Notes under the pieces: generated by a model
Database searches by the model: none
What the model was told of the DNA's origin: nothing
The model's input: the letters and a program-made list of their open reading frames with translations, nothing else
In this document: piece by piece, positions 1 through 64,000 of the stretch
Layout: the number at the start of each line of letters is the position of its first letter
Position numbering within the stretch: position 1 is the stretch's first letter
Assembly: GCA_000004985.1 (NCBI GenBank)
Contig: GG738921.1
Length of the DNA: 64,000 nt
Source of the DNA: Naegleria gruberi
Taxonomy: Eukaryota
Strand: one strand, 5' to 3'
Program-made: the position numbers and the translations under genes

Positions 1-1654
1 AATTTTAGCCTCGTCGTATCTACCTTTTAATTCCTTAAAGGATGACTCTATTTTTGAGTAGTCTATCAGTAACTGGGTATATTGTACCTTGATACTCTCC
101 TTTTCCTTGTCATCTCCATTCTTTAAACTCAAATTTTTAAACTCCTTTTCATAATTTTGAACAAATGCTTCCAGCTCTCGTCTCTTTCTAACTTCAATGT
201 TTAACCTTTGTTCCATGTCATCGTACTCTGCTGTTAGAATAGCCATTTCCTTTAGTGTTTGTTCCACACTTTCTTGCTTAATTTTCTGCACTTGTTCTTC
301 TGTATATATCACTATTTCTGGTGGTGGTGAGGTAGACATATCCTTCCTCTCAACAATTGTGGTCTTCTCCTCAACCTTAAAGTCTGTCAAAAAATATGGA
401 TCCAAAGGAGAGAATTGAGGTGGTTGGTTACACTGTTTGTCTTTTGGTGTAGATTGCTCAATCTCCTCAAAGTTTCTGGTTTCAGTTTTTACAATTAACT
501 TTGGTGTTGCAGGTCTATCATGGAGCTCAATCTTTGGAAGATCGAAAGAGGTGTTGACTTCTGGTTCTTGAATTTTGATCATTTCGGATAAACTTGAAGG
601 TTGGTCAGAAATTGATGACGTAGAAGTAGTTGAGGAAATTGATGAATTTGATACATTTGTTTTAATATCCTCTCCTTTTTCCAATAGATATTCCAAATTT
701 GTTATTGCTGTTTTGATATCTTCATTTTCTTCTCTTTTCAGTTTCTTTAAACATTTGATGATGGTGTCTCGGTTGAAAATATCTGCCCTTTGTTTTTGAA
801 GATTGTAAACTGAAACTAAGGCTGAGCGTTTTGTTTCAATATTTCCTTGATAGGAAACGTCATCCAAATACTCCTCAAACAATCCATATGATACAATTCC
901 GATAGATCCGTTGACATTTTGAATTTCCTCAAGACAACCTCTGCAAGATGATGATATCGAGTCAATTATTGAGAAGGTTCCTTTCAATAGAGGTTTTAAC
1001 AATATAGCGTTCAATACCTCAAAATCCTCATCCAACAACCTAACAATCGATACAATTACATCACACGAAGCCTTGACGATTGAAGACCTTAAATCCGAAA
1101 GCTGCAAAACTCATTATACAACACAACATTATCCTATAACTTACCATAATCGATAATGGTTCTTGAATAGATATGGCAATTTCAAGTGCTTTTTTCTTTG
1201 ATATTGTTCCTGAAGTGAGTACATCATCCAACTCTTGCAGACAATCTAACTTTGTTGACCAATGTGTTTCCAGTGATTGGAGACTCGTTATGCAACCCCT
1301 CTCAGTCTCTGTTATATTTTCTGGTTCAATATCTATCACTCTGCTCGAATTTATATTTTGATGATTATCAAAGGCTCCGAAGCTAGCTCCCTCAATTAAA
1401 GGACTCTCCTAAAACAATTCCTTAAATACACCAAAAACATAACTTCAACTTACCGATGATTCATCCAGTGGAGAATGATCAAAAAACGACTGTGCAGTTG
1501 CACTCTGATTTCTACTTATTACAAGTAGTCTCGATTTCAATTCCTCTGATGATGAGGGCGTAGTCATGCTGACTGAGGAGGACGTTATTTTTTTGATTAA
1601 ATAATTTCGCGCCCAATTTATTGTATGTTGTTCATATTCCTGGCCGCTGTTCAT
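1..1654 (-). CDS. Multi-exon gene with its 3' end off the window; exons 1454..1654 (ATG at 1654), 1145..1408 and 1..1101; unknown helical N-terminal part, Ser/Thr-rich middle and coiled-coil C-terminal region
   Basis: Manual minus-strand translation is open through all three exons. Introns 1409..1453 (45 nt, GTAAGT...TTTTAG) and 1102..1144 (43 nt, GTAAGT...TTTGCAG) restore the frame between track ORFs 1445..1654 and 1061..1339. An in-frame TAA lies directly upstream of ATG 1654. Confidence 0.6.
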
Positions 1655-2425
1655 TTACATCAATAAGATCCATCACACAACCTCAAAAGAAGAAGTGAGA
1701 AAGGACATTGGGTTGTGATGGAGTATATTGCTTAGTAAAAGGCTTGAATTTTGATTCAACTTTCAAAATAGTAAACCTTAATGAAAATATATTTTGTAAC
1801 AACAAACCACTTGCTCACAATGAGATTGATAATAAAATCATTTCCAATAAATTAGTATTATTGCAACAAATTGACCAATTAAAGCCCATAAAAAGAAAGG
1901 GCAACATTGATAGAGAAGAACTTGAAATGTTTATTTTAATCGACCATCTGCCTTCTTCAAGAAAGGTTTCCGATTACAGTGTGGTTGACCTCATTAAAAT
2001 TTTATAAACGAAACCTCTTTGGAATTTCCCTCTTCTTTTCCCGTATGTCAGTGCACACAGTTTGACCGTTTATCGTTCGTTGTATCTTTAAAATAAAAAT
2101 TGGCGAAAGCAATCATCACTTTATATTGACAAGGAACGAGTGATTCACTAGTTGACGACAATTTGGTCAGTTCATGAACAATACTCAACAACAAAATAGC
2201 ACAAACTTTTCATTTAGTTTTATAGTGAGAGCATATTGTCAATATATTCAATTCCTCCCTCTTCAACCTTCTCAATCATCATACGCTAAGCTATGAATCA
2301 CACTTTTTCAAATAATAATATTAATAATACAAGAAGAAAATTCATCAATCATCACAATAATAGTGTAGTATTACTTTAAATTAATACTAAGAGAAAAACA
2401 AAAAACAGACATACAGAGAGAGAGA

Positions 2426-4612
2426 ATGGGACAAAATCCTTCTTCACCCTCTCAGAATAATAGCAATCATCTCGTTGCTCATAATCATCATCATCATCAA
2501 CAGCAGCAACAACAACCCCATCATCATCACCATCATCAACATCAACAGTGTGATGTCTTACCGAATTCAACTCATCTAATAGCAGACATTTCAGAGGAAG
2601 AACTTACAACAGATTCAACCTCGGCAACAACACCAACATCATCAACCATGACAGCTTCTCTCTCATCAAATCTTATATCGAGGAGAAGATCCTCTCTCCC
2701 CCATAAATTGAATGACCATAGTACAATGAGTGGAGAACATGATGAAACGAAACGATCCCTTGGTAAAGTATTCAAAAGTGCCACACATTTAAACGCTCAT
2801 GAAGATATTGAGAATTATTCATTGGGAAAACAATTGTGGGAGGTTGAAAAAGCAAGTAATAGTTGTAGTAGTGATGAGAGTCAGCAGCAGCAGCAGCAAC
2901 AAGACTCCCATCACGAGAGTCCAGCAATGATAATATGCCAGACTCCAAGAAATACGAAAATTTAAATATCAAATCGAAACGAAACAATACTCTACCACTA
3001 ACAATAACTGCTAAGGAGAATGAATCACCAGTTCATCGCTCGAATACTCATCCTCATCTTTCCTCTCGCAATTTTCAAGATCACCAACAACAACCTGTAA
3101 CATATTCCAATAATCTCAATACTCCAAATTCTGCCACCTACAAAACTTCCCAGAAATTAATCAAACTAAAGCCATTTTCTACACCAGATTTGAAAAGGAG
3201 TGCACTTTTAAATAGTAGGAACAATCAAGAGGAAGTAAGTGTATTTAATTTGATTTCTAATAGTTTCGAATAATTTCGAATAGATGAATGGAGTAGATAC
3301 AGATACTTTAACACCTACAGTGAGTGACGATATTTCATTTAATTCATCATCTGTCTATTCTCCACCACAACATGCCAATTCTTTCAGAAATAGTGTCCTC
3401 TCAACAACAAGTAGTGCCAGTGGAGGATCCAACAATAATCACAATAATAGTCTCATCAATTCTCTTTTCCCATCTCTTCCGGTTGACAGGACTAAAATGA
3501 CTGATGAGGAATTTACTGTCTACAAGGAGGTTGTCAGTAAACCAGTTTATGAAAAAATTCTGAAAAGTAAACCTCTGACAGCTAAATGTGGATTCAATGA
3601 AGAGTATATGAAAGAGTTTGCTTTTGAACTTTCTGATGAGGAAGAATTGAAAAATACCTATCTCACAACAGACTGGGTTGAAACAGCAAAACTCCTCCAA
3701 AGAACAAGAAGTATCGACGAGACCACTCTCAATCTTGACCCAAAAACTCTACTCGAACCAATAATTAATACAGTTTCTAAACGTGATTCTCTCTCCTCTA
3801 TTGAAGAGGAAGTGAAGAAAATTGTAATGGAAGAACAAGAGGTTCTCAAACAAGAAATCAAAATCAAGCTAATAATTACTGAAATTGCAAATGCACCTAC
3901 AAAAACTCTGAGACAATTTCTTTCTCCTGTTTTGCACAAGATGAATGTTCTACCAGAGATTGGTTGGTTTCACTCTGCTATTCTCGTAGGGAAGTGGAGA
4001 CTTGACTTTAATGATAGTAGTGTAGTAATACCGAGAAAGCTTGTTAGTCAGGCTGCTGTTATTACTACAGACATTGAAACAATTAGTACATTGGAGGATC
4101 TCAATAGAGTGATTGATGGCATGTCGAGATGCATTTGTAAATGGAATAGAAATATAACGTATAAACAAACTGGAGGAGATAGAATTAACACAGGGAACTG
4201 TCAGGATTTTGTGGAAGATTTGTTGGATAGTATTGGAGTTAAAATGAATCTTTCTGGAAGTATGAAGAAATTTGTAAAACGTTTGAGAAAGACAGGAAAG
4301 TGTTCCCTTGTCTTTGAAATGGATAAGAGATTCAGAGAATATTTTGGAATGGAATCTAAACGGGTGAAGTTCAAATCACACGAACAATTAGATTTGTTTG
4401 TGAGAAAATTACTTGACAAGTGTCCAAATTTTGCTCAAGAATTCAATGATGAATGGATACTCTTACAAAGTTTTGATAGAACCTACTGGTTGAAACACAT
4501 TACGTACACTCACATTGAAGAGTATAAACCATGCAAGGTCATTAGAGATAATAAGGGAGTTTCCGATTGTCCATTTCACGAACCCGAGTTCACTAACTTG
4601 CTTAAAGACTAG
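2426..4612 (+). CDS. Poly-His/Gln and Ser-rich protein with a C-terminal LRAT/HRASLS-like (NlpC/P60 superfamily) domain; 49-nt intron 3235..3283; unresolved frame switch near 2925-2940
   Basis: ORFs 2426..2965, 2935..3273 and 3284..4612. The last two join in frame through GTAAGT...AATAG. The C-terminal part has a His box (GWFHSAILVGKW) and an NCQDFV motif about 75 aa later, as in the LRAT/HRASLS NCEHFV catalytic-Cys motif. The first two ORFs overlap in different frames with no usable intron. Confidence 0.5.
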
Positions 4613-4753
4613 GCTTTGATATTTGAATCAATTTTGTAAGAAAAATTGAACAAACTCTATTGTGTTTCTTTACATAAAGAATATTAATCACGAAATACTG
4701 TTAATTATTGATCAACATTGTTAATATTATATTATTAAATAGAGAAAGAAAAA

Positions 4754-4966
4754 ATGGAACAAGACAAAACAACCAAAGACACAACAATCAACAATAACAT
4801 TGCAGAGGATGATTTTGAAGACGAGGAGATTCCTTCCGATGAATACTACGACAGAATGTATCAACAAAATGTTCATAAATATTTGAAAGAAAAGGAAGAA
4901 TTTTACAAAAAGCAACAAGACAAGTTAGCTTGTTCCGAACCACAAGAAAAAAAGATTAAAAAGTAA
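4754..4966 (+). CDS. Small acidic hypothetical protein (70 aa)
   Basis: ATG preceded by an A-rich run (aaaaaatgg); ORF with charged, lysine-rich composition and no antisense gene. Weak support. Confidence 0.3.
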   Translation: MEQDKTTKDTTINNNIAEDDFEDEEIPSDEYYDRMYQQNVHKYLKEKEEFYKKQQDKLACSEPQEKKIKK

Positions 4967-5000
4967 AGCCTTCATAGCTGCATCTCTACTATTCATCATT

Positions 5001-5609
5001 ATGAAGAAGGCTAATTACGGACTTGCAAAATGTGATTATACACATTGGATAATTATTTGTACCATTGATTGTGATTGCAAATTAACAGATAATCAAATTA
5101 AAACAGGCTTGGAACAATTCGAGAAAATTTCGATTAGTAAATGTAAAGACATTCCAATGCAAAACGGAAGGAGAAGAATTTTGCTAGATCTTGCCACAGA
5201 ACAGAATTATTATTACTTTTTAAACTTATTTACAAGGAAAAGTAATTTTAGCATGCAAGGCCTAACAATTTATTTGAGTGGACAAGGAATTGCAGACGAT
5301 ACCAATCAAGTTAAAAACCTAGTTGCCTATCTCAAAGGTAAATTGGCAACACTAAAGAGATATCAAGATAATTTTGATTTAGTTGTTTCAGAGCAGAATG
5401 ATGATTGGCAAAATAAGAAGGAAGAAAACAACATTGACGAATTTACTGAACTCTATGAAACTTTGAAAAGCTCTAACTCAAACTATGAATCCAATCTCAA
5501 GAAGGAGGTAAATACACTTCTCCACTCAATGTATCCCTCTGCTTTCACTCCTAACTCAACCACAACTCAAATAACCTGTCTCAAAACTGGAATAACACGA
5601 AAATTCTAA
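5001..5609 (+). CDS. Hypothetical protein (202 aa)
   Basis: Intact ORF in an otherwise empty interval between genes; no domain recognised by eye. Confidence 0.4.
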   Translation: MKKANYGLAKCDYTHWIIICTIDCDCKLTDNQIKTGLEQFEKISISKCKDIPMQNGRRRILLDLATEQNYYYFLNLFTRKSNFSMQGLTIYLSGQGIADDTNQVKNLVAYLKGKLATLKRYQDNFDLVVSEQNDDWQNKKEENNIDEFTELYETLKSSNSNYESNLKKEVNTLLHSMYPSAFTPNSTTTQITCLKTGITRKF

Positions 5610-5915
5610 ATGCCTCAAACTCACTCCCATCCACCTTCCACCTCAATAAGTTAAATTATTCTCAACATTAAAGAGATAATTGTAGAATTATTGCTAATCA
5701 CGTTATCGGAAAAATCAACAATTAAAATTTTATTTTAAAAAAACGAAAAAATTGTTGTCCAATAATTTGATTGGTGCGTTGCAAAGACATAACATTACAC
5801 GTAATCACCACATCATCATCATTTGTTTTTCGTTCAAACCAACGAATCTATTTTAAATTGGATTGATTTGTGGACAATCAACAATTATCTTCATCATCAT
5901 TAATTTATTCGGAAA

Positions 5916-8636
5916 ATGTCGAAAAATCCTTCACAACAACAACAACAACCAGAACACACAATTCAACTCAGTGATAAAGTTGATCAGGTTCTTGAGGAGG
6001 TGCTTCCACAGAGAGATCCTTTCGATTCGAGTTTCTTTGATCCTGTTCATTATATAAATCTTCGTTTCCCTAACGAACAAGCCTTGAATGAAGGTCTTGA
6101 ATCATCCATCATAAAAGTCAAGAAGAAGATTCAACGTGTCGATGAAGATATCCTTGTTGCTGTTCGTAAACAAAGCTCTTCTGGTGTTCAGGCAAGGAGA
6201 GACTTGGAGGAAGCAAGAGAAACCATTCAAAGTTTGTTTAAAAAGATTAACGAAATTAAGTCTAAAGCTGAACAATCCGAACAAATGGTACAAAACATCA
6301 CAAAGGATATTAAATCACTTGACTATGGTAAGAGAAATCTTACTGTTACAATGACTACATTGAAGAGACTTCACATGTTGGTGTCGGCTGTGGATAAGTT
6401 AACACTCTACACACAAAAGAAACAATACAAACAAGTTGCGGAATTATTGGAAGCTGTCAATGAGTTGTTGGCTAATTTTGAAAAGTACAAATCTAGCATT
6501 CCTAAAGTTCAAAATTTATTTATGAGATTTGAAAGTGTTAAAAAGTCACTTCGTGATCAATTGTTCCAAGATTTTAAGAGTTTGGACGCTCACAAAAATT
6601 CAGGTAGAGAAAACGTACAACAACTGTTATCAGAGGCTTGTTTGGCTGTGGATGCTCTTGGAGATTCTATTAGAACTGAACTTATTTCTCAATTTGTTAA
6701 AAATAGAGCATTGCATGTCTATGATATGACATTCAGAGAAGGAAAAGAAGAAAGTAAATTGGAAAGAATTGCAGACAGATACAAATGGCTCATGAAAGTT
6801 TTGAAATCCTATCAAGAACAATTTGGAGATATCTTCCCTAGTTTTTGGTCAGTTCCACAAGAAATTACTGTTGAATTCAGTTTAATGACTAGACAAGCTA
6901 TTGTTCAAATGCTCCAAAGAGGAAACAATGTTTCTGGTAAAACTTTATATACAGTAATCTTGTCAACAATCAAGTTTGAACGTGACATGCAAGAGAGATT
7001 TTATGATCCAGACGAATCTGAAATTTTGGTAGATCTTCAACAACAAAAGAGACAACTTGATCAAGAAGAAAAGCTCTTAAAAGAGGCAGGTCAAAAATTA
7101 CAAGAGGGTAGTCCTGAAGCCAATGACAATCTGAAAAAACAATTCAAGATTATGATCAAACGTAGAGAACTTGAAAAGGTTGAAAATGATATTACTAAAA
7201 CATCAACTCTTGATTCCTTATTGAAAGAGGGTGATGGATCAGCTAGTGGCATTAAAGAAGTTGAAAAGGCAAAGAAGAAACCAAAGAATAAGTATAACTT
7301 TATTGGTTTTATTAGTAGTTGTTTCGAGGAACATATGAGTGTATATATTGAATATGAAGAAGAGTCAATGAGAGAAACTCTTTCAAATATTATCCAAAAA
7401 GAAACTTGGGACATGAACAGCGAATACAGCAGTAGTCAAGATTTGTTCATGTACATTGTGGAATCTATGAAGTCATGCAGTGCTTTATCTAAAAAGAAGA
7501 CCCTCTATGACTTGGTTGAGAAGGTATTCAAAAAGTATCTTGCTGAGTATGCTGGCATTCTTACTAACAAATTACCAAAAATTCAATCTATTGCTTCTTT
7601 AAATTCCAACGCTCCAAATAATGCTGCATCAGGAAATTCTAGTGTTTCGTCACCTGTTGCTGGTGGTTCTGGTGCCTCCTCATTCATTCGTAGTTTGGGT
7701 ATGTCAAATATTTTACCAACAGAAACCTTCTCCGATAAGAAGATTAAGCTTACTGATAGAGAAGAAATGGTTGTATTTTACATTATTAATAGTGCTGACT
7801 ACTGTCAACAAAACATTGAAATGGTACAAGATGAATTGAAAGAAACTCTTCAAGAACCATATTGTGACCAAGTTGACCTTTCTGAAGAACAAGGTCAATT
7901 CTACCATGTTTTGAAGAGTGGTATTGAGGTTCTTGTACATAACTTGATGAATGTCATGGAAAAACAATTTTCTGAAATGATTTCTGTTGCATGGGGTAGT
8001 ATGGATACTGTCGGAGATCAATCTCCTTTCATTTCTGTTATCATGCAAACTCTCAAAGATGCTATACCATTCTTGGCTAAGGCACTTCCTATTACTCACT
8101 TTAAATTCTTCTGTGACAATTTTGTATTGTCATTTATGGCAAACTATATCAACAATATTTACAAGTGTAAGAAGATTTCACTAATGGGAGCTCAACAATT
8201 GTTGGTCAACTCTAGGTCACTTGTAAAATATAGTATTAGAGAATTAATTAATTTGGGTGATAATACAAGATTTGATGAGGATGATTTGGCAAGTTTTGCA
8301 AGGAAAGTTGATGGAAAGGCCCAAAAAATTGAATGTATTTTACGTACCTTATCTGCTCCAAATGATTTGATTGCTGAGACTTATATTAGTCTTGCTCCAA
8401 ACGACCATTCTTTACCTGAACTCACAAAGATTTTGGAATTGAAAGAATTACAAAAGAATGAAAAACAACAAATTCTTGAAGGTTATCAAAAAGAATTAAG
8501 GAAGAGACAAGGTGGAGATGCCAAAGATGCACCTCAAGCTAGTGCTATTGGTACAGCAACAAAGAAAATGGAACAAGCAACAAGTGCTATCATGACTTCA
8601 AGTAAGAGCTTTATCAAAAAGTTTACTAAGGATTAA
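5916..8636 (+). CDS. vps53: Vps53 (GARP complex subunit) homolog, single exon, 906 aa
   Basis: N-terminal DPFDSSFFDPVHYINLRFPNEQAL matches the conserved Vps53 N-terminal motif (human: DFNAVEYINALFPTEQSL). Long coiled-coil protein of the expected size, with an A-rich start context. Confidence 0.8.
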   Translation: MSKNPSQQQQQPEHTIQLSDKVDQVLEEVLPQRDPFDSSFFDPVHYINLRFPNEQALNEGLESSIIKVKKKIQRVDEDILVAVRKQSSSGVQARRDLEEARETIQSLFKKINEIKSKAEQSEQMVQNITKDIKSLDYGKRNLTVTMTTLKRLHMLVSAVDKLTLYTQKKQYKQVAELLEAVNELLANFEKYKSSIPKVQNLFMRFESVKKSLRDQLFQDFKSLDAHKNSGRENVQQLLSEACLAVDALGDSIRTELISQFVKNRALHVYDMTFREGKEESKLERIADRYKWLMKVLKSYQEQFGDIFPSFWSVPQEITVEFSLMTRQAIVQMLQRGNNVSGKTLYTVILSTIKFERDMQERFYDPDESEILVDLQQQKRQLDQEEKLLKEAGQKLQEGSPEANDNLKKQFKIMIKRRELEKVENDITKTSTLDSLLKEGDGSASGIKEVEKAKKKPKNKYNFIGFISSCFEEHMSVYIEYEEESMRETLSNIIQKETWDMNSEYSSSQDLFMYIVESMKSCSALSKKKTLYDLVEKVFKKYLAEYAGILTNKLPKIQSIASLNSNAPNNAASGNSSVSSPVAGGSGASSFIRSLGMSNILPTETFSDKKIKLTDREEMVVFYIINSADYCQQNIEMVQDELKETLQEPYCDQVDLSEEQGQFYHVLKSGIEVLVHNLMNVMEKQFSEMISVAWGSMDTVGDQSPFISVIMQTLKDAIPFLAKALPITHFKFFCDNFVLSFMANYINNIYKCKKISLMGAQQLLVNSRSLVKYSIRELINLGDNTRFDEDDLASFARKVDGKAQKIECILRTLSAPNDLIAETYISLAPNDHSLPELTKILELKELQKNEKQQILEGYQKELRKRQGGDAKDAPQASAIGTATKKMEQATSAIMTSSKSFIKKFTKD

Positions 8637-8667
8637 ACGTTTCTGTTAATATTATATTACAATTTCT

Positions 8668-9761
8668 CTATTTGTTTAACCAAGCATGTGGAGGTATTTT
8701 TCCTGATTCACGAGCATTCACATAGAGTTCCCAAGCTTTTTCAGGATTATAGTTGGCCTCTGATAGACAAATAACAGTAAACTCTCTCGTGAGACCAGAT
8801 AAGGATGAAAACTTTTGTATCAGTTCCTCTTCTGGAGAAATGTTATGGTGTTGATGATTCTGGTGGTGAATCGATGGCTGTTGTTGTGGCTGTGGACTGG
8901 AATAATCTGAATCATGATAATTCTTAGATGAATAGATACTGTTAAGGCGTTCTTCTGCCTCTTTGGATGAAAAACTTAGGTTAGAATTGTTATACGAACT
9001 ATTATACGAAATATTCGAATTATAGTATTCCTCTTCTTCCTCTTGTTCCTCTTCATGATATTCAGGTGAAGAATGTGAAACATTTTTGGAACTGCTACTA
9101 CTAGAAGGTTTAGAAGACTTAGCATGTTTTTCCTCCTGCTTTTTCTTGGATTCTCTTTTCACTTCATTTGCAAGATATAGCAATACATAATTCCTCATCT
9201 TGTCAACTTCCTCCCATTCATGACTCTTCTCTGGAATTAATTCCAATAACCTCTGAATACTATCAATATATCGATACGTATCCCTCAAAGTAAAATGATT
9301 TTGATGAGCCCACTTATTTCTACAATTCCTAGCTTCAAATAATAAATTCCTATCCGTATTAGTCAACCATCTATTTCCCGCAGCAAACGCATCATTCCAA
9401 TGTCGTTGTATAACTCCAATAATATTCTGTGTATCCCAAGCACTTGATGCTGATAAATTAACATTAAATCTCGGAGCAGATGAAGATGATCCTCTTCCAA
9501 ATGTTGTAGCACTCATATAATCACCTCCCTGATCTTGATTACTTGCTGCTTTTTCTACAATTTCCTTCCAGCCTTCTCCATACTCTTCGGACAAGGCTGT
9601 TTTCACCAGAGGTTCATAAATTCTATTAAAATACTTTAAACACCTTCCGATAATATCGTGAATCTAAAATGTAACTTCCGTTTTGATCAAAAAGAGTCTT
9701 TAATATTACATCATACCTTTTGTTGATCGAGAGTTTCATCCTTCTTGTCGTGTTTTCCCAT
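8668..9761 (-). CDS. HEPN-motif (Rx4H) domain protein with Gln/Ser/Glu-rich linker and UBA-like C-terminus; exons 9717..9761 and 8668..9663
   Basis: ATG at 9761 (exon 1 MGKHDKKDETLDQQK), intron 9664..9716 (53 nt, GTATGA...TTTTAG), then ORF 8668..9606 in frame. Core ...AAGNRWLTNTDRNLLFEARNCRNKWAHQNHF carries the RNKWAH Rx4H signature of HEPN RNase domains. Confidence 0.55.
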
Positions 9762-9834
9762 TTTTTTTAAAAATTTAAATTTAAAAATAGTATTTTAACT
9801 ATTTAATAATTATTGAAAAGATTACAATATTAAA

Positions 9835-12125
9835 TCAATAAAAAAAAAATTCTAATACTGTTTCACCATATTCGTTAAGCATTTCCAATTTAAAATCAGA
9901 ATCATTCTTTAACAAATCATCTGCAAAATATAATGCATACTCATCATATTGAGCTACCTCTTTCATGAATGACTTGTCTATTTTGAATGACACATCAATA
10001 TATTCCAATACTAAAACGTTTTGAATGACTGCTTCAATTACAATTTCCTTATCCATCTGTAATGATGAATCAAGAGAAAATAATACGAATCCATCATTTT
10101 GCAATGCAATCTTTACAATTTCTCTATCTTTTTGGAATTTTGGATCAACGTATTCCAATGCTGCTCCATCAATTTCAACCAATTGTAAAACAAAATCTCT
10201 ATCTTTCTTCCAAGATTCGTCTACATATGTCAATGCATGCACATTATTGCCTACTGCTGCTTTGATAATGTCTGGATCATTTTTGAAATCTTCACTCACA
10301 TATTCCAATGCTGTTCCCTTCTGTTTAACTGTTTCTAAAATGAATTTCTTATCATTCCTTATTAATTCATCGGCTTGTTGAATAGATGGTCGAAACTTCT
10401 TAATAACCTCTAATACAAGCTCCTTATCATTTTTATAATAATTTGGAGCTCTTGGTAAGATGGAAGCAGAATATAACTCCTCAATAAAATCATTCTGTGC
10501 AAACTCATTGATTGACTTCACTAGTGTATCTCTTGAAGTTTCGAATATTTCCTCAATGTTTTCAGTGAAATCGTTCTCACAGAAATCTAGATTGGATAGT
10601 GCTATTTGAAGAGCTTCCTCAACATGACTAAATTGTTTCATGATAAATTCTCTATTCCTTATTTTTTTCAATTCAATTCCTAGTTGTTCAATAACTTTTA
10701 AATTATTTTCAATATCATTCTTCAAAGATTCAACACAAGCCTGAAGCGATAATTTAAATCTTTCAACTGTCAATTGAATAATTTGTTCATCATGTTTAAG
10801 AGATGAATCTATTTCGAAATAGGCATTAGCATTCTGTTGAATAGCTGTTTCGATTATTTCTCTATCCTTCTTAAATGTAGCATTATTAACATAGGCAAGA
10901 GACGTTCCATCCTCTCTGACTGCTTCTAATACTATTTCTCTATCTATTTCATTAATATATTTCAATAAATATCCTTTCCTGTTAACAACTTGCATTATGA
11001 ATTGTCTATCCATTCTCAACAATTCATTATTTTCAAATGGATTGCATTTAAAATAAACATCACTAAATGAAAGGCATGCCAATATAATATCTCTATTATG
11101 AGTAAAATTATCATTAATACCTATTGGATATGATTTAAAAAAATCTGATGATAATCCATTTGTCTTGAATATTCTACTCAATATTTCACTTGCATTTGGC
11201 CTCATTTCATAATCGTCATTCAACATGGAAATTAGGATTTTGAAAAATTCAGTCCAACCTTCAATATCATCATCCAAATTAGCTTCCTTAATTATTTGTG
11301 AAATATTATTATTTTCCATGTGAATGATTAAATATTGATATATATCATCTAAATGATGTTGAATATCTAGGGATTCATTTTTTGGAAATATTACATTTAA
11401 TAATGATCTACCTAAACTCCAAATATCACTCCTGAAAGATATTAAACCTTGATTTAGGCATTCAGGTGCAATAAATCCAAAAGTCCCACATATGAAAGAA
11501 GAGGAAGAAGAACTCTCTGATAAATTTGATGGGTTTGAATCAACATCTTGAACTTTTGTAACAGTGACACCAATTCTATCAGAAGGTATTGGACATGCAT
11601 TCTCTCTAACACTTCCCAAATCTCCAATAATTGTCTCTATATGGAGAATATTATCCTCTTTTTTGGTAATTATTGTTTCTTGGAGGAATAAATTGTCTGG
11701 TTTGATATCACAATGAATTAAATTGTTATCATGAAGAGATTTTAGTCCATGACTGGTTTTAATTAGAATTTGAAGTAAATTTCCCAAATAGAGTTTAGGT
11801 TTCAAATTTCTATAATTAGACAAATTAATACCTCTATATTTGGAAATAATAATAGCTTCATTTCCATTCTTTTCAGTGATTTCATAAGTTAATATATTTG
11901 CATTGTGCATTTGTTTAGCTTTCATATTATGTTCAATTTCTCCATAATTATAAATTTAATTTTAACAACATAATGACCATTTAAATTTACATCGGTTCCA
12001 ATATATTTAGATTTGAATACAATAATACCGTCATTTCTTGCAAGTTTTAATGGTTCTTCAATTTGTAGTGCCAAGTGTTGGATGGTGATCTCCGATTTTG
12101 TGTGAATGGTTGAAATTAAACTCAT
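9835..12125 (-). CDS. Protein kinase (Ser/Thr-type catalytic loop) followed by about 8 DUF4116-type repeats; the N-lobe is split over two ORFs by a frame break near 11925-11960
   Basis: HCDIKPDNLF (catalytic loop), DLGS (DFG-like) and GTFGFIAPE (APE) motifs. The C-terminal two thirds are reiterated about 35-aa units (KDREIVLEAV.. DGTSLAYV.. and similar), typical of DUF4116. Upstream ORF 11922..12125 has N-lobe-like sequence (YVVKIK) in another frame, and no intron of plausible size reconciles the two. Confidence 0.65.
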
Positions 12126-12272
12126 TTCCTCCTCTTATTTTTTTTTAAAGTAATTTTAATTTTTGTAATTCCAAAACGTGATTTAGTTTACGACTATTCG
12201 AAAGATTACAAAATTTACTTCATGAGATTAAAAACAATATATAAATGAGAATTTGTGAAAATTAAGGTTATT

Positions 12273-13367
12273 TTAATTTAAGGTTGTGTATTGTTTCTTA
12301 CGATAAAACATGTAAAGTAATCCAATAATTGAGACAGAGAAACAAATAATCACGAAAAGACCACCTATGGTTGCTCCAACGATAATTCCAATATCTGAAC
12401 TGTCATCCTTTTTTGGATTAAATGGAGAAGGTGATTGACCATTGACAGTAAAATTTTGAGCATTTGAAACAGAGAATTCAGTACATGCAGAATTTCTGTT
12501 CAATTTTCCAAATAAGATATTCTTCAATTTTTGATCATTGCACAAATTGCACTTGTCATTAGAATTGACACATGACTTGACATTTGAATTAATAAGGGAA
12601 TAGTTTGAGAAAATTTCAAATTCACCAATAACTAGGGACTGAGAACCATTACACAAAGGTCCTTCAATAGTTTCAATCATCATTTCAAAATTTCCCAATT
12701 TAAATCTCGAAAGTGTTTTCGTCTCTGAAAATTTAACATAAAATTTGTGTTGCATGTCTTCAGTGACGAACCAATCCTTCTTTTCTACAAATTCATCACA
12801 GAAAGTAGTAGGATATCTTTCACTTTGTTCAAATTCTAATTCAATAAATGAATTCTTCAAGGTTAATTGAGTGCAATTGTTAGTCAATTGAGTTTGATAA
12901 GCATTTTGAGATGTTCCCGCTGTTCTGAAGAATTTTTGCCACTTTGAGCAAGCCATGGCTCTGTTGGACTCATCTGTGGAGGAAAACTTGCCAAAATATT
13001 CATAACATGGAGTAAGTGATGCACTGCCCAATCTAATACTTTCGTCGAAAATAGTATAGCTAACTGAGAACTCAATCACAAGATCTCTTGTATTTCCTTC
13101 ATAATTAAAATCAACAACTTGTACATGTGCATACTGTTCACTGAAAAACATGTGCATTTGATTGAAATTGCTAGGATTGGTCGAGTATTTAAAACCGTTC
13201 ATGGTTGTTGTGAAATTCTTTCCAATTAAAAAATCTCTTGTGATGCTGGTTGGACATTCATCACACAAGATGACATTCAATAGACAACAACAGGATATGA
13301 CCAATAGGATGGACAACAACAGGAAGTGGAGATTGACAGTTCGCATTATTGAATTATTTTTTAACAA
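12273..13367 (-). CDS. Type I membrane glycoprotein: signal peptide, Cys-rich and N-glycosylation-rich ectodomain, one C-terminal TM helix and short basic tail
   Basis: N-terminal hydrophobic MRTVNLHFLLLSILLVISCC; many NxS/T sites; C-terminal IGIIVGATIGGLFVIICFSVSIIGLLYMFYRKKQ. Confidence 0.5.
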   Translation of the reverse strand: MLKNNSIMRTVNLHFLLLSILLVISCCCLLNVILCDECPTSITRDFLIGKNFTTTMNGFKYSTNPSNFNQMHMFFSEQYAHVQVVDFNYEGNTRDLVIEFSVSYTIFDESIRLGSASLTPCYEYFGKFSSTDESNRAMACSKWQKFFRTAGTSQNAYQTQLTNNCTQLTLKNSFIELEFEQSERYPTTFCDEFVEKKDWFVTEDMQHKFYVKFSETKTLSRFKLGNFEMMIETIEGPLCNGSQSLVIGEFEIFSNYSLINSNVKSCVNSNDKCNLCNDQKLKNILFGKLNRNSACTEFSVSNAQNFTVNGQSPSPFNPKKDDSSDIGIIVGATIGGLFVIICFSVSIIGLLYMFYRKKQYTTLN

Positions 13368-13693
13368 TTTGAAATAATTTGAGATTCGATTAGAATTAAA
13401 CTATTTAAGATAATTATCTTGGTGGATGTTATATGGAGTTTTGCGCATGTGGAATTATATTGGAATCTATTTGGCATTCAAGAAAAGTGTGTAACGGAGT
13501 TAAATTACAGTGACCATACTTATTGAGTATGAGATACAATGTTCCCATAGCTGAGGATTCGTGTATTAATATATCCATTACTGTTCGTTCTTATTCTCTC
13601 ACTTCTTTTATTAATAAACTACTAGAAATGTACATTTCTATTATTGAACCGATGTGAATGAATAAACAAAGAAATATTTCATAGTGAATGTAT

Positions 13694-13765
13694 TCCCGTG
13701 TAGTCCAATGGCTAGGATACCTGGCTTTCACCCAGGAGGTCCGGGTTCAATTCCCGGCATGGGAG
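13694..13765 (+). tRNA. tRNA-Glu (anticodon UUC)
   Basis: Cloverleaf folded by hand: acceptor TCCCGTG/CATGGGA, D arm GTCC..GGAT, anticodon stem CCTGG/CCAGG with loop CTTTCAC, T arm CCGGGTTCAATTCCCGG. Close to eukaryotic tRNA-Glu consensus. Confidence 0.85.
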
Positions 13766-13840
13766 GATAATTTTACATTTTCAAATGCGGAATAGTTTGG
13801 TTATCATCTCCGGATTTATTTCTGAAACACTGCAAAAAAA

Positions 13841-14326
13841 ATGGCAAACTCCTTTTCTTTCATCTTGTTTGCCATCTTGGTTTTGAATTGGGCCTTGTTA
13901 GCCAATTGTAATTTGACTTTTTCACAACAAACATTCAACACTCTCCTCAACTCAACCCAAACTTCAACTCTATCACTGACAATGTACATGGGAGGTGGAA
14001 CAACCATCAAAAACAGTAACAACAGCACATGTGGAATGTCTGTGGATAATCCATGTACAAACTTTAATCAATTATTATTAACTTTTAATTGGACACTCTT
14101 TAGTCAATTTGAGAATTTCACAAAAGCAACATCGGCAGGTGAAAGAAACGTTCACTTGAAGATACTGATACTTCCAGATGGCAGTATTTTCTGTCCTATC
14201 AATCCAGTTAATTTATCTCCTTCAATGAATTATCATTTAGAATTTACGAAACTAGTCGAATCATCAACAATAACACCCATCTTGACCTGCCTCAACACAC
14301 AAGATGGAAATGGCATTTCCATTCCT
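13841..14326 (+). CDS. 5' part of a putative receptor-like kinase gene: signal peptide plus N-glycosylated Cys-containing extracellular domain, running into the assembly gap
   Basis: MANSFSFILFAILVLNWALLANC signal-like N-terminus; ORF open until the N run at 14327. Confidence 0.45.
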
Positions 14327-15520
14327 NNNNNNNNNNNNNNNNNNNNNNNNNNNNNNNNNNNNNNNNNNNNNNNNNNNNNNNNNNNNNNNNNNNNNNNNNN
14401 NNNNNNNNNNNNNNNNNNNNNNNNNNNNNNNNNNNNNNNNNNNNNNNNNNNNNNNNNNNNNNNNNNNNNNNNNNNNNNNNNNNNNNNNNNNNNNNNNNNN
14501 NNNNNNNNNNNNNNNNNNNNNNNNNNNNNNNNNNNNNNNNNNNNNNNNNNNNNNNNNNNNNNNNNNNNNNNNNNNNNNNNNNNNNNNNNNNNNNNNNNNN
14601 NNNNNNNNNNNNNNNNNNNNNNNNNNNNNNNNNNNNNNNNNNNNNNNNNNNNNNNNNNNNNNNNNNNNNNNNNNNNNNNNNNNNNNNNNNNNNNNNNNNN
14701 NNNNNNNNNNNNNNNNNNNNNNNNNNNNNNNNNNNNNNNNNNNNNNNNNNNNNNNNNNNNNNNNNNNNNNNNNNNNNNNNNNNNNNNNNNNNNNNNNNNN
14801 NNNNNNNNNNNNNNNNNNNNNNNNNNNNNNNNNNNNNNNNNNNNNNNNNNNNNNNNNNNNNNNNNNNNNNNNNNNNNNNNNNNNNNNNNNNNNNNNNNNN
14901 NNNNNNNNNNNNNNNNNNNNNNNNNNNNNNNNNNNNNNNNNNNNNNNNNNNNNNNNNNNNNNNNNNNNNNNNNNNNNNNNNNNNNNNNNNNNNNNNNNNN
15001 NNNNNNNNNNNNNNNNNNNNNNNNNNNNNNNNNNNNNNNNNNNNNNNNNNNNNNNNNNNNNNNNNNNNNNNNNNNNNNNNNNNNNNNNNNNNNNNNNNNN
15101 NNNNNNNNNNNNNNNNNNNNNNNNNNNNNNNNNNNNNNNNNNNNNNNNNNNNNNNNNNNNNNNNNNNNNNNNNNNNNNNNNNNNNNNNNNNNNNNNNNNN
15201 NNNNNNNNNNNNNNNNNNNNNNNNNNNNNNNNNNNNNNNNNNNNNNNNNNNNNNNNNNNNNNNNNNNNNNNNNNNNNNNNNNNNNNNNNNNNNNNNNNNN
15301 NNNNNNNNNNNNNNNNNNNNNNNNNNNNNNNNNNNNNNNNNNNNNNNNNNNNNNNNNNNNNNNNNNNNNNNNNNNNNNNNNNNNNNNNNNNNNNNNNNNN
15401 NNNNNNNNNNNNNNNNNNNNNNNNNNNNNNNNNNNNNNNNNNNNNNNNNNNNNNNNNNNNNNNNNNNNNNNNNNNNNNNNNNNNNNNNNNNNNNNNNNNN
15501 NNNNNNNNNNNNNNNNNNNN
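14327..15520. other. Assembly gap (1194 N)
   Basis: Run of n characters; all track ORFs with long X stretches are artefacts of this gap. Confidence 1.
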
Positions 15521-15522
15521 TT

Positions 15523-16716
15523 GGAATAGCATTAGGTTTTGGAATATTCTTTGTGTGGAAAATTGTAAAGAAATTGAGAAAACTGAAAAGTAAGGAGAAG
15601 GCAGAGAAACAAATTGAAGAAAAACTTTTAGACAAGCGACTTATTTTCAATATGAATGACGAGGAGGATGAATATTATGAGGGCTCCACACCAAATATTG
15701 AAAGAAGCAAATCATCTTATGGGAAAGTATCTGAAAAGGAGTTAGTTTCTTCATTGATTGACAGTGAAAAGAAGAAATCAAAACATTCTTTCAGTTTTTC
15801 ATCCTCTTACATTATTCCAATTGAAGACATATCAATTATTAAAAAGATTGGAGAAGGAGGCGCAGCTAATGTATATTATGGTACATGGACCAATATTAAA
15901 GTGGCTATCAAGTCACTCAAGATTGACAGTTTTGATGATGATTTTGAGAATGAAGCAGCCATCCTCAGTTTAATTAGACATCCAAACATTCTGACATTCT
16001 ATGGAGTATGTTTGACTGATAAGAGTCGATATATTGTGACTGAATATATGGAAAATGGCTCTCTAGACAGGTATATATTTTTGAATAAGAACAGAGCATT
16101 GAATATTGACCTATTCAAATCAAATATTGGAATTTTGTGTGGAATTGTGGATGGTATGCAATATTTACACTCTCTTAAACCTTCAATTATTCACAGAGAT
16201 TTGAAATCGAGTAATATATTGTTGGACGAAAGAAATACTCCAAAAGTTTCTGATTTTGGTCTTGTTAAAGTATTGGGAAACAATACAATCAGTCAAATTA
16301 CAAAAGGAATTGGTACAGTGTATTATTTAGCTCCAGAAACATTCATTGCTGAACATCAAATTGAAAATAAGGAAGAGGCAACCAAGTTGGACATTTACAG
16401 TTTTGCAATAATCATGTGGGAATTATTCTTTCGAATGAGTCCTTATCATCATGTGAAAAATCCATTCAAAGTGCCTCAAATGGTTGTCAATGGAGAAAGA
16501 CCTCAAATTCCCTTCAATATTGAAAATGATACGGAAATCAAAGAATGGCTTTCAATTCAAGCATTGGAAATTTCATCGTCTGACAATTCTTTCATTAATG
16601 GTATTAAGAAATACTTCTCACTCATTCTCCAATGTTGGAATCAAAATCCATTACAAAGACCTACATTCCTGACAATTAGAAGAGAATTGGATGAGATTTA
16701 CAATCTAATCGGTTGA
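15523..16716 (+). CDS. TM segment plus TKL-type Ser/Thr protein kinase domain; probable 3' part of the receptor-like kinase that begins at 13841
   Basis: Immediately after the gap the frame reads GIALGFGIFFVWKIVKKLRKLK (end of TM helix plus basic stop-transfer). Then IGEGGAANVYYG (glycine loop), VAIK, HRDLKSSNILLD, DFGLVK and YLAPE. Stop at 16714-16716. Confidence 0.75.
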   Translation, partial: GIALGFGIFFVWKIVKKLRKLKSKEKAEKQIEEKLLDKRLIFNMNDEEDEYYEGSTPNIERSKSSYGKVSEKELVSSLIDSEKKKSKHSFSFSSSYIIPIEDISIIKKIGEGGAANVYYGTWTNIKVAIKSLKIDSFDDDFENEAAILSLIRHPNILTFYGVCLTDKSRYIVTEYMENGSLDRYIFLNKNRALNIDLFKSNIGILCGIVDGMQYLHSLKPSIIHRDLKSSNILLDERNTPKVSDFGLVKVLGNNTISQITKGIGTVYYLAPETFIAEHQIENKEEATKLDIYSFAIIMWELFFRMSPYHHVKNPFKVPQMVVNGERPQIPFNIENDTEIKEWLSIQALEISSSDNSFINGIKKYFSLILQCWNQNPLQRPTFLTIRRELDEIYNLIG

Positions 16717-16876
16717 ATGCAATCTATCCTCAATCCTTTTTTATTTCATAGATTGTCCGAGTTCAAATTACAAAACTTTACAAAATCAAATGAAGTGTCG
16801 ATATGATTCATGCACAGATGAACTTGGAATTTGGGTAATTTTCAAAATAGCACAAAAAAAAACAAAAATAAAAAAA

Positions 16877-18074
16877 ATGTTCTCACTTCTCAAGAAGATA
16901 ACTGGTTCTGGTCAACAGCAACAACCAATCATTTCTAGAAAGATCAATAGTGAAGCAAGACTTTCGGAGAATGATATGAAGGATTTGGAAAAGTTAACCA
17001 ATGAATTAAATTCTAAAATTTCATCACCCAATTTGAGAGCCTTGTTGGCTATTTATTCAAAGAATATTGATGAGATCAATGGCTCGGAAGTTGTGTTGGA
17101 TCAATCGATTGCGGATTTGGAAAATAGATTCTTATCGGTTCATAAAGAACAAAAGTCTTTGATTTTTGCTCATCCTGAATTGTCCAACTCGAATGAAGAT
17201 GAAGAAATGGTCGACGGAGAAGATATGTATGAATATATTAAAAAGAAGAGTATGATCAAGAATGAATTAAAGAAATTGAATAGTGAATTTTCCAAATCCA
17301 AGATAACCTATTGTCACTATTTCTGTAAAGAAGAAACTGATTTTATTCAAAAGAATGGAAACAAAAAGGATGAATGCAAATCTTATATTTTACGACCAAG
17401 TGTTGCTTTTGATCCGTTTATTGTAACCGGTGAAGATTTTCATTTCAGATTGGCATCTTCGTTTCTTAATCATGCAAATGCTGGATTTACTTTGAATGAA
17501 GTGACATACGTTTGTAATCCATACAACTTGAAGAAATTCAATGAAAAGAAGAGAGAATTGGCTAAACGTCACAATTTTATGCTCGATTCAATGAAGCCAC
17601 TCATTCTATTCCATGGTAACAGATTGGAATCAAACTATGATAGTATTATGAAAACTAATTTTTCAATTTCAAAGGTTGGTTCAAACACTGGTAATTTAGG
17701 ATATTACGGAAAGGTAAGTTTACAATATATTGACAATAATTTAACACTCTAAAGGGAGTTTATTTCAGTTCCATTCCTTCGTATAGTGCTGCATATGCAG
17801 GTACTAATATACTTCTTGTTTGTTTGGTGTTTACAGGAAAGGCATATCCCCTCCAGCAAATTACAATGGGTTGTCCAAGACAGGAAGGTGAGTTTTCAAA
17901 TAATTTGAACAATAATTATTTAACAATTCCTTATTTGAAATAGGTTACGATTCACACACATCCCCTGATGGCTATTCAGAAGTTGTGATTTTTGATGAAG
18001 ATCAAATATTACCAGTATGTTATTATTATTTAGAACTCTATCTATATCTAATCGTTTCAATTTCATTACTTTGA
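16877..18074 (+). CDS. PARP-like ADP-ribosyltransferase (catalytic domain at C-terminus); exons 16877..17713, 17755..17887, 17944..18074
   Basis: LILFHGNRLESNYDSIMKTNFS (HG motif), spliced GYYGK|GVYFSS.. (GKGIYFA-like), LLVCLVFTGKAY and YSEVVIFDEDQILPVCYY (NEYIVYD-like end). Introns 17714..17754 (41 nt, GTAAGT..AAAG) and 17888..17943 (56 nt, GTGAGT..AATAG). Only the stated splice sites keep the PARP motifs in frame. Confidence 0.6.
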
Positions 18075-18293
18075 TAGATTTACAAAATCAAATATTCTGT
18101 TTAAGTTGTAAAATATATAAGAAATGTAAATAAGAAGGAACAGAAAATAAACTAAACGCAACAAAGAAATTAATTTCGGAAGGAATAGGTTCAAATTATC
18201 ATGTTTCGCAAATTACATTGGAAGATTTGCCCCTTTATTAAACGATTGATTTTTTTAATACGTTTAGTTGTTGGATTCGTATTTGGTTGTAAA

Positions 18294-21200
18294 TCATTCC
18301 TCTTCTGCTTCTTCTCTATTGTATCCAAATGGATGACAAGTTTTTCTACTCATTAAGGCAAGACAACAATTTACAACATATTCAAAGTAAGGCTTTCCAT
18401 CTACATGGATTAGTTTGGGTTGATAGTAGGCTCTTTGTACTGCATTCCTTCCTGAACTTGCAAGTGAATGAAATGTATTTTTGAAAACAAAGAATGATTC
18501 TGTGTGGAAATCAGAATTTGCAAATATTGCTTTAACTTTGATTGATTCCAATTCGTTTTCTTTGTCATTGTAATCAAATGAACATAGATATAGGTATAAT
18601 GATGAGTTTTCTCTAAAATCCTTAACCTCTGTTAATTATCGCGTAGAGAAATACAGTGTTTGTAACTAATTTCATAAAACTACTTACTATTGGCAACACC
18701 CAAGTGATTGAAACAAGCTGAAAACTTGGCTCCAAATGCTGTGAACTTATCTGAATAACAACATCTATCAATATTATCAGGACTAACACGAAATGTCAAA
18801 GTATGGATGGATAATGGAAACTCTGTTGCCCATCTATGAACAATAGGAGGATAATTAGTTGAGGATGATTCCTTTCTTCCAACATGGAACATTTCAATAT
18901 TATTGAAAGGTTTGAATGGTTCTTCCTCAACTTTCTTCATCCCAACCACAAATTTAAACTTGAGAAAATCATCGTCATCTGTTGAGTAAGCGGCAATATG
19001 GGTCTTATCAAGAAATATTCCATAAGATGCTTTAGGCATAATGAATTTTCTACTGTGAACAAGATAGGATTGAGGTTCTAGATCAAAATTACAAATAAAA
19101 AAGTCGAGTCTTATTCTATCAAATACCTGTTGCTTATTCTCTACTGGAATTGTGGAATTTAGTGTTAAAAATACTGTAGAATTGCCCAAACATTCATCTT
19201 CATCATCTGTTTCCGATTAGACAATTAGAAAATTAATAAAACGTAACATACCTGGCAGAAGCTCCACAACCCACTCGTGTCCAAACTGTATGAAAGGTTC
19301 AGAATAATAGCTAGTATTAAAAGGGCCAGTTTTTGGTACCTTAACATCTGCAATATGAATGGTATAATCTTTTTTCTGTGGTGGAATATTTTCCTGCACA
19401 AATTGGAAAAGGTCTTCTCCTATAGGTTTCAATATTGGCTTAATTTTTGTTTCTGTGAACTCTGTATCTATTTTTGCTTTCTTTTCTGCAATAAGTTCTA
19501 AGGTTTTCTTAGAAGATTTGAAAAATTCATTGGACATAACTAGGTTGATAAAGTCCAAAATGCTATCATTTTGTGGGAAATGATCCACTACTGCAATAAC
19601 AGTATTAATAATAACATGTCCAGAAAAATTACAAATTTCTTGTTTCCCATCAATAAACTGATGTAAAACTCTACTGATCATCTTTTGTGTGCAATTTTGA
19701 ATATTATCATATATCAAACATTGTATGATACACTCAAAACAATTGAAAAAACTGGTGAACCTCCCTAAATCCATTAAAATATTAGCAACAACACAAAATT
19801 CAGTTTGAGATAATATTTTAGGTATTAACTTTTCCAGATCGTGAATATTATTTTCCTCAAATATAATTTTTCCTTCTTTCCATAGTACATCCAAAAGATC
19901 AAATATTCCATAAAAGTCCACACTAGTTTCATCTTGAAAAGCAGTCAGAAAAAGTTTACAAATTTCGGCTTTCGAAATGTCTAAAAAAACATAGCTGGAT
20001 AGTTGTTCAATAGCTAAACATGCATCTTTCATTTCTCTTAAATATATTCTTTCTCTTACATAGGAAAGACATTGATCAATATCATTATAATCAATTGTTG
20101 GGTAAATCCGTTTTGTGCTTAGTGGTTCTTCTTTCATTATAACGGTAACCCTGTTAACTTCTTGTTCAAAAAGAGAATAATCTGCGCTCAATACTCTAGA
20201 GTCAAAGCATTCCAACAGTAAAACTCTACAATTGGTGAATTGTCTGAAATATTGTGTCGATTCTTGTGTAAGGCCGTCATTGTACTCTATTTTTAGGATA
20301 TCCAACTCATCAGATAGGGGAATAATATCCTTAATAAATTCATCTTGAATCTTACACCTTGAAAACACTAATTCTTTTAAAATTTTTGTAGAGAGTAGCC
20401 AGTCTTTGAATCCAATTTCTGCTCCAGTAATCTCTCCGACAAAAGAAAGATTAGTAATGTTACTTGGAAAAGTGCACTCTTGTAAGTTAGTAACTTGCTC
20501 ACCAAAGCATACTTTCAATGTTGTCAAATTCTTGAATTCTCCAAGATATTTTAGATATTCAACATTCTCGTTGGTTACCCTTACATTAAGAACCTTTAGA
20601 GAACTCCTAGGTAAATGAGGAATAACTGAAGCTTCAATGGCCTCACCTAAAACTTCTTCCAGTTTGCAATTTACTATTGCTTGGATATTTTGATGAATAA
20701 TTTTATCTTCGAACTGTTCACCTTGCAGATCCAATATTTTTAAATCTTCACAGTCATGGAGAAATGAATGGTTCCTCCTCAATATCAATATAAGTATCAG
20801 TATGGTACAGCAGTTTTTCCAAATGTTGTCCTATTAAAGCCTTAACAACATTAAAACAAATTATTTCGTTAGTACCTCCATAAATTTTAAGAATTCTGAG
20901 TTGTAAACAACTTTTCAATTGTTCCAAAATATCTTCTTTTACAATTGTAAATTGAAAATTTCTAGGAAAGTCTAATGTTAATTTAGACAACTTAGAGAGA
21001 TTACAGAGACAACCTAGCAATGTATCTAACTCATATGAGGGATCATATTCATTAGTGAAAACAACATTCAATCTTTCTAATGTTCTTGAAAGGATGCTCA
21101 AATTCTTTTGGAGATTCAATATTGTTTCATCAGAAGTTGATTTCCATACCACCTTGAGCTTTTTCAAATGGGAGAATGAATTAGATGAAAATACTGAAAA

Positions 21201-22020
21201 GTATGAACCAGTTATATTTGATAGTGTGTCTCGAGCAAAGAGGGAAAATTTTTCAATCTTTTGTGAAACATTGGAAAGTACTAATGACATAATAGAATCA
21301 TCAAAATAACTAGGGTTGATAACCAAAACTGTTAAATTTGGACATTGTTGTGTGATATCCTCAATATTCTTGCGTGTTAGTGGATAGCTAGAACGAAACT
21401 CTGTCAAAGATTGAGGAAACCCAATCACGGTTTGATCCATTTCTTCTTCATGGAGGTTTAGTTCAGATAAAAGGCTTATCAACTCGAGAGTTTTTAAATT
21501 TTTAAACTCTTTCAACAAGTGAAAATATTCAGTTTTAAGATTAGTAAGTGTCAATACTGTCAAAGATTCCAACAATGGACTTGCATTCATTATCCACTCA
21601 ACAATGAAACTTCCAGAAATACAAGTTGCAGCTCTCAACCTCAACTCTTCCATTGACAATCGTCCAAGCTCACACAAACCCACATCTAAAAAAGCATATA
21701 TTAATCGACCATTCATAAATAATAATAATAAATTGATAACAATTACCTGTTAATGACGAGAACTCCAAAGAATTGAATGTAAACAAATCAATAACCTTCA
21801 ATCGTTTCATCTTGATCAGTAAATTATCCACAACTCCTCCGATCCTATGATTACTCAATCCGATGTGAATAAAGTATTGGGTCTTGTTATTCAGGAAATA
21901 ATACCAGATCCACTCGGCAAAAGTCTTTGAAATAAATCTCATCTGCAACAAGTGGTATTCATTGAAAAAACATAGCAAGTGTTCGGCACACAAATCACAA
22001 GGTAAATTCTGAATTTTCAT
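18294..22020 (-). CDS. Very large F-box-like / leucine-rich-repeat protein; exons 21747..22020, 19252..21685 (internal frame break near 20754-20788), 18689..19206, 18294..18629
   Basis: N-terminus NLPCDLCAEHLLCFF..FISKTFAEWI is F-box-like. Long LRR-like region with internal duplication (KTEYFHLLKEFKNLKTLEL versus NVEYLKYLGEFKNLTTLKV). Introns 21686..21746 (61 nt), 19207..19251 (45 nt, GTATGT..AACAG) and 18630..18688 (59 nt, GTAAGT..AACAG) verified by frame continuity. Track ORFs 20754..21716 and 19217..20788 overlap by 35 nt in different frames. Confidence 0.55.
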
Positions 22021-22380
22021 TTTTTTTTGATTTGATAGGAAATCTTTGTTAAACTGGAATGAAATTGTAATATCTAAATAATTTAAATATTAAATTATTT
22101 AATATTTAAATATTCAATTTTACATGATACAATTGAGGGGTCCGATCTATTCTTAAATTCATCCTCACAATATTCCTCGCACGAGCATAGAGCTCTTATT
22201 ATCGGGTTTCCAATTTCCTCTCACAACCCTTTCAATTCACCTCTCCATGGAATTTCAATTATTCAACCTTGATCATCACATGGCAACAACCTCTTAATGC
22301 GACAACGAGAAAAAACACGAATAATTTTATTACTCCATCCTCTTCAAAGAAAGGGCGGGTTTTTTTCTTAACGTAAAAAA

Positions 22381-22560
22381 ATACCTCGCAGCGTGCTAAG
22401 CGTTGGAATGTTTCGCACTAAGCAGAGTGCGCAAAGAGAGCACCATCAGCAGATTCCTTAGAGAAGAAGAAGGATGATACTGCTGATGGAAGGCTTTGCT
22501 CTCTATTCTTCTTCTAAAAGGTGGTGAAGGAGGACAATGTGTTGTGAGGATTATTTGTTT
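22381..22560. ncRNA. Candidate structured RNA or regulatory element: local GC-rich island with a long imperfect hairpin and possible pseudoknot
   Basis: A 17-bp stem: GAGAGCACCATCAGCAG (22436-22452) pairs with CTGCTGATGG...TGCTCTC (22480-22489 and 22497-22503), with a 7-nt bulge. Apical-loop AGAAGAAGAA can pair with TTCTTCTTCT at 22506-22516. A second small hairpin CGCACTAAGCAGAGTGCG at 22412-22429. GGATGATA and CTGA box-like motifs. Confidence 0.25.
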
Positions 22561-22703
22561 TTGAATGAATAGTTGAAATTGTACGTCGCTGATTCTCCAA
22601 AACACAATCAGAAAAAACAACAATACAAGAAACTATTAGGTTTCAATATATATTCCGAGTTTTATTGAATATTTGAATCATTAATTGATAATTACTTTGA
22701 AAA

Positions 22704-24776
22704 ATGTCAACAAATAATGAATTGGTTGTTGACGTCCAACAAATTAAGGATGATATGAAACAACAACAGCAACAACAGCCAGAGAGGAAATCAAGAAATC
22801 CCTTCAAGAAAAACAAGAAAAAGGCTGAAAACAAAGAAACAGAAGATATTGTCGATACAAGAGAACCAAATCTCAAATTTAAAGACAGTTTCACAATTTA
22901 CAAAATCATTGGATGGAATTGGATTTTGATATTCTTGGGAAGTATTGGTGCTATGGGAACAGGTGTTATTCCAATTAGGTAAGTTTCAGATATTTGAGTT
23001 TTTGTTACAAACACTTTCAAAGTTTCCAATTTGTTATGGGAGATTTAATCAATGTCTTTTCACCAACACGTGCCGATGGATCCACTGTTACTGCAGCTGA
23101 ACAGAAAGCTGAAATTGGAACATATGCTTCATACTTTGCAATTATTGCAGCTGCAGCTTGTATTGCCAATTTCATGTCTCAATTCTTTTTGAATTGGGCA
23201 AGTGAAAGAATTGGTGTTGCTATTAGAAGTGCTTATTTTGACTCATTGACAGTTCAAGAGATGGGTTTCTTTGATATTAAGAAGGTTGGTGCATTGACCA
23301 TTACTCTTTCTGAAGATATTACTCGTATTCAGGAAGTTTACTCTGTCAAGTTGGCTACCTTACTTCAAAACTTGGCTCAGTTCGTTGTCGGTGTCATTCT
23401 TGCCTTAACATCAGGATGGCAAATGGCCCTCGTCATGATGAGTACAACACCATTAATGATTTTGGGTGTAGTGTTGTTGGGTGGTGTTATCAGAAAGTTG
23501 ACCTTGTCAATTAATAAGGCCAACGATCATAGTGCCTCCATTGCTACTGAAGTGATGGGAGCTATGAGAACTGTAAGATCAATGGCCGGAGAGGAAAAGG
23601 AAAGAGTCAGATACAAGAAGGACTTGACCAAGATGTATTTGGCTGGTATTGGTAAGGCTGTTGCTCAAGGTTCTACTTTTGGTGTTTTGGTTGGTATCTT
23701 GTGGGGTACTACTGCTTTAGGTAAGTTTTTTTATTATTTCAAATTAGCTCAATAATGTTATTTTAGCTTTCTGGTATGGTGGTGGTCTAGTTGTTGATGG
23801 AACCATGAATATTGGATCTATGCTCAAGGTTTTCGGTTTGACATTGTTTGCTATTATTGGTATTTCTCAAGCTGGTTCATTCTTCCCTGATTATGGTAAG
23901 GCCATGGTTTCTCAAAAGACTGTTTTGAAATTATTGAAGAGACAACCAGCTATTATTTTCAAGGGAGGTAAAACTCTTGATACTATCATTGGTAATGTCA
24001 CATTTGAAAATGTTGATTTTGTCTATCCATCACGTCCAAATGCTACTGTCTTGAAGAATTTCAGTTTGGATATTAAGGCAGGTCAAGCTGTTGCTTTGGT
24101 TGGTCCATCTGGTTCAGGTAAATCAACAATTGTTGGTTTATTGGAAAGATTCTACGACCCAGCTCAGGGTAAGGTTTATCTTGATGGTGTTGATATCGCT
24201 GAAATCGATCCAATGTGGCTCCACAAGAATATTGGTATTGTCACTCAAGAACCTGTATTGTTTGCAACCAGCATTTACAAGAATATTGCTTATGCTATTG
24301 GTGAAGAAAATACTACAATGGAAAAGGTTATTGAAGCCGCTAAATCTGCCAACTGTCACAATTTCATTATGGACTTACCAGATGGATACAATACTTTATT
24401 GGGTGAACGTGGTGTCTCACTCTCAGGTGGTCAAAAGCAACGTGTCTGTATTGCTCGTGCCTTATTGCAAAATCCAAAACTTCTCTTATTGGATGAAGCT
24501 ACATCTGCCTTGGATACTGAATCTGAATCTCTCGTTCAAGCTGCTTTGGATTTATTGATGAAGGGTCGTACAACTATTTGTATTGCTCACAGATTGTCAA
24601 CTGTTAAGAACTCTGACAAGATTTGTGTATTGGCTAAGGGTATTTTGAAAGAAACTGGTACTCATGCCGAATTAATGGCCATTGAAAATGGTATCTATAA
24701 GAATTTGGCTGAAAGACAAATGTTGTTCTCTAATGAAAATGCTGATGTTGAAGCAACAATGGAAGTTTTGCAATAA
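22704..24776 (+). CDS. ABCB-type half transporter (TMD plus NBD); exons 22704..22978, 23023..23720, 23767..24776
   Basis: Six-TM N-terminal half. NBD has Walker A GPSGSGKST, signature LSGGQKQR, Walker B LLLDEATSALD and H-loop IAHRL. Introns 22979..23022 (44 nt, AG|GTAAGT..CAAAG) and 23721..23766 (46 nt, GTAAGT..TTTTAG) join the three track ORFs in frame. Confidence 0.85.
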
Positions 24777-24985
24777 TGTAAATATGTAATTTTGGAGAGT
24801 GTAAATAAATTCAATTTCAAAAATTCTTTAGTAATAACAGAGATGGGAAAGGAGAATCATTAATCAACCAATATTCCAGGATAGAGATGTGGCCTTATTC
24901 TACCCATTGAATTCTACAATGGGAAGTGAACAATTTGTAAAAGATTTGATTTAAAACAAGCTTTACAATTTTGATAAAAAACTCT

Positions 24986-27469
24986 TTAATTACTAGTTGA
25001 TCCTTCAGTTAATTCTTTGGCCACTGACTTGACAAGTTTGTAATAAATCAATAAGGCAATAAACAAGATGGCAACTGATACAATAATTACTGATGATGGC
25101 TTGTATCCTGTCAAATTTCTTCTTTGGAACCAATATTTGGTTATTTCCTTATATTGAACATTGGTTTTGATAGCTTCTCCTTCGTTCATTAGGAATCTCT
25201 TGAATGTAAACTTGATTTGACCCTTATTGACAGGGGTGGAATTATAGGTCTGATAATTATTAAAGGACGTATCACATTCGTCAATCCATTCATTTTGAAC
25301 ATCAATAATTTCTCTAACTTTGTGTTGTTGTGTGGCAGAATAGTTTGACTTTTTCTTGGCAAATCTTTTAAGTCCGACAATACTATCAGAGAGGGTATTC
25401 TTTAAAATTCCTGTTTTGCTTTCGTCGATATTTCCTTCAAATTCTGCATACTTGTAATCATCAGGCAAAAGTAAATCAAATTGAAGTTCAGTAATTGGTG
25501 CATCAATTTGAGCAAGTGATACTGAGAGTGTTCCTGAGGAGGCAAGTTTTGTGGATGGTACAGTAAAAGTGAGGTCAATATTCATTGGAGTGGAACCTTC
25601 CTTCTTGGAGAGTGGAATGAGGATGGTCTTTTCATTATCTTTAACTTCTTGACCTGGTTTAATGGTTGCTCCATCACACAAAGTAGACCATACTTCAGAG
25701 CCGTTCAATTCTTCTGGCAATTTGATTCTCAAATATTGTTTGAAAGTATTGTAGCAGTTAAGATTAATCTTGTGGAGGAGCTTATCTCCAGAATGAGTAA
25801 TGGTATAGGTACATTGAGAAATATTTGTGGATAAAACAGACACGTCAGCATGTCTGATGACATCTAATTGCAATTCGTGTTGACTTTCTAAAAATCTATA
25901 ACCCATCAAGATTGGGAATCCACTTTGCTTATGTACATGTGGTAATTCTCCAATGTCTATCTTTCTCAAGAATCTTCTTGACTTTTCTACAATTTCTACA
26001 ACTGTCTTGGCAATAATGGCCATAGTACCAGTTTCTCTTGAAACGTTATGAGTGGAAAGAGAAGGAACTCTTACTAATGCACTAGTACCTCCCATATCAG
26101 CTTCACTCACGACTTCCAAATGGTAGGATCTTTCAATTTCTCTTGTAAAGGTAACAACTAACTTCTTTTTACAGTTTGTAAGAGAGTTGGCTTCTTCTAA
26201 TTGGTCATCCTTGACTTCTTCACTAACCATGTTCCATTCCTTAATATAGCTACCAGAAACAGAGATAATTCTGAATGGCAAATTGTATGGATTGATAGAA
26301 ATTTCCAATGAGGTAATGATTCCATTAACAATAGAGTAATCGAATCTACTCTTTGTATTGATAACACCTTCACCAATCAAACAACTGGAGTCTTGGGTAG
26401 AACTGACAGAAACTGGAAGAACAACCTTTTGTTCCTTTTCTTTTTCTTCCTCTGGCTCCTTTTGGAAGATGAGATCAATGGCTTTTTGTTGAATTTCAGG
26501 AGTCCACAAAATACTGAGATATTGTGTGGATGGAAGTTGAGTGGCAACCTTGGTAACAACTCTATCTTCAATTGTTGTATTGGATTGGTCCAAATAGAGA
26601 GATGGAGTAACTTTCACTTGACACTTTTCATTTTCAATAATGAATTCCAATGTACTGGTGACAGCATTTGGAATAGAAAGTGTGACTTGTCTTGGGGAAG
26701 TTTCATTCTTCAAACATTCAAGGTTAGTATAATTAACATCAACTTTCAATCTAACTTCATAGAGACCAGATGAATCTGTCAACATTATAATTTTACCTTG
26801 ATCAATTGAAACATGGCAATTTACATAATCATTTTCTTCCTTTTCACCCATATACTTTACATTAACTGTCTTGATCACAATACGTTGTTCTACATTACTC
26901 AATAATACACATTGAGTCCATAACTTCTTTGCTAGTAAGAGATTATTTCTTTGAAGAATGGCTTTTTGCTTTTTTGATACATTTTCTAACATATCTACCA
27001 TATACACAATTTCAAATGCACAACTATTTACACGTTCTTCTTCCTTTCCAATAGATTCTGCCAAACTCAAATTTTCCTTCTTGACATAATTTTGCTTTCC
27101 CTTTATATCCATAGATCTGATAATGTATGGTTGATCAGCAGCACTAATCACAGAATCATCGAAATGTTCTTCCAAAAACTTTTGTTGTTGTTGGAATTGT
27201 TGTAAAATCTCCAAATACTTATCAAGTGGAAGGGAAACACTTGGTAAACTGGTAGAAACACCTGATGCTCCACCAACACCTCCAGCTGGAGAATTATTCC
27301 ATTGTTGTGGTTGTTGTGGTGGTGTTATTGATGATTGAGGTGTTGGTTTGCACTCTTTCTTTTGTACTGCCAAAAAGTCGTCACAACCATTTTGTTGATA
27401 GGCAGGTTGTGAGGAGTGAGACCAAACATTAGCCTTTCTATCCTTCATCATTTTAACTTTGTTGAACAT
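24986..27469 (-). CDS. Large hypothetical protein (827 aa) with a single C-terminal TM helix (tail-anchor-like) and a Gln/Pro-rich N-terminus
   Basis: Uninterrupted 827-aa ORF; C-terminal SSVIIVSVAILFIALLIYYKLV hydrophobic segment about 20 aa from the end. Confidence 0.55.
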   Translation of the reverse strand: MFNKVKMMKDRKANVWSHSSQPAYQQNGCDDFLAVQKKECKPTPQSSITPPQQPQQWNNSPAGGVGGASGVSTSLPSVSLPLDKYLEILQQFQQQQKFLEEHFDDSVISAADQPYIIRSMDIKGKQNYVKKENLSLAESIGKEEERVNSCAFEIVYMVDMLENVSKKQKAILQRNNLLLAKKLWTQCVLLSNVEQRIVIKTVNVKYMGEKEENDYVNCHVSIDQGKIIMLTDSSGLYEVRLKVDVNYTNLECLKNETSPRQVTLSIPNAVTSTLEFIIENEKCQVKVTPSLYLDQSNTTIEDRVVTKVATQLPSTQYLSILWTPEIQQKAIDLIFQKEPEEEKEKEQKVVLPVSVSSTQDSSCLIGEGVINTKSRFDYSIVNGIITSLEISINPYNLPFRIISVSGSYIKEWNMVSEEVKDDQLEEANSLTNCKKKLVVTFTREIERSYHLEVVSEADMGGTSALVRVPSLSTHNVSRETGTMAIIAKTVVEIVEKSRRFLRKIDIGELPHVHKQSGFPILMGYRFLESQHELQLDVIRHADVSVLSTNISQCTYTITHSGDKLLHKINLNCYNTFKQYLRIKLPEELNGSEVWSTLCDGATIKPGQEVKDNEKTILIPLSKKEGSTPMNIDLTFTVPSTKLASSGTLSVSLAQIDAPITELQFDLLLPDDYKYAEFEGNIDESKTGILKNTLSDSIVGLKRFAKKKSNYSATQQHKVREIIDVQNEWIDECDTSFNNYQTYNSTPVNKGQIKFTFKRFLMNEGEAIKTNVQYKEITKYWFQRRNLTGYKPSSVIIVSVAILFIALLIYYKLVKSVAKELTEGSTSN

Positions 27470-27832
27470 TTTGATCAGGTTTTTATAATAATGTTATCTG
27501 TACAATTTTGTTGTTGTTTAGATCAGCAGCCTATCAAGAGAAACCTCCGAAAATATGTGTGTGGTAATAATTTGGAAGATGATCAAATGATATCTTTTTT
27601 TTTTAATTTTCTCTTTGGATGAACTCACCTGGTAAGAGTTCACTCTTCAAAATTGTGTTGACCCAAGGTTCACCACCTGTTAATAATTATTAAATACTTT
27701 ACAAAAAAAATAAAATATTTAATTTAATAATAATAACAATCAATATCAGAATGAATTTTTTTGCATATTATGATTTGACTTCATGCTGGGAATGTACATT
27801 AGATAATTGTGTTCATCTCCTTCAATTAAAAA

Positions 27833-30800
27833 ATGCTCAATGATGACGATGAGGGTAGCACAACCAACAACAGCCTGACCATTTCCTCCTCAGCAAATAA
27901 TAATAGTAACAACAACAACAATAGAAGGAGAGTAGTATTTGTTGTCGATGCAGAGCAACAAAAAGAACACCATACAAATGCTACTACTAATGTAAATAAT
28001 AGTGTGTTGGAAGAGGCTGAACAACAACATAACGATAGACATGTTCATTTTGGGGAATTAGTAACGAGTCATTATCATCATCATATGGACGAACAAACAC
28101 AACAGAAGCCTTCTTCAGAAATGATTGCCGAGGGAGTTAAAAGTTTATCGGTGAGGAAGATTGCAAAGGATAATCTTGTCAAATATAACAAGGTTTATGT
28201 ATCGGATAGGTTGTATTTAAAGTTGAGAAAACAAGCATATAATGAAAGATATTCAGTGGAATCAGTTCGTTTTCCTATTAGTGCTATTGAGGAGAATGTT
28301 ATTTATTTACTTTTGGGAAATGGTGATAATTTGGGAGTGTATCAGTGTTCATTGGAGAATTCCGAATCAAAACCAACAAATTTGAGTGGAAAGAAACAAA
28401 GCTTTTTGAAAAACAACACATCCACTATTGCTTTAAATTATTTTCAACGAGAATCTATGAGTGTACAGGAAAATAGTAATGTAAATATTGTATCATCCTA
28501 TTTGGAGTGTATAGTTGAAGAAAAGTTATTCTCTGACTTTTCTTCTTTCATATTTGGAAATGGTACTAAAGTTACAGTTTTGGAGAGAATATCATTTTCA
28601 ATAACCTCTAATACTTTGTCATCATTATTGCAACAGCGTAATAATGAAAAAGTCAAATTAACAGAAGAATCTTTGAAGGAACAATTTTCACAATTTGTAC
28701 AAAAGTATTTAATTGGCAATGTATTTAAAAAGGATCAACGAGTTGGTATGGAGTATTTGACAAAGAATGGAAATTCTAAAAAGAAGAAGGAAATGATTGA
28801 GTTTATTGTCTCAAATCTAACTTTTTCCAAAAATGATATTTCATTATTTGGGATTATTACTTCAAACACTTCGATAGATATAGAGTTACGACCAACTACC
28901 GTCTCTAAGAATTTTTTGAATAAGGAACGAATTTTTCAAACACAACCAATTATGCAACTATCATGCCAACCTTTACTTTTTACTAACTTGACTAAATATG
29001 ACTGTGTATTCTGCAGTTGTGAACTAATTGAATCTGATAAGATAATGACAAAAGATGGACCATTGCTTCTTTATGCTAGAATAATACCGAGTAACATAAT
29101 TTATAGAGTCATGTTAATGAAAGGAATGGAACCAGGTACTATTCTAATGGGTAAACACCAACGTCAGAACCTTGCCACTAATGTGAATGAGAGTTTGCAA
29201 GTGAAATTTTTCTTTATGGATCCTTCGAGATGTCTTGAGGTTTCAAATGATGAAATGACAAAGAGAGTCAAGGAAAGTAATCCATTCAATTCACTTCAAG
29301 AACCAACTTCATACAATGATAGGCATTTCAGATCTCTTCAGACAATAGTCTTCAAATTGGATGAAACAAATGGAAATAGTATTTCATTCAGTAGTTTGAT
29401 TTCGTATATTTATTACTTTTTCCAATATCACTACTTTGAAATTGGGCAAGAACTTGCCTTCTCGTTAGAATACTCTATCATTAGGATGAAAGTAATATCA
29501 ATCAATGGCGTTGGAGTGCTTAGTATGAACAAGCCAATAGGAGGTTTGCTGGGAAAGAATACTCTTTGTTATTTTGAAAAATCAAGAGCCTTTGAATACA
29601 AGGCAGTTCCATCGCTTGATTTACTAGAGTTGCAACAGAGTGTTCACATAATGAAAGGATCTCTAATATCAGAAAGTGATGGAAACAGTTATTTTGTAAA
29701 TACTCTATGCCCTGAAAAGAGACAACCTCAATGCTTTGAAATTGAAAGATACGAGAAGGCTCCTTCAACAATTAACATAATCCATCATGATCAATATCCT
29801 TCCAAGGATGTTTTTAAGAGAGTTTCCAAGTTTAACAAGTCCTTACAATTTACAAAAATAATTAGATGCACGAATCATAACTCTGATTCAGAAATTAGAC
29901 ATATTGTATTCAATTTGGATTTAAACTCTGTTGAACTATTTGATTCTTATGGAGATAAGGTTGAAACTGTAGAGGAAGCAACAATTAATGAATCAATCAA
30001 TTTCCAAACCTCGGAATTTGCTAAAATTCCAGAATGGCTAAAACTATTCAATACTGGAAGGTTGAAGGCTTGTAAATTTGAAGAGCTAGCAACTCATTCT
30101 GCCACTACTTTTTACATGGACGATTTTGTAATTTTACAGGGAGGATGTGATACACAAGTCAATGAAATACAGCCACAAACAACCTTACTCATCTACTCTA
30201 TCAAGGATAGAAAATTAATCAAGCTGGACGATTCTCAGAACAAAATGTCACTTCAGCATCCTCTTAGTATTTATCACCACTCTGCTAATATTTATGAGAA
30301 CGATAAGCTGCTTCTCTATGGAGGTTTGAATTATGACTCTCAACAGAAAAAGTTTTCATCCTTGAATAATTTGATTCAACTCAATCTGAAAACTTTCGAA
30401 TGGGAATATATTGAAACAAAGAATGAAGGGCCATCTCTCTATTATCATACCTCAACACAAGCTCATGATTCTCTATTTATTTGTGGTGGATGTCACAGTA
30501 GTACTAGAATTACAGAGTATCCTTATTTGTGGGAACTCAATTTATACACATTATTTTGGAGAAAAATCAAAACAGAAGAACCAAAAGAAGATGTCAATAT
30601 TGGATGTTACTGTCTTTCACTACTCAAATTTTGTCCAATATTCTCCCAAATCATCTTCCTCCAAATGCACAGAGAACCAAAGGATGAACACTATGATACC
30701 AACTATTACAAATTATCCAAGTTACAAAAAGGATCCAGACATTTAAAGGTCAGAAAGATTACATTAAGACTGGAAAAGTCACCCCTCAAAGCATATTCCA

Positions 30801-30883
30801 AATGGCTTGCCGTCTTTGAGAGTACTTTCATGCTACCATCAGAGAGATGCACCTATCAGGATGTTCTTTTCCTTCACGAATGA
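27833..30883 (+). CDS. Large hypothetical protein (1016 aa) with Kelch-type beta-propeller repeats at the C-terminus
   Basis: Uninterrupted ORF. C-terminal third has repeated Kelch-like signatures (ILQGGCD.., LLLYGGLNYD.., LFICGGCHSS.., WEYIETKNEGPS..). Confidence 0.55.
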   Translation: MLNDDDEGSTTNNSLTISSSANNNSNNNNNRRRVVFVVDAEQQKEHHTNATTNVNNSVLEEAEQQHNDRHVHFGELVTSHYHHHMDEQTQQKPSSEMIAEGVKSLSVRKIAKDNLVKYNKVYVSDRLYLKLRKQAYNERYSVESVRFPISAIEENVIYLLLGNGDNLGVYQCSLENSESKPTNLSGKKQSFLKNNTSTIALNYFQRESMSVQENSNVNIVSSYLECIVEEKLFSDFSSFIFGNGTKVTVLERISFSITSNTLSSLLQQRNNEKVKLTEESLKEQFSQFVQKYLIGNVFKKDQRVGMEYLTKNGNSKKKKEMIEFIVSNLTFSKNDISLFGIITSNTSIDIELRPTTVSKNFLNKERIFQTQPIMQLSCQPLLFTNLTKYDCVFCSCELIESDKIMTKDGPLLLYARIIPSNIIYRVMLMKGMEPGTILMGKHQRQNLATNVNESLQVKFFFMDPSRCLEVSNDEMTKRVKESNPFNSLQEPTSYNDRHFRSLQTIVFKLDETNGNSISFSSLISYIYYFFQYHYFEIGQELAFSLEYSIIRMKVISINGVGVLSMNKPIGGLLGKNTLCYFEKSRAFEYKAVPSLDLLELQQSVHIMKGSLISESDGNSYFVNTLCPEKRQPQCFEIERYEKAPSTINIIHHDQYPSKDVFKRVSKFNKSLQFTKIIRCTNHNSDSEIRHIVFNLDLNSVELFDSYGDKVETVEEATINESINFQTSEFAKIPEWLKLFNTGRLKACKFEELATHSATTFYMDDFVILQGGCDTQVNEIQPQTTLLIYSIKDRKLIKLDDSQNKMSLQHPLSIYHHSANIYENDKLLLYGGLNYDSQQKKFSSLNNLIQLNLKTFEWEYIETKNEGPSLYYHTSTQAHDSLFICGGCHSSTRITEYPYLWELNLYTLFWRKIKTEEPKEDVNIGCYCLSLLKFCPIFSQIIFLQMHREPKDEHYDTNYYKLSKLQKGSRHLKVRKITLRLEKSPLKAYSKWLAVFESTFMLPSERCTYQDVLFLHE

Positions 30884-30987
30884 ATGAAACAATTAAAAAG
30901 AAACTGAAAAGTAAATCTTCCTTCAACTCTCAATTCCTGAACGATTTTTCGGCCGTTATTTAAAAACATTTTAAAAATTTAAAAAAA

Positions 30988-32315
30988 ATGGAGCCACACA
31001 TCATTGAGGAGAGGGAAGTTCCTAAAGCCTATTTACTTAAATCAGCCTCGGTGCCGAAGCCTATGGGATTTCTGGATAGGTTTGAAGTGAGAAGTGTAGC
31101 TAGGGATTTTTCACTGTTGGAAAATTTACGAGATGAGGATAAAGTTTGTAGTGGTAGGTAATCTTGGATAATTATGTGATGGAAATAATATGTGGATGAA
31201 TAATAACAAAATAGATGATTCGGAAATGGTTGGAATAGAATGCCAGGATGACATGATGTTGTACTTTACAGGATTTCTAGTACTCCCATCAAATGCTAAT
31301 AAATTTCATGAGAATCCATCAAACACTAGTATATTGGATAGAGATGAAAATAGAATTTATTACTTGATGTGTTCACCGAGTAGAATGTGGTCGTTTGATT
31401 ATTCGGAAGATTTACGAGGAGTGTGGTTTGAAAATGATAATGGATGGTACAAGTTATTAAATCCAAGCAAAAAGTATGCTCCGATCTATGCCCCATTCAA
31501 AGCAGTAAGTGTTGTTCTGGTTAATACTTTATTAATTGTGATAATCTTTTGCTGAAATATATTGGAAATTTAATTATTAGAAATGTGATTTGTGGTTGTC
31601 ACTTCATGAAGTTTTACAGTCTAACTTTTCGTCCACAATCAGTCAAGTAGTAGGGATGTTAGATGAGGATAAATATACAGAAAAAAACATTCTAGATAAT
31701 GCTCAATTTATTCTCACCAATTGTTCAAATACTCAGGATGAATCAGGCAAGAAATTTTCTTCGTCTGTTTTTGCTGTGGAGCTGAGGAAAAAAATTGCTG
31801 AAATCGCATCAAATGAGAAGAAACATCCTAAAGTTAAATCTGAACCTATTAGTAGTACTACTGTAAAAAAGAGGGAACGTGTGGAAGTTGAAGTCCCAAC
31901 CAAAAAATCAAAAATCAAAAAAGCTTCAAAAAAAACCTCTCTCATCAATCCAATTTTAATAGACTCATTCAATACGGCAAAACAAAAATGGAAAAAAGAA
32001 GCTGAGGATGGAGAACTTTCAGATAGTGGAGATCGTAACATTATTATTTTTCCTACAACACTTTGTAATTATTGTAACAAACACAGACACAATTTCATTG
32101 CCTGCGCCAAATGTGAAGAATATCAATTGTGTTCTGTTTGTTTCATAAATCTCGAATTGGATCAGCAAGTGAAAAAGAAAAATCTAAAGAATGGAAAGAC
32201 AGCATTTGATTATTGTGGAGAAAACTCATTATTTACATGTAGACCTTGTTTTGAACGTGGAGATAGTGATTCATCTTCTGATTCTGGAAGCTTTAACCTA
32301 GATGATGAAAGTTAG
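30988..32315 (+). CDS. DNMT1-RFD (replication foci domain)-like protein with a C-terminal Cys-rich zinc-finger module; exons 30988..31153, 31215..31504, 31581..32315
   Basis: RFD-like core ..NRIYYLMCSPSRMWSFDYSEDLRGVWFENDNGWYKLLNPSKKY... C-terminal CNYCNKHRHNFIACAKCEEYQLCSVCF...CRPCF. Introns 31154..31214 (61 nt, GTAGGT..AATAG) and 31505..31580 (76 nt, GTAAGT..TTATTAG) keep the frame. Confidence 0.5.
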
Positions 32316-32494
32316 ATTTGATTATCAATCAAATAATCAATGAAAACTAACAATACGGAAGGAAATATTCAATTTTAACAAGATTAAGAAGATTGAATAG
32401 AGAAGTGACAATAGAAAAGAGTAAATAATTTTACCCTGCCATCAAACCAAACATTAACACGAAGCCAAAATTGATTGTTGTAAAACAAAAAAAA

Positions 32495-33694
32495 ATGTCA
32501 AAACGAGATCGGTCATCTCGCGAGCAAGAGGATGAACAAGAAGGAACTTTGTCTTCGGAAGAAGAAATTTTTGATGATACACCAACATTGATGAAAAATG
32601 ATTTTTCAATGGAAAGGAAGAAGAAAAAAGTAAAACAAGCACCACCCTTTAATCTTGTCAAAATTACGCAAGATTACGATCAATCACATTATAAATGTGT
32701 TCAACTAGGAAATGATTATGATTCATATATGTTATTTTCGGCCAACAAAACGCCAACCAAAGAGATTAAAGAAGTGATATTCATGATGGAAACATTTCTA
32801 CTTATTAGAACAGTTGAAAATAGAATATTTTACATGGATGAAATGATTGCACATGGAGAGGTGGATTGCAGCAAGATCATTGATAAGAGTTCAATTTTGA
32901 AACTTGTGGCAACCTCTTCATCTGCCTATTTACTAACAAAGAGCGGAATTTATGTGTATGCTCGTGGTACTCATTCATTTGAACCTTCCTTTTCAATTGA
33001 AAATCATGATGAGGAGTTTGTTGATATTTCAGCATCTTTTGTTGATAACTTACTGATTCTAACAAGTGAGAATAGAATTTTAACAACTGGTTGGAATAAG
33101 TTTGGAATGTTGGGAGATGGCACAACCAAAAGCAAATATCACTCATTAGTTAATCCTGAAACAAGTCATACTCATCGTGTAAAGATTATAGTGAGTGGAT
33201 CATGCTTTAGTCTTTACACAAGTGGCAGCTCTTTATTTGCATGTGGAGAATTGTATAATATTGGAAGTTCTGCATGTGTCTCCAAGTTTGAAAGACAATC
33301 TCATTTCAAATTCGAAGCGTCAGATGTGGAACAGATCATTGCCAAACCTTTATTTACCTGTTTTTGGACGAAACAACATGATTTACATATTTACGGAAGG
33401 GGATTTTATACCAAACTCAATCTTAATCAAAATATTTACTCAATAGCTGTGCTTTACACCAACATATTCTGCTCATATAAGAATGGAAATGAAATAACAC
33501 AAACAAGACATGAACATGTTTCAAATGGAGAGTTTACAACAGAGGTTGTGACTGGAAAGTATAATGTCAAGTGGTTCAATTCTGTTTGTGTTGGTTCCAA
33601 CTCAATGTTGCTGTTTTTCACAAAACCACAGGAGGAGTCAATATTTAAAAAAGTAATTACCAATTTTTTTGACATCATAGTCGATTCTTCATGA
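32495..33694 (+). CDS. RCC1-like repeat (beta-propeller) protein
   Basis: ATG in A-rich context at 32495; TGWNKFGMLGDGTT and further degenerate RCC1 repeats. Confidence 0.55.
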   Translation: MSKRDRSSREQEDEQEGTLSSEEEIFDDTPTLMKNDFSMERKKKKVKQAPPFNLVKITQDYDQSHYKCVQLGNDYDSYMLFSANKTPTKEIKEVIFMMETFLLIRTVENRIFYMDEMIAHGEVDCSKIIDKSSILKLVATSSSAYLLTKSGIYVYARGTHSFEPSFSIENHDEEFVDISASFVDNLLILTSENRILTTGWNKFGMLGDGTTKSKYHSLVNPETSHTHRVKIIVSGSCFSLYTSGSSLFACGELYNIGSSACVSKFERQSHFKFEASDVEQIIAKPLFTCFWTKQHDLHIYGRGFYTKLNLNQNIYSIAVLYTNIFCSYKNGNEITQTRHEHVSNGEFTTEVVTGKYNVKWFNSVCVGSNSMLLFFTKPQEESIFKKVITNFFDIIVDSS

Positions 33695-34279
33695 CCAGGT
33701 TTCAAATATTTTGCTTTGTCAAAGACGCCCTACTTGAAAATTCAAAATCAAAACGATGAGGCACTGACCATTCCATAATCAAAAGTGTAAAGCACTTGAG
33801 TTTTTAGATGTGTCCTCAATTTTAAATTTTAAGAAATATTCAAAGTTTAAGTAAAATGTACAGTAGTAAGAATGATATAAATTTCTATGCTTTTTTCATA
33901 AAACACATTAATACATGCGTTAAAGATGACATCTAGAGTTAGTCATTTACTAAGATCTGGATCGTAAATAGTTTGGAGATATATCTCCTCTGAGAAGAAA
34001 ATGAACCTCAAGCGTGCGTATTAAAAAACACGTATTGGTTGAAATGAATAACATTCATTCCTTCCTCACGAATGGAAACTTTCTAGAAAGCATAAAGATT
34101 GAAAAAGAGAAACTTCAAGGTTTAGGACTTACCGACAGCTCACTATTCAATGTTTCCATCGCAATAAGACCATTCTACAGTAAATACGCACGCTCCAACA
34201 AGCATCCATAACAATAATTTCCTATAAAAGGAACTTCCGTGTTGAAACAAACTTCCACAACAAAAAAACACAAAAAAAA

Positions 34280-35392
34280 ATGGTCATCCTCTCAAACAGA
34301 AGAATTTTACTTGTTGCTCGTCCGGAAAACACACCAAAATCTGCTCATTTCACACTGAGTGAACCAGTACAGGAAATCAATTCTGAAACTTGCCTAAACG
34401 AAGGTGAAATTCTTGTGAAAACCTTATTCCTCTCAGTGGATCCCTATTTACTCATGCCAATGGGAAGAAAGGGAGTGCATCCTGATGTGGTTCCTAATCA
34501 AACTCCATATCCATTGAAACAATTCAAGGATGCAGCAATTATTGCCAATGTTGGAGATGTGTTTGGAGGAAGAGGTGTTGGACACGTGGTTGCCACCAAA
34601 CATGATGATTACAAGGTTGGAGATTTGGTTGCTGCTGATTATAGATGGCAAGAATATGCAATTATTAGTGTAAAATCAGAGTTGACTTTTGAAAAATTGG
34701 AAAATGAAATATTTAGTCAAGTTTCTCCATCAACTGCTTTGGGTGTTTTGGGAGTGAGTGGTTCCCATGCATTGTGGGGTTTCAATTTCGTCCTTCCAAA
34801 AGATGAGAAACCAATCGAAGGAAAGACAATTGTTGTGAGTGCTGCAGCTGGTAGTATTGGACTAACTGTTGCTCAATTGGCCAAAAACAAGGGTTTCCGT
34901 GTGGTTGGTATTGCAGGAGGTGAAGAAAAGTGTGAGAAATTGATTTCTGAATTTAAATTGGATGCCGTAGTTGATTACAAAAAGGCAAATGGTGACTTGA
35001 CCTTACTTAGTCAATTATTGAAAGAAGCAGCTCCAAATGGAGTAGATGCATTCTTTGATAATGTAGGAGGATTGGTTGCTGATGCAGTTTATGAAAATCT
35101 CAATTTGAATGCAAGAGTTTATTTTTGTGGAGCTATTTCACAATATGGAGAAGGAAAATCAGTTTTAGCTCCAGAGAAATACACAAATAATCCAAATATT
35201 ACAAGTATTACATGTTTACAAGCTGATTATATTAATAATATTCCACAAGCAAGAAGAGAACTCTTTGAATTGATTCAAAAAGGTCAATTGAAACCAGTTG
35301 AGTGGATTACTAAGGGAATTGAACAAACTCCAAAAGTTTTTGAGGAGATGTATGCTGGAAGAAACTTTGGTAAAACACTTATTCAAATTTAA
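34280..35392 (+). CDS. Medium-chain dehydrogenase/reductase of the NADP-dependent alkenal/one oxidoreductase (PTGR1/LTB4-12-hydroxydehydrogenase) type
   Basis: Single 370-aa ORF. Rossmann motif AAAGSIGLTVAQLAKNKGFRVVGIAGG and overall PTGR-like layout. Confidence 0.8.
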   Translation: MVILSNRRILLVARPENTPKSAHFTLSEPVQEINSETCLNEGEILVKTLFLSVDPYLLMPMGRKGVHPDVVPNQTPYPLKQFKDAAIIANVGDVFGGRGVGHVVATKHDDYKVGDLVAADYRWQEYAIISVKSELTFEKLENEIFSQVSPSTALGVLGVSGSHALWGFNFVLPKDEKPIEGKTIVVSAAAGSIGLTVAQLAKNKGFRVVGIAGGEEKCEKLISEFKLDAVVDYKKANGDLTLLSQLLKEAAPNGVDAFFDNVGGLVADAVYENLNLNARVYFCGAISQYGEGKSVLAPEKYTNNPNITSITCLQADYINNIPQARRELFELIQKGQLKPVEWITKGIEQTPKVFEEMYAGRNFGKTLIQI

Positions 35393-35636
35393 ACTCTTAT
35401 TTTCTATTTCAATAAATTACAAAATTTGTTTCACATTAGAAATTGTAATAATTTTACATAAAAAATAAGGAAATACTTTTAAATAATAGTAATTTTAGTG
35501 ATCTATACAATATATTTCCTATTACTAAATCAAATCTATCCACAATACTACCTTTCGAACAAACTTTACAATAAAAAATAATTTTTGGAAGAATCTCTTT
35601 ATTAAAGCAGACTAAAAAATAACAAATCAATAAATC

Positions 35637-36026
35637 TTAATAAGCTTCATCTTCATTAATATCCTCATCATCCTCACCAATATCTTCCATATTATCTTCA
35701 TCAATATTTTCAAAATTAGAACTTTCATCAGTTGGTAAAGAATCAAGTGTATCCAAAACTTCTCCTTCATCACTCAAAGTTTCTGCTTCAAGATTTTGTT
35801 CAAGAGCAGCTTCTTCTTCTTCCTCACCTTCGGAATTTTCAGTATTTGATTCAGTTGATGCCTCGGCAGTGTCAAGACTGTCAAGTGTCATTTCTTCTTC
35901 AGTTCCATCGAGGAGAGCAACTGATTCAGCGGAAACAACATTTGATGTAGAAGTTGTGGAGAAGAAACCGCTGATTAAGAAGAGGGTTAATAATAACAAG
36001 GAAAAGACAAGAAAACGTTTGTTCAT
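35637..36026 (-). CDS. Small secreted, extremely acidic (Glu/Asp/Ser/Thr-rich) protein
   Basis: Signal peptide MNKRFLVFSLLLLTLFLISGFF followed by about 100 aa with more than 40 percent D/E. Confidence 0.45.
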   Translation of the reverse strand: MNKRFLVFSLLLLTLFLISGFFSTTSTSNVVSAESVALLDGTEEEMTLDSLDTAEASTESNTENSEGEEEEEAALEQNLEAETLSDEGEVLDTLDSLPTDESSNFENIDEDNMEDIGEDDEDINEDEAY

Positions 36027-36511
36027 TTTTTTTTGATAGTGAAATTTGATGTCTGACAGAAAATCGAGTCAACTTTCTGACCTAACAGAGCAGATTTATG
36101 TTTCATGATAATTATTAGAGAATGGACAAGGTGTTTTATTGGATTTTTAATTAAATTGTAAATTTTCTTTATTTAATAAAAAATCAAAAATTCAAAAATG
36201 GAAATTTTGAAATTGTAATTTTGATTTGGAATTGCTGATGACAAAGCAATGATGTAACAACATGATCAATCTCTTATCAATTACTACATCCAATTATTGA
36301 AAGTAAACTAATTTTATCTTTCGAATAATTTAGTTTACGTTTCGAATACATTTACCAGTTGAAACTTTATCTGTGAATTTTCCAACTGATGGCTTCCTTT
36401 TCCATACCAACCGTCTGTTCGAGTGTCAAATTGCACCTGTCATCAATTCAAAAAACATTAAAAAAAAATATTTCGTCGTCGTTCTTCTAACAAATAACAC
36501 AATCATCAAAA

Positions 36512-37492
36512 ATGGGTAATGTCATTCCTGTTAACACTCTCTTCTTGGGTATCGATGGAGCTGGTAAAGTAAGTAACATGAAATCTTTACATTTCGTCTA
36601 ATGTGTAAACTAATGTTTAAACTAATGTGTGTAAACTAAACTTTAGACCACCATCATCAACACTGGTATGAACAAATTCAAACAATTAAAACAAGAGCAA
36701 ATTGATGCTATACAACCAACTTTGGGACATGATTCAAAGAGATTTACAGTGGAAGGAGTTGAATTTATTTCATGGGATGTAAGTATTTGAAGAATTGAAC
36801 AAGTTTTCTAATAGTAGAAATTGTCATTGATTGAATGGTGTTGTTGTTTTGTTCATTGACTGCTCCAATAACAATAATAATAACAAATGTCATGTTGACG
36901 TGTAAAAAACTCGAAATCTTTGGATGATTTGAAAAAATATTAAAAAATTCGTGATGATATGAAAAATGGATTCGATTCTTGGCCATGACATGAATTTTTC
37001 TCACTATTTCTCACCACCATTGACAATACCACAACAACACATTGAACAATTCAATCACGACCACTTTGTTGCTTCCTATAGTTCCCTGGCAAGGAACAAC
37101 TTCGTTCCACATGGACTTCCTACTATAAACATGCTCAAGTCATTGTCTTTGTTGTTGACAGCTCTGATAGTGATGAACGTTTAGAAGAAGTTAAGGAAAT
37201 TCTCCACTCCATCATTCAAAATGTCCAATTACGTGAATGTTTGTTGTTGATTTTGGGTAACAAACAAGATTTGAATTCCACTAGAAATTTGGATAAATTG
37301 AAGGATACTCTCGGATTAGGAGGTAATTTAAGTGGATTACGTGATCGTACTTGGAAGATACTTACTTGTACTGCCAAAACTGGAGATGGTTTGGAAGATG
37401 CTTTCAAATGGTTGTCAACTGAAACAATGAAGGCCTATAAAAAGAGAGAAAGCAAGAAGAAGGAAGAAAAGAAGGAAGAAACTAAAAAATAA
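36512..37492 (+). CDS. Arf-like (Arl) small GTPase with Lys/Glu-rich C-terminal tail; exons 36512..36568, 36647..36778, 37082..37492
   Basis: MGNVIPVNTLFLGIDGAGKTT (G1 split by intron 1), WD|FPGKEQLRSTWTSYYKHAQVIVFVVDSSD (G3/switch II), LGNKQDL (G4), CTAKTGDGLEDAFKWL (G5). Introns 36569..36646 (78 nt) and 36779..37081 (303 nt) both GTAAGT..AG. Confidence 0.75.
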
Positions 37493-37880
37493 TTGAACTA
37501 AGATGTTGTATTTCAATAAATCTAATTGTTAAATATCAAGACAGAGATCAATCGGTTTTAATTGAATATTGGGAGAAATATCCTATTGTTTCAAAGAAAA
37601 ACATGTTTAGGATAAATATTGAACTGAACTAAAATGTGATATCATAACAAGATGACACTTTGTTGAAAAATTTTAGTGCCATCTCACAGATTTGATCTCT
37701 CTTTCAACAATGCACCAATTGGATAACATTCTTTACAATTCAAATTCATCCCAATTTTTTGGTGCATTTTCCAATTTGAAATCCAAGTTCCAAACGAAAT
37801 TTAAAAATTCATCAAAAATTCCAAAAAATTCATAAAAAAAAATTCAAAACTTGAAATTTTCATCATTTCACTAATATAAA

Positions 37881-38988
37881 ATGTCTGCTCAATCCATTAG
37901 CTTTTCCAAGTATACAAAATTCGACAATCACTACAGAAAACAATACGTCGAATCGATCAAGACCCAAAATGAAGAGATGAGCAAGAAATTAAATCATCCA
38001 ATGGAATGGTATTGCTCCGAGAAGGTTCATGGTTGTAATTTGAGCTTTATTGTTGATAGAGTAAGGCAATCAGAGTATAAAGTAGAGGTTGCTAATCGTT
38101 CATGTGTTCTTTCACAATCATCAATGAGCTTTTATCCAAAAACAATTGAACAGTTGGAGAAAAAGTTTGAGTGGTGAATTGAATGAACAATTGAAATTGA
38201 AGAGTGTTCAAATTTATGGTGAATTATTTGGTGGATTATTCCCAAATAAGAAACCTTCAGATGCTAAGGCAATTCAAAGTGGAATTCACTATTGTCCACA
38301 TCATGATTTTTATGCTTTTGATGTTCTTCTCGGATTTGAGAATGGAAAACAATCTTGGGCTGTTTTTAACAATGTTGATCCATTGTTGGATGAGTGTGGA
38401 TTCAAAGTGAGAGCTCAACCATTGTTTAAGGGAACTTTGGACGAATGTTTGGAGTTTGATGTTAAATTTAACACTAAATTACCAGAAACTTTCTATCCAG
38501 AAATTGTAAAGGAAAGAAATGCTTCCTGGAAGGATTTGGATAATATTTGTGAAGGTGTTGTCATCAAACCAACCAAGTACAATATCTTTGTGGAAACTGA
38601 AAGAGCTGTAATCAAGAAGAAGAATGAAAAATTCTTGGAAACTGAAGCTAGTGATAAACCACAACAACCAGTGAAAAAGGAAAAGGGTGACTCTGAAGAG
38701 CTAGTTCAGGTATGGAATGAACTCTCACGATACATTACCTCCAATCGTTTGGATAATGTTCTCTCAAAGATTGGAAACCTCACCAAGAGTAACATGTTCC
38801 CAGTTATGAAGGAATTCTCAAATGATGCCCTCGAAGAATTTAAATTAGATTTGGAACGTGGTGCTTTGGAAAATTGTAAACCAGTTTCTTCACTTTCAAG
38901 TGAAGATCAGAAAAAGCTCACTAAAAAGATCAATGATGCTTGTATGGTTTTAATTAAGGAACAATTAAACAAACCATCATCAGAATAA
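37881..38988 (+). CDS. Rnl2-family ATP-dependent RNA ligase homolog (nucleotidyltransferase motif I KVHG); single-base frame break near 38145-38160
   Basis: EKVHGCNLSF matches the T4 Rnl2 motif I (EKIHGTN). ORFs 37881..38177 and 38146..38988 overlap in different frames at the homopolymer gagaaaaag; removing one A yields continuous ...EKSLSGELNEQLK.... Confidence 0.55.
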
Positions 38989-39098
38989 AGTGCAAGTTGA
39001 CTATTTCGAATAAAAGTGGTGTTACTGAAATAATTTACAATTTTTTGTTTTTTGAATACAAATTGCAATTTATTGATTATTTACCATACAATAACCAT

Positions 39099-39386
39099 TC
39101 AATAATTACGGTGTTTACCCTCATAGGTATGATAAACCTCTACTCTGTCTTGTTGTGGTACAGTATCGCTTCTTTTTTGATGGTCTGGAAAGTTTTGTAG
39201 GTGTTGTCTTAAATTGCCATGAATGTTACCAGTGGCAGCACACTTATGTCCTTGTGGGGTTTGACTACTAATGGGGTTATTTTGAGATTTAATTTGACTA
39301 CTTGTTTGGGAGTTATTTTGAGATTTAATTTGGCTACTTGTTTGGGAGTTATTTTGGCGACCAGTTTGGGATTTATGTTGAGTCAT
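39099..39386 (-). CDS. Small hypothetical protein with tandem QTSSQIKSQNNS repeats
   Basis: 95-aa ORF; underlying about 39-nt DNA unit directly repeated twice at 39275..39352. Confidence 0.3.
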   Translation of the reverse strand: MTQHKSQTGRQNNSQTSSQIKSQNNSQTSSQIKSQNNPISSQTPQGHKCAATGNIHGNLRQHLQNFPDHQKRSDTVPQQDRVEVYHTYEGKHRNY

Positions 39387-39624
39387 TTTGTTTCTGGCTT
39401 GTTTTATTTATTTTAACATACCACGTTTAACATCAAAACTTTTATTATAAAGAACTTTTGAGCCAAAAGGGAGACTTCATTTTTGGACAATTTCTTAATT
39501 TATGAAATTACTAGCTCAAGAGAAGCCCAAGACGAGTCAAGGATTTATTTGGTGTTGGTGAGCCTTTAAATTGAACCAATGACAATAAGGATATTGTTAA
39601 GAAATTTTAAAAAATCAGAAAAAA

Positions 39625-41562
39625 ATGCTCAACACTGAAACCAAGCTAACCTTCCATCATGCAATTTTCGAATTATCGGAAGGCTACTTTTTCATTGATC
39701 AAATTCTTCCATTCTTTTCTTTCAATGATTTGGAAAATTTATTTCTCACCTCCAAACATATTGCCGAGTTGGTGAGCAGACAACATCACATTGATTATTT
39801 AGCTGTTTTTAATGCTGGACTTGCACATTATTCATCATCGGGGAATCGGAATAGATGGATTGATTCAACTCCTCCGAATGAATTTCCATCACTGCTGCAA
39901 TTTGCAAATGGAATAAAAGTGATGATTGAAGCAGAGGGATCATGGCTGATTGAATATATTATTGGTTATTGTCGGAAGGTGAATAAGTTATTCAGTATTT
40001 CATATGATAAATATATTTATAATTGGTCACAAATGGATTTATCACTGATTAAGAATATTGAGGAGTTTGGACTTGTCAGGTTGGACATGTATAATTTTCC
40101 AAAATTTATGCCATTGTTTGAGGGAAAGAAAGTGAAACAGATTAAATTATCTATGGGATATATTTATCAAGATATCTTTGAACAGACTAGACCTGTTTTA
40201 GATAAGATCAATTTCAAGGAATTATATTATTCCATTTCATGGGTTTCTTCATTTAATATACTGAGTGAAGGTCTATCTAAGGAAGATTTAGATTTTAGAA
40301 ACAAGATAAAGATTTCAGTAGGTGATGTCGGGATAGATCAACACCATTATAGTTCGCTGAAAAACATTTCTAAATGTTTCGAGTTTAGTTCAATTACAAT
40401 TGAGAATGCTACAAAAAAAGAGGAGGATTATAGCGACCACAAATTTGACCTATTTTCAAAATCATACACCTTGAAAGCAGCTTTTTTAACCAAAGTACAG
40501 TCACTTGCATTGCCTAAATTCTCAAATACTGAGCCTTCAGCAATAGAAATGCATAATATTGAATTAGCTCTCAATAGTGCAAACATTGATACTTTTCATG
40601 TGCTACACACGACGAAATATTTAACAGAATTGAAATTGCAGGACTGTCACATTGATTTTTCAGATATTGATGCAATTGACTTGAAATTATTGAATAATAT
40701 GGTTTTGAATAGATGTAAATTTGTAAAGAATGGAAAACAATCAAATTTGGAATTTATTGAATGTATTAGTGCACCTAAACTCACAAATCTAACATGTGGT
40801 GACCTGTCGTTAAAATCAATTCCAATGATTTCAAAGAGTATCACCACTTTAAAATTAGGCAAGAATGAAATTGAAAATATCGAATTGGAAAGGTTAGATT
40901 CTATGAAAGGATTGACTAGTTTGGATTTATCAAATAACAAGTTAAATGATTTAAAAAACGTTCAGTCGATTATTGGAAAATTCAAGGACCTGAAATTGAA
41001 TGGAAATCCAATCTTTAAACGTATGATGATTAACAAAAACAAACTAGAATTTATTAACGATGACTGTAAACATGATGTTAAAAGATCGAGTAAGCTAAAC
41101 ACAAAACCAAAATTTTCTGGAACAGATGTGGAAATTATCAAACAATTCAGAATCATTATCTCTCAGAGAGATTATCCACACTGTGTTGAAAGGAAGGATT
41201 TTCTTAAACTAATTTCAAATCCAAAAAAACCAAACAGCTTGGACGAAACAAATGTGATTTTCTGGAACCATCACTACAGCAACAGTCAAACATCATTGTC
41301 AAAAGATGGAAATACCACATTTGTTGGAACTAATTTTACAAGCTTTTGTCAAGTTGCCATCTATCTAAACAATTATTTACAACACGAGTTTTGCTCTAAA
41401 TGGTATTTTTTCGGTATTAATGGAACAGATAATATTGAGCCACTGCATAATAGAGAATTGCTAAATGAGGTGTCCTATATTGTGCATGAATGGTCCTTTG
41501 TTTCCTCTCACATTGAATTTGTTAGAGAATTGAGAAGAAAATATCCTTCGAATTCTTTCTAA
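39625..41562 (+). CDS. F-box-like / leucine-rich-repeat protein (645 aa)
   Basis: N-terminal ILPFFSFNDLENLFLTSKHIAELV (F-box-like); C-terminal LRRs (LTSLDLSNNKLNDLKNV.. LKLNGNPI). Confidence 0.6.
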   Translation: MLNTETKLTFHHAIFELSEGYFFIDQILPFFSFNDLENLFLTSKHIAELVSRQHHIDYLAVFNAGLAHYSSSGNRNRWIDSTPPNEFPSLLQFANGIKVMIEAEGSWLIEYIIGYCRKVNKLFSISYDKYIYNWSQMDLSLIKNIEEFGLVRLDMYNFPKFMPLFEGKKVKQIKLSMGYIYQDIFEQTRPVLDKINFKELYYSISWVSSFNILSEGLSKEDLDFRNKIKISVGDVGIDQHHYSSLKNISKCFEFSSITIENATKKEEDYSDHKFDLFSKSYTLKAAFLTKVQSLALPKFSNTEPSAIEMHNIELALNSANIDTFHVLHTTKYLTELKLQDCHIDFSDIDAIDLKLLNNMVLNRCKFVKNGKQSNLEFIECISAPKLTNLTCGDLSLKSIPMISKSITTLKLGKNEIENIELERLDSMKGLTSLDLSNNKLNDLKNVQSIIGKFKDLKLNGNPIFKRMMINKNKLEFINDDCKHDVKRSSKLNTKPKFSGTDVEIIKQFRIIISQRDYPHCVERKDFLKLISNPKKPNSLDETNVIFWNHHYSNSQTSLSKDGNTTFVGTNFTSFCQVAIYLNNYLQHEFCSKWYFFGINGTDNIEPLHNRELLNEVSYIVHEWSFVSSHIEFVRELRRKYPSNSF

Positions 41563-41601
41563 TAAATTGGATTCTAATATTTTTCAGTTATTTCGAATAA
41601 A

Positions 41602-42484
41602 TTAAACTTTATTATCAGCTCCGTAAGGTTGATTTGGTTGGGCATAATAATTAGGTTGTGGATCCACAACTCCTGGTTGACCATATCCTTGATTAGCAGT
41701 AGGATATGGTTGACCATAACCACCTTGTGGTTGTCCATAGCTTTGATTAGGATTATAAGGTTGAGCTGTTTGATTTGGATTATACGGTTGACCATAACCT
41801 GGTTGACCATAAACCTCTGATGATGGATTGTAATAAGGTTGTTGTTGACCTACTACTGGTGGTTGTGTTTGATTTGAATAATAAGGAGTTGAAGTGTAAC
41901 CACCTGGTTGTTGAACTGCCAAATTTGGTTGCATTTGGCCAACTGTTGTCGTGGTTGATTGAACAGTTGTGGTTGCAACTGGGATTGGAGTGGTGACAGT
42001 TGTGGCAGCTGCCAAATCACTTCTTGACATACCATCTGCGATATTCTTCATGATAATGAACATTCGAATACCTGCAATGACGGACGAAATTCCAGCAATG
42101 ATCAATACAATGCCAATAACACCCAAAACAATTGGAGTGGTAATTCCAGAGCATGATGTGCTGGAATTGGTTGTCACAGCAAGACATGCTATAATGAATA
42201 CAAAGTTTAGTCAAGTTTCGAATAATTTCAAAAATTGATTATTAGAAACAAGATAATGAATTAGTTTTCAACAGATCAACAAGAAACCTACCTGCATACA
42301 ATGCACCAACGGCAATCGCAGCAATTCCTAGAGCAATACCAATCAAGATGGAAACAACTCCTGAGATAATTGTGGCAAGTGGTTTAGTTCTTCTGTTTCC
42401 AATAACTATTCCTCCTCCTACGTGATGATTTACATGATGATGGTGATGATGACCGTGTCGTCCATGGTGATGGTGGTGAGCCAT
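41602..42484 (-). CDS. Two-TM protein with His-rich N-terminus and Gly/Gln/Pro/Tyr-rich (YGQP-repeat) C-terminus; exons 42292..42484 and 41602..42188
   Basis: MAHHHHHGRHGHHHHHH...; two TM helices, one per exon. Intron 42189..42291 (103 nt, GTAGGT..TTATAG) joins ORFs 42242..42484 and 41602..42177 in frame. Confidence 0.55.
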
Positions 42485-42719
42485 GCGTTGTGTTTCGTTT
42501 CGTTTTTTTTGTTGGAATGTTTATTGGAAACTGGGTGATGTACTTGCCAGGTATGGGTTGAAAGGGAGTTCCAATGTTGTTTCTATTTGATGAGGATCTT
42601 ATTGTAATCATTGATTTGTAATTTCCTCATACTGATCCAGTGTGGATATTCGAAAGTTCAATACTAACTTGGAAAATTAACATAAATTTATAATTTTCTT
42701 AAATATTCCAATTTCATTT

Positions 42720-44267
42720 TCATCTAATGTTTTCCAATTTTAGTGTTTCTTCTTGTACATAAATGTCTTTCGTTTGCAATTTAGAAAAGGTAGGATTAGT
42801 TTTCAGTGCTTGTAAACATTCGCTTGTTACTTTCATTTTTCCTTTTCTGTTTCCTTCAAGTTTTGTTAAATTTATCAAATTGGTGCAATTTGATAAAATG
42901 GTTGCATCTATAGATGTTTCTTCAATATTTGTAAAACGTAATTCCTTTAAATTAGACAAGATTGGATTGGTGCAAATTATTTGCAATTCCTTGTTTCCAC
43001 CATCGATACTCAAATATTCCAAATTTGATAGACAAGTAGAATTCAAATAATTTGAAAGGACATTTTGTGATTCCTTGGTAGGTCTAAGACGTAGTTGTTT
43101 GAGCTCTGGACAATGATCAATAAGTGAGGGAAATGGTGCCAAGTTGGAGTCATCCAATTTTAGGTTGGTAATTGAACTTTGACTGTTGGGAGGAAATTTA
43201 GCAATTGTATTATCAAATACCATATTTCGATAAGATTGTACATTCGCATTTACCCATTTGACTGTTGTTAGATTTGGTAAGTTTGGAGAAATAAGCAAAT
43301 TTGCAAAATCCTGATTGTTAATGGAACATTCAGTAATCTTGAGATATGTAAGATTCTTACAATTTCCATTTGATAAAGAAATATCAGTAATTTGGTAGTT
43401 TCCAATGTCCAAATATTCCAAGTTGGGCTTATTTTTCAATACTTCATTCTGAAATTCGTTACCTCTGTAACCGTATGTATGAGATGTTAAATGAGTAATT
43501 TGTTTCAAATATTTGGTACCCAAGCATGACCCAATTCCATCAAAATTATATGATACATCTAACTTCTTAACGGTTGACATAAACGCACTTCCAAATAATG
43601 CATCTGCTTCCGTTTTTTTAAACTTTTGCAGTTGCCTTAAGCTCAGTTCAGTTAAGTTTGGCATTTGACATTTCGTTAAATGCTTTACGGATGATAGAAT
43701 CAAATTATTACCAGAAATATCTAATGTGTGCAATTTATCCCATCTGATACCTTTTCTTGAAAGTGATTGAAATGAGCTAACAAGAGCACCAGACAATTTC
43801 AAAGAAGTGACATTCTTAATTTGTGGACTTTTTACCAAAAACTCAACATTCTTGGAAGCATTCACTTGTATTTCAACCCTGTCCACAACATCTTTCCACA
43901 ATTTTGAAACATATCTACAATAAGCGAGATCATTAACATTCAAGAATTGGAAAATACTAAATAAATTGTCAGAATTCAAACGAGTGGACGAAACTTTTTT
44001 TCTATGAATATCCACTTGTTTTAAAAACTCGTAAATATTTCCAACAAATTCATCAATTATTTCGCTATTGTACACAAAATAACGACTATCAACAAGTTTC
44101 ACCTTATTTGCCAATGAAATTAATTGTGAATTAACAGTCGTCATTTCTTCAAATAACACCGATTCAATATTTTCATCATCAAACATTTTTCCATCATGAC
44201 CATCGTGATGATCAGCAGCCGAAGGCTGTGATGATTCGTGCTTTCTCTTCTTTGTGTTGTTGGTCAT
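42720..44267 (-). CDS. F-box / leucine-rich-repeat protein (515 aa)
   Basis: Canonical F-box NLFSIFQFLNVNDLAYCRYVSKLWKDVV followed by LRRs (LDISGNNL.., LEYLDIGNYQITDISL..). Confidence 0.65.
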   Translation of the reverse strand: MTNNTKKRKHESSQPSAADHHDGHDGKMFDDENIESVLFEEMTTVNSQLISLANKVKLVDSRYFVYNSEIIDEFVGNIYEFLKQVDIHRKKVSSTRLNSDNLFSIFQFLNVNDLAYCRYVSKLWKDVVDRVEIQVNASKNVEFLVKSPQIKNVTSLKLSGALVSSFQSLSRKGIRWDKLHTLDISGNNLILSSVKHLTKCQMPNLTELSLRQLQKFKKTEADALFGSAFMSTVKKLDVSYNFDGIGSCLGTKYLKQITHLTSHTYGYRGNEFQNEVLKNKPNLEYLDIGNYQITDISLSNGNCKNLTYLKITECSINNQDFANLLISPNLPNLTTVKWVNANVQSYRNMVFDNTIAKFPPNSQSSITNLKLDDSNLAPFPSLIDHCPELKQLRLRPTKESQNVLSNYLNSTCLSNLEYLSIDGGNKELQIICTNPILSNLKELRFTNIEETSIDATILSNCTNLINLTKLEGNRKGKMKVTSECLQALKTNPTFSKLQTKDIYVQEETLKLENIR

Positions 44268-44373
44268 TTTTTTTTTTAAGTTTTTAATTAATAAAATTTT
44301 AAATATATTGCTTAATATTATTTAAATTGTGTAAATTAGTGAAATATTGAATGTTCAGTTTAGTAATTTGTAT

Positions 44374-45513
44374 TTAGTTGTATTGATGTTTTGCAGGTGA
44401 TGCCATTCGAATAGGAGCATCTGGATTCAATTGATAATCTGTTTGTAAGAGTGGATACAGTGTAATTGTCTTTCTGGTACACATTGAAATAATTGGGAAA
44501 TACATGACAGATTGTGAGACTAAATCCTGAGTTCCAGTAATTGCTGATGCAATGTGAATTCCATTCTTGAAAAAGTTGACCTGTTTGGCATCGTAATCTA
44601 TAATGACAGCAAATCGATCACCAACAGAGATCTTTCCAACAAATTCAGAACCTACAGTTCCATCAATAAAGTCGCCAAACATTTTGAATGATTTGTTTTC
44701 GAGAATGTAACCAACTCCAGAGTTTCTTTCAACGAATTGAGCTATGGATTTGTCATTATTGAAATCTTCATAATCAGTTCCAATACCAAATGCTATTGTT
44801 AATTGATGGAGGTCAATGTGTCAATATTTCAAATATAGTAAATTTCCAATATACTTACCAACATTCCATGCATTGCCACACAAGAAATATTCTTCAATAA
44901 CCATCTCATATCCTTTAAATCCAAAGTAAAATTGAGGAGATAGTTCTGATAAATCCTTAATCATTGGATATTTGGATGCTTTAAATGCATACCAAGTTGT
45001 AACGTTAATATTTCCAACAGTTCTCTCTCTATTAATGACCTTTTGTTCCTCAACATCAGATGCCTTGTCAAAACACAACTTTTTCATTTGCATCAACACT
45101 GAACTATACTTGATTGCATTTCCCTCTCTCAAAAAGAGCATTTCCCTCAAATATCGATCCAATTCCTTCTCATTCATTGAATTGACCAACGAAACATCCA
45201 AACCACTACTAATAATCTTTGAATTCACTTCATCAATAAATCCATTCATCATACCCAACAATCTATGTTTCCAAATAGTATTTCTATACGCAGCAACATC
45301 ATCCTCTTCATCATCACGATAATTGGAAGAATTCAAACAACCTCCCAAAACCAAATGATAATAAAATCGATTCAAACAAGCAACATTCATCAATGTATTC
45401 TCACAACAATACCACAGAACATTTACTTGATTATCGAGTGGGAGTTCCTGGAATGGAATTTTGTATAACCATTCACCATCAGCAATTTCCAATGTTGTTG
45501 TTGTTGTTGACAT
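44374..45513 (-). CDS. F-box / SPRY-domain protein (FBXO45/Fsn-1-like architecture); exons 44859..45513 and 44374..44792
   Basis: N-terminal F-box-like LYKIPFQELPLDNQVNVLWYCCENTLMNVACLNRFYYHLV. C-terminal SPRY core ..VGDRFAVIIDYDAKQVNFFKNGIHI... Intron 44793..44858 (66 nt, GTAAGT..AATAG) joins the two track ORFs in frame. Confidence 0.65.
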
Positions 45514-46366
45514 TTTTGTATTTACAATTATTAAATAGTATTATTATGAGTATTAAATATTAAATTATATATTAAATTATATTTAAATAAATTATAGGAT
45601 GATGATGATCGGAATTAATGTATTACAGTATTAACTATTATTATTAATATTCAATATAATATAATACAAAATATGTACAAGAGCCTTTTTTAGCTATATT
45701 GTTGTTGTTGTCTTTTTTCAATAATTATGATATGAAAAATTAAAGATCATGTGATGATGGATAATAAATTGTGTTTCGTTATCTCTTTCGGATGACGATG
45801 ATTCAAAGTCTTGAAATTAATGATGATGAATTAATGAAATTGTAAAGTTATTGAAAAAAACGTTTTTTTCAATTTTTTTTTTGATTTTGGGATAAAAATA
45901 GAATTTTTGAATCGTTTTTAAATTTGAAGTGAGTTTCAAATAGTTGAAGGTGAAGTTGAGAAGATAGGAATCGAATAGTGGAATTAGAGAATTGTTGTTG
46001 ATCATCAGCACAAATGGAAGAGATTAAATAGTATATATGGAAAATTGGATAATTAAGAAACATTGGATTACTGACAACCATTGAAAAGATGAGGAAACAT
46101 TAGTTTACAATGGATTTTTTATTCGAATCCAAAGCTCAATAATCGAGAAATGATTATCCAGTGACTTTTATGAAACTTGATGAAAAAGGACTTTCGTTCG
46201 CTCGAGTTTCAGTAATTTTTATACATTCCATTAAATATTCGCTAAATTACATTCATTTAATATTCAATTTATTGTAAAGTGTTTGTATAATTCAATGAAC
46301 CTTGAAATCAAGTCAAGGAACTTGGAACCTGCATGAAAGAATGAAAAAAAACAAACTTTAAAAAAA

Positions 46367-47677
46367 ATGCTTTCTTCCAATCATCAACAAGTTCTCTTCC
46401 TCTCCAACCAATCCTCCTCGATGGAAATTGACGGAGTTTTTGAAAAATGTAATCTTGTCTCTCTCCATCAATTAACAAATTTGGAAATTAAGAAAATTTG
46501 TCCCTCCTCGAGAAATTCATTTATTTGGACAAGTGAGGAAGATCGAATTTTCAAAGTGGGTCGCTCGAATGTTCCAATAGAATCTGAAATTCAATACTGG
46601 AAGAATCCACTCAATTGTTTCGAATGGAAATGGAAAGAAAGAGTGAATAGATATTTGAGAATGAATAAGGAAATGGCATCTATTGTGGATGGTAGAGTTT
46701 TAAATTTGAAGAATATTTATGCATCGTGGTATGCTGTCTTTTTAGAGTTGGATGATGGAGTTTTCTTTGCTGTCAATGATCAAGATGAAAGAATGTGGAA
46801 ATTGGAAAAGGAAATTAAAATGTTTGTAACCTCGCCATGTAGTAATCATGCTTTGGTGGTATTGGAAGATGATGAGCTCATTAATATTGACAGTTTATTC
46901 TTTCAGATGCCTTCTTCTGAAACAGATCAAATTGATGGAACAATTGTAAAGGCAGCAACATCTGCCAAGTCAGATATCATTTTCACAGATAAGAATAAGA
47001 TGTTTTGTAGAGGGGATAATCGATTCAATGTTCAAAATGGTACTAGATCTAATGGATTTTATTCCTATGTGAGAACTCCTTTCGAAAATGAAAGTCTAGT
47101 TCAACAAGTCAAATGTGGACTTTTTCACACAGCTGTCATGTTGGAAAATAAGAGTATTTATGTGTGTGGACAAAACAAATTCAATCAATGTGGAGTTTCC
47201 TCAAAGGAAGATCAATCCTTTACAAAAATTCAATTCTCTTCAGATATAATTCCAGAGAGTTTGTATTGTGGAAGTGATTCGACTGGTTTCACCACCAAAT
47301 TCTCAACCTCCCTGTATGTGTTTGGTGGCATGTTGAAGAATTTAGATTTGAATGCAGTGGAACATGTCCAACAGATGCAAATTACTCAAAAGAAGGGAAA
47401 TAATCAACAACAACCAACAGAATCAGTTTCGTTTGAACAAGTTTCAAGATTTGAACCTTTCGAATTGATTTCAGGAGTGAAGGGTATTAAACTATCACTC
47501 AAATCCATTCCAAATGCTGATTTCAATTCGGTAGTGTTTGGAGATTCGTACATGTTGGTCTTTAAGAGAAATGAGCTAATTGGAAAAACATTGAATTATA
47601 TTCATTTGAATATGAAACGTCTTGGCTTGCAAATTGATAAGCACTATTCAGATCTTGTCTTTCACACTGAATGTTAA
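46367..47677 (+). CDS. Degenerate RCC1-like repeat protein (436 aa)
   Basis: Single ORF; VCGQNKFNQCG and related repeats. Confidence 0.45.
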   Translation: MLSSNHQQVLFLSNQSSSMEIDGVFEKCNLVSLHQLTNLEIKKICPSSRNSFIWTSEEDRIFKVGRSNVPIESEIQYWKNPLNCFEWKWKERVNRYLRMNKEMASIVDGRVLNLKNIYASWYAVFLELDDGVFFAVNDQDERMWKLEKEIKMFVTSPCSNHALVVLEDDELINIDSLFFQMPSSETDQIDGTIVKAATSAKSDIIFTDKNKMFCRGDNRFNVQNGTRSNGFYSYVRTPFENESLVQQVKCGLFHTAVMLENKSIYVCGQNKFNQCGVSSKEDQSFTKIQFSSDIIPESLYCGSDSTGFTTKFSTSLYVFGGMLKNLDLNAVEHVQQMQITQKKGNNQQQPTESVSFEQVSRFEPFELISGVKGIKLSLKSIPNADFNSVVFGDSYMLVFKRNELIGKTLNYIHLNMKRLGLQIDKHYSDLVFHTEC

Positions 47678-47788
47678 TATATACTGTACAAAATTTATAT
47701 ATTTTATGTAAATAATTGATCAAATATAAAATCTTCTATAAATGGAAGAAATAAATAATTATTGAAATATTGCAATTGTGTAGTGTCA

Positions 47789-48543
47789 TTAATACAATTT
47801 ACATTCTGATAGAGTGGCATTGTATGATCCACATCTTGGAATTAAATTTTCATCCCATCCCATGCAACTGTTTGGAATATACAAACAAGATTGTGCAGGA
47901 ATACATCTCTCTGGCGAAAGTGTGTACAAATTACTTGCCTTTCCAACAATTGTTCTTCCATTAACAACTGTAGTTCCATAAAAACATTGTTGTCCAGGAT
48001 AACCAGTTCCAAAAACATAAAACAAAGCAACAGCACAACCAAAAACAAAGAGAATTGGAGTTAAAATCATCAAAATACGTAATTTAGGTTCCAGATAGGA
48101 TGTTCTTTGCCAATAAATCAAAATTCCAAGAGGAACCAATTGAATTATCAAGTAAACCATCATGGCCAAATTACCCCATAATTTCAAATCCGATTCTCTG
48201 TATGTAAATACACCCAACAAGATGAATGTTACCAAACCAATTAATATAACAATTGCTGATGAAGTATATGTAGCTATTTTAATCTATCCATATATATATA
48301 CATATAATAATTATGATCACATCATCATTATCATCCACATATAATAATAACAATAATAACAATAATATCAAACAAATATATCAAACATTAATAGCAATCA
48401 TCCGATCAATATTTAAATTATCATCATCATCAATAATAATATTAATAATACAACAATAATAAATGTAAATATGATCCAATCTATATAACAAAATAATAAC
48501 ATACAGCCTTGCTATTCTCATCACCATAAAGTGGATTCTCCAT
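47789..48543 (-). CDS. Small multi-TM protein with Cys-rich C-terminal segment; exons 48505..48543 and 47789..48283
   Basis: Exon 1 MENPLYGDENSKA (ATG at 48543, A-rich context). Intron 48284..48504 (221 nt, very AT-rich, GTATGT..GGATAG). Exon 2 is in frame with ORF 47789..48235 and has three hydrophobic helices. Confidence 0.45.
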
Positions 48544-48773
48544 TTTTTTATATTTGTTTTTGGTTTCTTCGAATCTTTACAACTCCTCTCGGAGTTTGCA
48601 AAAAAGGCACCGGGTCTTTGAATTGGAATTAATTTGGACTCTAGAATTGAGTGTTATTTGAATATAAAACAATGATTCATGTTCATTTGTGTTGTATTAG
48701 TTGAAGCTTGTATTAAAGATGGTTTAAGGTATTTAAAGTTTACAAAAATATTTTTTGAGTTTACAAAAAAAAA

Positions 48774-49817
48774 ATGTATCAAGATGCATGGGTGGAGGTG
48801 ATGCAATTTTTAGAGCCGATTGATGTGTTGGCGTCTCTACTCACTCTCAATAGAAATTTGTATGAATGGATTAGAAAATCTTCGTGTTTAACCTTTGATG
48901 ATATTTGTAATTATTGTGCTGGAGATGAAAATTCATCCCGAGGCTTGAAAATTTCATTTCATCATCAAATTGATGATCATGATAATTCAATGATTGATAA
49001 TGTAATTGATGATTATTATGTAAAATTGGTTGGAAATACTAAATATATTATTCGGTTGTACTTGGCAAAATTGGCCAAACGATTGGGAAATCAAAATCCT
49101 GTGGAGAGATCTGAGAAAGAAATTTCAAAAATTCTGAATTCATACGAATTGAAATTATTGAATTTTTATAGATCTGTGTTTTTTCCTCAATTTAAATATC
49201 AGGAGAGTGGAACGATTAATTATTTTGTTTTGGGAGATACAGGAATAGGAAAGACAACTTTCAGATATTTTATATGTTATGGAAAGAAAAAAGATAGTTA
49301 TTATGGAGCTACTGGAATTGATTTTCTTATCAAACGGTTTCAAATTGCTGATGAGATGAAATGTGAACATAAGATTTTTGACACTGCTGGTCAAGAAAGG
49401 TTCTTTGCTCCAAACATGATGGTGAAAAGACATGCAAGAAACGATAGGATGGGATTTCTTCTTTGTTTTTCAATGGTTCATCTAGTGTCGTTTGAGAAAT
49501 TGGATGAATGGTTTTCTGCTGTTAAGGAACATGCCCATCCAGAAATTTCAAATTATGGATTAATTGTTGGATTACATCCCCAGAATATTCGTTGGGTCGA
49601 AACTCCTAGCGAACCTCAGATCTGTGTTAAAGATACTGTAAAGAAATCGTATGCTCTTGGTAAATCAGTGTTTTTTGAAGCGAATTGCAATGAGTCCAAA
49701 CAAGTATTTGCTCCTTTTTGGTTTATTCAATTACAATGCACTTATTTCAATAATTGTAAAGAGAAAGACAAGGATCTAACACAAGTTAATAATTCTTGGA
49801 ACTGCTCAATATATTAA
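48774..49817 (+). CDS. F-box-like N-terminus fused to a Rab/Ras-like small GTPase domain with degenerate G4/G5 motifs
   Basis: WVEVMQFLEPIDVLASLLTLNRNLYEWI (F-box-like). GDTGIGKTT (P-loop) and DTAGQERF (G3). The expected NKxD is replaced by GLHPQN. Confidence 0.55.
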   Translation: MYQDAWVEVMQFLEPIDVLASLLTLNRNLYEWIRKSSCLTFDDICNYCAGDENSSRGLKISFHHQIDDHDNSMIDNVIDDYYVKLVGNTKYIIRLYLAKLAKRLGNQNPVERSEKEISKILNSYELKLLNFYRSVFFPQFKYQESGTINYFVLGDTGIGKTTFRYFICYGKKKDSYYGATGIDFLIKRFQIADEMKCEHKIFDTAGQERFFAPNMMVKRHARNDRMGFLLCFSMVHLVSFEKLDEWFSAVKEHAHPEISNYGLIVGLHPQNIRWVETPSEPQICVKDTVKKSYALGKSVFFEANCNESKQVFAPFWFIQLQCTYFNNCKEKDKDLTQVNNSWNCSIY

Positions 49818-49888
49818 AATAACATGAAATTCGCAAAATTTACAATCCTCATGTAATGTACATTTGAAATAAATTAAGGTTTTAAGAT

Positions 49889-51670
49889 TTATTGGAATGG
49901 TTCCAATTCAATTTCGAAAACTGAAACTGGTGTCTTCAAACCAAAGTTAGAAGCAACTTCTGGATGAATAATACCGAAAATACCAATCTTCTTGCCCTTG
50001 TAGAAGATATCAGCTTGTCTACCTGGCAAGAAGCTAATATCGTTAGATGGGAAAATTGAGAAACAGTGCTTATCAACAGATTGGCTATGTTCAACTTCGA
50101 ATGGAACAGCTAAAACTTCCATAACTCTGTCAACCAAACCGTGAATCAGTTCCAAACCCGATGTAGCAGATGAGAAGAGAGCAGCAAGTCTTCTATTATT
50201 CTTAGCACCAACATCCTTAGAATCATCAACTAAAATAACATCACCACATTCGAACAATTTGATTGGCAATGGCAATGACTTGTTGCTTTGCAAGGTCTTT
50301 AACAAACCTGGAATCAAACTAATTCTAGCAGTCTTGAATTCGAATGGACATGGTTCAGCAACAGCAATAGCAGTCTTACCATCGTTGACTCTGTTCATGT
50401 ATTTAAAGTTTTCTTCATCGTTACAGAGAATCAAGGACAAAACTTCAGTATATCCTGACATGGCGAGTTCAAGACGCACCATTTCTGACAATTGGTTCAA
50501 TTCATTTTCCTTACCAACAGTTGAAGACTTTGGGAAAGTAATTGGGATATTGTTGTAACCATGAGCAATGGCAACATCTTCCATAATATCACAAGCATGT
50601 AAAACGTCTGAACGAGTTGGTGGAGCAAGAACTCTCAATTCATTATTTTGAGTGACAGTAGCATTCAATTGCATCTTTGTCAAAATTTCTGCAATTTGTT
50701 GAGCAGATAAATTCAAACCAATTCTACTATTAATATAGTCGCTATTTGTAGTGAATTCAACATTATCAAGAATTGGAGTAGGTTCATCCTTTGATTGAGT
50801 CTTATCTTCATATACAATTTCAACTTGTTCAACTGTGAATGGAACAGAGCAATGTTCAGAGAACATGGTAACAACAGTATTCAAGACAACCTTAGCCTTT
50901 GTCAAATCAGTTGCAGTACATTCAATGAAAACATTCTTTGTAGACATTTTGATCTTTGAGTGATCTCCGTTAATAATTGGTGGCAAAGACAAAACTCTTC
51001 TCTTAGCATCTAAAATAACTGGATAAACTGGACTATCCTTGATAATCTTAGTGTAAGGGGACAAGTGCTTCATTTCACTTCCCTTTTTTTCAATAAAAGC
51101 GAAAAGTTCGTCAGCATCCATTAATTCAGTTCTATCCAAAGGAATGAATTTGATTTCTTTTGGTGGAAGAGCTTCATATGTGAAAGGACCTTCAATAACA
51201 TCCAAATCGTGAGTACCAATAGCAACGAGGGTTCTCTTTCTACAAATATTTTGATGAAGCTTTTCTTGTAAATCAATGAAACTATTGTAGGCATCTTCGG
51301 TGAAGGTGATATTTCTCAAGACAGCACCAACAACAAATTTACGGATTGATCCAGTTTCCTTTTTCACGTTAATCTTTAACAATTGTTTGGTTTTGGAATT
51401 ATCAATTTTATAGGTTGGAGCATCTTGACGACCGAGGAAAATGTTCAAAGCTCTGCTCAAGCCTTCTTCACAGAGTAAATCGTATCTGTTGGCTGGGATT
51501 TCAATCTTGTAGATGACTTCATCGGAGAGTTTGCTTGTATCCTTTGCAGAACCCAATTCCTTTTCCTTCATCAATCTTTCAGAGGTAACATCATCCAATT
51601 CAATACCAAAATCAAAACAAAGTTGCTCAAAATCGGCATCGGCTATAGGAGATATTTTTTTAATTTTCAT
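49889..51670 (-). CDS. farsB: Phenylalanyl-tRNA synthetase beta subunit (cytoplasmic, eukaryotic type)
   Basis: 593-aa intronless ORF. N-terminus MKIKKISPIADADFEQLCFDFGIELDDVTSE matches FARSB N-terminus (..FDELCFEFGLELDEITSE..), with the B3/4 and B5 regions. Confidence 0.88.
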   Translation of the reverse strand: MKIKKISPIADADFEQLCFDFGIELDDVTSERLMKEKELGSAKDTSKLSDEVIYKIEIPANRYDLLCEEGLSRALNIFLGRQDAPTYKIDNSKTKQLLKINVKKETGSIRKFVVGAVLRNITFTEDAYNSFIDLQEKLHQNICRKRTLVAIGTHDLDVIEGPFTYEALPPKEIKFIPLDRTELMDADELFAFIEKKGSEMKHLSPYTKIIKDSPVYPVILDAKRRVLSLPPIINGDHSKIKMSTKNVFIECTATDLTKAKVVLNTVVTMFSEHCSVPFTVEQVEIVYEDKTQSKDEPTPILDNVEFTTNSDYINSRIGLNLSAQQIAEILTKMQLNATVTQNNELRVLAPPTRSDVLHACDIMEDVAIAHGYNNIPITFPKSSTVGKENELNQLSEMVRLELAMSGYTEVLSLILCNDEENFKYMNRVNDGKTAIAVAEPCPFEFKTARISLIPGLLKTLQSNKSLPLPIKLFECGDVILVDDSKDVGAKNNRRLAALFSSATSGLELIHGLVDRVMEVLAVPFEVEHSQSVDKHCFSIFPSNDISFLPGRQADIFYKGKKIGIFGIIHPEVASNFGLKTPVSVFEIELEPFQ

Positions 51671-52342
51671 TTTAATAAAAAATTCATTTTTAAAAGGACA
51701 CTATCCTGTTGGCTTTAAGCAGGCTTGGTCATCAGAGAAGATAATAATAATTATGTATTATATTTCCAGCTAAATTGTTATCCAGCCAAGACTGTTTATC
51801 TTTGAACCTATCTATTTTCAAATGAATTCTCAATTTCAAAACACTGACTGCTCTTACGGAATTTACTTGTAAATATATTCATCATCAAACAACTACACCA
51901 AAACAACAACTCTCAAATGTTTTTAAATCATAAGGATAATTATCAAAATCCTCATCAAAACAACAGGCCTCAAGAATGATCATTCCGTTAAATGGTCTAC
52001 TCCACCTCCCGTACATCAGGAGTCGCTTAAATTTACCATGTTACCTCTCGCCAAATGATCCGAGCTTCTTCACAGGCTATCCAAAGAGCCAATAGTGGTG
52101 TTTGGATGGAACTTTTACTCTATTCATCACTCAGTGTCGAGTGACCTTCTTTCGCGATAATGTTTAATATCCAAACAAAAACAAAACCAACAACATTAAC
52201 AGCAACACTGCTTCTCTGTTCTCCTAATAATCGATACTGAACCTCGGAACAAGTTATTAGAAGTTTAACCTTAAGCCTCATTGGATCTCTTATTAGGGTT
52301 GACAATCTTTAACTGTCTGGATATTAACAAATTTAAAAAAAA

Positions 52343-53881
52343 ATGTTTAATCCATTCTTTACACAACCTTCTGGTGGCGCCAATGTCAATCCATCCAATG
52401 TGAATGGTTCAAATCAATTCAATAATAGTGTTGCTGGTACGTATAACAGTTGTAGTAATAGCAGTGGGAGTACAATGCCAAACTTATTTTCAGACATGAT
52501 TAATGTGAACAGAAGAATGATGATGGGAGGATTTAGCATGCCAAGTGTGAATTTTGGTATGACAGTGATGGGTCAATCGAGCACTACTAATATGACAAAT
52601 AGTGGGATGCTTGGTGGAGGAATGATTATGCCATCAAGTAAAACACATGAAATGTGTGACTTGTCTGGAAAGTGGCAAGACAAATCTGGTATGGTTTGGC
52701 ACATTACTCAAAATGGAAATACGTTCCAAATGATTGAGGAAAGGAGTAATTTCACAGGAAAGGGTTCAGTTATTTCGAGCAATATTAATGGAACCGAATG
52801 GGTAATTCATGTGTCATTAACTGCCAGAACATTACAAGTTAATAATCGTTTACAAGCATTCGACAATAACATGCTGGTTGGTCAAAGGGATTTTTTCAAA
52901 TTAATTGAGAAATTTAACACTAATGTGAAACCATCCCCAAACAACGTGATAGATCCAAATTTGAGTTTGAAATTGGTTGGATCATCTTTTAAATCAAAGA
53001 GTGGCGAATGGCAAGTGGTAATGAAACTAAATGAAGGATTATACGCAATTAAGAATGGAAGTGGAATTATGAAGCATTTGTGTATCACCCCAGACAATAA
53101 TGGTCAATTAATGGTTTTCATTTCACAAGAAAACAAATCAGGTAAGGGAGAAGAGGCCCTCTTCTGTTTAACAGCCGATATCTCACACTTGTCTCTTTCC
53201 AATGGAGAAGTTTGGACCTTAGAGGCTCCTCCAACTATCAATTCCCATGTCTACTCATCAATTTATCAACAACCTCAAACTTATAGTCAACCAGGCTATC
53301 CAATGTATCAACAACCACCAACTCAACCAAATTACTACCCTCCAAACAATTCATATCCACAACCTCCAAATCTTTACCAACAACAACCTTTTAATCCTTA
53401 CCCACCACAATACGGGCATCACCATCAACCACAACCAAATTATTATCCTCCAAATAATTCATATGTTCCACCTCCGCAAACTGTCTCACCTCCACCAAAA
53501 ACTATTGGTTGGGTGGAAAGCATTTTGGCTTGTAAAGACGAGAGTTCGAATAGAATTCTTGAAAAAATTGATCAATATTCAAAGAGCCAATATGAAAAAT
53601 GTGAATCTCATCATCTGAAACAAATTTTAAAACTTTTAACTCATGGACCACACCAACGTGATGCAATCTCCTTATTAAGCAAAAATTTAGCAATTGGATA
53701 TTTAACTTGTAGTTCAGTAGCTACAGATATTGTTCCTTGCTTTGACTTTTTCTCTCATACTTTTGAATCAATCACTACTTTAGCTCCACAAATAACAGAC
53801 AGACGTCAAAATGCAGAAGTAATTTGTAAATGTTTCAATGATATTGATGCCAAGAAAGTGAGAGAACTGTTAATGAAATAA
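52343..53881 (+). CDS. Hypothetical protein with Gly/Asn/Met-rich N-terminus, Pro/Gln/Tyr-rich middle and structured C-terminal domain
   Basis: Single 512-aa ORF; low-complexity PQ repeats (YPPNNSYPQPP twice). Confidence 0.45.
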   Translation: MFNPFFTQPSGGANVNPSNVNGSNQFNNSVAGTYNSCSNSSGSTMPNLFSDMINVNRRMMMGGFSMPSVNFGMTVMGQSSTTNMTNSGMLGGGMIMPSSKTHEMCDLSGKWQDKSGMVWHITQNGNTFQMIEERSNFTGKGSVISSNINGTEWVIHVSLTARTLQVNNRLQAFDNNMLVGQRDFFKLIEKFNTNVKPSPNNVIDPNLSLKLVGSSFKSKSGEWQVVMKLNEGLYAIKNGSGIMKHLCITPDNNGQLMVFISQENKSGKGEEALFCLTADISHLSLSNGEVWTLEAPPTINSHVYSSIYQQPQTYSQPGYPMYQQPPTQPNYYPPNNSYPQPPNLYQQQPFNPYPPQYGHHHQPQPNYYPPNNSYVPPPQTVSPPPKTIGWVESILACKDESSNRILEKIDQYSKSQYEKCESHHLKQILKLLTHGPHQRDAISLLSKNLAIGYLTCSSVATDIVPCFDFFSHTFESITTLAPQITDRRQNAEVICKCFNDIDAKKVRELLMK

Positions 53882-54055
53882 TACAACCACTTTCAAACTT
53901 TATCTCCTCATATATTATCTCACTATTATTTTGATTATTAATGATTCAAAAGAAGAAATGAATCAAATTGTTAAAGTTTGTTTATCTTGTGGATAAATAC
54001 TTTATTTATATACATCTCACTAATATTTGAATTCAAAATTGGAATCTCTTTGCAT

Positions 54056-54802
54056 TTATCTGAAGATGACACCACCACCGCCGCCACCACCGACAACAGC
54101 ACCACCAACTGGACCTGGACCACCAACTGGACCAACTGGACCACCTGGAATTGGACCTGGGCCACCAATTGGACCAATAGGACCACCAACTGGAGGAGGA
54201 ACACCACCAGCAAATCCAATGCCACCATCAATTCCACCAACACCCCAACCACCATAATAAGGAGCTCCATATCCAACACCAACACCATAACCACCGCCAT
54301 AACCACCTCCATAACCATAACCACCACCATAACCACCATAAATTGGAGGAGGAGGAGGAGGAGGAACACCATAACCATAACCACCGCCATATCCACCATA
54401 TCCACCATAAACTGGAGGAGCAACAACAACTGGAGGTGGAGGAGGAGGAAGATATTGTTGGAATGAGCTACCATAGTTTGAACCATAATTGCTTGGACCA
54501 GTGTAAGAGCTTCCATAAGAACTGTATGGATTTGAGTTGACACTATCTACTTGATTGAGATAGGATTGAGTATTTTGAGCATACTTGTTATAGTTGCCAC
54601 CTGAGGTTCCATAATTAGAACCAGCACCGCCATAAGAACCATAATTATTGGCATTGTTGAAGGAACCAGTAGATCCACCAAAACCACCATAGTATGGAGG
54701 AGGAACACCATAGGATTTTGTTTCAGTGTCTCCTCCTGCCAAGACAATCGCAAGGGAGCAGAGTGATAGCAATAAGCCAATAAGAATCTTTTCAGATATC
54801 AT
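54056..54802 (-). CDS. Secreted Gly/Tyr/Pro-rich structural-type protein (GYGGGY and GPIGPIGGPGP repeats, poly-Pro tracts)
   Basis: Signal peptide MISEKILIGLLLSLCSLAIVLAGG; more than 60 percent G/Y/P over 230 aa. Confidence 0.5.
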   Translation of the reverse strand: MISEKILIGLLLSLCSLAIVLAGGDTETKSYGVPPPYYGGFGGSTGSFNNANNYGSYGGAGSNYGTSGGNYNKYAQNTQSYLNQVDSVNSNPYSSYGSSYTGPSNYGSNYGSSFQQYLPPPPPPVVVAPPVYGGYGGYGGGYGYGVPPPPPPPIYGGYGGGYGYGGGYGGGYGVGVGYGAPYYGGWGVGGIDGGIGFAGGVPPPVGGPIGPIGGPGPIPGGPVGPVGGPGPVGGAVVGGGGGGGVIFR

Positions 54803-55077
54803 ATTTTGTTTTTTTGTTTTGATGAGTAATTAGGAAGGGAGAGAAGGGTGGAATTTATTGAATTTTTGGAGCTTGTCAACTTCATAACTAAATGTGCAAG
54901 TATCTAATAGAGGAAAATGAAATGATGGGAATGATGGACCTATAAAGTAAAATTGTGTATAAATGTTGAATTACTTAAATGGAAATGATCAGATTGTTTG
55001 GAAACAAAGTCTCATTTTGTAACAAAGCAGTTTTTAAATTCACTACAATTTAAGAAAATTTCATATCTGAATGTGAA

Positions 55078-55129
55078 GCGTCGATGGTTTAGTGGTAGAA
55101 TACGGCGGGTTCAATTCCCGGTCGACGCA
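55078..55129 (+). pseudogene. Truncated tRNA-like element (tRNA-Gly-like acceptor, D and T arms; anticodon arm missing)
   Basis: GCGTCGA..TGGTTTAGTGGTAGAATAC..GGCGGGTTCAATTCCCGG..TCGACGC. The 7-bp acceptor stem and T arm are intact and the D arm matches eukaryotic tRNA-Gly(GCC), but about 20 nt of anticodon stem-loop are absent (52 nt total). Confidence 0.45.
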
Positions 55130-55331
55130 GCAGAAAGCAATAATTTTGTTCAATTAAAGCTTTTAATGTGAATTGTTTTTACACTACAATCTAGACATAC
55201 CATACTACACGAATCTCAAATACCACATTTTCATTCTTTATATTAGAAAAGATATTAATCAAAGTTAAGACCTCATTTTTTTATTGTGTTTTGTTTTTTA
55301 AAAAATGCAAGTAATGAAAATTTAACAAACT

Positions 55332-56586
55332 TTAATTTTCCTTGTCAATCAAGGCTTGATTCACAGCCATTACCACTCTGTAACGAGCTTGATTCTTGAG
55401 AACCTTTTCAACGGCTTGAGTTACATTATCAAGAGTAGTTAATTCAATTTGTGGCTTAATATTGTGATCAGCAGCAAATTGCAACATTTCCTTCATCAAA
55501 TCGGGAGTGGCACTTGCTGAACCAACAATTGCACGATCTTTGAGGATGAGAGGAAAAGCTGATGCTTTATATATGCCAGAATCAGCTATTTAAATTGTTA
55601 TTTAATTAATTTAAATTAATAATTAATAATTAATAATAATATTAGGAAATTAAAAGTAATTAAAAGTAATTGGAATGCAAAACAAGTTAAATTACTTACG
55701 AAGTCCTAACATGACCATCTTTCCGAATGGTTTCAACATTTGGATAAACTTATCATTATCAATATCAGTGCTAACAGTATTGAGAATCATGTCAAATTTG
55801 CATGAAAGAGATTTTGCATCATTTTCTTCTGTGTGGACAAAGAATTCATCAGCTCCAAAGGATCTGCATTCCTTCTCCTTATTTGCATTTGTGGAAAGGG
55901 CTACAACATGGAATCCCATCTTTTTAGCAAATTGGAGAGCTAAATGACCTAATCCTCCCAATCCCAATACTGCTACTACAAATTCATTTCGTTTCGAATA
56001 AGGACTTTCACGATAGTAGTATAATGGTGAGTAAACTGTGGCTCCAGCACACAACAATGGACTGGCATCGACAGATTTCAACTTGTCTGGAATTGGAAAA
56101 ACAAATCTAGCATCCCAAACAACACCTGTTTGAAAACCTCCTCCAATTGGTGCCTTATCGAAAGGTAAGGTCTTGTCACACAAATTTTCGAAATGATTCT
56201 TACAAGTTGGACATTCGAAACATGAAGTGTAGTGCCATCCCATTCCAACACGATCTGATACCTTAATCTTTGTTTCCTTCTCGACTTGCTCACCAACATG
56301 ACGAACAATTCCAACAATTTCATGACCAGGAATGCAACCAACATTATGCAATGAGTGAATATCTGATTATTTAATAATATTTGATTTGGATAACTACTAT
56401 TACTATTGAAAAATACTAACCTGTATAACAAATACTACTGGCAATTACTTCGACAAAAACCTCCAAAGGACCCAAACTTTTCACTTGTTGCTTGATTGGG
56501 CGAAAGGAGAATTCCTTTCCTTCTTCCTTTTCTGCTACTGCATAACCAGAAACTTGGATTGGTGGATTGATTTCCTTGATAGACAT
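55332..56586 (-). CDS. Zinc-dependent alcohol dehydrogenase of the cinnamyl-alcohol-dehydrogenase (CAD) type; exons 56421..56586, 55700..56362, 55332..55585
   Basis: GHEIVGIV, catalytic and structural zinc Cys clusters (CFECPTCKNHFENLC), Rossmann VLGLGGLGHLALQFAKKMG. Introns 56363..56420 (58 nt, GTTAGT..AATCAG) and 55586..55699 (114 nt, GTAAGT..AAATAG) verified by frame and by the conserved C-terminus ..RYRVVM... Confidence 0.8.
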
Positions 56587-57091
56587 GGCGATAGATACTT
56601 TTCTTGTGGATTTCTTTTTTTAATTGTTGGATTTAAACTAATGCAGAAGAATTCTTGCTTTTAAATGTTACAAATTTGGAGATTGTACATTCTTGCGACT
56701 TTATACGTGCATTCATACATTCGCACGAGGATGTTATTTATTTAATATCCACCGTTGAAACTTGTTAAATTTCCATACGAAAGAAACACATTATCTGACA
56801 TGTCTTTGTTAAGATTCATCTCATTTATGAAAGTTAGAATGACCTGTGAAAGGAAGACGAGGAGAATGGATATTTTGTGTTGTAATAACACATTTACAGT
56901 TACAATCCAGAATTTAAGGTCCGCATTCGATATCCTTTAGGAGTCGATTAGATCAGCAGCGGTTATTTATCTTTTCAAATTGACCACATCAACAATATCC
57001 TGATTTTATCATACTCTTTCCAGAGTGGATACAAGATTTCGTTATTCGATTCCCTTATGTTTTACCCAGTTTTTTCATTTTCTGCTTTTAC

Positions 57092-58089
57092 ATGGTTGCA
57101 TTCGTGTTGGGTTGTTTGAAATTAGAGGAGGCCAATAAGAATACCTGGTATTATAGAAGGTTTATTGCTAAAGAGACAGTTGATAATATTGATAAGGAAA
57201 CTTCCAAAACCAAATTAATATCACCAAATAATGAATTAGAAGAAGAGCAAGTTCAAGAGCCAATTATTGTTAAGGAATCCATGTTACAGAAATTCAAGAA
57301 TAAGTTTAACAATTTCAAAAGTCATGAAATGTTATCATCTCCAATTCCATTGCTGACATGTTTCCTCTACTTGATGTTGGGATCGAAACAAATCTTATTT
57401 GACGAATGTTTACCTCTCTTTTCAGTTACACCAAAAGAGTTGGGAGGATTAGGATTATCTTCATATCATCTTGGTTGTAAGTTTACAATTTTTGTAATTC
57501 TATAGAAATTAACTTTTACTTTCACATTTCAATAATTAACATGCAAATAGTAACTGGTGGATTTTTAGGATTTATCATATTTATGAATCAGGCATTCATC
57601 ACACCACGTGTTATTGCCAAATTCAGTCCATTGATTTGCTATAGGGTGAGTCTTGTTGTGGATATTGCATTCAATGTAATCTTTCCTGAAGTTATTTGGT
57701 TAATGGTTAGTGAACATGATCCAATTTGGAGACATGTATTGTTCTGGTTTGTTTTCGTATTCATTCTCCTATTAAGACAAGTTTCTAATGGGTACAGTTT
57801 CTTGGGAACTTTACTCATTACAAATAACAGTGTAACCCGAAAGAATTCTGGAAAATTGAATGGAACTTCTCAATCATTGGTTTCACTTTCGAGAATGATT
57901 AGTCCGATTGTTGGTGGGGCTATCTTTGCTAGCTCAACAGCTGTCTCTAAATTTCCAATTGACCATCGCACGGTGTTTTATGTTGTTGGTATAATAAGTG
58001 TAATTATGTTTTTCCTTTCATTGATTTTGAAAAAGTCAATCAATAAGCCAAAGGAAGAAGTTAAAGTGAATGAGGTAGCAAAAAAGTAA
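57092..58089 (+). CDS. C-terminal half (TM7-12 plus central loop) of an MFS transporter; no N-terminal half present upstream; exons 57092..57476 and 57551..58089
   Basis: Intron 57477..57550 (74 nt, GTAAGT..AAATAG) joins ORFs 57092..57505 and 57541..58089. Six predicted helices with MFS-like loop motifs. The upstream 500 nt abut the ADH gene on the opposite strand. Confidence 0.45.
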
Positions 58090-58191
58090 AGTCTGTCAAT
58101 TTTGGAGAAACTCTTCTTTTAGCTAATTTCCAGAATGTTGTAATCGGTAGGGAATTTCGAATACATTATTCGAATTCCAACATTAAAAAAA

Positions 58192-59118
58192 ATGGTCAAT
58201 TCTCATTGTTATTCTTTTCGTTGCGAGAATGGAGAAGGTAAATTCATTGAATTGCAGTTATCATTCTCCGAACCTGAGCATCAAATCACTCTAGCTTGTA
58301 CCTACAATTATCATAAATATTTGTTTCGTGAAGAAACTTCATCCGTCATTCATTTCAAATATTACAAGACATGTTTGATGAATAATTCAATTAAATGCAA
58401 AGTTTCTGAGAATTGCATTACCCTGAATGTGAAGGAATGTTCTGATCTGGAAGAAACTGTAAAATTTATTCTTGAGAAACAAGAAAGAAACCCAGAAGAA
58501 AAATTGAATATCATGTTTGAAGTCATGATGCAAGATATTAGAGAATTGAAGGAAAAACTTTGGTTTACAGATAAGGATTTGAACAAATTCTCAGAAAAGT
58601 ATATTTCCAATTGGAATAGTTTAACAAATAACTATTCGAAAAACGTTGACAATCCTTCTATTAGAAAAAACCAAGATTCTAATTATGATGTAAAGAATTA
58701 TGCAGTTAATACTTCAGGTTTTAAGGCTAATGGATATACGAAAGGTTGTCGTGAAGAAAATTTGGAACCTATTGTCATTTACTTTAAACAAAAAGTGGAA
58801 TTCTCAAAGATTGAATTCATTGTGAATGCTCCAGGTAAGAAAGAAGACCCAATTGCAATTTATATCTATGGTGTGTTTAAACCTCAAGGATTTATTAGAA
58901 AAATGGAGGAATCAGGTTCAAGTTCTGGAACTTCTGAACCAAAAGAAGAATTCATCATCATGCCAAAATTGGAGCAACTTGTTAAGGAAGATTGTAAACA
59001 ATCAGATATTGTTTCGGTTAGTTTAAATCTCAGTAATTGCTACGATGGTATTGGAATTGCAGTTAGAAAGGATAAGACTGCCATCTCTTATAGCTTGACT
59101 GATGTCAGAATTTATTAA
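58192..59118 (+). CDS. Hypothetical protein (308 aa)
   Basis: Single intact ORF, no recognisable motif. Confidence 0.4.
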   Translation: MVNSHCYSFRCENGEGKFIELQLSFSEPEHQITLACTYNYHKYLFREETSSVIHFKYYKTCLMNNSIKCKVSENCITLNVKECSDLEETVKFILEKQERNPEEKLNIMFEVMMQDIRELKEKLWFTDKDLNKFSEKYISNWNSLTNNYSKNVDNPSIRKNQDSNYDVKNYAVNTSGFKANGYTKGCREENLEPIVIYFKQKVEFSKIEFIVNAPGKKEDPIAIYIYGVFKPQGFIRKMEESGSSSGTSEPKEEFIIMPKLEQLVKEDCKQSDIVSVSLNLSNCYDGIGIAVRKDKTAISYSLTDVRIY

Positions 59119-59157
59119 ATATCCTTTCGAATAGATTTTATTAGCACCAAACTATTC

Positions 59158-59982
59158 TTACTTTTGCAAATTAGTGAATGATTTTCTAAATATTCTAATA
59201 AATTCGTTATGAACTTGTGCATCTCCCATTTCCATAACATATAAAACTGCATTACTTCCAGAAATATCCAAATTATTCTTCTCGACATACTCATTTGAGA
59301 ATTCGTATAATTGTTTGAAAATCTCAAGATATTGCTCTTCCATAACCGATCTATTAGCAATCTGAACAGCAATCTCCAACTCTTCCCTATTCAAATCATT
59401 ACAATACATTGGACCACCCATTTGTTGTTTCCATGAATCAGCCAAAGAACCAATATCAACCGCATCGAATCCTAAATCTTCAATTATATTCGAAACCAAT
59501 TGCTTACTTTTCAAACTATCACCAGAAACTGGAATTGCAACTCTGTTTGGAGCATTTTGAATGCCTCCTTTTGATTTTAAGCTGAAATCTGTAATATTGT
59601 TAAAGGCCTTAATCATTGGACGATTAAAGTAGTGAGAAATCCATTCGGTGTGGTTTAGTTTCCCATTTTGAATTTCCTCAATGGGGCCATCTCTAGATGG
59701 GTTATAATTACACGTATCGACAATTACGACATTTTCCAATGCGCTTTCGAATAATTGTCTATCCAATTGAAAAACTCCTTTCGTTGGAATGGTCAGAATG
59801 ATTAGTTGTGCATTTTTCACAACTTCTGCAACTGGGAGAGCAGTGGCGCCAGTTTCACTTTCGACTTGTTTCAAAGTTTCTGGACCTCTTGAGTTTGAAA
59901 TTCTAACAGAATGACCGAGTTGGGTGAAAGATTTCGCCAAGAAAGCACCAATTCTGCCAGCACCAATAATACCAATTTGCAT
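59158..59982 (-). CDS. NADP-dependent oxidoreductase of the bacterial COG2085 / F420-dependent NADP reductase (NpdG-like) family
   Basis: N-terminal Rossmann MQIGIIGAGRIGAFLAKSFTQLGHSV; overall 274-aa layout typical of predicted dinucleotide-binding enzymes of prokaryotes; intronless. Confidence 0.7.
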   Translation of the reverse strand: MQIGIIGAGRIGAFLAKSFTQLGHSVRISNSRGPETLKQVESETGATALPVAEVVKNAQLIILTIPTKGVFQLDRQLFESALENVVIVDTCNYNPSRDGPIEEIQNGKLNHTEWISHYFNRPMIKAFNNITDFSLKSKGGIQNAPNRVAIPVSGDSLKSKQLVSNIIEDLGFDAVDIGSLADSWKQQMGGPMYCNDLNREELEIAVQIANRSVMEEQYLEIFKQLYEFSNEYVEKNNLDISGSNAVLYVMEMGDAQVHNEFIRIFRKSFTNLQK

Positions 59983-60178
59983 TTTTTTTTTGACAGTTTA
60001 CTTGAGTGAATCTATTCGATCAGCATGAGATTTTTATTCGATTTAGAAGTAGATTATGGAGAGTAAAAGTGCTCACGCAATCAATTCGCAGTAGTAGCAG
60101 TAAGTAGTAAAAGTCAATAGAACGCACGCAATTACTTGCTTTAACAATAATAAAAACAAGTTGCTGAAATCAAAAGTA

Positions 60179-60265
60179 TCCGATGAGACGGAATCGAACC
60201 GCCGACCACAGGATGACAGTTTTTCTTGCTACAGTCCCATGCTCTACCAGCTGAGCTATCATCGG
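60179..60265 (-). tRNA. tRNA-Tyr (anticodon GUA) with a 14-nt intron at the canonical 37/38 position
   Basis: Minus-strand CCGATGATAGCTCAGCTGGTAGAGCATGGGACTGTAG[caagaaaaactgtc]ATCCTGTGGTCGGCGGTTCGATTCCGTCTCATCGGA; acceptor CCGATGA/TCATCGG; matches eukaryotic tRNA-Tyr consensus. Confidence 0.8.
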
Positions 60266-60404
60266 TTGTATTTATTTATTAAAAATACCTTTTGTAAACT
60301 ATAAAAATATCTAAGGTATTAAGGTAGTTTGTTAAAGAGTGGCCGAGTTGTGTATTTGTGCAACCATGTATTGACGAACTTTATTAACGAACATTATAAA
60401 AAAA

Positions 60405-61375
60405 ATGCCACAACATGTCCATCATCACTCCCTCTCACCTTCAAGACCAGTCGTCGTTATTGATAATGGCTCGGGAATGATTAAGGTAGGATTTTCCTGT
60501 AGTGATTCTCCCAGAGCCATATTTCCAACAATAGTAGGGCATAAAAAAGAGTCATCAGATCAAAAGAAGGAAACAACCAACAATGATCTCAATAGTATCG
60601 GATCATCATTTGTTGGAGAGATGGCAATAGCTCATCGAGAATTATTGGACATAAAAAGTCCCATGGAAAATGGAATAATTTCAAATTTTGATGATATGGA
60701 AAAGATTTGTTATCATCTCTATCCGGAGTTCTTGTCACAGAACCAAGTTAGAATCCAAAGTTGGTGAGAGAAAAAACAACAGAAATATTTTTTGAAAAGT
60801 TTAAGGCCAATCAGTGATGGGACTTTGTTCGAGTGCCAGATCAGATGGTGTTGTTTTGGATGCTGGTTATACGAAATCATATGCTGTTCCAATTCTTGAA
60901 GGAATTGCATTGCCACATGCCATTCAGGTGATGNNNNNNNNNNNNNNNNNNNNNNNNNNNNNNNNNNNNNNNNNNNNNNNNNNTTCACAAAGAGGAGGTT
61001 TGAATTGTCAGATGGAAGCAAAGTGAATTTTGGAGAGGAATTAATGTCATGTCCAGAAGCTCTATTCAACCCACAGTTAATCAAAGAAGGAGAAGGAATT
61101 CACAAGATTCTCGTCAATTCCATTTTCAATTCAAATGCAGAAATCACAAGACAACTCTTTGCCAATATTGTCCTTGTCGGTGTCTCAACAATGTTTGAAG
61201 GTTTTCCCAATCATTGAATTGGCTCCTCTCTCTGTAAAAGTGAAAATCCTTTCATTCCCCGAAAGAAAACTCTTCCTGGTTTGGAGGTTCAATTACGAGC
61301 TCTCTTTCAGAATTCCACAATATGGCCATTCACAAAAAGGAATATGAAGAAGTTGGACCTAGAATTGTAATGTAG
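60405..61375 (+). CDS. Divergent actin-related protein (ARP); interrupted by a 50-N gap and at least two single-base frame breaks
   Basis: [30 protein letters not shown], ..[36 protein letters not shown], then in three different frames: [53 protein letters not shown].., ..[20 protein letters not shown].. and ..[33 protein letters not shown]. These blocks are colinear with actin. Confidence 0.6.
60934..60983. other. Assembly gap (50 N) inside the ARP gene
   Basis: n run. Confidence 1.
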
Positions 61376-61473
61376 AAATGTTTTTAATGCAAAATATGAG
61401 TGCAATGTATCAATATTTCCTGTTATCTATTTCAGACTTACCATTTTCGTTCAAGTTTTTACAAAATAAAAAA

Positions 61474-63277
61474 ATGGCGCAAGATAACACCACGGATGAA
61501 TTGAATGAATTTTTTAATGATTTATTGGAGAGCAATGTGGAAGGAGGAGATAATCCCCTCCTACAGCAACAAGAACAAGAACAACAAGATGATGAATTAT
61601 TGCATCCTATATCATGTTCCTATTGTCGGAAAAACCATCGGTACGTGTGTGGTTCTTTAGAATTATAATTAATAATATTAAATTAAATTAAATAGAAAGT
61701 GTGGTATGTAATTTATCAGCTGATGCCGATTGTGACCAGAATAATAATTACATCATAAATGATGAAATAGATAGAAAGAAGCCTTCATGTACTAATTGTG
61801 TGAGAAAGGGAGTTGTTTGTAACTATTCGGATCCATTAAAGAAGGGAAGAAAAAAGAAATCGGAAAAGGAAGTGGAGGAAATTCATGAAGAGAAGAAGAA
61901 AAATTCTTCAAAGAAAGCTGTTAGTAGTAGTAGTAGTGGAAGTAGTCATCATTCAACAACAACCTCTTCAGCAATTCCCTATAAAACAATTCATATCGAT
62001 TCCGATGATATTCTATTGAAAAGATCAACATTTGATTTATTTGGTCTATTGTACGTTGTTAGTAATTGTTTAAATAATTATTGACGATTGGAAATAGAGA
62101 TATACCAATTCAACAATCAGATTTTGAAAATTATTACAATATGGCTCAGAATGGAGTGTTAAAGGATGATGTTATTAATGCAATCTTATTTGGTTGTCAG
62201 GCTCTAATTGACCAAAGATTAGGAGATAAGGAAGCATCGAAATTATCATTTAATAAGGCAAGGAAACTCATACAACCATATTTTGATAATATTGATGATA
62301 TTAATGTAGGATGTGTCTACTTTTTATTTTGTTCGTTTGAAGCTTCAAATGCAAATTATAGAAAGGTAGCTCTATATTATAATATTTTGAAAACCTTTGT
62401 GGATGAAATTGTCAAAATGGAAAATTCCAACATCAAGTTGACAACACAAATGAAAAGGTTAAAAAGCAGGACTAGATTTATTGAAATGACTATGAGTACC
62501 TCTCAAGATATAGACTGTAATAATCCTCTAGCAATTGCCAAAATGTTTCCAAGACTGGTCTATGTTGCCACAGGAGTTGATGGATTTGCTGAACTATGTG
62601 CAAAATTAGAACATTTAGATAAGGACAGAATTGAAGAACATTTAGCTACTGTTGATTCTGTGTGCATATTCATGAACAATCATATGAGACAAATGGACGA
62701 AAGTGGTGATCGCAAAAATGTAATTGATTTAATGGGAAATATTGTTTCGAATGGAATGAAACTGGCTTCCTACCTCACAGTAGATAATGACAATTGGGAG
62801 AAGATAATGACTTACTCGACCAATATTACTACAGCAACAGAGAATCCACTCTTTGTATTTCTTCCAGCGGCTGTTGTGTCTCATGTTGCCATGGCAGCTA
62901 AACAACATTTGAGACTGTGGTCCTTAATCAGATTGGGAATGGTTTCAGATTTCTTCCAAGGAAAAAACACTCTCTCACAATTAATCTATCAAAGTTATAG
63001 AGCTCTCAGTATTCTCTCCACTCGATTCGATCGCGTCCAAAAATTCTACTCTGATCTCTATCAAGAATTGGAACACTTCATTAAGGAATACTTTACCCAA
63101 CAAAATCAACTTGATTCCACCCTTCTCAACAATACTACTATTGTTATTGATAACAACACTGCAACAACTACAAATGAACCTTTATTACCTGACCTACAAC
63201 CACCACCACCAGAAAGTTCATTCACAAGCATGCTTGATGATTCTTTCTTTTTCGATCCACCACAACATTTTGAATAA
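61474..63277 (+). CDS. Fungal-type Zn(II)2Cys6 binuclear-cluster transcription-factor-like protein; exons 61474..61651, 61696..62050, 62098..63277
   Basis: CSYCRKNHRYVC ... SCTNCVRKGVVCNYSDPLKKGRKKK (Cys cluster followed by basic region); large C-terminal regulatory-domain-like ORF. Introns 61652..61695 (44 nt) and 62051..62097 (47 nt, GTACGT..AAATAG) join three track ORFs in frame. Confidence 0.5.
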
Positions 63278-63505
63278 CTTCAACTATCTCACATTCCGAA
63301 AACGATCTCATACGCTTTCTCCTATCTAATTCTGCTTTGGGAAACGAGACACAAATTTAAAAAATCAACCATCACAGAACTCAAGATTTGTTGCCAACAC
63401 AATCCTTTCAAACAACCAATTATCAAAAACAAAAGCTTCCTCTTCCTGCCACAGGTTTTTTAATTTTCTCCAATCTAACTTTGTTGTTTTGAGTTTGGGA
63501 AGATC

Positions 63506-64000
63506 ATGGAAAGTTATTGTTCATTGGATGAAGACAAGATGATGATGTATTCAAAGAAGCCGGATAATAGTAATGATAACGATAATAGTACTGGAACACA
63601 AACATCATCAAATTGTGGATGTATTGAAAATAATAACAATGATGAAGAAGTAGAACAACAACATGCTGACCAGCAACAACAACAACAGAAAATAGATAAT
63701 GATGAATTGTTAATGGAAATGATTCTAAATAACATACTGCCTATTAATGATAGCAGTGATGATAGTATTACAGCAATATCATCATCCTCAGCAAAATTAT
63801 TATCTAATAATTATTATAATACAGAAAGTAACAATAATTTATCTACCGAAGAAGAACCATCATCATCAACAATGGAAGAAGAGCAAGCTACACTATTGGC
63901 TGATGAAGAATCTGCCAATTATAACATTATCTCTGATTCTTGCTCTACTACATCATCTAACAACTCTAATAACACAACATGCTCAACAAGCACTAATTAT
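63506..64000 (+). CDS. 5' part of an Asn/Ser/Asp-rich hypothetical gene running off the window
   Basis: ATG at 63506 followed by an open frame to the window end; low-complexity composition. Confidence 0.3.
   Translation, partial: MESYCSLDEDKMMMYSKKPDNSNDNDNSTGTQTSSNCGCIENNNNDEEVEQQHADQQQQQQKIDNDELLMEMILNNILPINDSSDDSITAISSSSAKLLSNNYYNTESNNNLSTEEEPSSSTMEEEQATLLADEESANYNIISDSCSTTSSNNSNNTTCSTSTNY

Follow-up and report, generated by a model that had tools for sequence, protein, structure and literature searches.

The window (the whole 64-kb stretch of Naegleria gruberi DNA that we analysed) contains 22 introns by our enumeration. They lie in genes predicted to encode TACC-domain, PARP-domain, MATH-like, LRR-like, SPRY-domain and Zn2Cys6 proteins, an ABC-B half-transporter, an Arf-family GTPase, a zinc alcohol dehydrogenase (ADH) and an MFS-type transporter, and in genes at 2.4-4.6 kb, 31 kb and 42 kb. 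Eight introns are 41-49 nt in length, with none shorter in this sample of 22 from one 64-kb window; 11 are 55-78 nt, and three are 103, 114 and 303 nt. Lengths start at 41 nt, with a median of about 60 nt and a mean of about 72 nt. A sequence-only reading of the same DNA had put thirteen of 24 introns at 41-49 nt; it listed nine of these, and the count is not reproducible. Its description of the nine largely holds: all are GT..AG segments of 41-49 nt that are AT-rich (GC 0.09-0.30), excision of each joins two open frames, and read-through leads to a stop or a frameshift. Eight of the nine stand as the preferred model of their junction; the exception is 61652..61695, which was wrongly delimited (discussed below). 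The donors, described as strong GTAAGT or GTATGT sites, are of this kind in seven cases, while those at 62051 and 61652 are GTACGT and GTTCTT, respectively. Weak-donor candidates at 4924..4963, 60760..60805 and 16712..16751 were rejected, as separate genes, or frameshifts within a damaged actin-like gene, account for them better.

The ABC-B half-transporter gene (plus strand) has two short introns, 22979..23022 (44 nt, GTAAGT..CAAAG, phase 2) and 23721..23766 (46 nt, GTAAGT..TTTAG, phase 1). With both removed, the product is 100% identical over 660 aa to a deposited N. gruberi protein. In N. lovaniensis, the first junction (VIPI|SFQF) is within an uninterrupted exon and the second (TTAL|AFWYGG) is contiguous in genomic DNA. 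As had been claimed, ORF predictors fragment such genes: the transporter is split into ORFs 22994..23755 and 23805..24776, and its first exon falls below the listing threshold. The Arf-family GTPase gene (plus strand) is interrupted in the P-loop (GAGK|TT) by a 78-nt intron at 36569..36646 (GTAAGT..TTTAG) and again by a 303-nt intron at 36779..37081 (GTAAGT..CTATAG), the junction of which is spanned by the Arf domain; the three exons together encode exactly EFC37141.1. On the minus strand, removal of a 66-nt intron at 44793..44858 (GTAAGT..AATAG) from the SPRY-domain gene gives a product identical to EFC37188.1, and removal of a 114-nt intron at 55586..55699 (GTAAGT..AATAG, GC 12%) and a 58-nt intron at 56363..56420 (GTTAGT..ATCAG) from the ADH gene gives a product identical to EFC37192.1. 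A metagenomic contig that matches the ADH gene is nearly identical, and its 58-nt intron does not differ at any base; because this contig is genomic DNA with the intron retained, it is uninformative on splicing. In the MFS-type transporter gene (plus strand), a 74-nt intron at 57477..57550 (GTAAGT..AATAG) joins two ORFs, and the MFS_1 match of the spliced product lies downstream of the junction.

Five gene models (the spliced ABC-B, SPRY, ADH and Arf models and one single-exon gene) match deposited N. gruberi proteins from one 207,235-bp scaffold at 100% identity, so the public annotation already includes 7 of the 22 introns. The deposited proteins of the N. gruberi NEG-M annotation (JGI/GenBank) imply introns of 44, 46, 58, 66, 78, 114 and 303 nt, as in our models, although several other gene models here differ from the deposited ones. 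No exact deposited match was found for the models of the PARP, 2.4-4.6 kb, LRR/MATH, 31 kb and 42 kb genes, and the annotation of these genes therefore differs from ours. The best protein matches are to N. gruberi (100%), followed by N. lovaniensis, N. fowleri and Willaertia. All members of the protein clusters are genome-derived. The scaffold is a draft and has two N gaps. The genome paper for N. gruberi NEG-M is reportedly that of Fritz-Laylin et al. 2010.

The TACC-domain gene (minus strand), which extends past the start of the window, has a 43-nt intron at 1102..1144 (GTAAGT..GCAG) and a 45-nt intron at 1409..1453 (GTAAGT..TTTAG), both of phase 0 and both restoring the frame on removal. 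An environmental relative with 57% amino acid identity (L005) has a 38-nt GTAAGT..CTAG intron at the same codon boundary as 1102..1144. Between the two sequences the exons are 62% identical at the nucleotide level, with indels only in multiples of three, and the intron, which differs in length by 5 nt, is 49% identical. Intron 1409..1453 has an in-frame stop 6 nt inside, and homology to the environmental relative begins exactly at its predicted acceptor (AG|GAGAGTCC). In the 2.4-4.6 kb gene, the segment 3235..3283 (plus strand; 49 nt, GTAAGT..AATAG, phase 0) is a probable intron on the basis of frame and signals only: it has the top combined splice-site score of the window and joins an open frame of approximately 119-131 codons, with a positive coding score, to a frame of 442 codons. 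The exon that follows opens with an ATG at 3284, and so a gene start at that position is possible. A metagenome scan with this gene recovered distant homologues of the C-terminal domain only, none of them across the 3235 junction.

In the PARP-domain gene (plus strand), the shortest intron of the window (17714..17754; 41 nt, GTAAGT..TAAAG, phase 0) lies within the Pfam PARP catalytic domain, which scores 48-50 bits and is continuous over the junction GYYGK|GVYFS; read-through abolishes the PARP match. A further intron that was absent from the sequence-only list, 17888..17943 (56 nt, GTGAGT..AATAG, phase 1), gives PRQEG|YDSHTSPDGYSEVVIFDEDQILP on splicing and lengthens the PARP match. The C-terminus previously assigned to this protein (EFSNN..YLK*) is the read-through of that intron. 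The tandem MATH-like repeats (minus strand) each have an intron of phase 1 at an equivalent position: 19207..19251 in the first repeat (45 nt, GTATGT..AACAG), removal of which restores the frame, and 18629..18687 in the second (59 nt, GTAAGT..AACAG), which joins two ORFs. The MATH_2 match across the 19207..19251 junction is weak (E = 0.0038), and a PDB search with the MATH-like region found no match. An unexplained frame change is present in the LRR/MATH locus at 20757..20830. The LRR-like gene (minus strand, start ATG at approximately 22020) is joined from two ORFs by a 61-nt intron at 21686..21746 (GTAATT..TTTTAG, phase 1). Two ORFs are likewise joined in each of three further cases: on the plus strand at 31154..31214 (61 nt, GTAGGT..AATAG, phase 1) and at 31505..31580 (76 nt, GTAAGT..ATTAG, phase 0), where Pfam DNMT1-RFD spans the junction, and on the minus strand at 42189..42291 (103 nt, GTAGGT..TTATAG, phase 1). 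The models of the LRR-like gene and those around 31154..31214 and 42189..42291 were not found in the annotation.

The Zn2Cys6 gene (plus strand) is where our best model departs from both earlier ones. For 61652..61695 the acceptor is right, but there is a better donor (GTACGT) at 61641, followed by a second intron beyond a micro-exon. The junction is thus best modelled as a 55-nt intron at 61641..61695 (GTACGT..AATAG, phase 2), an 8-nt micro-exon at 61696..61703 (AAAGTGTG) predicted to encode the third cysteine of the Zn2Cys6 cluster, and a 67-nt intron at 61704..61770 (GTATGT..AATAG, phase 1) placed by the Zn_clus profile and the N. lovaniensis ortholog. The product of this model, CSYCRKNHRKCDRKKPSCTNC, recreates the canonical Zn2Cys6 motif, identical to that of the ortholog; its RKNHRKCDRKKPSCTNC is identical to a contiguous N. 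lovaniensis exon. With the micro-exon, the Pfam Zn_clus match covers the full profile at 37.5 bits, as opposed to 27.2 bits with a single 119-nt intron and 18.4 bits over half the profile with 61652..61695. Models with introns at 61652..61695 or 61641..61699 were ruled out by the N. lovaniensis ortholog. Downstream, a 47-nt intron at 62051..62097 (GTACGT..AATAG, phase 2) restores the frame, and N. lovaniensis has a 54-nt intron of equal phase at the homologous site. The deposited model shares the 61641 donor and the 62097 acceptor, but has one 457-nt intron (61641..62097) between them, skipping an exon and the micro-exon, and Zn_clus has no match in the deposited protein (P0124).

Splice signals are consistent throughout. 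All 22 introns begin with GT and end with AG. Among the first 20, the donor has A at +3 in 19, A at +4 in 15, G at +5 in 19 and T at +6 in all 20, and the 3' AG is preceded by T (13), C (4) or A (3). The GC content of the introns is about 24%, compared to about 33% for the window. GTAAGT hexamers are at ORF-joining positions in 11 of 25 cases versus 4.1% of all GT hexamers, an enrichment of about 10-fold (binomial P = 1.4e-9); once sites missed by the strict filter are added, donors make up 13 of the window's 25 GTAAGT hexamers. Retention of any of the 21 introns tested produces a premature stop, and none of the 21 is a stop-free multiple of three. Pfam matches that span junctions are PARP, Arf, RFD and Zn_clus. 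A search for a branch point, which the sequence-only reading had proposed as a check, found no enriched motif: YTRAY is present in 13 of 22 introns, with approximately 10 expected from shuffles (P = 0.13) and no fixed distance to the 3' splice site. As established for splicing in general, such a donor is complementary to the 5' end of U1 snRNA, and introns of this size would be recognised by intron definition, across the intron itself; no snRNA gene was found within the window.

On the evidence of sequence and comparison, these segments are very probably canonical spliceosomal introns of the U2-type GT-AG kind, in nuclear protein-coding genes of N. gruberi NEG-M, with the 41-49 nt group as the ordinary short end of their range. 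Each is marked by a strong 5' splice site near GTAAGT, an AT-rich body and a TAG, CAG or AAG 3' end. The donor would pair with the 5' end of U1 snRNA, with recognition across the intron. Excision restores open reading frames, conserved domains and orthologous protein sequence, and a retained intron would put a premature stop in the message. The 41-49 nt group would then be the short end of the compact length distribution usual for Heterolobosea, neither a special class nor a record.

A different explanation is that the segments are not introns, but assembly errors or frameshifting insertions in pseudogenes in which frame restoration is coincidental. The draft state and two gaps of the scaffold would fit this, as would the LRR/MATH frame change and an actin-like gene adjoining a gap (60406..61375) that is interrupted by frameshifts and an in-frame stop but lacks splice signals there. 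However, every segment has a near-consensus donor and a terminal AG, with over half of the GTAAGT hexamers so used; the 58-nt ADH intron is repeated in an independent metagenomic contig; and in diverged relatives introns at the same codon positions differ in both length and sequence. We regard this explanation as extremely improbable. We give as little credence to the short introns being a recently spread family of mobile introner-like elements rather than ordinary old introns. Their uniform lengths and donors, and the presence or absence of the ABC gene introns between N. gruberi and N. lovaniensis, would suit such a family, but intron interiors are no more alike than shuffled controls (top pairwise local score 23; shuffled maxima 19 on average and 28 at most) and at least three introns are at positions common to diverged relatives.

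A third explanation concerns some of the segments, chiefly 3235..3283: these may be unspliced, if the downstream "exon" is a separate gene starting at an ATG of its own and the upstream ORF belongs to another product or to a UTR. The ATG that begins exon 2 is in keeping with this, as are the low complexity of the upstream part, a second unexplained frame change near 2880-2960 and the lack of a homologue covering the junction. Against it, the upstream open frame stops precisely at GTAAGT and resumes in frame past the first suitable AG, and the single-exon 442-aa product also differs from the deposited protein. We consider this unlikely, and splicing at 3235..3283 probable.

The reading of these segments as spliceosomal introns is supported, as is the existence of a 41-49 nt cluster in this window, but the sequence-only interpretation attached to it fails on three points: such introns are not at the lower size limit, dictyostelids are the wrong yardstick, and short introns are normal for Heterolobosea. 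The genome is published and annotated, short GT-AG introns are expected in this group, and the significance is little beyond housekeeping. There are three lessons: genes like these are fragmented by prokaryote-style ORF tracks, a taxon guessed from the "feel" of a sequence was wrong, and the reference annotation is locally in error, as the missed 8-nt micro-exon costs half a DNA-binding domain and the last exon of the PARP gene is easily missed.

For N. gruberi, a mean intron length of 203 bp has been published (PMC8296547), and our literature search on intron length in this species returned mean values only. The gap between 203 bp and the mean in the window (about 72 nt) may reflect a long tail together with long introns that are mis-modelled, of which the 457-nt one is an example. 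A bolder proposal, towards which we lean less than against, is that N. gruberi has a discrete minimal-intron class of approximately 41-49 nt, about 8-10 nt below its congeners, and that the 2010 annotation systematically mis-models short introns and micro-exons; if it does, the published mean overstates the true value.

Short introns are usual in Heterolobosea. The introns described here resemble those of N. fowleri, N. lovaniensis and Acrasis kona: donors are of GTAAGT type, bodies are AT-rich and lengths run to tens of nucleotides. The range reported for Acrasis kona is 9-95 bp (PMC11589745), and the TopHat minimum intron was set at 30 bp for N. fowleri (PMC8296547). In the homologous genes of N. 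lovaniensis and N. fowleri, introns with GTAAGT or GTGAGT donors measure 51-96 nt. The shortest of these are 51-54 nt, in contrast to 41-49 nt in N. gruberi, and introns below 50 nt number 0 of 9 at these loci versus 8 of 22 in the window; in so small a sample this is only a hint that the shortest N. gruberi introns are a little below those of its congeners. Synteny with the N. lovaniensis or N. fowleri loci was not found beyond the query genes. Dictyostelids share with this window an AT-rich genome, homopolymer-rich low-complexity protein stretches and GTAAGT-like donors, but they are another lineage. The 100% protein matches identify the host as Naegleria gruberi (Heterolobosea), with further Naegleria species as its closest relatives; a size comparison with dictyostelids is thus irrelevant. 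The 41-49 nt introns are not near the lower limit either, because introns of 18-33 nt are documented: 18 nt in the chlorarachniophyte nucleomorph, 20-33 nt in Paramecium and 21-29 nt in Nyctotherus (PMC2633312). Even at the site homologous to 1102..1144, the environmental relative has an intron of 38 nt. The tiny ciliate and nucleomorph introns are also spliceosomal and AT-rich, and give premature stops on retention (PMC2633312). The introns of the window, being at least 41 nt in length and having a much stronger 5' splice-site consensus, fall outside this extreme class.

All nine of the segments singled out by the sequence-only reading begin with GT, end with AG, are 41-49 nt in length and have a G+C content of 9-30%. 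Removal of each segment fuses two open reading frames (ORFs), and read-through leads to a stop or a frameshift. The segments are a real feature that was correctly recognized as introns, with the exception of 61652..61695, which is wrong as listed. The affected genes are indeed broken up in a purely mechanical ORF list, as had been claimed for gene predictors. The strong GTAAGT or GTATGT donors reported for these introns are present in seven of the nine; the claim was slightly overstated, because 62051 has GTACGT and 61652 has GTTCTT. The finding itself is already known, as many of these introns stand in public annotation.

When 22704..22978, 23023..23720 and 23767..24776 are spliced together, the product agrees along its full 660 residues (100% identity) with a deposited protein, 'abc transporter B family protein [Naegleria gruberi]', that is encoded on a scaffold of 207,235 bp. 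Immediately below this match rank N. lovaniensis, another N. gruberi ABC-B protein (AbcB1), N. fowleri and Willaertia. Four further products correspond exactly to N. gruberi accessions from the same 207,235-bp scaffold: an SPRY protein (EFC37188.1), a zinc alcohol dehydrogenase (EFC37192.1), an Arf-family GTPase (EFC37141.1) and a single-exon 827-aa protein (EFC37184.1). Seven introns are exactly as the deposited proteins imply (22979..23022, 23721..23766, 36569..36646, 36779..37081, 44793..44858, 55586..55699 and 56363..56420). These five exact matches identify the window as N. gruberi NEG-M, a heterolobosean, and contradict the dictyostelid lineage assumed earlier; the G+C content of the window (~33%) is in line with the published N. 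gruberi genome value (PMC8296547). At 55650..56750, in the alcohol dehydrogenase locus, an ENA 'metagenome' contig (L001, ERZ929261) is ~99% identical, introns included, which shows that the sample contained a strain closely resembling NEG-M. The draft scaffold contains N runs at 14327..15520 and 60934..60983. The former, a 1,194-N gap, splits a protein-kinase-like gene (ORF 15553..16716 lies downstream), and it accounts for the six-frame ORFs of the 13.8-15.6 kb region, which are artefacts.

Domain continuity and homology bear on several of the junctions. In the PARP-domain gene, the catalytic domain is continuous over GYYGK/GVYFS only with 17714..17754 removed, and no PARP match is found in the read-through product. 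This gene has an extra 56-nt intron at 17888..17943 (+): the apparent C-terminus, EFSNNLNNNYLTIPYLK followed by a stop, is read-through of that intron, and the true last exon encodes GYDSHTSPDGYSEVVIFDEDQILP. The Arf domain crosses the junction of a 303-nt intron, the Arf P-loop (GAGK/TT) is interrupted by a 78-nt intron, and an RFD domain crosses the junction of 31505..31580. A TACC-domain protein encoded on a JGI metagenome contig is 57% identical to that of the window; its gene has a 38-nt GTAAGT..CTAG intron at the exact codon boundary of 1102..1144, and homology to the window starts exactly at the 1409..1453 acceptor. Between these two sequences, exon indels are multiples of three and the intron lengths differ by 5 nt. 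In the LRR/MATH gene at 18.3-20.8 kb (-), introns 19207..19251 and 18629..18687 occupy equivalent positions in two tandem MATH-like repeats, both in phase 1, which fits duplication of a domain already holding its intron. At 20757..20830 (-), an LRR-like ORF (ending at 20757) overlaps the LRR/MATH ORF (starting at 20830) in a different frame with no convincing splice sites at the frame change; two neighbouring genes may meet here, or the frame may have shifted, through an assembly error or in a pseudogene.

Intron 61652..61695, in the Zn2Cys6 transcription-factor gene, was rejected: with this GTTCTT donor, the Pfam match covers no more than the second half of the zinc cluster and, at 18.4 bits, falls short of the cut-off. 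The deposited protein for this gene (P0124, 448 aa) joins 61640 to 62098 across one 457-nt intron, and Pfam finds no zinc-cluster match in it. The orthologous N. lovaniensis protein (P0125) has the stretch HPISCAFCRKNHRKCDRKKPSCTNC, which is contiguous in N. lovaniensis genomic DNA; the same peptide is obtained in the window only via two splices and a kept micro-exon. These are intron 61641..61695 (+, 55 nt, GTACGT..AATAG), micro-exon AAAGTGTG (61696..61703, +, 8 nt) and intron 61704..61770 (+, 67 nt, GTATGT..AATAG). The product of this model, HPISCSYCRKNHRKCDRKKPSCTNC, matches the whole Pfam Zn_clus profile at 37.5 bits, compared with 27.2 bits if one intron of 119 nt with the weak donor is assumed; both donors are close to the consensus, and N. 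lovaniensis agrees at 17 residues in a row (RKNHRKCDRKKPSCTNC). From homology, we infer an 8-nt micro-exon between introns of 55 and 67 nt. P0124 leaves out this micro-exon as well as the 280-nt exon after it, at the cost of its DNA-binding domain. Intron 62051..62097 is confirmed at the level of sequence comparison: N. lovaniensis has a 54-nt intron of the same phase at the homologous site.

The least certain of the listed introns is 3235..3283, which is nevertheless probably genuine. Its splice-site scores are the highest in the window, and it links open frames of 119 and 442 codons. No homologue spans the junction, no model of this gene equals a deposited protein, an ATG opens exon 2, and the low-complexity upstream region contains another unexplained frame change. 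There, at 2850..2970 (+), ORFs 2426..2965 and 2878..3270 differ in frame within a CAG/His-rich region, and the intron candidates are all weak (e.g., 2856..2917, with a GTAATA donor). Frame switches are also needed to read an actin-like or Arp-like gene at 60406..61375 (+), which has the 60934..60983 N gap inside it, an in-frame stop (TEPS*NPK versus actin TEAPLNPK) and a lack of splice signals where the frame changes; either the gene is a pseudogene or the sequence next to the assembly gap is poor. Nearby, at 60179..60265 (-), Rfam identifies a tRNA (54.8 bits) that is missed by ARAGORN. Its anticodon loop has 17 nt after ..CUGU versus the model's 3, suggesting an intron-containing tRNA (intron ~14 nt), probably Tyr-GUA.

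Introns were enumerated by listing GT..AG segments linking coding-like open frames, using a codon-usage score trained on long ORFs; each junction was then settled on the quality of its donor, on the continuity of domains and on homology. The resulting 22 introns are 41, 43, 44, 45, 45, 46, 47, 49, 55, 56, 58, 59, 61, 61, 66, 67, 74, 76, 78, 103, 114 and 303 nt in length; a few longer candidates, such as 48198..48504 (307 nt), fall outside this set. Eight of the 22 are 41-49 nt and none is shorter than 41 nt. The earlier figure of thirteen of 24 could not be reproduced, since only nine were listed. The window has 25 GTAAGT hexamers (both strands), 11 of which satisfy a strict test for joining ORFs; this is more than chance, the rate for GT hexamers in general being 4.1% (binomial P = 1.4e-9). 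The number of donors among the 25 rises to 13 once true donors missed by the filter (short first exon, 303-nt intron, Arf first intron) are added. Donors follow a very strong consensus, most acceptors read TAG and intron G+C is 24%. Retention of any of the 21 introns tested gives a premature stop; none combines a length divisible by three with the absence of stops.

We infer from sequence that these introns are spliced, and the process would be ordinary U2-type splicing by intron definition; the strength of the 5' splice site, the shortness and AT-richness of the intron body and the YAG at the 3' end are all in keeping with it. No polypyrimidine tract is visible in the introns. The search suggested by the sequence-only reading, for a branch-point motif at a fixed distance from the acceptor, was negative or underpowered: YTRAY is not enriched (13 of 22 introns versus ~10 expected, P = 0.13) and lies at no fixed distance. 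A mobile intron family was rejected because the intron interiors have no sequence in common.

Each of the two N. gruberi junction peptides lies inside an uninterrupted exon of the N. lovaniensis ABC gene; this ortholog lacks introns 22979 and 23721 and has two others nearby. Its own introns are 96 and 54 nt. In an N. fowleri homologue the introns measure 53, 87, 54 and 66 nt, and every donor is GTAAGT. Introns 22979 and 23721 (+) are each exactly 7 nt upstream of an intron of this homologue (P0011; 10322 and 11154 of its locus, L003), offsets that could reflect near-coincident gains, sliding or paralogy. Introns at the N. lovaniensis and N. fowleri loci examined are 51-96 nt, with one of 188 nt.

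The view that 41-49 nt is the lower limit for spliceosomal introns does not hold: introns on record include ones of 18 nt in a chlorarachniophyte nucleomorph, 20-33 nt in Paramecium and 21-29 nt in Nyctotherus (PMC2633312). The sequence-only reading placed these introns in the wrong lineage and over-interpreted them as extreme. Published intron lengths average 203 bp in N. gruberi and 126-144 bp in N. fowleri (PMC8296547). Both values exceed the window mean of ~72 nt (22 introns in one 64-kb window); a long tail of the distribution together with wrongly modelled long introns, of which the 457-nt intron is an example, could account for the gap. Short introns are usual in intron-poor genomes (PMC3488318), N. 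fowleri read mapping used a 30-bp minimum intron (PMC8296547) and Acrasis kona introns are reported at 9-95 bp (PMC11589745). Short introns are the rule in Heterolobosea.

Follow-up and report, generated by a model that had tools for sequence, protein, structure and literature searches.

The two reading frames that flank an assembly gap in the Naegleria gruberi contig GG738921.1 probably belong to one gene, which the scaffold gap has split and whose product would be a receptor-like protein kinase of type I topology, ~1127 residues long or longer. We analyzed a stretch of 64,000 nucleotides of this contig (hereafter the window), in which the gap was read directly as a run of exactly 1194 N at positions 14327..15520, both flanking coding pieces being located on the + strand. 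The coordinates given in a first-pass annotation of this DNA (13841 to 16716, with a gap of 1194 N) turned out to be exact. This annotation had also suggested the succession of a signal peptide, an ectodomain, a transmembrane segment and a TKL kinase, an architecture in agreement with the signal-peptide-like start of the first frame, the membrane helix of the protein XP_002668266.1 and the Pfam matches of the kinase. N. gruberi is a heterolobosean of Discoba and not an amoebozoan, and the locus is not free of annotation: an incorrect gene model, NAEGRDRAFT_75121, already bridges both sides of the gap.

The 5' coding piece (13841..14326, + strand) comprises the start codon, a signal-peptide-like segment (residues 1-23) and 139 N-terminal residues of the ectodomain. 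Past an in-frame stop, translation can first start at the ATG at 13841, and the frame then runs for 162 codons without a stop up to the gap edge, which has a chance of ~3e-6 at the base composition of the window. The sole strongly hydrophobic segment of this piece, FSFILFAILVLNWALLANC (residues 5-23, Kyte-Doolittle value of 2.09), is preceded by a short n-region. Seven N-x-S/T sequons are present in the 162 residues, together with a CGxxxxNPC motif at residues 64-72. Signal-peptide cleavage and glycosylation of the product are predictions made from the sequence. Homologue searches with the 162-residue piece returned nothing with a word index, and HMMER over 1.84 billion representatives recovered only its own gene model and, as spurious matches, two repeat proteins from bacteria. 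The kinship with the neighboring type I glycoprotein (12273..13349, minus strand) that had been envisaged was not confirmed either, since BLASTP gave no match better than E = 2.

Beyond the gap, a frame of 397 codons is open over 15523..16713 (+ strand) and closed by the stop codon TGA at 16714..16716. It begins with GIALGFGIFFVW-KIVKKLRKLKSKEK, the first of these segments (15523..15558) supplying the final 12 of the 27 residues that form the transmembrane helix FAIIIIGCSLFLFALGIALGFGIFFVW, as deduced from the frame and from XP_002668266.1. The juxtamembrane region (15559..15828) contains a basic stop-transfer cluster and KKLRKLKSKEKAEKQIEEKLLDKRLIF, followed by a linker that is acidic and rich in Ser and extends to the motif IIPIEDI. 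The remainder of the frame (15829..16713) corresponds to a TKL-like Ser/Thr protein kinase domain, recognized from Pfam, PDB relatives and the family alignment. The end of a transmembrane segment, the basic cluster and the complete kinase announced by the first-pass annotation can all be read in one frame on the same strand. A hydrophobicity scan of the kinase part revealed no further hydrophobic segment.

The kinase matched both PK_Tyr_Ser-Thr (PF07714; 3.8e-50, 171 bits) and Pkinase (PF00069; 1.3e-48, 166 bits) in Pfam. Its motifs are complete (GEGGAANV, VAIK, FENEA with the alphaC Glu, HRDLKSSN, SDFG, LAPE, KLDIYSF, and LQRPTF), and a family-specific insert in the C-lobe precedes CWNQNPLQRPTF. 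Judging from these motifs, the kinase is complete and apparently an active Ser/Thr enzyme, possibly of dual specificity. The score was slightly higher for PF07714 than for PF00069, and the loop HRDLKSSN is of the Ser/Thr type. The PDB relatives CTR1, RIPK2, TNNI3K, and RAF had E-values between 1e-36 and 1e-30 and were interspersed with Src/Abl/CSK/ITK, and the top-ranked PDB relative was a reconstructed Src/Abl ancestor. The best database matches were plant RLKs, RIPK2, and TKLs from Dictyostelium and Entamoeba, no named TKL family being prominent among the matches. We thus describe the kinase as TKL-like, based on its HRDLKxxN loop, its TK-like C-lobe signatures and the TKL families to which its nearest relatives belong.

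As anticipated in the first-pass annotation, most of the ectodomain is hidden in the gap. The missing part can largely be recovered from XP_002668266.1 (EFC35522.1, P0010), a partial N. gruberi protein of 658 residues encoded on a small unplaced scaffold of 4902 nt from strain NEG-M. Compared at the protein level, its residues 569-658 (90 residues) exhibit 100% identity with the translation of 15523..15792, and its residues 1-568 are not present in the window. Because these 568 residues are missing from the window, the coding sequence inside the gap has to reach 1704 nt or more, and the stated 1194 N therefore underestimates the true gap (at least 1.7 kb). The upstream part of XP_002668266.1 contributes an ectodomain, a Cys-containing stalk and the full 27-residue membrane helix, with a Kyte-Doolittle maximum of 2.76 at residues 554-572; AlphaFold2 predicted a helix across residues 551-610, with block pLDDT values up to 78. 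When XP_002668266.1 is combined with the right flank, a single membrane helix separates the ectodomain from the kinase.

The origin of the small scaffold has to be considered here. It could stem from a second haplotype or from a duplication elsewhere that happened very recently, in which case the true ectodomain in the gap may differ; the scaffold was left unplaced by the assembler, it exceeds the stated gap plus the 270-nt overlap, and the comparison is limited to 90 overlapping residues of protein sequence. We consider this unlikely, since the identity of these 90 residues is complete even in the fast-evolving linker, whereas the closest paralogue reaches only ~40%, and no other N. gruberi entry of the protein collection is identical to the kinase part. 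Moreover, an allelic copy would represent the same gene anyway. About 2.9 kb of the 4902-nt scaffold lie outside the coding part of XP_002668266.1, and an overlap with the left flank would be expected if the two were simply colinear. The assembler left this scaffold and the window contig unmerged.

The public model of the locus, NAEGRDRAFT_75121 (XP_002669879.1, P0001), is reproduced exactly by translating 13841..14254 joined to 15571..16716. Its "intron" (14255..15570, + strand; donor GTCGAA, acceptor ..AAAG) spans the gap and drops coding sequence at both edges: 24 codons of the ectodomain before the gap and 16 codons after it, the latter corresponding to the end of the transmembrane helix and four juxtamembrane residues. 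Taken at face value, this model describes a 519-residue protein with a 1.3-kb intron over the gap, combining a signal peptide and a kinase without a membrane helix. It uses a GT..AG pair and maintains the frame, but its product would be a protein kinase exposed to the lumen of the secretory pathway, and it throws away the coding frame left open to the left and to the right of the gap, including the end of the membrane helix. In addition, XP_002668266.1 extends the right-hand frame upstream through the full helix and ~550 ectodomain residues, and a membrane helix is present in all paralogues. We thus see almost no chance that the public model is correct; its "intron" is an annotation artefact of the gap that deletes the membrane helix.

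The paralogues include NAEGRDRAFT_64576 (XP_002680385.1, P0003) in N. gruberi and, in N. lovaniensis, C9374_002450 with its upstream neighbor model (P0011, locus L003), C9374_002741 (P0016, locus L002) and C9374_008101 (P0008, locus L004). An environmental relative (P0002) is encoded on a metagenome contig (locus L001). The Naegleria paralogues and P0002 share with the window gene an ectodomain with Pmp-like repeats, the CPxGY...C stalk, a single membrane helix, the juxtamembrane helix KLxKLKxKERAEKxIE, the IIPIEDI motif and a TKL-like kinase with the same C-lobe insert, with 37-45% identity across the aligned region, whereas the ectodomains can hardly be aligned except in the repeats. The motif KKLRKLKSKEKAEKQIEEKLLDKRLIF is conserved across the family, being present in P0002, P0003, P0011, and P0016. 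P0003, P0002/L001, and P0011/L003 are colinear, with Pmp-like repeats, a CPxGY...C stalk, a transmembrane helix, KLxKLKxKERAEKxIE and the kinase in this order. We observed no synteny between the window and the N. lovaniensis loci L002, L003, and L004, and therefore identified no positional orthologue. Frame changes or introns interrupt the N. lovaniensis genes of this family, whose ectodomain and kinase parts have each been annotated as a gene of their own; introns or defects are therefore possible within the gap as well.

The central part of the ectodomain probably adopts a right-handed beta-helix fold. In chlamydial Pmp proteins, the coils of a beta-helix are built from recurring FxxN and GGA(I,L,V) tetrapeptides (PMC10715098, PMC11166332), and Pmp-type repeats also occur on membrane-anchored surface adhesins of trichomonads (PMC6701047). 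The Naegleria ectodomain resembles Pmps in having both types of repeats, yet they are few. XP_002668266.1 exhibits three GGA-type repeats (GGAI at 289 and 327, GGVF at 359) and six FxxN motifs (at 48, 227, 280, 308, 351, and 378), four of the six being in register with the GG motifs. Its score against Chlam_PMP (PF02415) in Pfam was 13.9 bits, below the cut-off of 20.6; the L003 ectodomain was above the cut-offs for both Chlam_PMP (60.1 vs. 20.6 bits) and Beta_helix (PF13229; 29.8 vs. 25.9). A profile of the family ectodomains including XP_002668266.1 matched P0121, a bona fide PMP-repeat protein, with 97.4% probability (E = 9.6e-12). The AlphaFold2 model of XP_002668266.1 was all-beta, but with a mean pLDDT of 45.6 (alignment of five sequences). 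No significant match to this model was found in the PDB with Foldseek (best E = 0.08); some beta-helix enzymes and tailspikes were among the weak matches. Our proposal for the fold draws on neither the model nor the Foldseek search. A homologue search with the 568-residue ectodomain recovered only itself and one weak PMP protein, and no match to PDB sequences was obtained at E up to 10. In contrast to chlamydial Pmp autotransporters, the Naegleria protein terminates with a membrane helix and a kinase instead of a beta-barrel.

No convincing signal peptide is seen in XP_002668266.1 itself, and an upstream exon is therefore needed. We infer that the 5' frame and the XP_002668266.1 ectodomain form a single reading unit, or transcript. 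The junction between the 5' frame and the kinase frame is visible in no sequence and no homologue firmly ties the 5' frame to the family, which would fit with two genes: a small secreted glycoprotein starting at 13841 and ending in the gap, followed by a receptor kinase that starts in the gap with a start codon and a signal sequence of its own. The model of XP_002668266.1 indeed begins with Met, and a moderate hydrophobicity, just over 1.6, is reached at residues 8-26 (VWIPLNIILENCIFANVLI); however, this stretch contains Asn and Glu and resembles a strand of a beta-helix more than a signal peptide. The 5' frame, for its part, reaches the gap edge after 162 codons without meeting a stop, and its predicted signal peptide, which a type I receptor requires, is the sole one available on the strand. 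The CGxxxxNPC motif of the 5' frame also argues against two genes, being shared with the N-terminus of L003, where a chain of same-strand ORFs opens with a segment carrying NSSSLGCGLTQENPCRYLN, upstream of the Pmp repeats. This segment matched NSNNSTCGMSVDNPCTNFN of the 5' frame with a Smith-Waterman score of 51 (z = 2.9-3.6), reached in 4-13 of 1000 shuffles and of marginal significance. Alignments of the 5' piece with the metagenome relative L001 (E = 0.41, z = 1.3) and with P0121 (z = 0.6) were not significant. Altogether, the existence of two genes appears very unlikely to us, and we retain a single receptor kinase gene as the preferred interpretation.

The first-pass annotation had assumed that receptor kinases with TKL catalytic domains are rare in amoebozoa. 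They are not especially rare there, since nine receptor-like TKL kinases are known in Dictyostelium (PMC1420674) and large TMK families in Entamoeba (PMC2880585). Like the Naegleria gene, the Dictyostelium GDT/DRK proteins and the Entamoeba histolytica TMKs are type I proteins combining a lineage-specific ectodomain with a TKL-type kinase (PMC1420674, PMC2880585). A TIG domain has been described in the ectodomain of Dictyostelium rk3 (PMC1420674). An Entamoeba TMK-like protein (P0042/P0048) was among the matches of the Naegleria kinase, with ~35% identity. Naegleria belongs to Discoba, however, whereas Dictyostelium and Entamoeba belong to Amoebozoa, and the ectodomains of the amoebozoan kinases are unrelated to that of Naegleria, the Entamoeba matches carrying PF01833 (TIG). 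Entamoeba TMK ectodomains are Cys-rich with CXXC motifs, and those of Dictyostelium GDT proteins are novel. In the alignment, the Entamoeba and Polysphondylium outgroups lack both the juxtamembrane motif and the C-lobe insert of Naegleria.

Plant RLK/Pelle, animal RIPK2/IRAK, and CTR1/RAF exhibit 30-40% identity to the Naegleria kinase domain and have the HRDLKxxN loop in common with it; the TK/TKL-type signatures of the C-lobe, DxYSFxxxxWE and CW...P..RP.F, are likewise shared with plant and animal TKLs. Plant matches (31-42% identity) were no better than RIPK2 or the amoebozoan ones, the TKLs of plants, animals and amoebozoans scoring about equally. A domain search detected no plant-type ectodomain (LRR, LysM, lectin or similar) in the Naegleria gene.

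The receptor that we propose would start with a cleavable signal peptide and an N-terminal cap containing CGxxxxNPC, followed by a long all-beta ectodomain whose central part would carry FxxN/GGA(I/V) repeats resembling those of chlamydial Pmps. Near the membrane, a stalk in which a pair of Cys is conserved would lead to one transmembrane helix of 27 residues and, on the cytosolic side, to a conserved helical juxtamembrane segment of basic/acidic character and a putatively competent TKL-like Ser/Thr kinase. The beta-helix ectodomain may bind an extracellular ligand or a surface. Since adhesion or carbohydrate binding is the typical role of beta-helix and Pmp-type domains, this ligand could be located on prey bacteria or on the substrate. 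Receptors would be brought together upon binding, the kinase, which is of the RD type, would become active once its activation loop (DFGLVKVLGNNTISQITKGIGTVYYLAPE), rich in Ser and Thr, is phosphorylated, and it would then phosphorylate cytosolic targets.

The gene is a lineage-specific protist receptor-like TKL kinase, a known kind of gene, real but ordinary. More tentatively, and with a little less than even confidence, we suggest that heteroloboseans including Naegleria independently built a family of receptor kinases with a Pmp-like beta-helix sensor, and that this family has been overlooked so far. To our knowledge, the other occurrences of the Pmp-like beta-helix module are in autotransporter adhesins of bacteria and in surface proteins of trichomonads. 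The family could have been overlooked because the public models checked against the DNA of their loci were all truncated, split or damaged by gaps. One further public model of the family lacks a signal peptide. In the literature searched, we found no description of a Pmp-like beta-helix ectodomain combined with a TKL kinase, and nothing relevant on Naegleria receptor kinases or Pmp-like proteins.

In practical terms, the error in the model NAEGRDRAFT_75121 can be repaired if XP_002668266.1 is joined to it. Although the general picture is unchanged, the finding is moderately interesting for how receptor signaling evolved and for the surface biology of Naegleria. It adds a discoban case to those of plants, Dictyostelium and Entamoeba, in which single-pass receptors combining a TKL kinase with a lineage-specific ectodomain arose independently. 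If the proposed family is real, recognition of surfaces or carbohydrates, for instance on prey bacteria, would be coupled directly to TKL kinase signaling in these organisms.

The putative receptor-like kinase gene (13841..16716, plus strand) is interrupted by an assembly gap of exactly 1194 N (14327..15520). The 5' ORF (13841..14326, plus strand) starts with the first ATG after an in-frame stop and is still open at the gap edge after 162 codons, which has a chance of about 3e-6 given the base composition of the window (0.076 stop probability per codon). Its product begins with MANSFSFILFAILVLNWALLANC, the sole strongly hydrophobic segment of this 162-residue piece, followed by 7 N-x-S/T sequons and a CGMSVDNPC motif. 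The 3' ORF (15523..16713, plus strand) is open for 397 codons and closes with a TGA (16714..16716); its product carries GIALGFGIFFVW at its start, then KIVKKLRKLKSKEK, and a kinase domain (Pfam PF07714, 3.8e-50; PF00069, 1.3e-48) with the complete set of catalytic signatures (GEGGAANV, VAIK, alphaC Glu, HRDLKSSN, DFG, and APE). Since the N run, both ORFs and the kinase domain with its signatures were all found, the observation made in the first-pass annotation and its coordinates were correct. Only 74 nt separate the start codon from the end of a tRNA-Glu(TTC) gene upstream (13693..13766, plus strand), which leaves very little space for the promoter and 5' UTR of the kinase gene.

The kinase piece was 100% identical to the N. 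gruberi "predicted protein" XP_002669879.1 (NAEGRDRAFT_75121, 519 residues, on a 207-kb scaffold). Joining 13841..14254 to 15571..16716 and translating the product gave exactly this protein, and the stretch left out (14255..15570) begins with GT and ends with AG; the public model thus takes the assembly gap for an intron. It loses 24 open codons on the left of the gap and 16 on the right, the latter including the end of the membrane helix, so that the product consists of a signal peptide and a kinase without a membrane helix, a junction that makes no sense topologically.

The search that identified XP_002669879.1 also recovered XP_002668266.1, a partial N. gruberi protein of 658 residues encoded on a 4902-nt scaffold. 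Its final 90 residues correspond to 15523..15792 with 100% identity, and the rest is absent from the window. It completes the membrane helix (FAIIIIGCSLFLFALGIALGFGIFFVW, 27 residues, Kyte-Doolittle maximum 2.76) and, upstream of the overlap, contains a Cys-pair stalk (CDEGYYLE...YDC) and a beta-rich ectodomain stretch of about 520 residues that carries 7 sequons. Because the linker in the overlap is fast-evolving (identity to the nearest paralogue is about 40%) and no second identical kinase was present in the protein collection, XP_002668266.1 derives from the same gene or its other allele with far greater likelihood than from any other source. If this protein fills the gap, the latter must contain at least 568 codons (1704 nt), so that the stated 1194 would be too small, and the protein would comprise at least 162 + 568 + 397 = 1127 residues.

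We infer that the 5' ORF is joined to the ectodomain and kinase, and a single gene is quite probable, because this ORF is still open at the gap edge, because it bears the sole predicted signal peptide on the strand, and because no convincing signal peptide is present in XP_002668266.1, whose N-terminus shows only moderate hydrophobicity and includes Asn and Glu. A further argument comes from L003, a paralogue locus of N. lovaniensis: its N-terminal segment contains NSSSLGCGLTQENPCRYLN, some 250 residues ahead of the Pmp repeats, and NSNNSTCGMSVDNPCTNFN of the 5' ORF matches this motif (score 51, z = 2.9-3.6, equalled by 4-13 of 1000 shuffles). The match is short and marginal, which speaks against a single gene, as does the finding of no other homologue of the 5' piece among 1.84 billion representative proteins.

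The middle of the XP_002668266.1 ectodomain contains pairs of the form FxxN...GGA(I/V) (FRDN..GGAIY, FINN..GGAIS, FANN..GGVFY; also FNSN), as is characteristic of chlamydial Pmp repeats; these make up the coils in a beta-helix (PMC10715098, PMC11166332). The evidence was stronger from the relatives than from this protein itself: XP_002668266.1 fell under the Pfam Chlam_PMP cut-off (13.9 vs 20.6 bits), whereas the L003 ectodomain, with which its repeat block aligned colinearly (E = 6e-4), exceeded the cut-offs for both Chlam_PMP (60.1 bits) and Beta_helix (29.8 bits). A family profile of six sequences headed by XP_002668266.1 matched a bona fide PMP-repeat protein with 97.4% probability (E = 9.6e-12). 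In the AlphaFold2 model the protein was all-beta apart from a long helix covering the membrane and juxtamembrane segments; because the quality of this model (mean pLDDT 45.6) was too low for use and a Foldseek search gave nothing significant, we call the ectodomain "Pmp-like, probably beta-helical."

Four relatives, the N. gruberi paralogue XP_002680385.1, the N. lovaniensis loci L002 and L003, and the metagenome contig L001 (JGI 3300002220), share a colinear chain of Pmp-like repeats, CPxGY...C stalk, membrane helix, KLxKLKxKERAEKxIE juxtamembrane helix, IIPIEDI motif, and kinase with a C-lobe insert of 25-30 residues (..EW..) ahead of Y..L...CW. The juxtamembrane motif and the insert were missing from the Entamoeba, Polysphondylium, and RIPK2 outgroups in the alignment. 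The N. lovaniensis members are same-strand ORF chains with frame changes, due either to short introns or to defects (L003, PYSW02000015.1, 8471..11847; L002, PYSW02000016.1, 8265..11515). The public models of the relatives are damaged as well: in N. lovaniensis, annotation divides the members into two to four genes, with ectodomain and kinase given separately, and the split in L003 falls between the beta-helix ectodomain (8672..9949) and the kinase (10001..11847). L001 has a one-base frame break (around 1230..1290) between the ectodomain and the remainder of the gene; the break is due to misassembly, or else L001 is a pseudogene.

Elsewhere in the window, a predicted type I membrane glycoprotein (12273..13349, minus strand) consists of a signal peptide, an ectodomain that contains Cys and is rich in sequons, a membrane helix and a short tail. 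A possible kinship with this neighbour was not borne out; the glycoprotein matched no Pfam family, showed no similarity to the kinase's ectodomain, and is unrelated. A 696-residue ORF (9835..11925, minus strand) has an N-terminally incomplete kinase domain match and, after it, nine DUF4116 repeats (301 bits), and another ORF (8668..9606, minus strand) combines Swt1-like HEPN and TAP C-terminal (UBA-like) domains around a low-complexity Ser/Asn/Gln middle. Two adjacent long ORFs (19217..21716, minus strand, 523 and 320 residues) looked leucine-rich-repeat-like by eye, the first having no Pfam match, and a second assembly gap of 50 N lies at 60934..60983.

Most likely, the gene product is a surface receptor of type I topology. 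Adhesion or carbohydrate binding is the typical role of Pmp-type and other beta-helix domains, so the glycosylated beta-helix ectodomain would attach to a ligand or surface outside the cell. Clustering would be passed on through the single membrane helix and the conserved, charged helix of the juxtamembrane region, and the RD-type TKL kinase would be switched on once its Ser/Thr-rich activation loop was phosphorylated. The HRDLKSSN loop and the GT in GTVYYLAPE indicate a predicted Ser/Thr, possibly dual, specificity; the nearest solved kinase relatives were CTR1, RIPK2, TNNI3K, and RAF, with Src/Abl-type kinases ranked among them.

The likeness to other receptor-like TKL kinases is functional, such proteins having been assembled independently by several protist lineages and plants. 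No tested feature of the Naegleria gene supports membership in plant RLK/Pelle, and a Pmp autotransporter was ruled out because there is no beta-barrel. The interpretation in the first-pass annotation was largely right except for taxon and rarity: Naegleria is a heterolobosean (Discoba), not an amoebozoan, and the supposed rarity of such receptors in amoebozoa is beside the point and inaccurate, as Dictyostelium has nine receptor-like TKL kinases (PMC1420674) and Entamoeba large TMK families (PMC2880585). No Naegleria receptor kinase, nor any kinase with a Pmp-like ectodomain, was described in the literature searched, which did not cover the N. gruberi genome paper. The gene is real and a lineage-specific addition to a known kind, and its value lies in a correctable annotation error and an unusual type of ectodomain.

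Follow-up and report, generated by a model that had tools for sequence, protein, structure and literature searches.

Why do five genes whose products resemble F-box proteins lie within about 31 kb of the Naegleria gruberi genome? The window (the whole stretch of DNA that we analysed, 64,000 nucleotides) is part of a nuclear scaffold of N. gruberi NEG-M. An earlier note on this DNA reported five genes with F-box-like N-termini and suggested a specialised locus of ubiquitin-ligase adaptors, possibly the product of local duplication and domain shuffling. ORF reading and sequence look-ups confirm that all five genes, here g1 to g5, are present. The coordinates and gene structures hold as well when checked against ORFs, splicing and exact look-ups.

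The 31.5-kb span contains about 17 genes, including four to five F-box candidates. About a dozen unrelated genes lie between g1 and g5, including an ABC transporter, a Kelch gene, two RCC1-like genes, a dehydrogenase and an RNA ligase. The window also contains conserved housekeeping genes (Vps53, the PheRS beta subunit, an ABC transporter, dehydrogenases). As the formal criterion for an F-box we took a motif of about 40 residues that reaches the threshold of a curated Pfam profile, either F-box (PF00646, cut-off 20.5 bits) or F-box-like (PF12937, cut-off 24.3 bits). Only one of about 38 window genes passes the Pfam F-box threshold. A home-made F-box HMM run against the six-frame translation makes only the g3 segment stand out. 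Profile searches against the PDB gave no significant F-box match, and AF2 single-chain models of two N-termini have low confidence and are too poor for use. The layout is the same in all five candidates: the F-box or candidate F-box lies N-terminal to an interaction or regulatory module. These modules are leucine-rich repeats (LRRs) in g3 and g2, LRRs plus two MATH domains in g1, SPRY in g4 and a Ras-type GTPase in g5.

The clearest case is g3 (42720..44267, minus strand), an F-box/LRR protein of 515 amino acids that is identical to XP_002669931.1 by exact look-up. Its F-box (43869..43982, minus strand) scores 29.7 bits against PF00646 (E 5.6e-7). LRR_4 also exceeds its Pfam cut-off (29.3 bits), and the PDB chains that best match the F-box are the F-boxes of FBXW8 and FBXL5. 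The protein was said to start with an F-box. The F-box is real, but it occupies residues 96–133, hence it is not literally at the start. Gene g4 precedes g3 head to tail on the same strand, and the 106-nt spacer from the g4 stop to the g3 start (44268..44373) was measured correctly, as the ORF coordinates show. It is an ordinary intergenic distance here: other gaps are comparable or shorter, and in this compact genome neighbouring ORFs are separated by 31–71 nt at 8636/8668, 41562/41602, 49817/49889 and 59118/59158. An all-against-all BLASTP of the five proteins finds no similarity between g3 and g4.

For g4 (44374..45513, minus strand) the evidence comes from the family. The spliced product (357 amino acids, a single intron of 66 nt at 44858..44793) is identical to NAEGRDRAFT_82008 (P0015). 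As a single sequence it has no Pfam F-box match. Its orthologs in N. lovaniensis and N. fowleri (46% identity) score 23.2–24.0 bits on Pfam F-box-like (E 3–6e-5; cut-off 24.3 bits), UniRef calls them F-box proteins, and hhalign matches the g4 family to the F-box with 81–92% probability. Together these scores point to an F-box at residues 21–55 (45349..45453, minus strand). The highest-ranking PDB hit for this segment, an F-box from Legionella AnkB, is not significant. The SPRY/B30.2 domain (44443..44931, minus strand, intron included) reaches 15–17 bits in g4 and in P0016, below the Pfam cut-off, and carries the UniRef name B30.2/SPRY. In the homology search the matches of the g4 family are confined to three Naegleria species, and no N. 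gruberi paralog of g4 was found. The gene is older than the split of these three species.

The largest gene, g1 (18294..22020, minus strand), runs from an ATG at 22020 to a TGA at 18296..18294 and contains three GT-AG introns (21746..21686, 19251..19207 and 18687..18629). An extra A at 20765 (minus strand) breaks the frame. The gene has a +1 frameshift relative to P0019, a paralog of about 90–97% identity on the same scaffold outside the window: tblastn with P0019 matches 21725..20766 and then resumes at 20764..20648. Both P0018 and P0019 are uninterrupted at this site, reading 'EEEPFxF(L/F)HDCEDLK'. The extra base stems from a pseudogenising mutation or from an error in the assembly. When it is skipped, the ORF has no internal stop and the product is about 1186 amino acids long. 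From sequence reading, splicing and the architecture of relatives, the protein consists of an F-box-like segment, an LRR-like part, a helical part and two MATH domains, an arrangement it has in common with P0018, P0020, P0022, P0023 and P0024.

A Pfam F-box search of g1 as a single sequence gives no match, and two relatives score 13.1 and 17.0 bits. The family profile aligns to an F-box reference with an hhalign probability of 85–89% (z=9.3 against column shuffles, none of 120 shuffles reaching the score), which argues for an F-box-like segment at residues 5–42 (21895..22008, minus strand). The tandem MATH (TRAF-like) domains lie at about residues 865–993 and 1034–1167 (18356..19366, minus strand). 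In g1 itself MATH_2 reaches 16–20 bits, below the cut-off of 32; P0022 scores 58.4 bits, in two stretches, and P0023 scores 26.3 bits. UniRef names P0018 and P0024 'MATH domain-containing'. Hence the description of g1 as a giant LRR protein was partly right: an LRR signal exists, below the Pfam threshold, but the two C-terminal MATH domains had been missed.

The fifth gene, g5 (48774..49817, plus strand), encodes a divergent Rab-like GTPase of 347 amino acids with an N-terminal extension, identical to XP_002669889.1. The Ras domain (residues 151–259, 49224..49550, plus strand) scores 60.9 bits in Pfam, and sequence reading places a CaaX-like CSIY at the C-terminus (49803..49814, plus strand). 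The putative F-box-like segment covers residues 4–38 (48783..48887, plus strand). Its own Pfam F-box score is 15.7 bits (E 0.014), under the cut-off, and the family compared to the F-box by hhalign gives 1.6–8% probability (z=4.0). XP_002681067.1, a member of the g5 subgroup, scores 22.5 bits on Pfam F-box, over the cut-off and in the same register as g5. Two paralogs, P0006 and P0007 (36–41% identity), lie on other scaffolds of 350 and 216 kb. The N-terminal extension is common to g5, P0006, P0007, XP_002681067.1 and ACER01000495, and the group ends in CSIY, CSLM, CLLQ or CGLM. Beyond generic Rab matches, the homology search found relatives of g5 only in Naegleria.

The weakest candidate is g2 (39625..41562, plus strand), a single ORF of 645 amino acids with a conserved helical N-terminus, LRRs and a conserved C-terminal domain. 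Its paralog P0014 (47% identity, with 98% of the length aligned) is located on a 138-kb scaffold other than that of the window. LRR_8 scores 22.4 bits, under the Pfam cut-off. The AF2 model is confident at residues ~330–465 only, and the Foldseek matches for that part are LRR solenoids. A putative F-box-like stretch at residues 17–51 (39673..39777, plus strand) is seen by eye. Pfam finds no F-box in g2 or P0014, and no F-box match was found for g2 among PDB chains. Comparing the g2 family to the F-box by hhalign yields 2.5–2.8% probability, in register, with z=2.6 and 3 of 120 shuffles reaching the observed score. We treat g2 as an unconfirmed F-box candidate.

Four of the five genes can thus reasonably be read as putative SCF-type substrate receptors, one firmly (g3) and three at the family level (g1, g4 and g5). 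The suggestion of five F-box-like N-termini survives for these four and stays unconfirmed for g2. Among the partner domains, the LRRs of g3 and the GTPase domain of g5 exceed their cut-offs, whereas the LRRs of g2 and the SPRY domain of g4 stay below and draw on the AF2 model and the UniRef name, respectively.

A smaller count is conceivable. There may be only two or three true F-box genes, if the N-terminus of g2, and possibly that of g1 or g5, is a helical cap or a family-specific extension; there would then be no cluster to explain. The missing Pfam matches in single g1, g2 and g4 sequences, the home-made HMM that selects g3 alone, the g2 score inside the shuffle range, the low hhalign values of the g5 family and the PDB searches all fit this possibility. 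We nevertheless consider it improbable: for g1, g4 and g5 the family-level signals agree with one another and keep the register, the g4 orthologs are called F-box proteins, and every candidate motif sits where it is expected, N-terminal to a binding module.

If the genes are F-box genes, they could have arisen from one another. In a specialised SCF-adaptor locus, an F-box gene would have duplicated locally and domain shuffling would then have swapped the recognition modules. The number of F-box genes among the ~17, the tandem arrangement of g4 and g3, and the close copy of g1 on the same scaffold, and so a segmental duplication nearby, speak for such a history. Yet BLASTP detects no significant similarity among the five proteins, except that the LRRs of g2 and g3 match weakly. 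The F-box segments are also distant: profile–profile probabilities between them are at most 25%, and they are at least as close to a generic F-box profile as to one another. No DNA repeats of at least 40 nt occur in 17.5–50.5 kb. In a locally duplicated cluster the members would be each other's close paralogs; here none of the nearest relatives identified for g1, g2, g4 and g5 is in the window. For g2 and g5 they are on other scaffolds, for g1 outside the window (P0019) or elsewhere (P0018, P0020, P0024). Nor is co-location kept in related species, as it would be in a conserved functional cluster, with g4 as the only anchor of this synteny test. In N. fowleri (L001) and N. lovaniensis (L003) the neighbours of the g4 ortholog are ATG27, C2, longin and phosphodiesterase genes, and no other window gene was found within ±10 kb of it. 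Thus g4, which predates the split, has another neighbourhood there. Unrelated genes lie among the candidates, and the short g4–g3 gap is ordinary. Local duplication as the source of the five genes is not supported by these sequence comparisons, and a specialised locus of this origin, the possibility raised in the earlier note, appears highly improbable. The recent g1 duplicate does indicate that duplication acts at the scale of the scaffold.

Alternatively, the region could be a fast-evolving compartment in which lineage-specific birth-and-death families gather (F-box, LRR, divergent Rab-like). The enrichment would then be real, a by-product of dynamics and not of function. The frameshifted g1 and its recent same-scaffold duplicate agree with this idea, and so does the birth-and-death evolution reported for divergent Rab-like clades (Herman et al. 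2021, PMC8296547). Searches with g2 and g5 recovered paralogs in N. gruberi and no ortholog in N. fowleri or N. lovaniensis, although these searches use a word index and may miss divergent orthologs. Against the idea, the window also contains the conserved housekeeping genes listed above, scattered among the others, and g4 is a conserved single-copy ortholog. We regard such a compartment as unlikely, though it deserves some weight.

We favour a simpler reading, with a probability of about 0.7: the region is an ordinary piece of N. gruberi chromosome that carries four or perhaps five F-box genes with no evolutionary relationship to each other. We propose that the genes are grouped because F-box genes are very numerous in the N. 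gruberi genome, and not because of local duplication or a dedicated locus; the grouping would then be due to chance. The F-box family of N. gruberi is diversified (Grau-Bove et al. 2015, supplement, PMC4327156). Whether four to five F-box genes in 31.5 kb exceed chance depends on the genome-wide F-box count. For an assumed 150–300 randomly placed F-box genes per genome, a group of four in 31.5 kb is expected 0.04–0.5 times and a group of five 0.001–0.03 times. The density among the ~17 genes counts against an ordinary chromosome.

On this ordinary-chromosome reading the five genes would be members of different Naegleria or heterolobosean families. Each product most likely serves an SCF (Skp1-Cul1-Rbx1) ubiquitin ligase as its substrate receptor. 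It would bind Skp1 through the N-terminal F-box and select the substrate, or be regulated, through the C-terminal module. This module would be the LRRs in g3, the LRRs plus two MATH domains in g1, SPRY in g4 and the Rab-like GTPase with its CaaX membrane anchor in g5. For g2 it would be the LRRs and the further C-terminal domain, provided that g2 is an F-box protein.

Known systems offer partial parallels. As in FBXL-type proteins (human SKP2, FBXL2 and FBXL5; yeast Grr1), a Pfam-significant F-box is followed by LRRs in g3, and g2 would be built alike should its N-terminus prove to be an F-box. Unlike them, g3 has an extension of about 95 residues ahead of the F-box, and over its full length it does not significantly resemble any solved FBXL; in g2 the F-box is undetectable and the LRR model is nearer to generic solenoids (LRRC8, TLRs, SHOC2) than to FBXLs. 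Animal FBXO45 and other F-box-SPRY proteins combine an N-terminal F-box with a C-terminal SPRY/B30.2 domain. The two-module layout of g4 is the same, but g4 has no detectable sequence relationship to solved structures. MATH is a substrate-binding module in cullin-RING ligase adaptors, and MATH-BTB proteins of the SPOP type are adaptors of Cul3 ligases. In g1 and its relatives, the two C-terminal MATH domains are preceded by an F-box-like segment and a long LRR/helical region in place of BTB, so these proteins would sit on Cul1/Skp1 rather than Cul3. The F-box assignment of the g1 family in this comparison rests on profile–profile matching.

Closer to home, g5 fits the divergent Rab-like GTPases of Naegleria, in which three clades carry an N-terminal extension (Herman et al. 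2021, PMC8296547, Additional files 4 and 10). With its GTPase domain, conserved extension, CaaX-type end and restriction to Naegleria, it belongs to one of the three. According to the same study, no accessory domain is more frequent than the F-box in the Ras-superfamily GTPases of Naegleria. XP_002669889.1 (g5) appears in its Table S8 among the Rab-like genes, where neither g5 nor the sequences listed beside it carry an 'F-box' tag. TbFRP of trypanosomes, another member of Discoba, combines FYVE, F-box and Ras-like GTPase domains (PMC3593210) and thus also has an F-box upstream of a small GTPase domain.

We give very little credence to a real, selected neighbourhood of SCF receptors in N. gruberi, for example one co-regulated in a shared response. 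If it existed, it would be a 'ubiquitin-adaptor island' in a protist genome, including a membrane-anchored, GTPase-gated F-box protein and an F-box/MATH receptor. The expansion of F-box genes in N. gruberi and the F-box/Rab-like clades have already been published. Here the F-box assignment is extended to the g5 subgroup, in which XP_002681067.1 passes the Pfam cut-off and g5 probably carries the same motif, in the same register, at 15.7 bits.

All five genes described in the earlier note are present where it placed them, as established by open reading frames, splicing and exact look-up. Exact look-up of five ORF products places the window that carries them on a nuclear scaffold of Naegleria gruberi NEG-M, 207,235 bp long. 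It is compact, with about 33% G+C and short GT-AG introns, and contains two assembly gaps, at 14327..15520 (1194 N) and 60934..60983 (50 N). The first of these N runs accounts for an apparent block of 13.5% G+C and for spurious long ORFs in several frames and on both strands at 13841..15650.

The third gene, g3 (42720..44267, minus strand), encodes 515 aa and is XP_002669931.1 by exact look-up; g5 (48774..49817, plus strand; 347 aa) is likewise XP_002669889.1. Exact look-up of the ORF product also identifies the phenylalanyl-tRNA synthetase beta subunit at 49889..51670 (-). g4 (44374..45513, -) has one intron of 66 nt, and its spliced product equals the deposited 357-aa NAEGRDRAFT_82008. The ORF coordinates confirm the claimed 106-nt spacer between g4 and g3, which is unremarkable because other adjacent ORFs are only 31-71 nt apart. 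g2 (39625..41562, +) is a single ORF of 645 aa. Its deposited model, P0013, has just 517 aa: it follows the genomic ORF to about residue 490, then diverges and stops early. Because a 650-aa paralog, P0014 (47% identical), is colinear with the 645-aa ORF to the end, the full-length ORF is supported.

The largest gene, g1 (18294..22020, -), runs from an ATG at 22020 to a TGA at 18296..18294 and has introns at 21746..21686, 19251..19207 and 18687..18629 (-). Its frame is broken by one extra A at 20765 (-). We attribute the break to an additional base in the window copy because two relatives, P0018 and P0019, continue in frame across the region and tblastn of P0019 skips from 20766 to 20764. Without base 20765, g1 yields an uninterrupted product of 1186 aa. 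A 31-nt intron at 20808..20778 would also bridge the frame; it was rejected because P0018 and P0019 are coding there and tblastn pinpoints the extra base. The extra A may have arisen as a recent pseudogenising mutation; otherwise it is an error of the draft assembly. P0019 (XP_002669944.1, NAEGRDRAFT_53933) lies outside the window on the same 207-kb scaffold, is 89-97% identical to the g1 exons, and is a chimeric deposited model fused to an RGS/START gene. Since its identity is below 100% and its C-terminal RGS/START part is absent from the window, P0019 is a second locus. The pair points to a segmental duplication in the recent past, after which one of the copies may be decaying.

All five proteins were said to start with an F-box-like helix bundle. 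For g3 the F-box is firm but internal: a single-sequence Pfam scan finds PF00646 at residues 96-133 (29.7 bits, E 5.6e-7), behind a leader of about 95 residues. It is the only one of the five above the cut-off. The N-terminus of g5 matches weakly (15.7 bits, E 0.014), and those of g1, g2 and g4 give no F-box match at E<=10. A home-made F-box HMM run on 532 six-frame segments of the window also singles out g3 alone.

At the family level, profiles were compared by hhalign with a reference F-box alignment of 18 sequences and with 120 column shuffles. Of the 18 reference sequences, two come from PDB alignments and four from a table of Herman et al. (2021, PMC8296547), and twelve were entered by hand; the reference is validated solely through its strong match to the Pfam-positive control g3, which has 93% probability and z=14.9 relative to the shuffles. 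The g1 family (g1, P0018, P0022, P0023 and later the N. fowleri protein P0024) reaches 85-89% (score 28, z=9.3), a score that none of the 120 shuffles equals. At the same place two of its members have weak Pfam F-box matches, P0022 with 17.0 bits and P0018 with 13.1 bits. The g4 family reaches 81-92%; its orthologs carry the UniRef name F-box protein and score 23.2 (N. lovaniensis) and 24.0 bits (N. fowleri) on F-box-like, where the cut-off is 24.3. The g5 family matches the reference at 1.6-8% (z=4.0), and one member of its subgroup, XP_002681067.1 (sequence from Table S8 of Herman et al.), has a Pfam F-box above the cut-off (22.5 bits) in the register of g5. The two-sequence g2 family reaches 2.5-2.8% (z=2.6), 3 of 120 shuffles do as well, and neither member has a Pfam F-box signal.

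Family N-terminus profiles found no significant F-box among PDB sequences, the top match of the g4 family being AnkB (E 0.83). Full-length hhalign of the g5 family with the F-box-tagged Rab-likes of Herman et al. aligns the GTPase domains alone and leaves the N-termini out of register. AF2 models are unusable for the F-box question in g2 (3-row alignment, mean pLDDT 50.6, N-terminus below 50) and in the N-terminal 146 residues of g5 (pLDDT 44.9). Among 30 other window ORFs no F-box appears at E<=0.01, and the N-termini inspected by eye have no obvious motif. The F-box of g3 is thus firm, g1, g4 and g5 have putative F-boxes supported at the family level, and that of g2 is unconfirmed.

Among the partner modules, g3 has an LRR_4 match above the cut-off (29.3 bits); the LRR matches of g2 are sub-threshold. 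The AF2 model of g2 is confident at residues 330-465 (approximately) alone, and Foldseek matches this part to a generic LRR solenoid. The conserved, beta-rich C-terminal 150 or so residues of g2, shared with P0014, match no Pfam family, and a metagenome scan returned no further relatives. The SPRY match of g4 is sub-threshold (15-17 bits), with B30.2/SPRY as its UniRef name. For g1 the label of giant LRR protein holds for a sub-threshold LRR-like region and overlooks two C-terminal MATH domains, which follow a long helical region. Its relatives have LRR_14 matches below the cut-off (E 1e-4 to 1e-6). MATH scores 16-20 bits in g1 and 58.4 bits, in two stretches, in P0022; P0018 and P0024 are UniRef-named 'MATH domain-containing'.

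The Ras-type GTPase domain of g5 scores 60.9 bits. The protein ends in CSIY and its relatives in CSLM, CLLQ and CGLM. g5 retains a P-loop (GDTGIGKT) and DTAGQE and has no canonical NKxD by eye. In its paralogs P0006 and P0007 the P-loop and switch II are degenerate (e.g. VGEAGVGTCY and a gapped DxxG). Judging from these motifs, parts of the g5 Rab-like subgroup may be pseudo-GTPases.

Local duplication and domain shuffling had been proposed as a possible origin of the group. The five genes show no close kinship in their proteins, F-box segments or DNA. All-versus-all BLASTP, with the five sequences as the database, yields a single weak match, which joins the LRRs of g2 and g3 (23% identity, E 3e-4), and the tandem pair g3 and g4 has no BLASTP similarity. 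Compared pairwise by profile, the F-box segments reach at most 25% (g1-g3), mostly below 3%, and match each other less than they match the generic F-box profile. Direct or inverted DNA repeats of at least 40 nt are absent from 17.5-50.5 kb. None of the nearest relatives of g1, g2, g4 and g5 is in the window. Those of g5, P0006 and P0007, belong to scaffolds of 350 and 216 kb, and that of g2, P0014, to one of 138 kb. The sole relatives found for g4 are its orthologs in N. lovaniensis and N. fowleri. g1 has its same-scaffold duplicate P0019 together with P0018, P0020 and, in N. fowleri, P0024.

Nor does the locus look specialised in SCF adaptors. Between the F-box genes (18.3-49.8 kb) lie unrelated genes, encoding an ABC transporter, an 827-aa unknown, a dehydrogenase, an RNA ligase of the Rnl2 type, several small membrane proteins, a Kelch protein, a DNMT1-RFD protein and two proteins with RCC1-like repeats. 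The neighbourhood of g4 is different in N. fowleri and N. lovaniensis. On the contigs bearing its orthologs (L001, N. fowleri; L003, N. lovaniensis), the flanks encode ATG27, an unknown gene, C2, longin/synaptobrevin and a phosphodiesterase, and tblastn places none of fourteen other window proteins within 10 kb on either side. About 6 kb from the ortholog on L001, at 1915..4419, lies an 834-aa BTB-domain protein, a cullin-adaptor-type gene unrelated to the window genes. Nothing in the gene anatomy points to a mechanism for creating or maintaining a cluster.

Chance may account for the density. The interval holds about 17 genes, 4-5 of them F-box genes. We computed expected groups under random placement in a genome which we take to be 41 Mb. 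With 150 F-box genes, 0.04 groups of four in 31.5 kb and 0.001 of five are expected per genome; with 300 genes, 0.5 and 0.03; with 600 genes, 7 and 0.8. Hence several such groups are expected by chance if the complement is about 600 or more. We found no count of N. gruberi F-box genes in the literature; Grau-Bove et al. (2015 supplement, PMC4327156) list the species among the lineages in which F-box and BTB have diversified, and F-box is the commonest accessory domain of Naegleria Ras-superfamily GTPases (Herman et al. 2021). Because only one of the 4-5 genes passes the Pfam cut-off, the true complement at equal sensitivity is probably several times a Pfam-based count. On balance, the grouping itself is best read as ordinary.

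Several other genes of the window deserve mention. The RNA ligase at 38146..38988 (+; RNA_ligase 97 bits, T4 Rnl2 C-terminal 49 bits) is an Rnl2-type enzyme in a free-living heterolobosean. At 9835..11925 (-) a protein kinase is fused to ten DUF4116 repeats (301 bits); the adjoining gene (8668..9606, -) combines Swt1-like HEPN and TAP C-terminal (UBA-like) domains. The RCC1-like repeat proteins are at 32471..33694 (+) and 46367..47677 (+), the latter directly upstream of g4 and divergent. Two small predicted membrane proteins sit between g2 and g3 (41602..42177 and 42242..42484, both -); one has a long P/Q/Y/G-rich tail and the other opens with a histidine-rich tract, MAHHHHHGRHGHHHHHHVNHH.

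Each gene whose F-box is supported would encode an SCF substrate receptor that docks on Skp1 through its F-box and picks targets with its C-terminal module. MATH domains usually occur in a Cul3/BTB ligase context; g1-type proteins would present them on a Cul1-based ligase. g5 would add a membrane-anchored, nucleotide-regulated switch to substrate reception, and 'GTPase-dependent ubiquitination' has been proposed for proteins of its kind (Herman et al. 2021). The closest known kind for g3, and perhaps g2, are FBXL proteins. g4 resembles FBXO45-like F-box/SPRY proteins in layout only. g5 is a listed member of the Naegleria F-box/Rab-like clades (Herman et al. 2021), and trypanosome TbFRP (PMC3593210) is a more distant likeness. 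The Rab-like clades that Herman et al. describe number three; all are Naegleria-specific and carry an N-terminal extension, identifiable as an F-box 'in at least some'. The CaaX subgroup of g5 has no F-box tag in Table S8.

The cluster idea is of little import: its members are unrelated, and both the family expansion in Naegleria and the F-box/Rab-like architecture were already known. The gain is a modest one, for annotation. The F-box assignment now reaches the Rab-like subgroup that bears CaaX, and a heterolobosean family joins LRRs and two MATH domains to an F-box-like segment. To these come a Naegleria-wide F-box/SPRY gene, the frameshift in g1 and a full-length, corrected model of g2. More generally, the locus shows that the majority of F-boxes in protists score under the Pfam thresholds, so SCF adaptor counts in such genomes are too low.

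What the first reader, a model, noticed from the sequence alone, without database searches (positions are those of the whole stretch)
22381..22560. GC-rich, highly self-complementary island in AT-rich intergenic DNA upstream of the ABC transporter
In a spacer that is otherwise mostly A/T, about 180 nt contain CG dinucleotides, a 17-bp interrupted stem (22436-22452 with 22480-22503), a possible pseudoknot (loop AGAAGAAGAA with 22506-22516 TTCTTCTTCT) and a second hairpin (22412-22429). It also carries GGATGATA/CTGA box-like motifs. This pattern is typical of a small structured ncRNA gene (snoRNA, snRNA-like or another class) or of a structured 5' UTR or regulatory element for the transporter, whose ATG is at 22704. 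It matches no family I can name with confidence.
Basis: seen in the sequence. Interest (0 to 1): 0.55.

Follow-up and report, generated by a model that had tools for sequence, protein, structure and literature searches.

The report
Orphan GC-rich hairpin island, Naegleria intergenic
A short stretch between two genes of the amoeba Naegleria gruberi holds one unusually stable, perfectly paired 70-base hairpin next to a CpG-rich patch; it matches no known RNA family, so it is at best an unproven candidate for a species-specific small RNA.

Summary
The window is Naegleria gruberi: one ORF is 100% identical to an N. gruberi protein. The island is real. It lies in the 683-bp divergent spacer between an F-box/LRR-like gene and an ABC-B half-transporter. 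It is non-coding, in the top 1% of the window for GC, and holds the densest CpG cluster in 64 kb.

Only one structural element is clearly beyond chance: hairpin H1 (22435-22504). It has 23 Watson-Crick pairs in three perfect blocks, z about -4.9, and is the 4th most stable 80-nt fold of 12,784. No shuffle of the spacer matches it (0 of 400).

The rest is weaker:
- The CpG-rich 5' part is not significantly structured.
- The "pseudoknot" is a marginal helix that cannot coexist with H1.
- The "closing stem" is two oppositely oriented copies of a locally clustered heptamer, CCTCRCA.
- The box C/D-like strings do not fit the consensus.

No Rfam family matches. H/ACA, Sm-snRNA, A/B-box, telomerase-template and riboswitch criteria are not met. 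No homologue was found in any accessible collection, but the comparators were few.

Best guess, at about 0.4: a lineage-specific hairpin-type non-coding RNA. Promoter DNA carrying a palindrome is nearly as likely. Interest is modest.

The parts
22300..22432 (.). CpG cluster: 10 CpG in 133 nt, o/e 1.76. It overlaps the 5' third of the reported island and extends 80 nt upstream of it.
   Evidence: This is the highest CpG count of any 150-nt window in the 64 kb. CpG o/e is 0.41 in coding-like and 0.71 in non-coding-like sequence.
22163..22181 (+). Two direct copies of the heptamer CCTCRCA (22163-69 and 22175-81), upstream of the island.
   Evidence: only 6 copies in the whole window on both strands, and 4 of them lie within 22163-22549; any comparable heptamer reaches 4 copies in 12 of 1000 shuffles of the block.
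22384..22392 (+). CCUCGCAGC: the third direct heptamer copy, and the 5' strand of the predicted 9-bp closing helix.
   Evidence: The helix has 2 G-U pairs, so it is intact only on the + strand. Adding it does not improve the z-score.
22414..22431 (+). Small hairpin CGCACU / AGUGCG with loop AAGCAG. Read as DNA it is an imperfect palindrome, TTTCGCAC...GTGCGCAAA.
   Evidence: Read. The 5' domain 22381-22434 has z -0.4, so this hairpin is not beyond chance.
22435..22504 (+). Hairpin H1. From base to tip: 8 bp, a 7-nt 3' bulge (22490-96), 10 bp, a 2x5 internal loop, 5 bp, and a 10-nt loop. All 23 pairs are Watson-Crick.
   Evidence: Energy is -30.4 to -31.4 kcal/mol; z is -4.5 to -4.9 on the + strand and similar on the - strand. 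It is the 4th most stable of 12,784 80-nt windows. None of 400 spacer shuffles reaches it.
22456..22521 (+). It encloses the 3' arm of H1.
   Evidence: Energy is -21.4 kcal/mol, z -2.0 to -2.3 (p 0.02-0.05), about 10 kcal/mol weaker than H1. The connecting loops of 3, 8 and 1 nt cannot span full H1 and H2 together (geometric inference).
22506..22534 (+). Hairpin H3: UUCUUCUUC with GAAGGAGGA. It contains 2 G-U pairs, so it is intact only on the + strand.
   Evidence: H1+H3 has z -4.2 on the + strand and -3.8 on the - strand.
22541..22549 (+). GUUGUGAGG: the inverted heptamer copy (CCTCACA on the - strand), and the 3' strand of the closing helix.
   Evidence: It is also complementary to the copy at 22156-70, 13 of 15 positions (I10).
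22558..22562 (+). T5 run 8 nt after the closing helix. It could be a Pol III stop for a + strand RNA.
   Evidence: There is no T4 on the + strand in 22367-22557, but half of the window lies in T4-free gaps of that size, so this is only compatible, not evidence. tRNA genes here end with T4 4-7 nt downstream.

Best explanation
The core of the finding is a lineage-specific RNA stem-loop: hairpin H1, 22435-22504, about 70 nt. It would be carried by a small non-coding transcript made from the spacer, independently of the two flanking genes. The most likely form is a + strand RNA of roughly 150-180 nt that ends at the T5 run 22558-62.

The hairpin would act as the functional unit. It could be a protein-binding stem-loop, or a substrate for the Dicer-like and Argonaute homologues present in the genus.

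The CpG-rich segment and the CCTCRCA repeats upstream would then be the gene's 5' part and/or its promoter.

Shown: the hairpin is non-random, non-coding, compositionally like the tRNA genes of this window, and belongs to no known family.

Inferred: that it is transcribed at all, the strand, the ends, the polymerase, and any downstream function.
For: 1. H1 is far beyond chance. z is -4.9, ensemble diversity is 2.4 against 15.0 for shuffles, and it ranks 4th of 12,784 80-nt folds. The three more stable folds lie inside low-complexity coding sequence, and tRNA-Glu ranks 5th. None of 400 shuffles of the spacer reaches -31.4 kcal/mol; the best shuffles reach -26.7 (whole spacer) and -29.1 (GC-richer block).
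2. The two arms differ only by two discrete length differences (0 vs 7 nt, 2 vs 5 nt). All 23 aligned positions pair perfectly. Neutral decay of an old inverted duplication should give several substitutions for every indel (general knowledge). The pattern therefore suggests either selection on the helices or a very recent origin.
3. The region is non-coding. It has no long ORF, no tblastx or Pfam signal, and no protein match to the longest pseudo-ORF.
4. Composition is in the top 1% for GC and first for CpG. Of the other GC-rich patches, one holds tRNA-Glu, most of the rest are coding, and one (51950-52170) is non-coding and unexplained.
5. There is a weak preference for the + strand. The MFE has 6 G-U pairs on + and 1 on -. 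Energy is -65.1 on + and -48.7 kcal/mol on -. The MFE takes 2% of the ensemble on + and 0.2% on -. A T5 run follows on the + strand, while the - strand has an internal T4.
6. The TATA-like element of the ABC gene lies downstream of the island. The island is therefore probably not part of that mRNA.
Against: - There is no transcript evidence of any kind.
- No Rfam family matches, and none of the diagnostic motifs of snoRNA, snRNA, Pol III type-2 RNAs or telomerase RNA is present.
- H1 is purely Watson-Crick and scores equally on both strands. A DNA-level palindrome explains it as well as an RNA does.
- Everything apart from H1 is weak. The 5' domain has z -0.4. The closing helix adds nothing to the z-score and is made of two copies of a repeated DNA heptamer. 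H2 is marginal.
- z-scores near -3.8 for 160-nt windows occur in about 1% of the window.
- No counterpart lies upstream of the collinear ABC gene on a related environmental (ENA) contig, which is 80% identical in protein. None lies upstream of the Willaertia ABC gene either, nor in 83 kb of other heterolobosean DNA.
- No miRNA-like RNAs turned up for Naegleria in the literature searches run here.
Confidence: 0.4

Rival explanations
1. The island is promoter DNA, not an RNA gene. It would be part of the shared upstream regulatory region of the divergent F-box/LRR and ABC-B genes. Transcription factors would bind the clustered CCTCRCA heptamers and the short CpG-containing palindromes. H1 would be an incidental or cruciform-forming inverted repeat, and the RNA-like fold a by-product.
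For: - Four of the six CCTCRCA copies in 64 kb lie within 22163-22549, three direct and one inverted. Only 12 of 1000 shuffles of the block reach 4 copies of any comparable heptamer, and this specific motif never exceeds 2 copies in 5000 shuffles.
- The predicted closing stem is simply two of these copies in opposite orientation.
- The CpG-rich part is not structured.
- The location is right: it sits between AT-rich core-promoter-like stretches, with TATATATT at 22648-55.
- H1 is all Watson-Crick and symmetric between the strands.
Against: - A 23-bp, three-block hairpin with a 27-nt spacer is not what a dimeric factor site looks like. This model has to treat the strongest signal as an accident.
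- The heptamer is almost absent from the other promoters in the window.
- The heptamer is not clustered upstream of the related ABC genes in L001 or Willaertia.
- No factor is known for the motif.
Confidence: 0.3
2. The island is a neutral relic. It could be a degenerate non-autonomous transposon or foldback fragment, another piece of foreign DNA, or a recent template-switch quasi-palindrome. It would have no present function.
For: - The 400-nt block 22156-22556 is compositionally distinct: GC about 0.40 and CpG o/e about 1, against 0.30 and 0.71 for non-coding sequence.
- The block is bounded by a 13-of-15 inverted repeat (I10).
- H1 is perfect Watson-Crick, as a young inverted duplication would be.
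- No homologue exists in other heteroloboseans.
- N. gruberi does carry DNA transposons and viral insertions (PMC12344493).
Against: - The 13-of-15 terminal repeat is expected by chance about once in a spacer of this size (own estimate).
- There is no target-site duplication.
- There is no second copy in the 64-kb window.
- There is no match in viral, phage, plasmid, bacterial or metagenome collections.
- Two indels with zero substitutions in the arms does not look like decay.
- The order of the complementary blocks (Y Z X ... Z' Y' X') is not that of a simple inverted duplication.
Confidence: 0.17
3. The island is a structured leader or upstream exon of the ABC-B transporter mRNA. Such a long 5' UTR, with alternative H1 and H2 conformers, would control translation.
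For: - It is on the same strand as the preferred fold and 140 nt upstream of the ATG.
- H1 and H2 are mutually exclusive, which would suit a switch.
Against: - A TATA-like box lies at 22648-55, between the island and the ATG.
- The island contains at least four upstream AUGs with short ORFs.
- No riboswitch or cis-regulatory family matches.
- H2 is about 10 kcal/mol weaker than H1 and only marginally non-random.
- Nothing comparable lies upstream of the collinear ABC gene in L001.
Confidence: 0.08
4. The island is a highly divergent member of a known RNA class: box C/D or H/ACA snoRNA, U1-like snRNA, vault/Y-type Pol III RNA, or telomerase RNA.
For: - There is a weak SCARNA4-like alignment (17.6 bits, E 0.79).
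- The fold has a four-way-junction-like architecture followed by a U-rich tract.
- U1 of N. gruberi needed a special search in an earlier survey (PMC2396436).
Against: Every defining motif that was tested is absent; see the membership table.
Confidence: 0.04

Closest known systems
Hairpin-type small-RNA precursors (miRNA-like or hairpin siRNA loci)
   Same: It is a single stem-loop of about 70 nt with about 23 stacked Watson-Crick pairs, a small apical loop, and an intergenic, non-coding position. It is lineage-specific with no homologues, as young hairpin loci are. Dicer-like and Argonaute homologues exist in the genus (PMC13315211).
   Different: There is a 7-nt one-sided bulge, and only 18 bp of continuous-register stem below the internal loop. 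No small-RNA reads are available. No target stands out: the one match, to the 3' end of the ABC gene, is at chance level. No miRNAs turned up for Naegleria in the literature searches run here.
Pol III panhandle RNAs (vault RNA, Y RNA, the T. brucei vtRNA homologue)
   Same: The predicted RNA is about 180 nt with its 5' and 3' ends paired. A T-run follows directly and an A/T-rich stretch precedes it.
   Different: There are no internal A or B boxes. The terminal helix is not beyond chance and is made of a repeated DNA heptamer. The RNA would be longer than typical vault or Y RNAs. There is no Rfam hit.
H/ACA sno/scaRNA
   Same: A hairpin, hinge, hairpin, ACA layout can be drawn over 22459-22606. 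It gives the best, though insignificant, Rfam alignment, to SCARNA4.
   Different: The score is 17.6 bits against a gathering score of 60. There is no ANANNA hinge box and no two-sided pseudouridylation pocket. That fold has z -1.2.
Promoter-proximal homotypic motif cluster with palindromes (cis-regulatory module)
   Same: A locus-specific cluster of one heptamer in both orientations, CpG-containing short palindromes, and a position between two divergent genes.
   Different: Such modules do not normally contain a 23-bp three-segment hairpin that is among the most stable local folds of a 64-kb region.

Membership tests
Box C/D snoRNA | Box C (RUGAUGA) near the 5' end and box D (CUGA) near the 3' end, brought together by a short terminal stem (k-turn) | tested here: not met
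   There is no RUGAUGA on the + strand of 22300-22620. GGAUGAUA (22472-79) and CUGAUGG (22483-89) each deviate at the critical GA, and they lie in the apical loop and 3' arm of H1, not at the termini. No C/D family appears in Rfam at E<=10.
Box C/D snoRNA | Guide of 10-21 nt complementary to rRNA, upstream of box D or D' | not testable with these tools
H/ACA snoRNA / scaRNA | Two hairpins with internal pseudouridylation pockets, an ANANNA hinge, and ACA 3 nt from the 3' end | tested here: not met
   SCARNA4 scores 17.6 bits against a gathering score of 60, E 0.79. The hinge 22516-22521 (AAAAGG) fails ANANNA. H1 has a one-sided bulge only. The fold of 22453-22610 has z -1.2.
Sm-class spliceosomal snRNA (U1 in particular) | 5' end complementary to the local 5' splice site (ACUUAC for GUAAGU) | tested here: not met
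   Both introns of the adjacent ABC gene start with GTAAGTTT. The island and its 5' flank read AAAAAAAUACCUCGC, with no ACUUAC.
Sm-class spliceosomal snRNA (U1 in particular) | Sm site RAU4-6GR flanked closely by stems; match to the Rfam snRNA models | tested here: inconclusive
   AUUUGUUUUUGA (22553-64) follows the closing helix, but the next hairpin starts 25 nt later. No snRNA family appears at E<=10.
Pol III type-2 RNAs (tRNA-like, vault RNA) | Internal A box (TRGCNNAGTGG) and B box (GGTTCGANNCC) | tested here: not met
   There is no match in 22021-22703, allowing 1 mismatch for the A box and 2 for the B box. The tRNA genes of the window are recovered by the same scans.
Pol III transcripts in general | T4 or longer terminator just after the RNA, and none inside it | tested here: inconclusive
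   On the + strand a T5 lies at 22558-62 and there is no T4 in 22367-22557. However, about half of the window lies in T4-free gaps of at least 185 nt.
Telomerase RNA | Template of about 1.5 repeats complementary to the telomere repeat (candidate TTTGGG in N. gruberi, PMC3622300) | tested here: not met
   No 9-mer of (CCCAAA)n occurs in or near the island on either strand (for the repeat).
miRNA-like hairpin precursor | Imperfect stem of about 21 bp or more, without large asymmetric bulges, that yields a discrete small-RNA duplex | tested here: inconclusive
   There are 23 Watson-Crick pairs but also a 7-nt one-sided bulge. Small-RNA reads cannot be tested here.
Riboswitch / structured 5' UTR of the ABC gene | Lies within the mRNA leader and matches a known aptamer | tested here: not met
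   A TATA-like TATATATT at 22648-55 lies downstream of the island. No cis-regulatory family matches. The position of the transcription start is inferred, not measured.
MITE / non-autonomous DNA transposon | Terminal inverted repeats, target-site duplication, and multiple copies | tested here: not met
   The 13-of-15 inverted repeat 22156-70 with 22542-56 is at chance level by my own estimate. The flanking bases TA and GT are not a duplication. There is no second copy in the window or in other loci. Genome-wide copy number is not testable here.

The most novel reading that the evidence does not exclude
H1 is the precursor of a Dicer/Argonaute-dependent small RNA, or the core of a bistable (H1/H2) regulatory RNA. 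Either would be the first such hairpin RNA locus described in a heterolobosean (Discoba). It would sit next to, and possibly act on, an ABC-B efflux-type transporter gene.
Probability: 0.12. Interest if true: 0.55.

Novelty: new member of a known kind. Interest (0 to 1): 0.3.

Why it matters
Little on the non-coding RNAs of Naegleria beyond tRNAs, rRNAs and spliceosomal snRNAs turned up in the literature searches run here. Naegleria is a deep-branching Discoba lineage and the genus includes the pathogen N. fowleri. A validated species-specific structured RNA, or a first hairpin small-RNA precursor, would be a useful entry point into RNA-based regulation in this lineage.

If the island is instead promoter DNA, the CCTCRCA cluster is a candidate cis-element for an ABC transporter gene. 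That would be of local interest only. Either way, the present evidence supports a candidate, not a discovery.

Tried and rejected
1. Known RNA families. Rfam at gathering threshold on the whole window and in E-value mode on 22100-22750 gave nothing. Manual checks of U1, U2, U4, U5, U6, U6atac, U12, RNase P/MRP, SRP and hammerhead motifs found only scattered short resemblances, and no Rfam model for any of these families reached E<=10.
2. Telomerase RNA. There is no CCCAAA-type template.
3. Coding or pseudogene. Six-frame translation, tblastx against the window and related loci, Pfam, and a protein search with the 75-aa pseudo-ORF were all negative.
4. A larger structured RNA. 22120-22380 folds at z about 0 on both strands.
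5. Antisense regulation of the ABC mRNA. The 23-of-28 complementarity to 24723-24750 is at chance level.
6. Homologues.
   - The ABC gene on ENA contig L001 (80% identical) is collinear, but its flanks are not syntenic and its upstream region shares only chance-level words with the island.
   - The Willaertia ABC upstream region has no counterpart.
   - N. fowleri, N. lovaniensis and a second Willaertia locus gave nothing by blastn, nhmmer or the covariance model R1. The one 25.6-bit hit is a GA/UC low-complexity tract inside a coding gene.
   - The JGI metagenome scan with an 18-mer gave 7 chance hits.
   - Two viral scans gave 0 hits.
   - The bacterial/archaeal scan with the H1 arms gave 15 unrelated chance hits.
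   - Phage and plasmid blastn gave none.
   - N. gruberi genes themselves are not indexed for context look-up.
7. Vertebrate-style CpG island. N. gruberi has 0.28% 5mC with no CpG preference (PMC12344493), so this reading was dropped.
8. MITE. See the membership table.
9. A second GC-rich non-coding patch (51950-52170) is unstructured, so it provides no sister element.

Full report
**Context.** The window is nuclear DNA of Naegleria gruberi.
- The ORF at 34280-35389 is 100% identical over its full length to an N. gruberi predicted protein on a 207-kb contig.
- The ABC-B half-transporter next to the finding has its best matches in Naegleria and Willaertia.
- The window is 32.5% GC. It has short GTAAGTTT...AG introns, two tRNA genes and one assembly gap.
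- The finding lies in the 683-bp spacer 22021-22703. On one side is a minus-strand F-box/LRR-like ORF whose ATG is at 22020. On the other is the plus-strand ABC gene whose ATG is at 22704.
- The outer parts of the spacer are very AT-rich: 22021-22119 is 13% GC and 22561-22703 is 25% GC. They contain TATA-like strings, TATATATT at 22648-55 for the ABC gene.
- The middle 500 nt are 37-44% GC.

**Checking the observation.**
- The island is in the top 1% of 120-nt windows for GC.
- Most of the other GC-rich patches are a tRNA gene or low-complexity coding sequence. One further non-coding patch, 51950-52170, is as GC-rich as the island but unstructured.
- The densest CpG cluster of the whole 64 kb is here: 10 CpG in 22300-22432, o/e 1.76. 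Coding-like sequence has o/e 0.41 and non-coding-like 0.71.
- That cluster starts 80 nt upstream of the reported start and stops where the big hairpin begins. The hairpin half has no CpG at all.
- N. gruberi DNA is barely methylated and has no CpG preference (PMC12344493). The cluster should therefore not be read as an unmethylated island of the vertebrate kind.

**Is the fold more than chance?**
- The 180-nt element folds at -65.1 kcal/mol on the + strand and -48.7 on the - strand. With 200-300 dinucleotide shuffles, z is about -3.8 to -4.2 on either strand.
- Taking the element apart shows where the signal comes from. Hairpin H1 alone (22431-22508) has z -4.9 and a very well-defined ensemble. 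The CpG-rich 5' domain (22381-34) has z -0.4. Adding the 9-bp closing helix does not improve the score.
- In a scan of all 80-nt windows on both strands, H1 (-31.4 kcal/mol) is the 4th most stable of 12,784. Three coding low-complexity regions rank above it and tRNA-Glu ranks just below.
- None of 400 dinucleotide-preserving shuffles of the spacer, or of its GC-richer block, produces a window as stable. The best shuffles reach -26.7 and -29.1.
- In contrast, z near -3.8 for 160-nt windows is reached by about 1% of the window. Exact 10-nt inverted repeats within 60 nt are common, at 114 pairs, mostly AT palindromes.
- The defensible statement is therefore this: one hairpin is strongly non-random, and the rest of the proposed architecture is not.

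**Anatomy.**
- H1 pairs 22435-42 with 22497-504 (8 bp), 22443-52 with 22480-89 (10 bp) and 22455-59 with 22470-74 (5 bp). These are separated by a 7-nt bulge on the 3' side and a 2x5 internal loop, with a 10-nt apical loop. All 23 pairs are Watson-Crick.
It encloses the 3' arm of H1. The connecting segments are 3, 8 and 1 nt long, so full H1 and full H2 cannot coexist (geometric inference). H2 could only be an alternative conformer. It is about 10 kcal/mol weaker than H1 and only marginally non-random, with z about -2. (GAA)3 and (TTC)3 tracts occur 7 and 6 times in the window.
- The same pyrimidine tract can instead pair with GAAGGAGGA to form H3.
- The closing helix pairs CCUCGCAGC with GUUGUGAGG and has two G-U pairs. 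These two strands turn out to be copies of one heptamer, CCTCRCA, in opposite orientation.
- Four of the only six copies of that heptamer in the 64-kb window (both strands) lie within 22163-22549. In shuffles of the block, any comparable heptamer reaches four copies in just 1.2% of trials.
- This is a DNA-level regularity that the RNA reading does not predict.

**What it is not.**
- Not coding.
- Not a member of any Rfam family.
- The box-like strings GGAUGAUA and CUGA do not fit box C/D and sit in the wrong places.
- An H/ACA layout can be drawn. It lacks the hinge box and pockets and is not stable beyond chance.
- There is no ACUUAC to match the local 5' splice site, so it is not U1. An earlier survey had needed a special search for U1 in N. 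gruberi (PMC2396436), which is why this was checked.
- There are no A or B boxes.
- There is no template for the candidate TTTGGG telomere repeat.
- The T5 run after the closing helix, and the absence of T4 inside, are compatible with Pol III. Given how common such T4-free stretches are, they carry no weight.
- The complementarity to the 3' end of the ABC mRNA is at chance level.

**Comparative evidence.** This is the weak point, because the full genomes of Naegleria species cannot be searched with these tools.
- The closest accessible relative of the ABC gene is an ENA contig at 80% protein identity. Its gene is collinear, but its flanks differ and its upstream region shares only chance-level words with the island.
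- The Willaertia ABC upstream region has its own, unrelated, small GC bumps.
- blastn, nhmmer and a covariance model of H1+H3 found nothing real in 83 kb of N. fowleri, N. lovaniensis, Willaertia and ENA loci.
- Pattern scans of metagenomes, viral contigs and prokaryotic genomes, and blastn of phages and plasmids, gave only chance hits or none.
- Orthologous proteins are only 56-64% identical between N. gruberi and N. lovaniensis or Willaertia. The absence of a recognisable counterpart there therefore says little about a lineage-specific RNA. It does argue against an ancient, essential one.

**Weighing the explanations.**
- The strongest single fact is a hairpin whose arms are perfect in three blocks and differ only by two length differences. 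Neutral decay of an inverted duplication would scatter substitutions (general knowledge). This points to helices that are being maintained, or to a very young structure.
- An RNA stem-loop explains this most naturally. It also fits the tRNA-like composition and the weak + strand asymmetries: 6 G-U pairs on + against 1 on -, and H3 and the closing helix being intact only on the + strand.
- I therefore put a lineage-specific hairpin-type ncRNA first, at about 0.4.
- The heptamer cluster, the unstructured CpG part, the strand-symmetric all-Watson-Crick hairpin and the position between two promoters fit a regulatory-DNA reading almost as well (about 0.3).
- A transposon or foreign relic (about 0.17), a transporter leader (about 0.08) and a divergent known class (about 0.04) follow.
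- None of these can be settled without expression data or close-relative genomes.

**Novelty and score.** If real, this would be a new, family-less small RNA of a familiar general kind. A specialist would find it mildly interesting rather than surprising. Interest 0.3.

Noticed in passing
window 55078-55129 (+): A 52-nt tRNA-like sequence, GCGTCGATGGTTTAGTGGTAGAATACGGCGGGTTCAATTCCCGGTCGACGCA. It has an acceptor stem, D arm and T arm but no anticodon arm. Rfam tRNA scores 31.5 bits (gathering score 29) in a local scan. It was missed by the whole-window Rfam scan and by ARAGORN. It has a perfect B box and an A-box-like site, with TTTT about 17 nt downstream. It could be a truncated tRNA pseudogene or a mascRNA-like tRNA-like small RNA.
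   Followed up: partly
window 22163-22549: A locus-specific cluster of the heptamer CCTCRCA, three direct copies and one inverted. This accounts for 4 of only 6 copies in 64 kb. It is not clustered upstream of the related ABC genes in L001 or Willaertia.
   Followed up: yes
window 22704-24776 (+): The ABC-B half-transporter here (three exons, about 44-50-nt introns) has no match of 90% or more in the protein collection, although the window is N. gruberi. The best N. gruberi hits are 64-69%. The gene seems to be missing from the N. gruberi protein set held there.
   Followed up: no
window 14328 to about 15530: A run of N (assembly gap). It explains the apparent 11-16% GC in the composition profile and the spurious overlapping long ORFs on both strands.
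   Followed up: yes
window 60179-60265 (-): A tRNA-Tyr(GUA) gene with a 17-nt intron. Rfam found it but ARAGORN did not.
   Followed up: no
window 41602-42177 (-) and 54056-54802 (-): GC-rich (up to 61%) low-complexity ORFs encoding Gly/Pro/Tyr/Gln-rich proteins. They contain the most stable local folds and strongest z-scores of the window, so they are a source of false positives for structure scans.
   Followed up: partly
window 51950-52170: A second non-coding patch as GC-rich as the island (45%), upstream of the ORF at 52343. It has no significant fold on either strand and only chance-level snoRNA-like Rfam hits. Its nature is unknown.
   Followed up: partly
L002 8295-8355 and 8580-8630 (Willaertia magna): Upstream of the Willaertia ABC gene, small GC bumps carry repeated TACGGAAT / TTCCGTAA words in both orientations. 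This is a possible promoter motif, unrelated to the N. gruberi island.
   Followed up: no

Follow-up and report, generated by a model that had tools for sequence, protein, structure and literature searches.

A disrupted Rnl2-family RNA ligase gene in the reference sequence of Naegleria gruberi

Described Rnl2-type ligases

T4 Rnl2 (gene rnlB; PDB 2HVQ/2HVR/1S68) and the Rnl2 of phage KVP40 have a two-domain architecture in common with the Naegleria gene analyzed here. In T4 Rnl2 and in this gene, a nucleotidyltransferase (NTase) domain carrying motifs I, Ia, III, IIIa, IV and V is combined with a helical C-terminal domain specific to Rnl2. By analogy with T4 Rnl2, the intact Naegleria ligase would be expected to use the same chemistry: Lys48 would attack ATP to form ligase-AMP, the AMP would be moved to the 5′-phosphate at a nick in duplex RNA, and attack by the 3′-OH would seal the nick, with the C-terminal domain helping to bind the nicked duplex.

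The hosts of the kinetoplastid ligases REL1 and REL2 belong to Discoba, as does Naegleria. We know of no evidence for mitochondrial editing in Naegleria. REL1 and REL2 (PDB 1XDN) have the Rnl2-type NTase domain in common with the Naegleria protein (phmmer E = 6e-8; Foldseek E = 3e-14; TM about 0.5-0.7), but the likeness spans this domain only: the Naegleria protein continues into PF18043, whereas the RELs have their own C-terminal region. Naegleria Rnl2 has served as a comparator or outgroup for the Rnl2 ligases of kinetoplastids and diplonemids (PMC4599027).

In N. gruberi itself, 13 ATP-dependent RNA ligases have been reported, including "five different Rnl2 family members" (Unciuleac and Shuman, RNA 2015; PMC4408790). 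NgrRnl (PDB 5COT), the Rnl5 ligase of the same organism, belongs with the present gene to the covalent nucleotidyltransferase superfamily and has the same nick-sealing chemistry, but represents a different family, in which a signature N-terminal domain occurs and the C-domain does not (PMC4408790). Our literature search found no biochemical characterization of Rnl2 proteins from N. gruberi or other heteroloboseans.

Family and context of the Naegleria locus

We analyzed a window of 64,000 nt of N. gruberi DNA (assembly GCA_000004985.1, contig GG738921.1). Splicing positions 37881-38074 to 38154-38988 yielded exactly the translation of protein P0001 (342 aa; XP_002669886.1 / EFC37142.1, "RNA ligase [Naegleria gruberi]"), so that at the ligase locus the window does not differ from the N. 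gruberi reference. XP_002669886.1 is on the published list of the five Rnl2 members (PMC4408790), the sole citing paper that a literature search for this accession returned. Therefore, the occurrence of an Rnl2 homolog in a eukaryote, which a preliminary description of this DNA had singled out, is no surprise and was already known for exactly this gene; the assignment to Rnl2 is correct and already published. The features of the locus are as follows.

36560-37492, upstream of the ligase: Arf-family GTPase gene (PF00025, E = 7e-11, last exon)
37881-38177, + strand: ORF1, 98 aa, N-terminal part of the NTase domain; premature TGA at 38175-38177, four codons past the deletion junction
38019-38039, + strand: motif I, EKVHGCN; Lys48 (AAG, 38022-38024) aligned with T4 Rnl2 Lys35, the adenylylated lysine
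38075-38153, + strand: "intron" of the RefSeq model, 79 nt, GTATAAAG...TTGAACAG; coding sequence conserved in relatives
38082-38102, + strand: motif Ia, VEVANRS; Arg aligned with T4 Rnl2 Arg55; within the RefSeq-model "intron"
38146-38988, + strand: ORF2, 280 aa as listed, in the +1 frame relative to ORF1
38165-38169, + strand: deletion junction AAG^TTTG; 68 nt absent relative to the contigs L001, L002 and L003
38167-38988, + strand: remainder of the gene in the +1 frame, from LSGELNEQ... to TAA; motifs III, IIIa, IV and V and the C-terminal domain
38212-38235, + strand: motif III, IYGELFGG; Glu aligned with T4 Glu99
38305-38325, + strand: motif IIIa, DFYAFDV; aligned with T4 Phe119 and Asp120
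38548-38571, + strand: motif IV, CEGVVIKP; aligned with T4 Glu204 and Lys209
38602-38634, + strand: motif V, RAVIKKKNEKF; aligned with T4 Lys225 and Lys227
38686-38946, + strand: Rnl2-specific C-terminal helical domain, PF18043 (E = 7e-28), including the counterparts of T4 Arg266 and Asp292

Searches against Pfam identified PF18043 (T4_Rnl2_C, E = 7e-28) and PF09414 (RNA_ligase, E = 1e-12) in ORF2, and a weak match of ORF1 to the first 33 positions of the PF09414 profile (E = 6.5e-4), the remainder of which is covered by ORF2. Judged on sequence, the likeness of the split gene to Rnl2 is far above chance. A repaired protein of 391 aa, obtained by supplementing the window with 68 nt from contig L001, matched PF09414 with E = 3e-18 (67 bits; cut-off 27) and PF18043 with E = 3e-27. 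Against TIGR02307 ("RNA ligase, Rnl2 family") it scored 149.4 bits (E = 1.7e-43), under the equivalog cut-off of 197.15. TIGR02307 is by far the best-scoring family, and we take the score below its cut-off to be that of a divergent eukaryotic branch, not equivalog-level evidence. Among PDB sequences, the repaired protein matched only T4 Rnl2 (2hvq, E = 3e-16; 1s68) and REL1 of T. brucei (1xdn, E = 6e-8).

When the repaired protein was aligned with Rnl2 from the T4 genome, all of the following T4 residues proved to be conserved: E34, K35, H37, N40, R55, E99, F119, D120, E204, K209, K225, K227, R266 and D292. The KxHGxN context of motif I is present, with K48, H50 and N53 corresponding to T4 K35, H37 and N40. 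According to mutagenesis by the Shuman laboratory, the T4 residues aligned here reportedly matter for activity. The counterparts of the essential residues are complete in the window, divided between two reading frames.

An AF2 model of P0003, an intact relative that stands in for the broken protein (pLDDT 92.5; pTM 0.87), was compared with known structures using Foldseek. Full-length T4 Rnl2 (2HVQ/2HVR) ranked first (E ~1e-18, ~362 aligned columns), making T4 Rnl2 the top match of the Naegleria ligase in both sequence and fold. The T4 NTase domain and TbREL1 (E ~3e-14) ranked below it, and NgrRnl (Rnl5), archaeal Rnl3, fungal Trl1, DNA ligases and capping enzyme ranked lower still, at E of at least 8e-6. 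These comparisons bear out the preliminary description, which had read the product as an Rnl2-family protein and not a DNA ligase or capping enzyme: the PF09414 profile that it had named, PF18043 and the best PDB match all agree, and the motif I that it had quoted is present at 38019-38039.

Other assignments were rejected. DNA ligases and the mRNA capping enzyme were matched by fold at E of at least 3.6e-4 and 6e-3, respectively, versus 1e-18 for T4 Rnl2, and the repaired protein gave no Pfam match to DNA_ligase_A or mRNA_cap_enzyme at E ≤ 0.01. A REL-type ligase is at odds with a C-terminus that corresponds to T4_Rnl2_C and with a 1XDN match confined to the NTase domain. For the Rnl5 family, TIGR02306 scored 19.7 bits versus a cut-off of 151 and the fold match to NgrRnl had E ~1e-5. 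By descent, this is an Rnl2-family gene with a T4-type C-domain, and not a REL-type ligase, Rnl5, DNA ligase or capping enzyme.

We further searched a protein collection with the naively merged protein. The top match was P0001, followed by ENA metagenome proteins and then by homologs of Naegleria lovaniensis, Willaertia magna and Acrasis kona; the next tier consisted of ~110 bacterial or metagenomic proteins named "Rnl2 family RNA ligase" (25-36% identity). The named heterolobosean homologs have the same family and domain pair as the N. gruberi ligase but are only 33-47% identical to it. In a rough neighbor-joining tree of 115 sequences, all heterolobosean Rnl2 proteins fell within one clade of 9 tips. 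This otherwise heterolobosean clade also contains P0010, a protein of 341 aa from a Logan assembly, whose sequence may come from an unsampled heterolobosean.

The rnlB homologs of T4-like phages are 27-31% identical to the Naegleria ligase over 87-98% of its length. The Naegleria protein exceeds T4 Rnl2 by ~55 residues and carries insertions after motif III and around the helix that follows motif Ia; its gene is disrupted in the present assembly. Unlike phage Rnl2, the gene is nuclear: it lies between ordinary nuclear genes, the intron-containing Arf-family GTPase gene upstream and a gene for an LRR protein downstream, in agreement with the eukaryotic host assumed in the preliminary description. 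At least two introns of the Arf-family gene, at ~36570 and ~36780, begin with GTAAGT. A tblastn search within the window detected no second copy of the ligase gene.

The window contains two runs of N, at 14327-15520 (1194 bases) and 60934-60983 (50 bases), which represent scaffold gaps, so the source is a draft scaffold. These Ns also account for two artefacts at 14-16 kb, an apparent dip in GC-content and long ORFs on both strands. Just upstream of a gene running into the assembly gap, we also observed a tRNA-Glu (anticodon TTC; 13693-13766, + strand).

The frame break

The two halves of the gene, 37881-38177 and 38146-38988, lie on the same strand and are out of frame, as the preliminary description had stated, the second being in the +1 frame. 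To locate the break, we compared the window with the contigs encoding the closest relatives. L001 is an ENA metagenome contig of 1749 nt, with reads in ERR1078381, that is syntenic with the window on both flanks and 98.9% identical to it over the gene (12 substitutions over 1102 aligned positions). L002 and L003 carry more distant Naegleria-like copies; they come from one ENA sample, other than that of L001, and are not syntenic with the window. Two independent DNA alignments revealed that exactly 68 nt present in L001, L002 and L003 are missing from the window at 38165|38166.

The sequence at the junction in the window is …GAGAAAAAG^TTTGAGTGG…, and the intact form in L001 is AAG-TTTG-GACCAATG…GAATTGGA-TTTG-AGT, so that the lost block is bounded by a direct repeat of 4 nt, TTTG. 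The lost 68 nt encode GPMSIQLFESIERVLPKWAELD plus 2 nt, so that 22 codons are gone and the reading frame is shifted; past the junction, frame 0 reads F-E-W-stop and ends after 98 aa. The lost segment aligns with a stretch found in every member of the family, T4 Rnl2 included. In the P0003 model, a long helix of 32 residues (57-88) lies between motifs Ia and III, and 22 of these residues correspond to the lost segment. A search for the lost 68 nt elsewhere in the window returned only chance matches of at most 17 nt. A spliceosomal intron lost or gained at this site was rejected: none of the five deletion registers within the TTTG microhomology is GT…AG, and the segment is conserved coding sequence.

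The preliminary description had placed the break at an A5 homopolymer at about 38150. The frame overlap does have two A5 runs within 30 nt (38138-38142 and 38160-38164), a point in favor of a one-base error or mutation separating two otherwise complete halves. Both runs, however, have the same length in L001 in direct alignments, with a synonymous A/G at 38141 as the sole difference, and therefore the homopolymer explanation is wrong. Merging the frames at either run would also leave a protein without the 22 conserved residues found in every homolog. We consider that this explanation has practically no chance of being correct.

The downstream half cannot be taken for a separate gene. Independent translation of ORF2 was rejected: its listed TTG start is an artefact of the bacterial code, and the first ATG in its frame, at 38794, leaves just 64 codons and therefore no meaningful second product. 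An uninterrupted frame for the complete catalytic domain is not present in the window. The window copy is expected to yield a fragment of 98 residues with motifs I and Ia only, and no ligase.

Downstream of the ligase, the window and L001 also differ in the distance from the stop codon to the LRR gene, which is 599 nt in the window (39008-39606) and 11 nt in the syntenic L001. The segment 39008-39606 is unique within the window and represents an insertion/deletion polymorphism. It holds a 36-nt tandem repeat (39272-39356, 2.4 copies) and, on the minus strand, an ORF of 95 aa (39099-39386) with a repetitive SQ-rich sequence and no Pfam match.

Selection, gene model and competing explanations

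We estimated dN/dS from Nei-Gojobori counts. Of the changes between the window and L001, 8 are synonymous and 3 nonsynonymous (dS 0.039; omega 0.09; P = 2e-4 against neutrality, binomial test), and the comparison with L002 gave an omega of 0.13 at dS 0.60. These values show that purifying selection acted on the ligase gene until very recently. The 68-nt deletion is the sole lesion of the window copy, and it distinguishes this copy from the N. gruberi paralogs and from the other heterolobosean homologs.

Lesions of other kinds were found in the related contigs. L001 is intact at the 68-nt site but carries AAG -> TAG at codon 333, within the C-terminal domain (L001:1397-1399, corresponding to 38809-38811 of the window), and the 58 codons downstream of this TAG are still conserved. 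The TAG is either an independent disabling change or an error of the metagenome assembly. The copy in L003 (L003:648-1879) is clearly a decayed pseudogene of the same ligase: a 10-nt deletion destroys motif V, motif IV has a Val-to-Asp change, a further 1 nt is deleted close to the 3′ end, and there are small indels that keep the frame. L002, from the same ENA sample, carries an intact copy. In view of the independent lesions in L001 and L003, this ligase paralog appears dispensable, which is plausible given the four other Rnl2 genes of N. gruberi, those for XP_002679917.1, XP_002679286.1, XP_002672691.1 and XP_002676530.1. The lesions in these environmental contigs also hint that the paralog is being lost repeatedly. 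A scan of JGI metagenomes for more N. gruberi-like alleles returned only distant relatives with at most 33% identity, which tempers the case for a real deletion.

The deposited model XP_002669886.1 regains the frame by means of its 79-nt "intron" (38075-38153), which takes out motif Ia. It is very unlikely that this model is real, that is, that a cryptic GT...AG pair became spliced as a new intron after the deletion (intronization), giving a 342-aa protein without motif Ia and the next helix. The GT and AG boundaries are there, the spliced coding sequence is open and equals XP_002669886.1, and an intron of 79 nt would be plausible in length. In L001, L002 and L003, however, the same stretch is continuous conserved coding sequence, and the motif Ia Arg that it encodes, the counterpart of T4 Arg55, is nearly invariant. 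Its 5′ site, GTATAAAG, is unlike the GTAAGT of two introns in the adjoining Arf gene, and the catalytic core of the model's product would be ~49 residues short, with two strands and a helix among the missing parts. Inventing introns to bridge frameshifts is routine for gene predictors; most likely, the 79-nt "intron" is such an annotation device, and the deposited protein is probably not a real product. We likewise find it scarcely credible that a real deletion is rescued by splicing, which would give an Rnl2 derivative of 342 aa with the adenylylation lysine and the C-domain retained but motif Ia lost. Were such a derivative to exist, it would act either as a ligase whose core is altered or as an RNA-binding protein that has no catalytic activity.

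A choice remains between a real mutation and an artefact. The preliminary description had offered a sequence error or a recent pseudogene, and this dichotomy stands, although the homopolymer that it named as the cause does not, and correcting a single base would not restore the protein. We consider it likely that the 68-nt deletion is real, possibly heterozygous, and that the window copy is a very recently inactivated allele, a young pseudogene of a redundant RNA-repair family. Deletion between the TTTG microhomologies would have removed 22 codons of the helix between motifs Ia and III and shifted the frame; translation would end after 98 residues, the downstream half would yield nothing, and the inactivated allele may be present on one haplotype only. 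Alternatively, the gene of the organism could be intact, encoding ~391 aa, and the 68 nt could have been dropped from the draft consensus, for example by a deletion at the TTTG repeat in the sequenced clone. We regard such an assembly or cloning artefact as unlikely, but it is the more serious of the alternatives. The deletion is seen in one draft scaffold, which has gaps; it is a single lesion in a gene whose catalytic residues are otherwise all intact and whose omega is 0.09 against the 98.9%-identical allele in L001; and a search of the protein collection for the exact 98-aa product of ORF1 returned no other record. Purifying selection and a single lesion would nonetheless fit a young null allele or an artefact alike. 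A real mutation is favored because clean losses flanked by microhomology typically result from slippage or end joining, are a normal type of mutation in vivo, and are not typical of base-calling or consensus errors. A real mutation is also favored because L001 and L003 carry independent lesions, which suggests that the paralog tolerates disabling mutations; these lesions come from metagenome assemblies and could themselves be errors.

The locus is most likely an ordinary case of recent disruption within an expanded gene family and less likely a flaw of the assembly; its RefSeq model is misleading, and it has no bearing on any major open question. Expressing XP_002669886.1 as deposited would probably give an inactive protein; the intact form of the ligase can be rebuilt from the sequences of L001 and L002. 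Repeated loss of this paralog would fit redundancy in the unusually large RNA ligase set of Naegleria. Our results add a small correction to the inventory of this set: of the five Rnl2-family ligases attributed to N. gruberi, one corresponds to a disrupted gene in the reference sequence.
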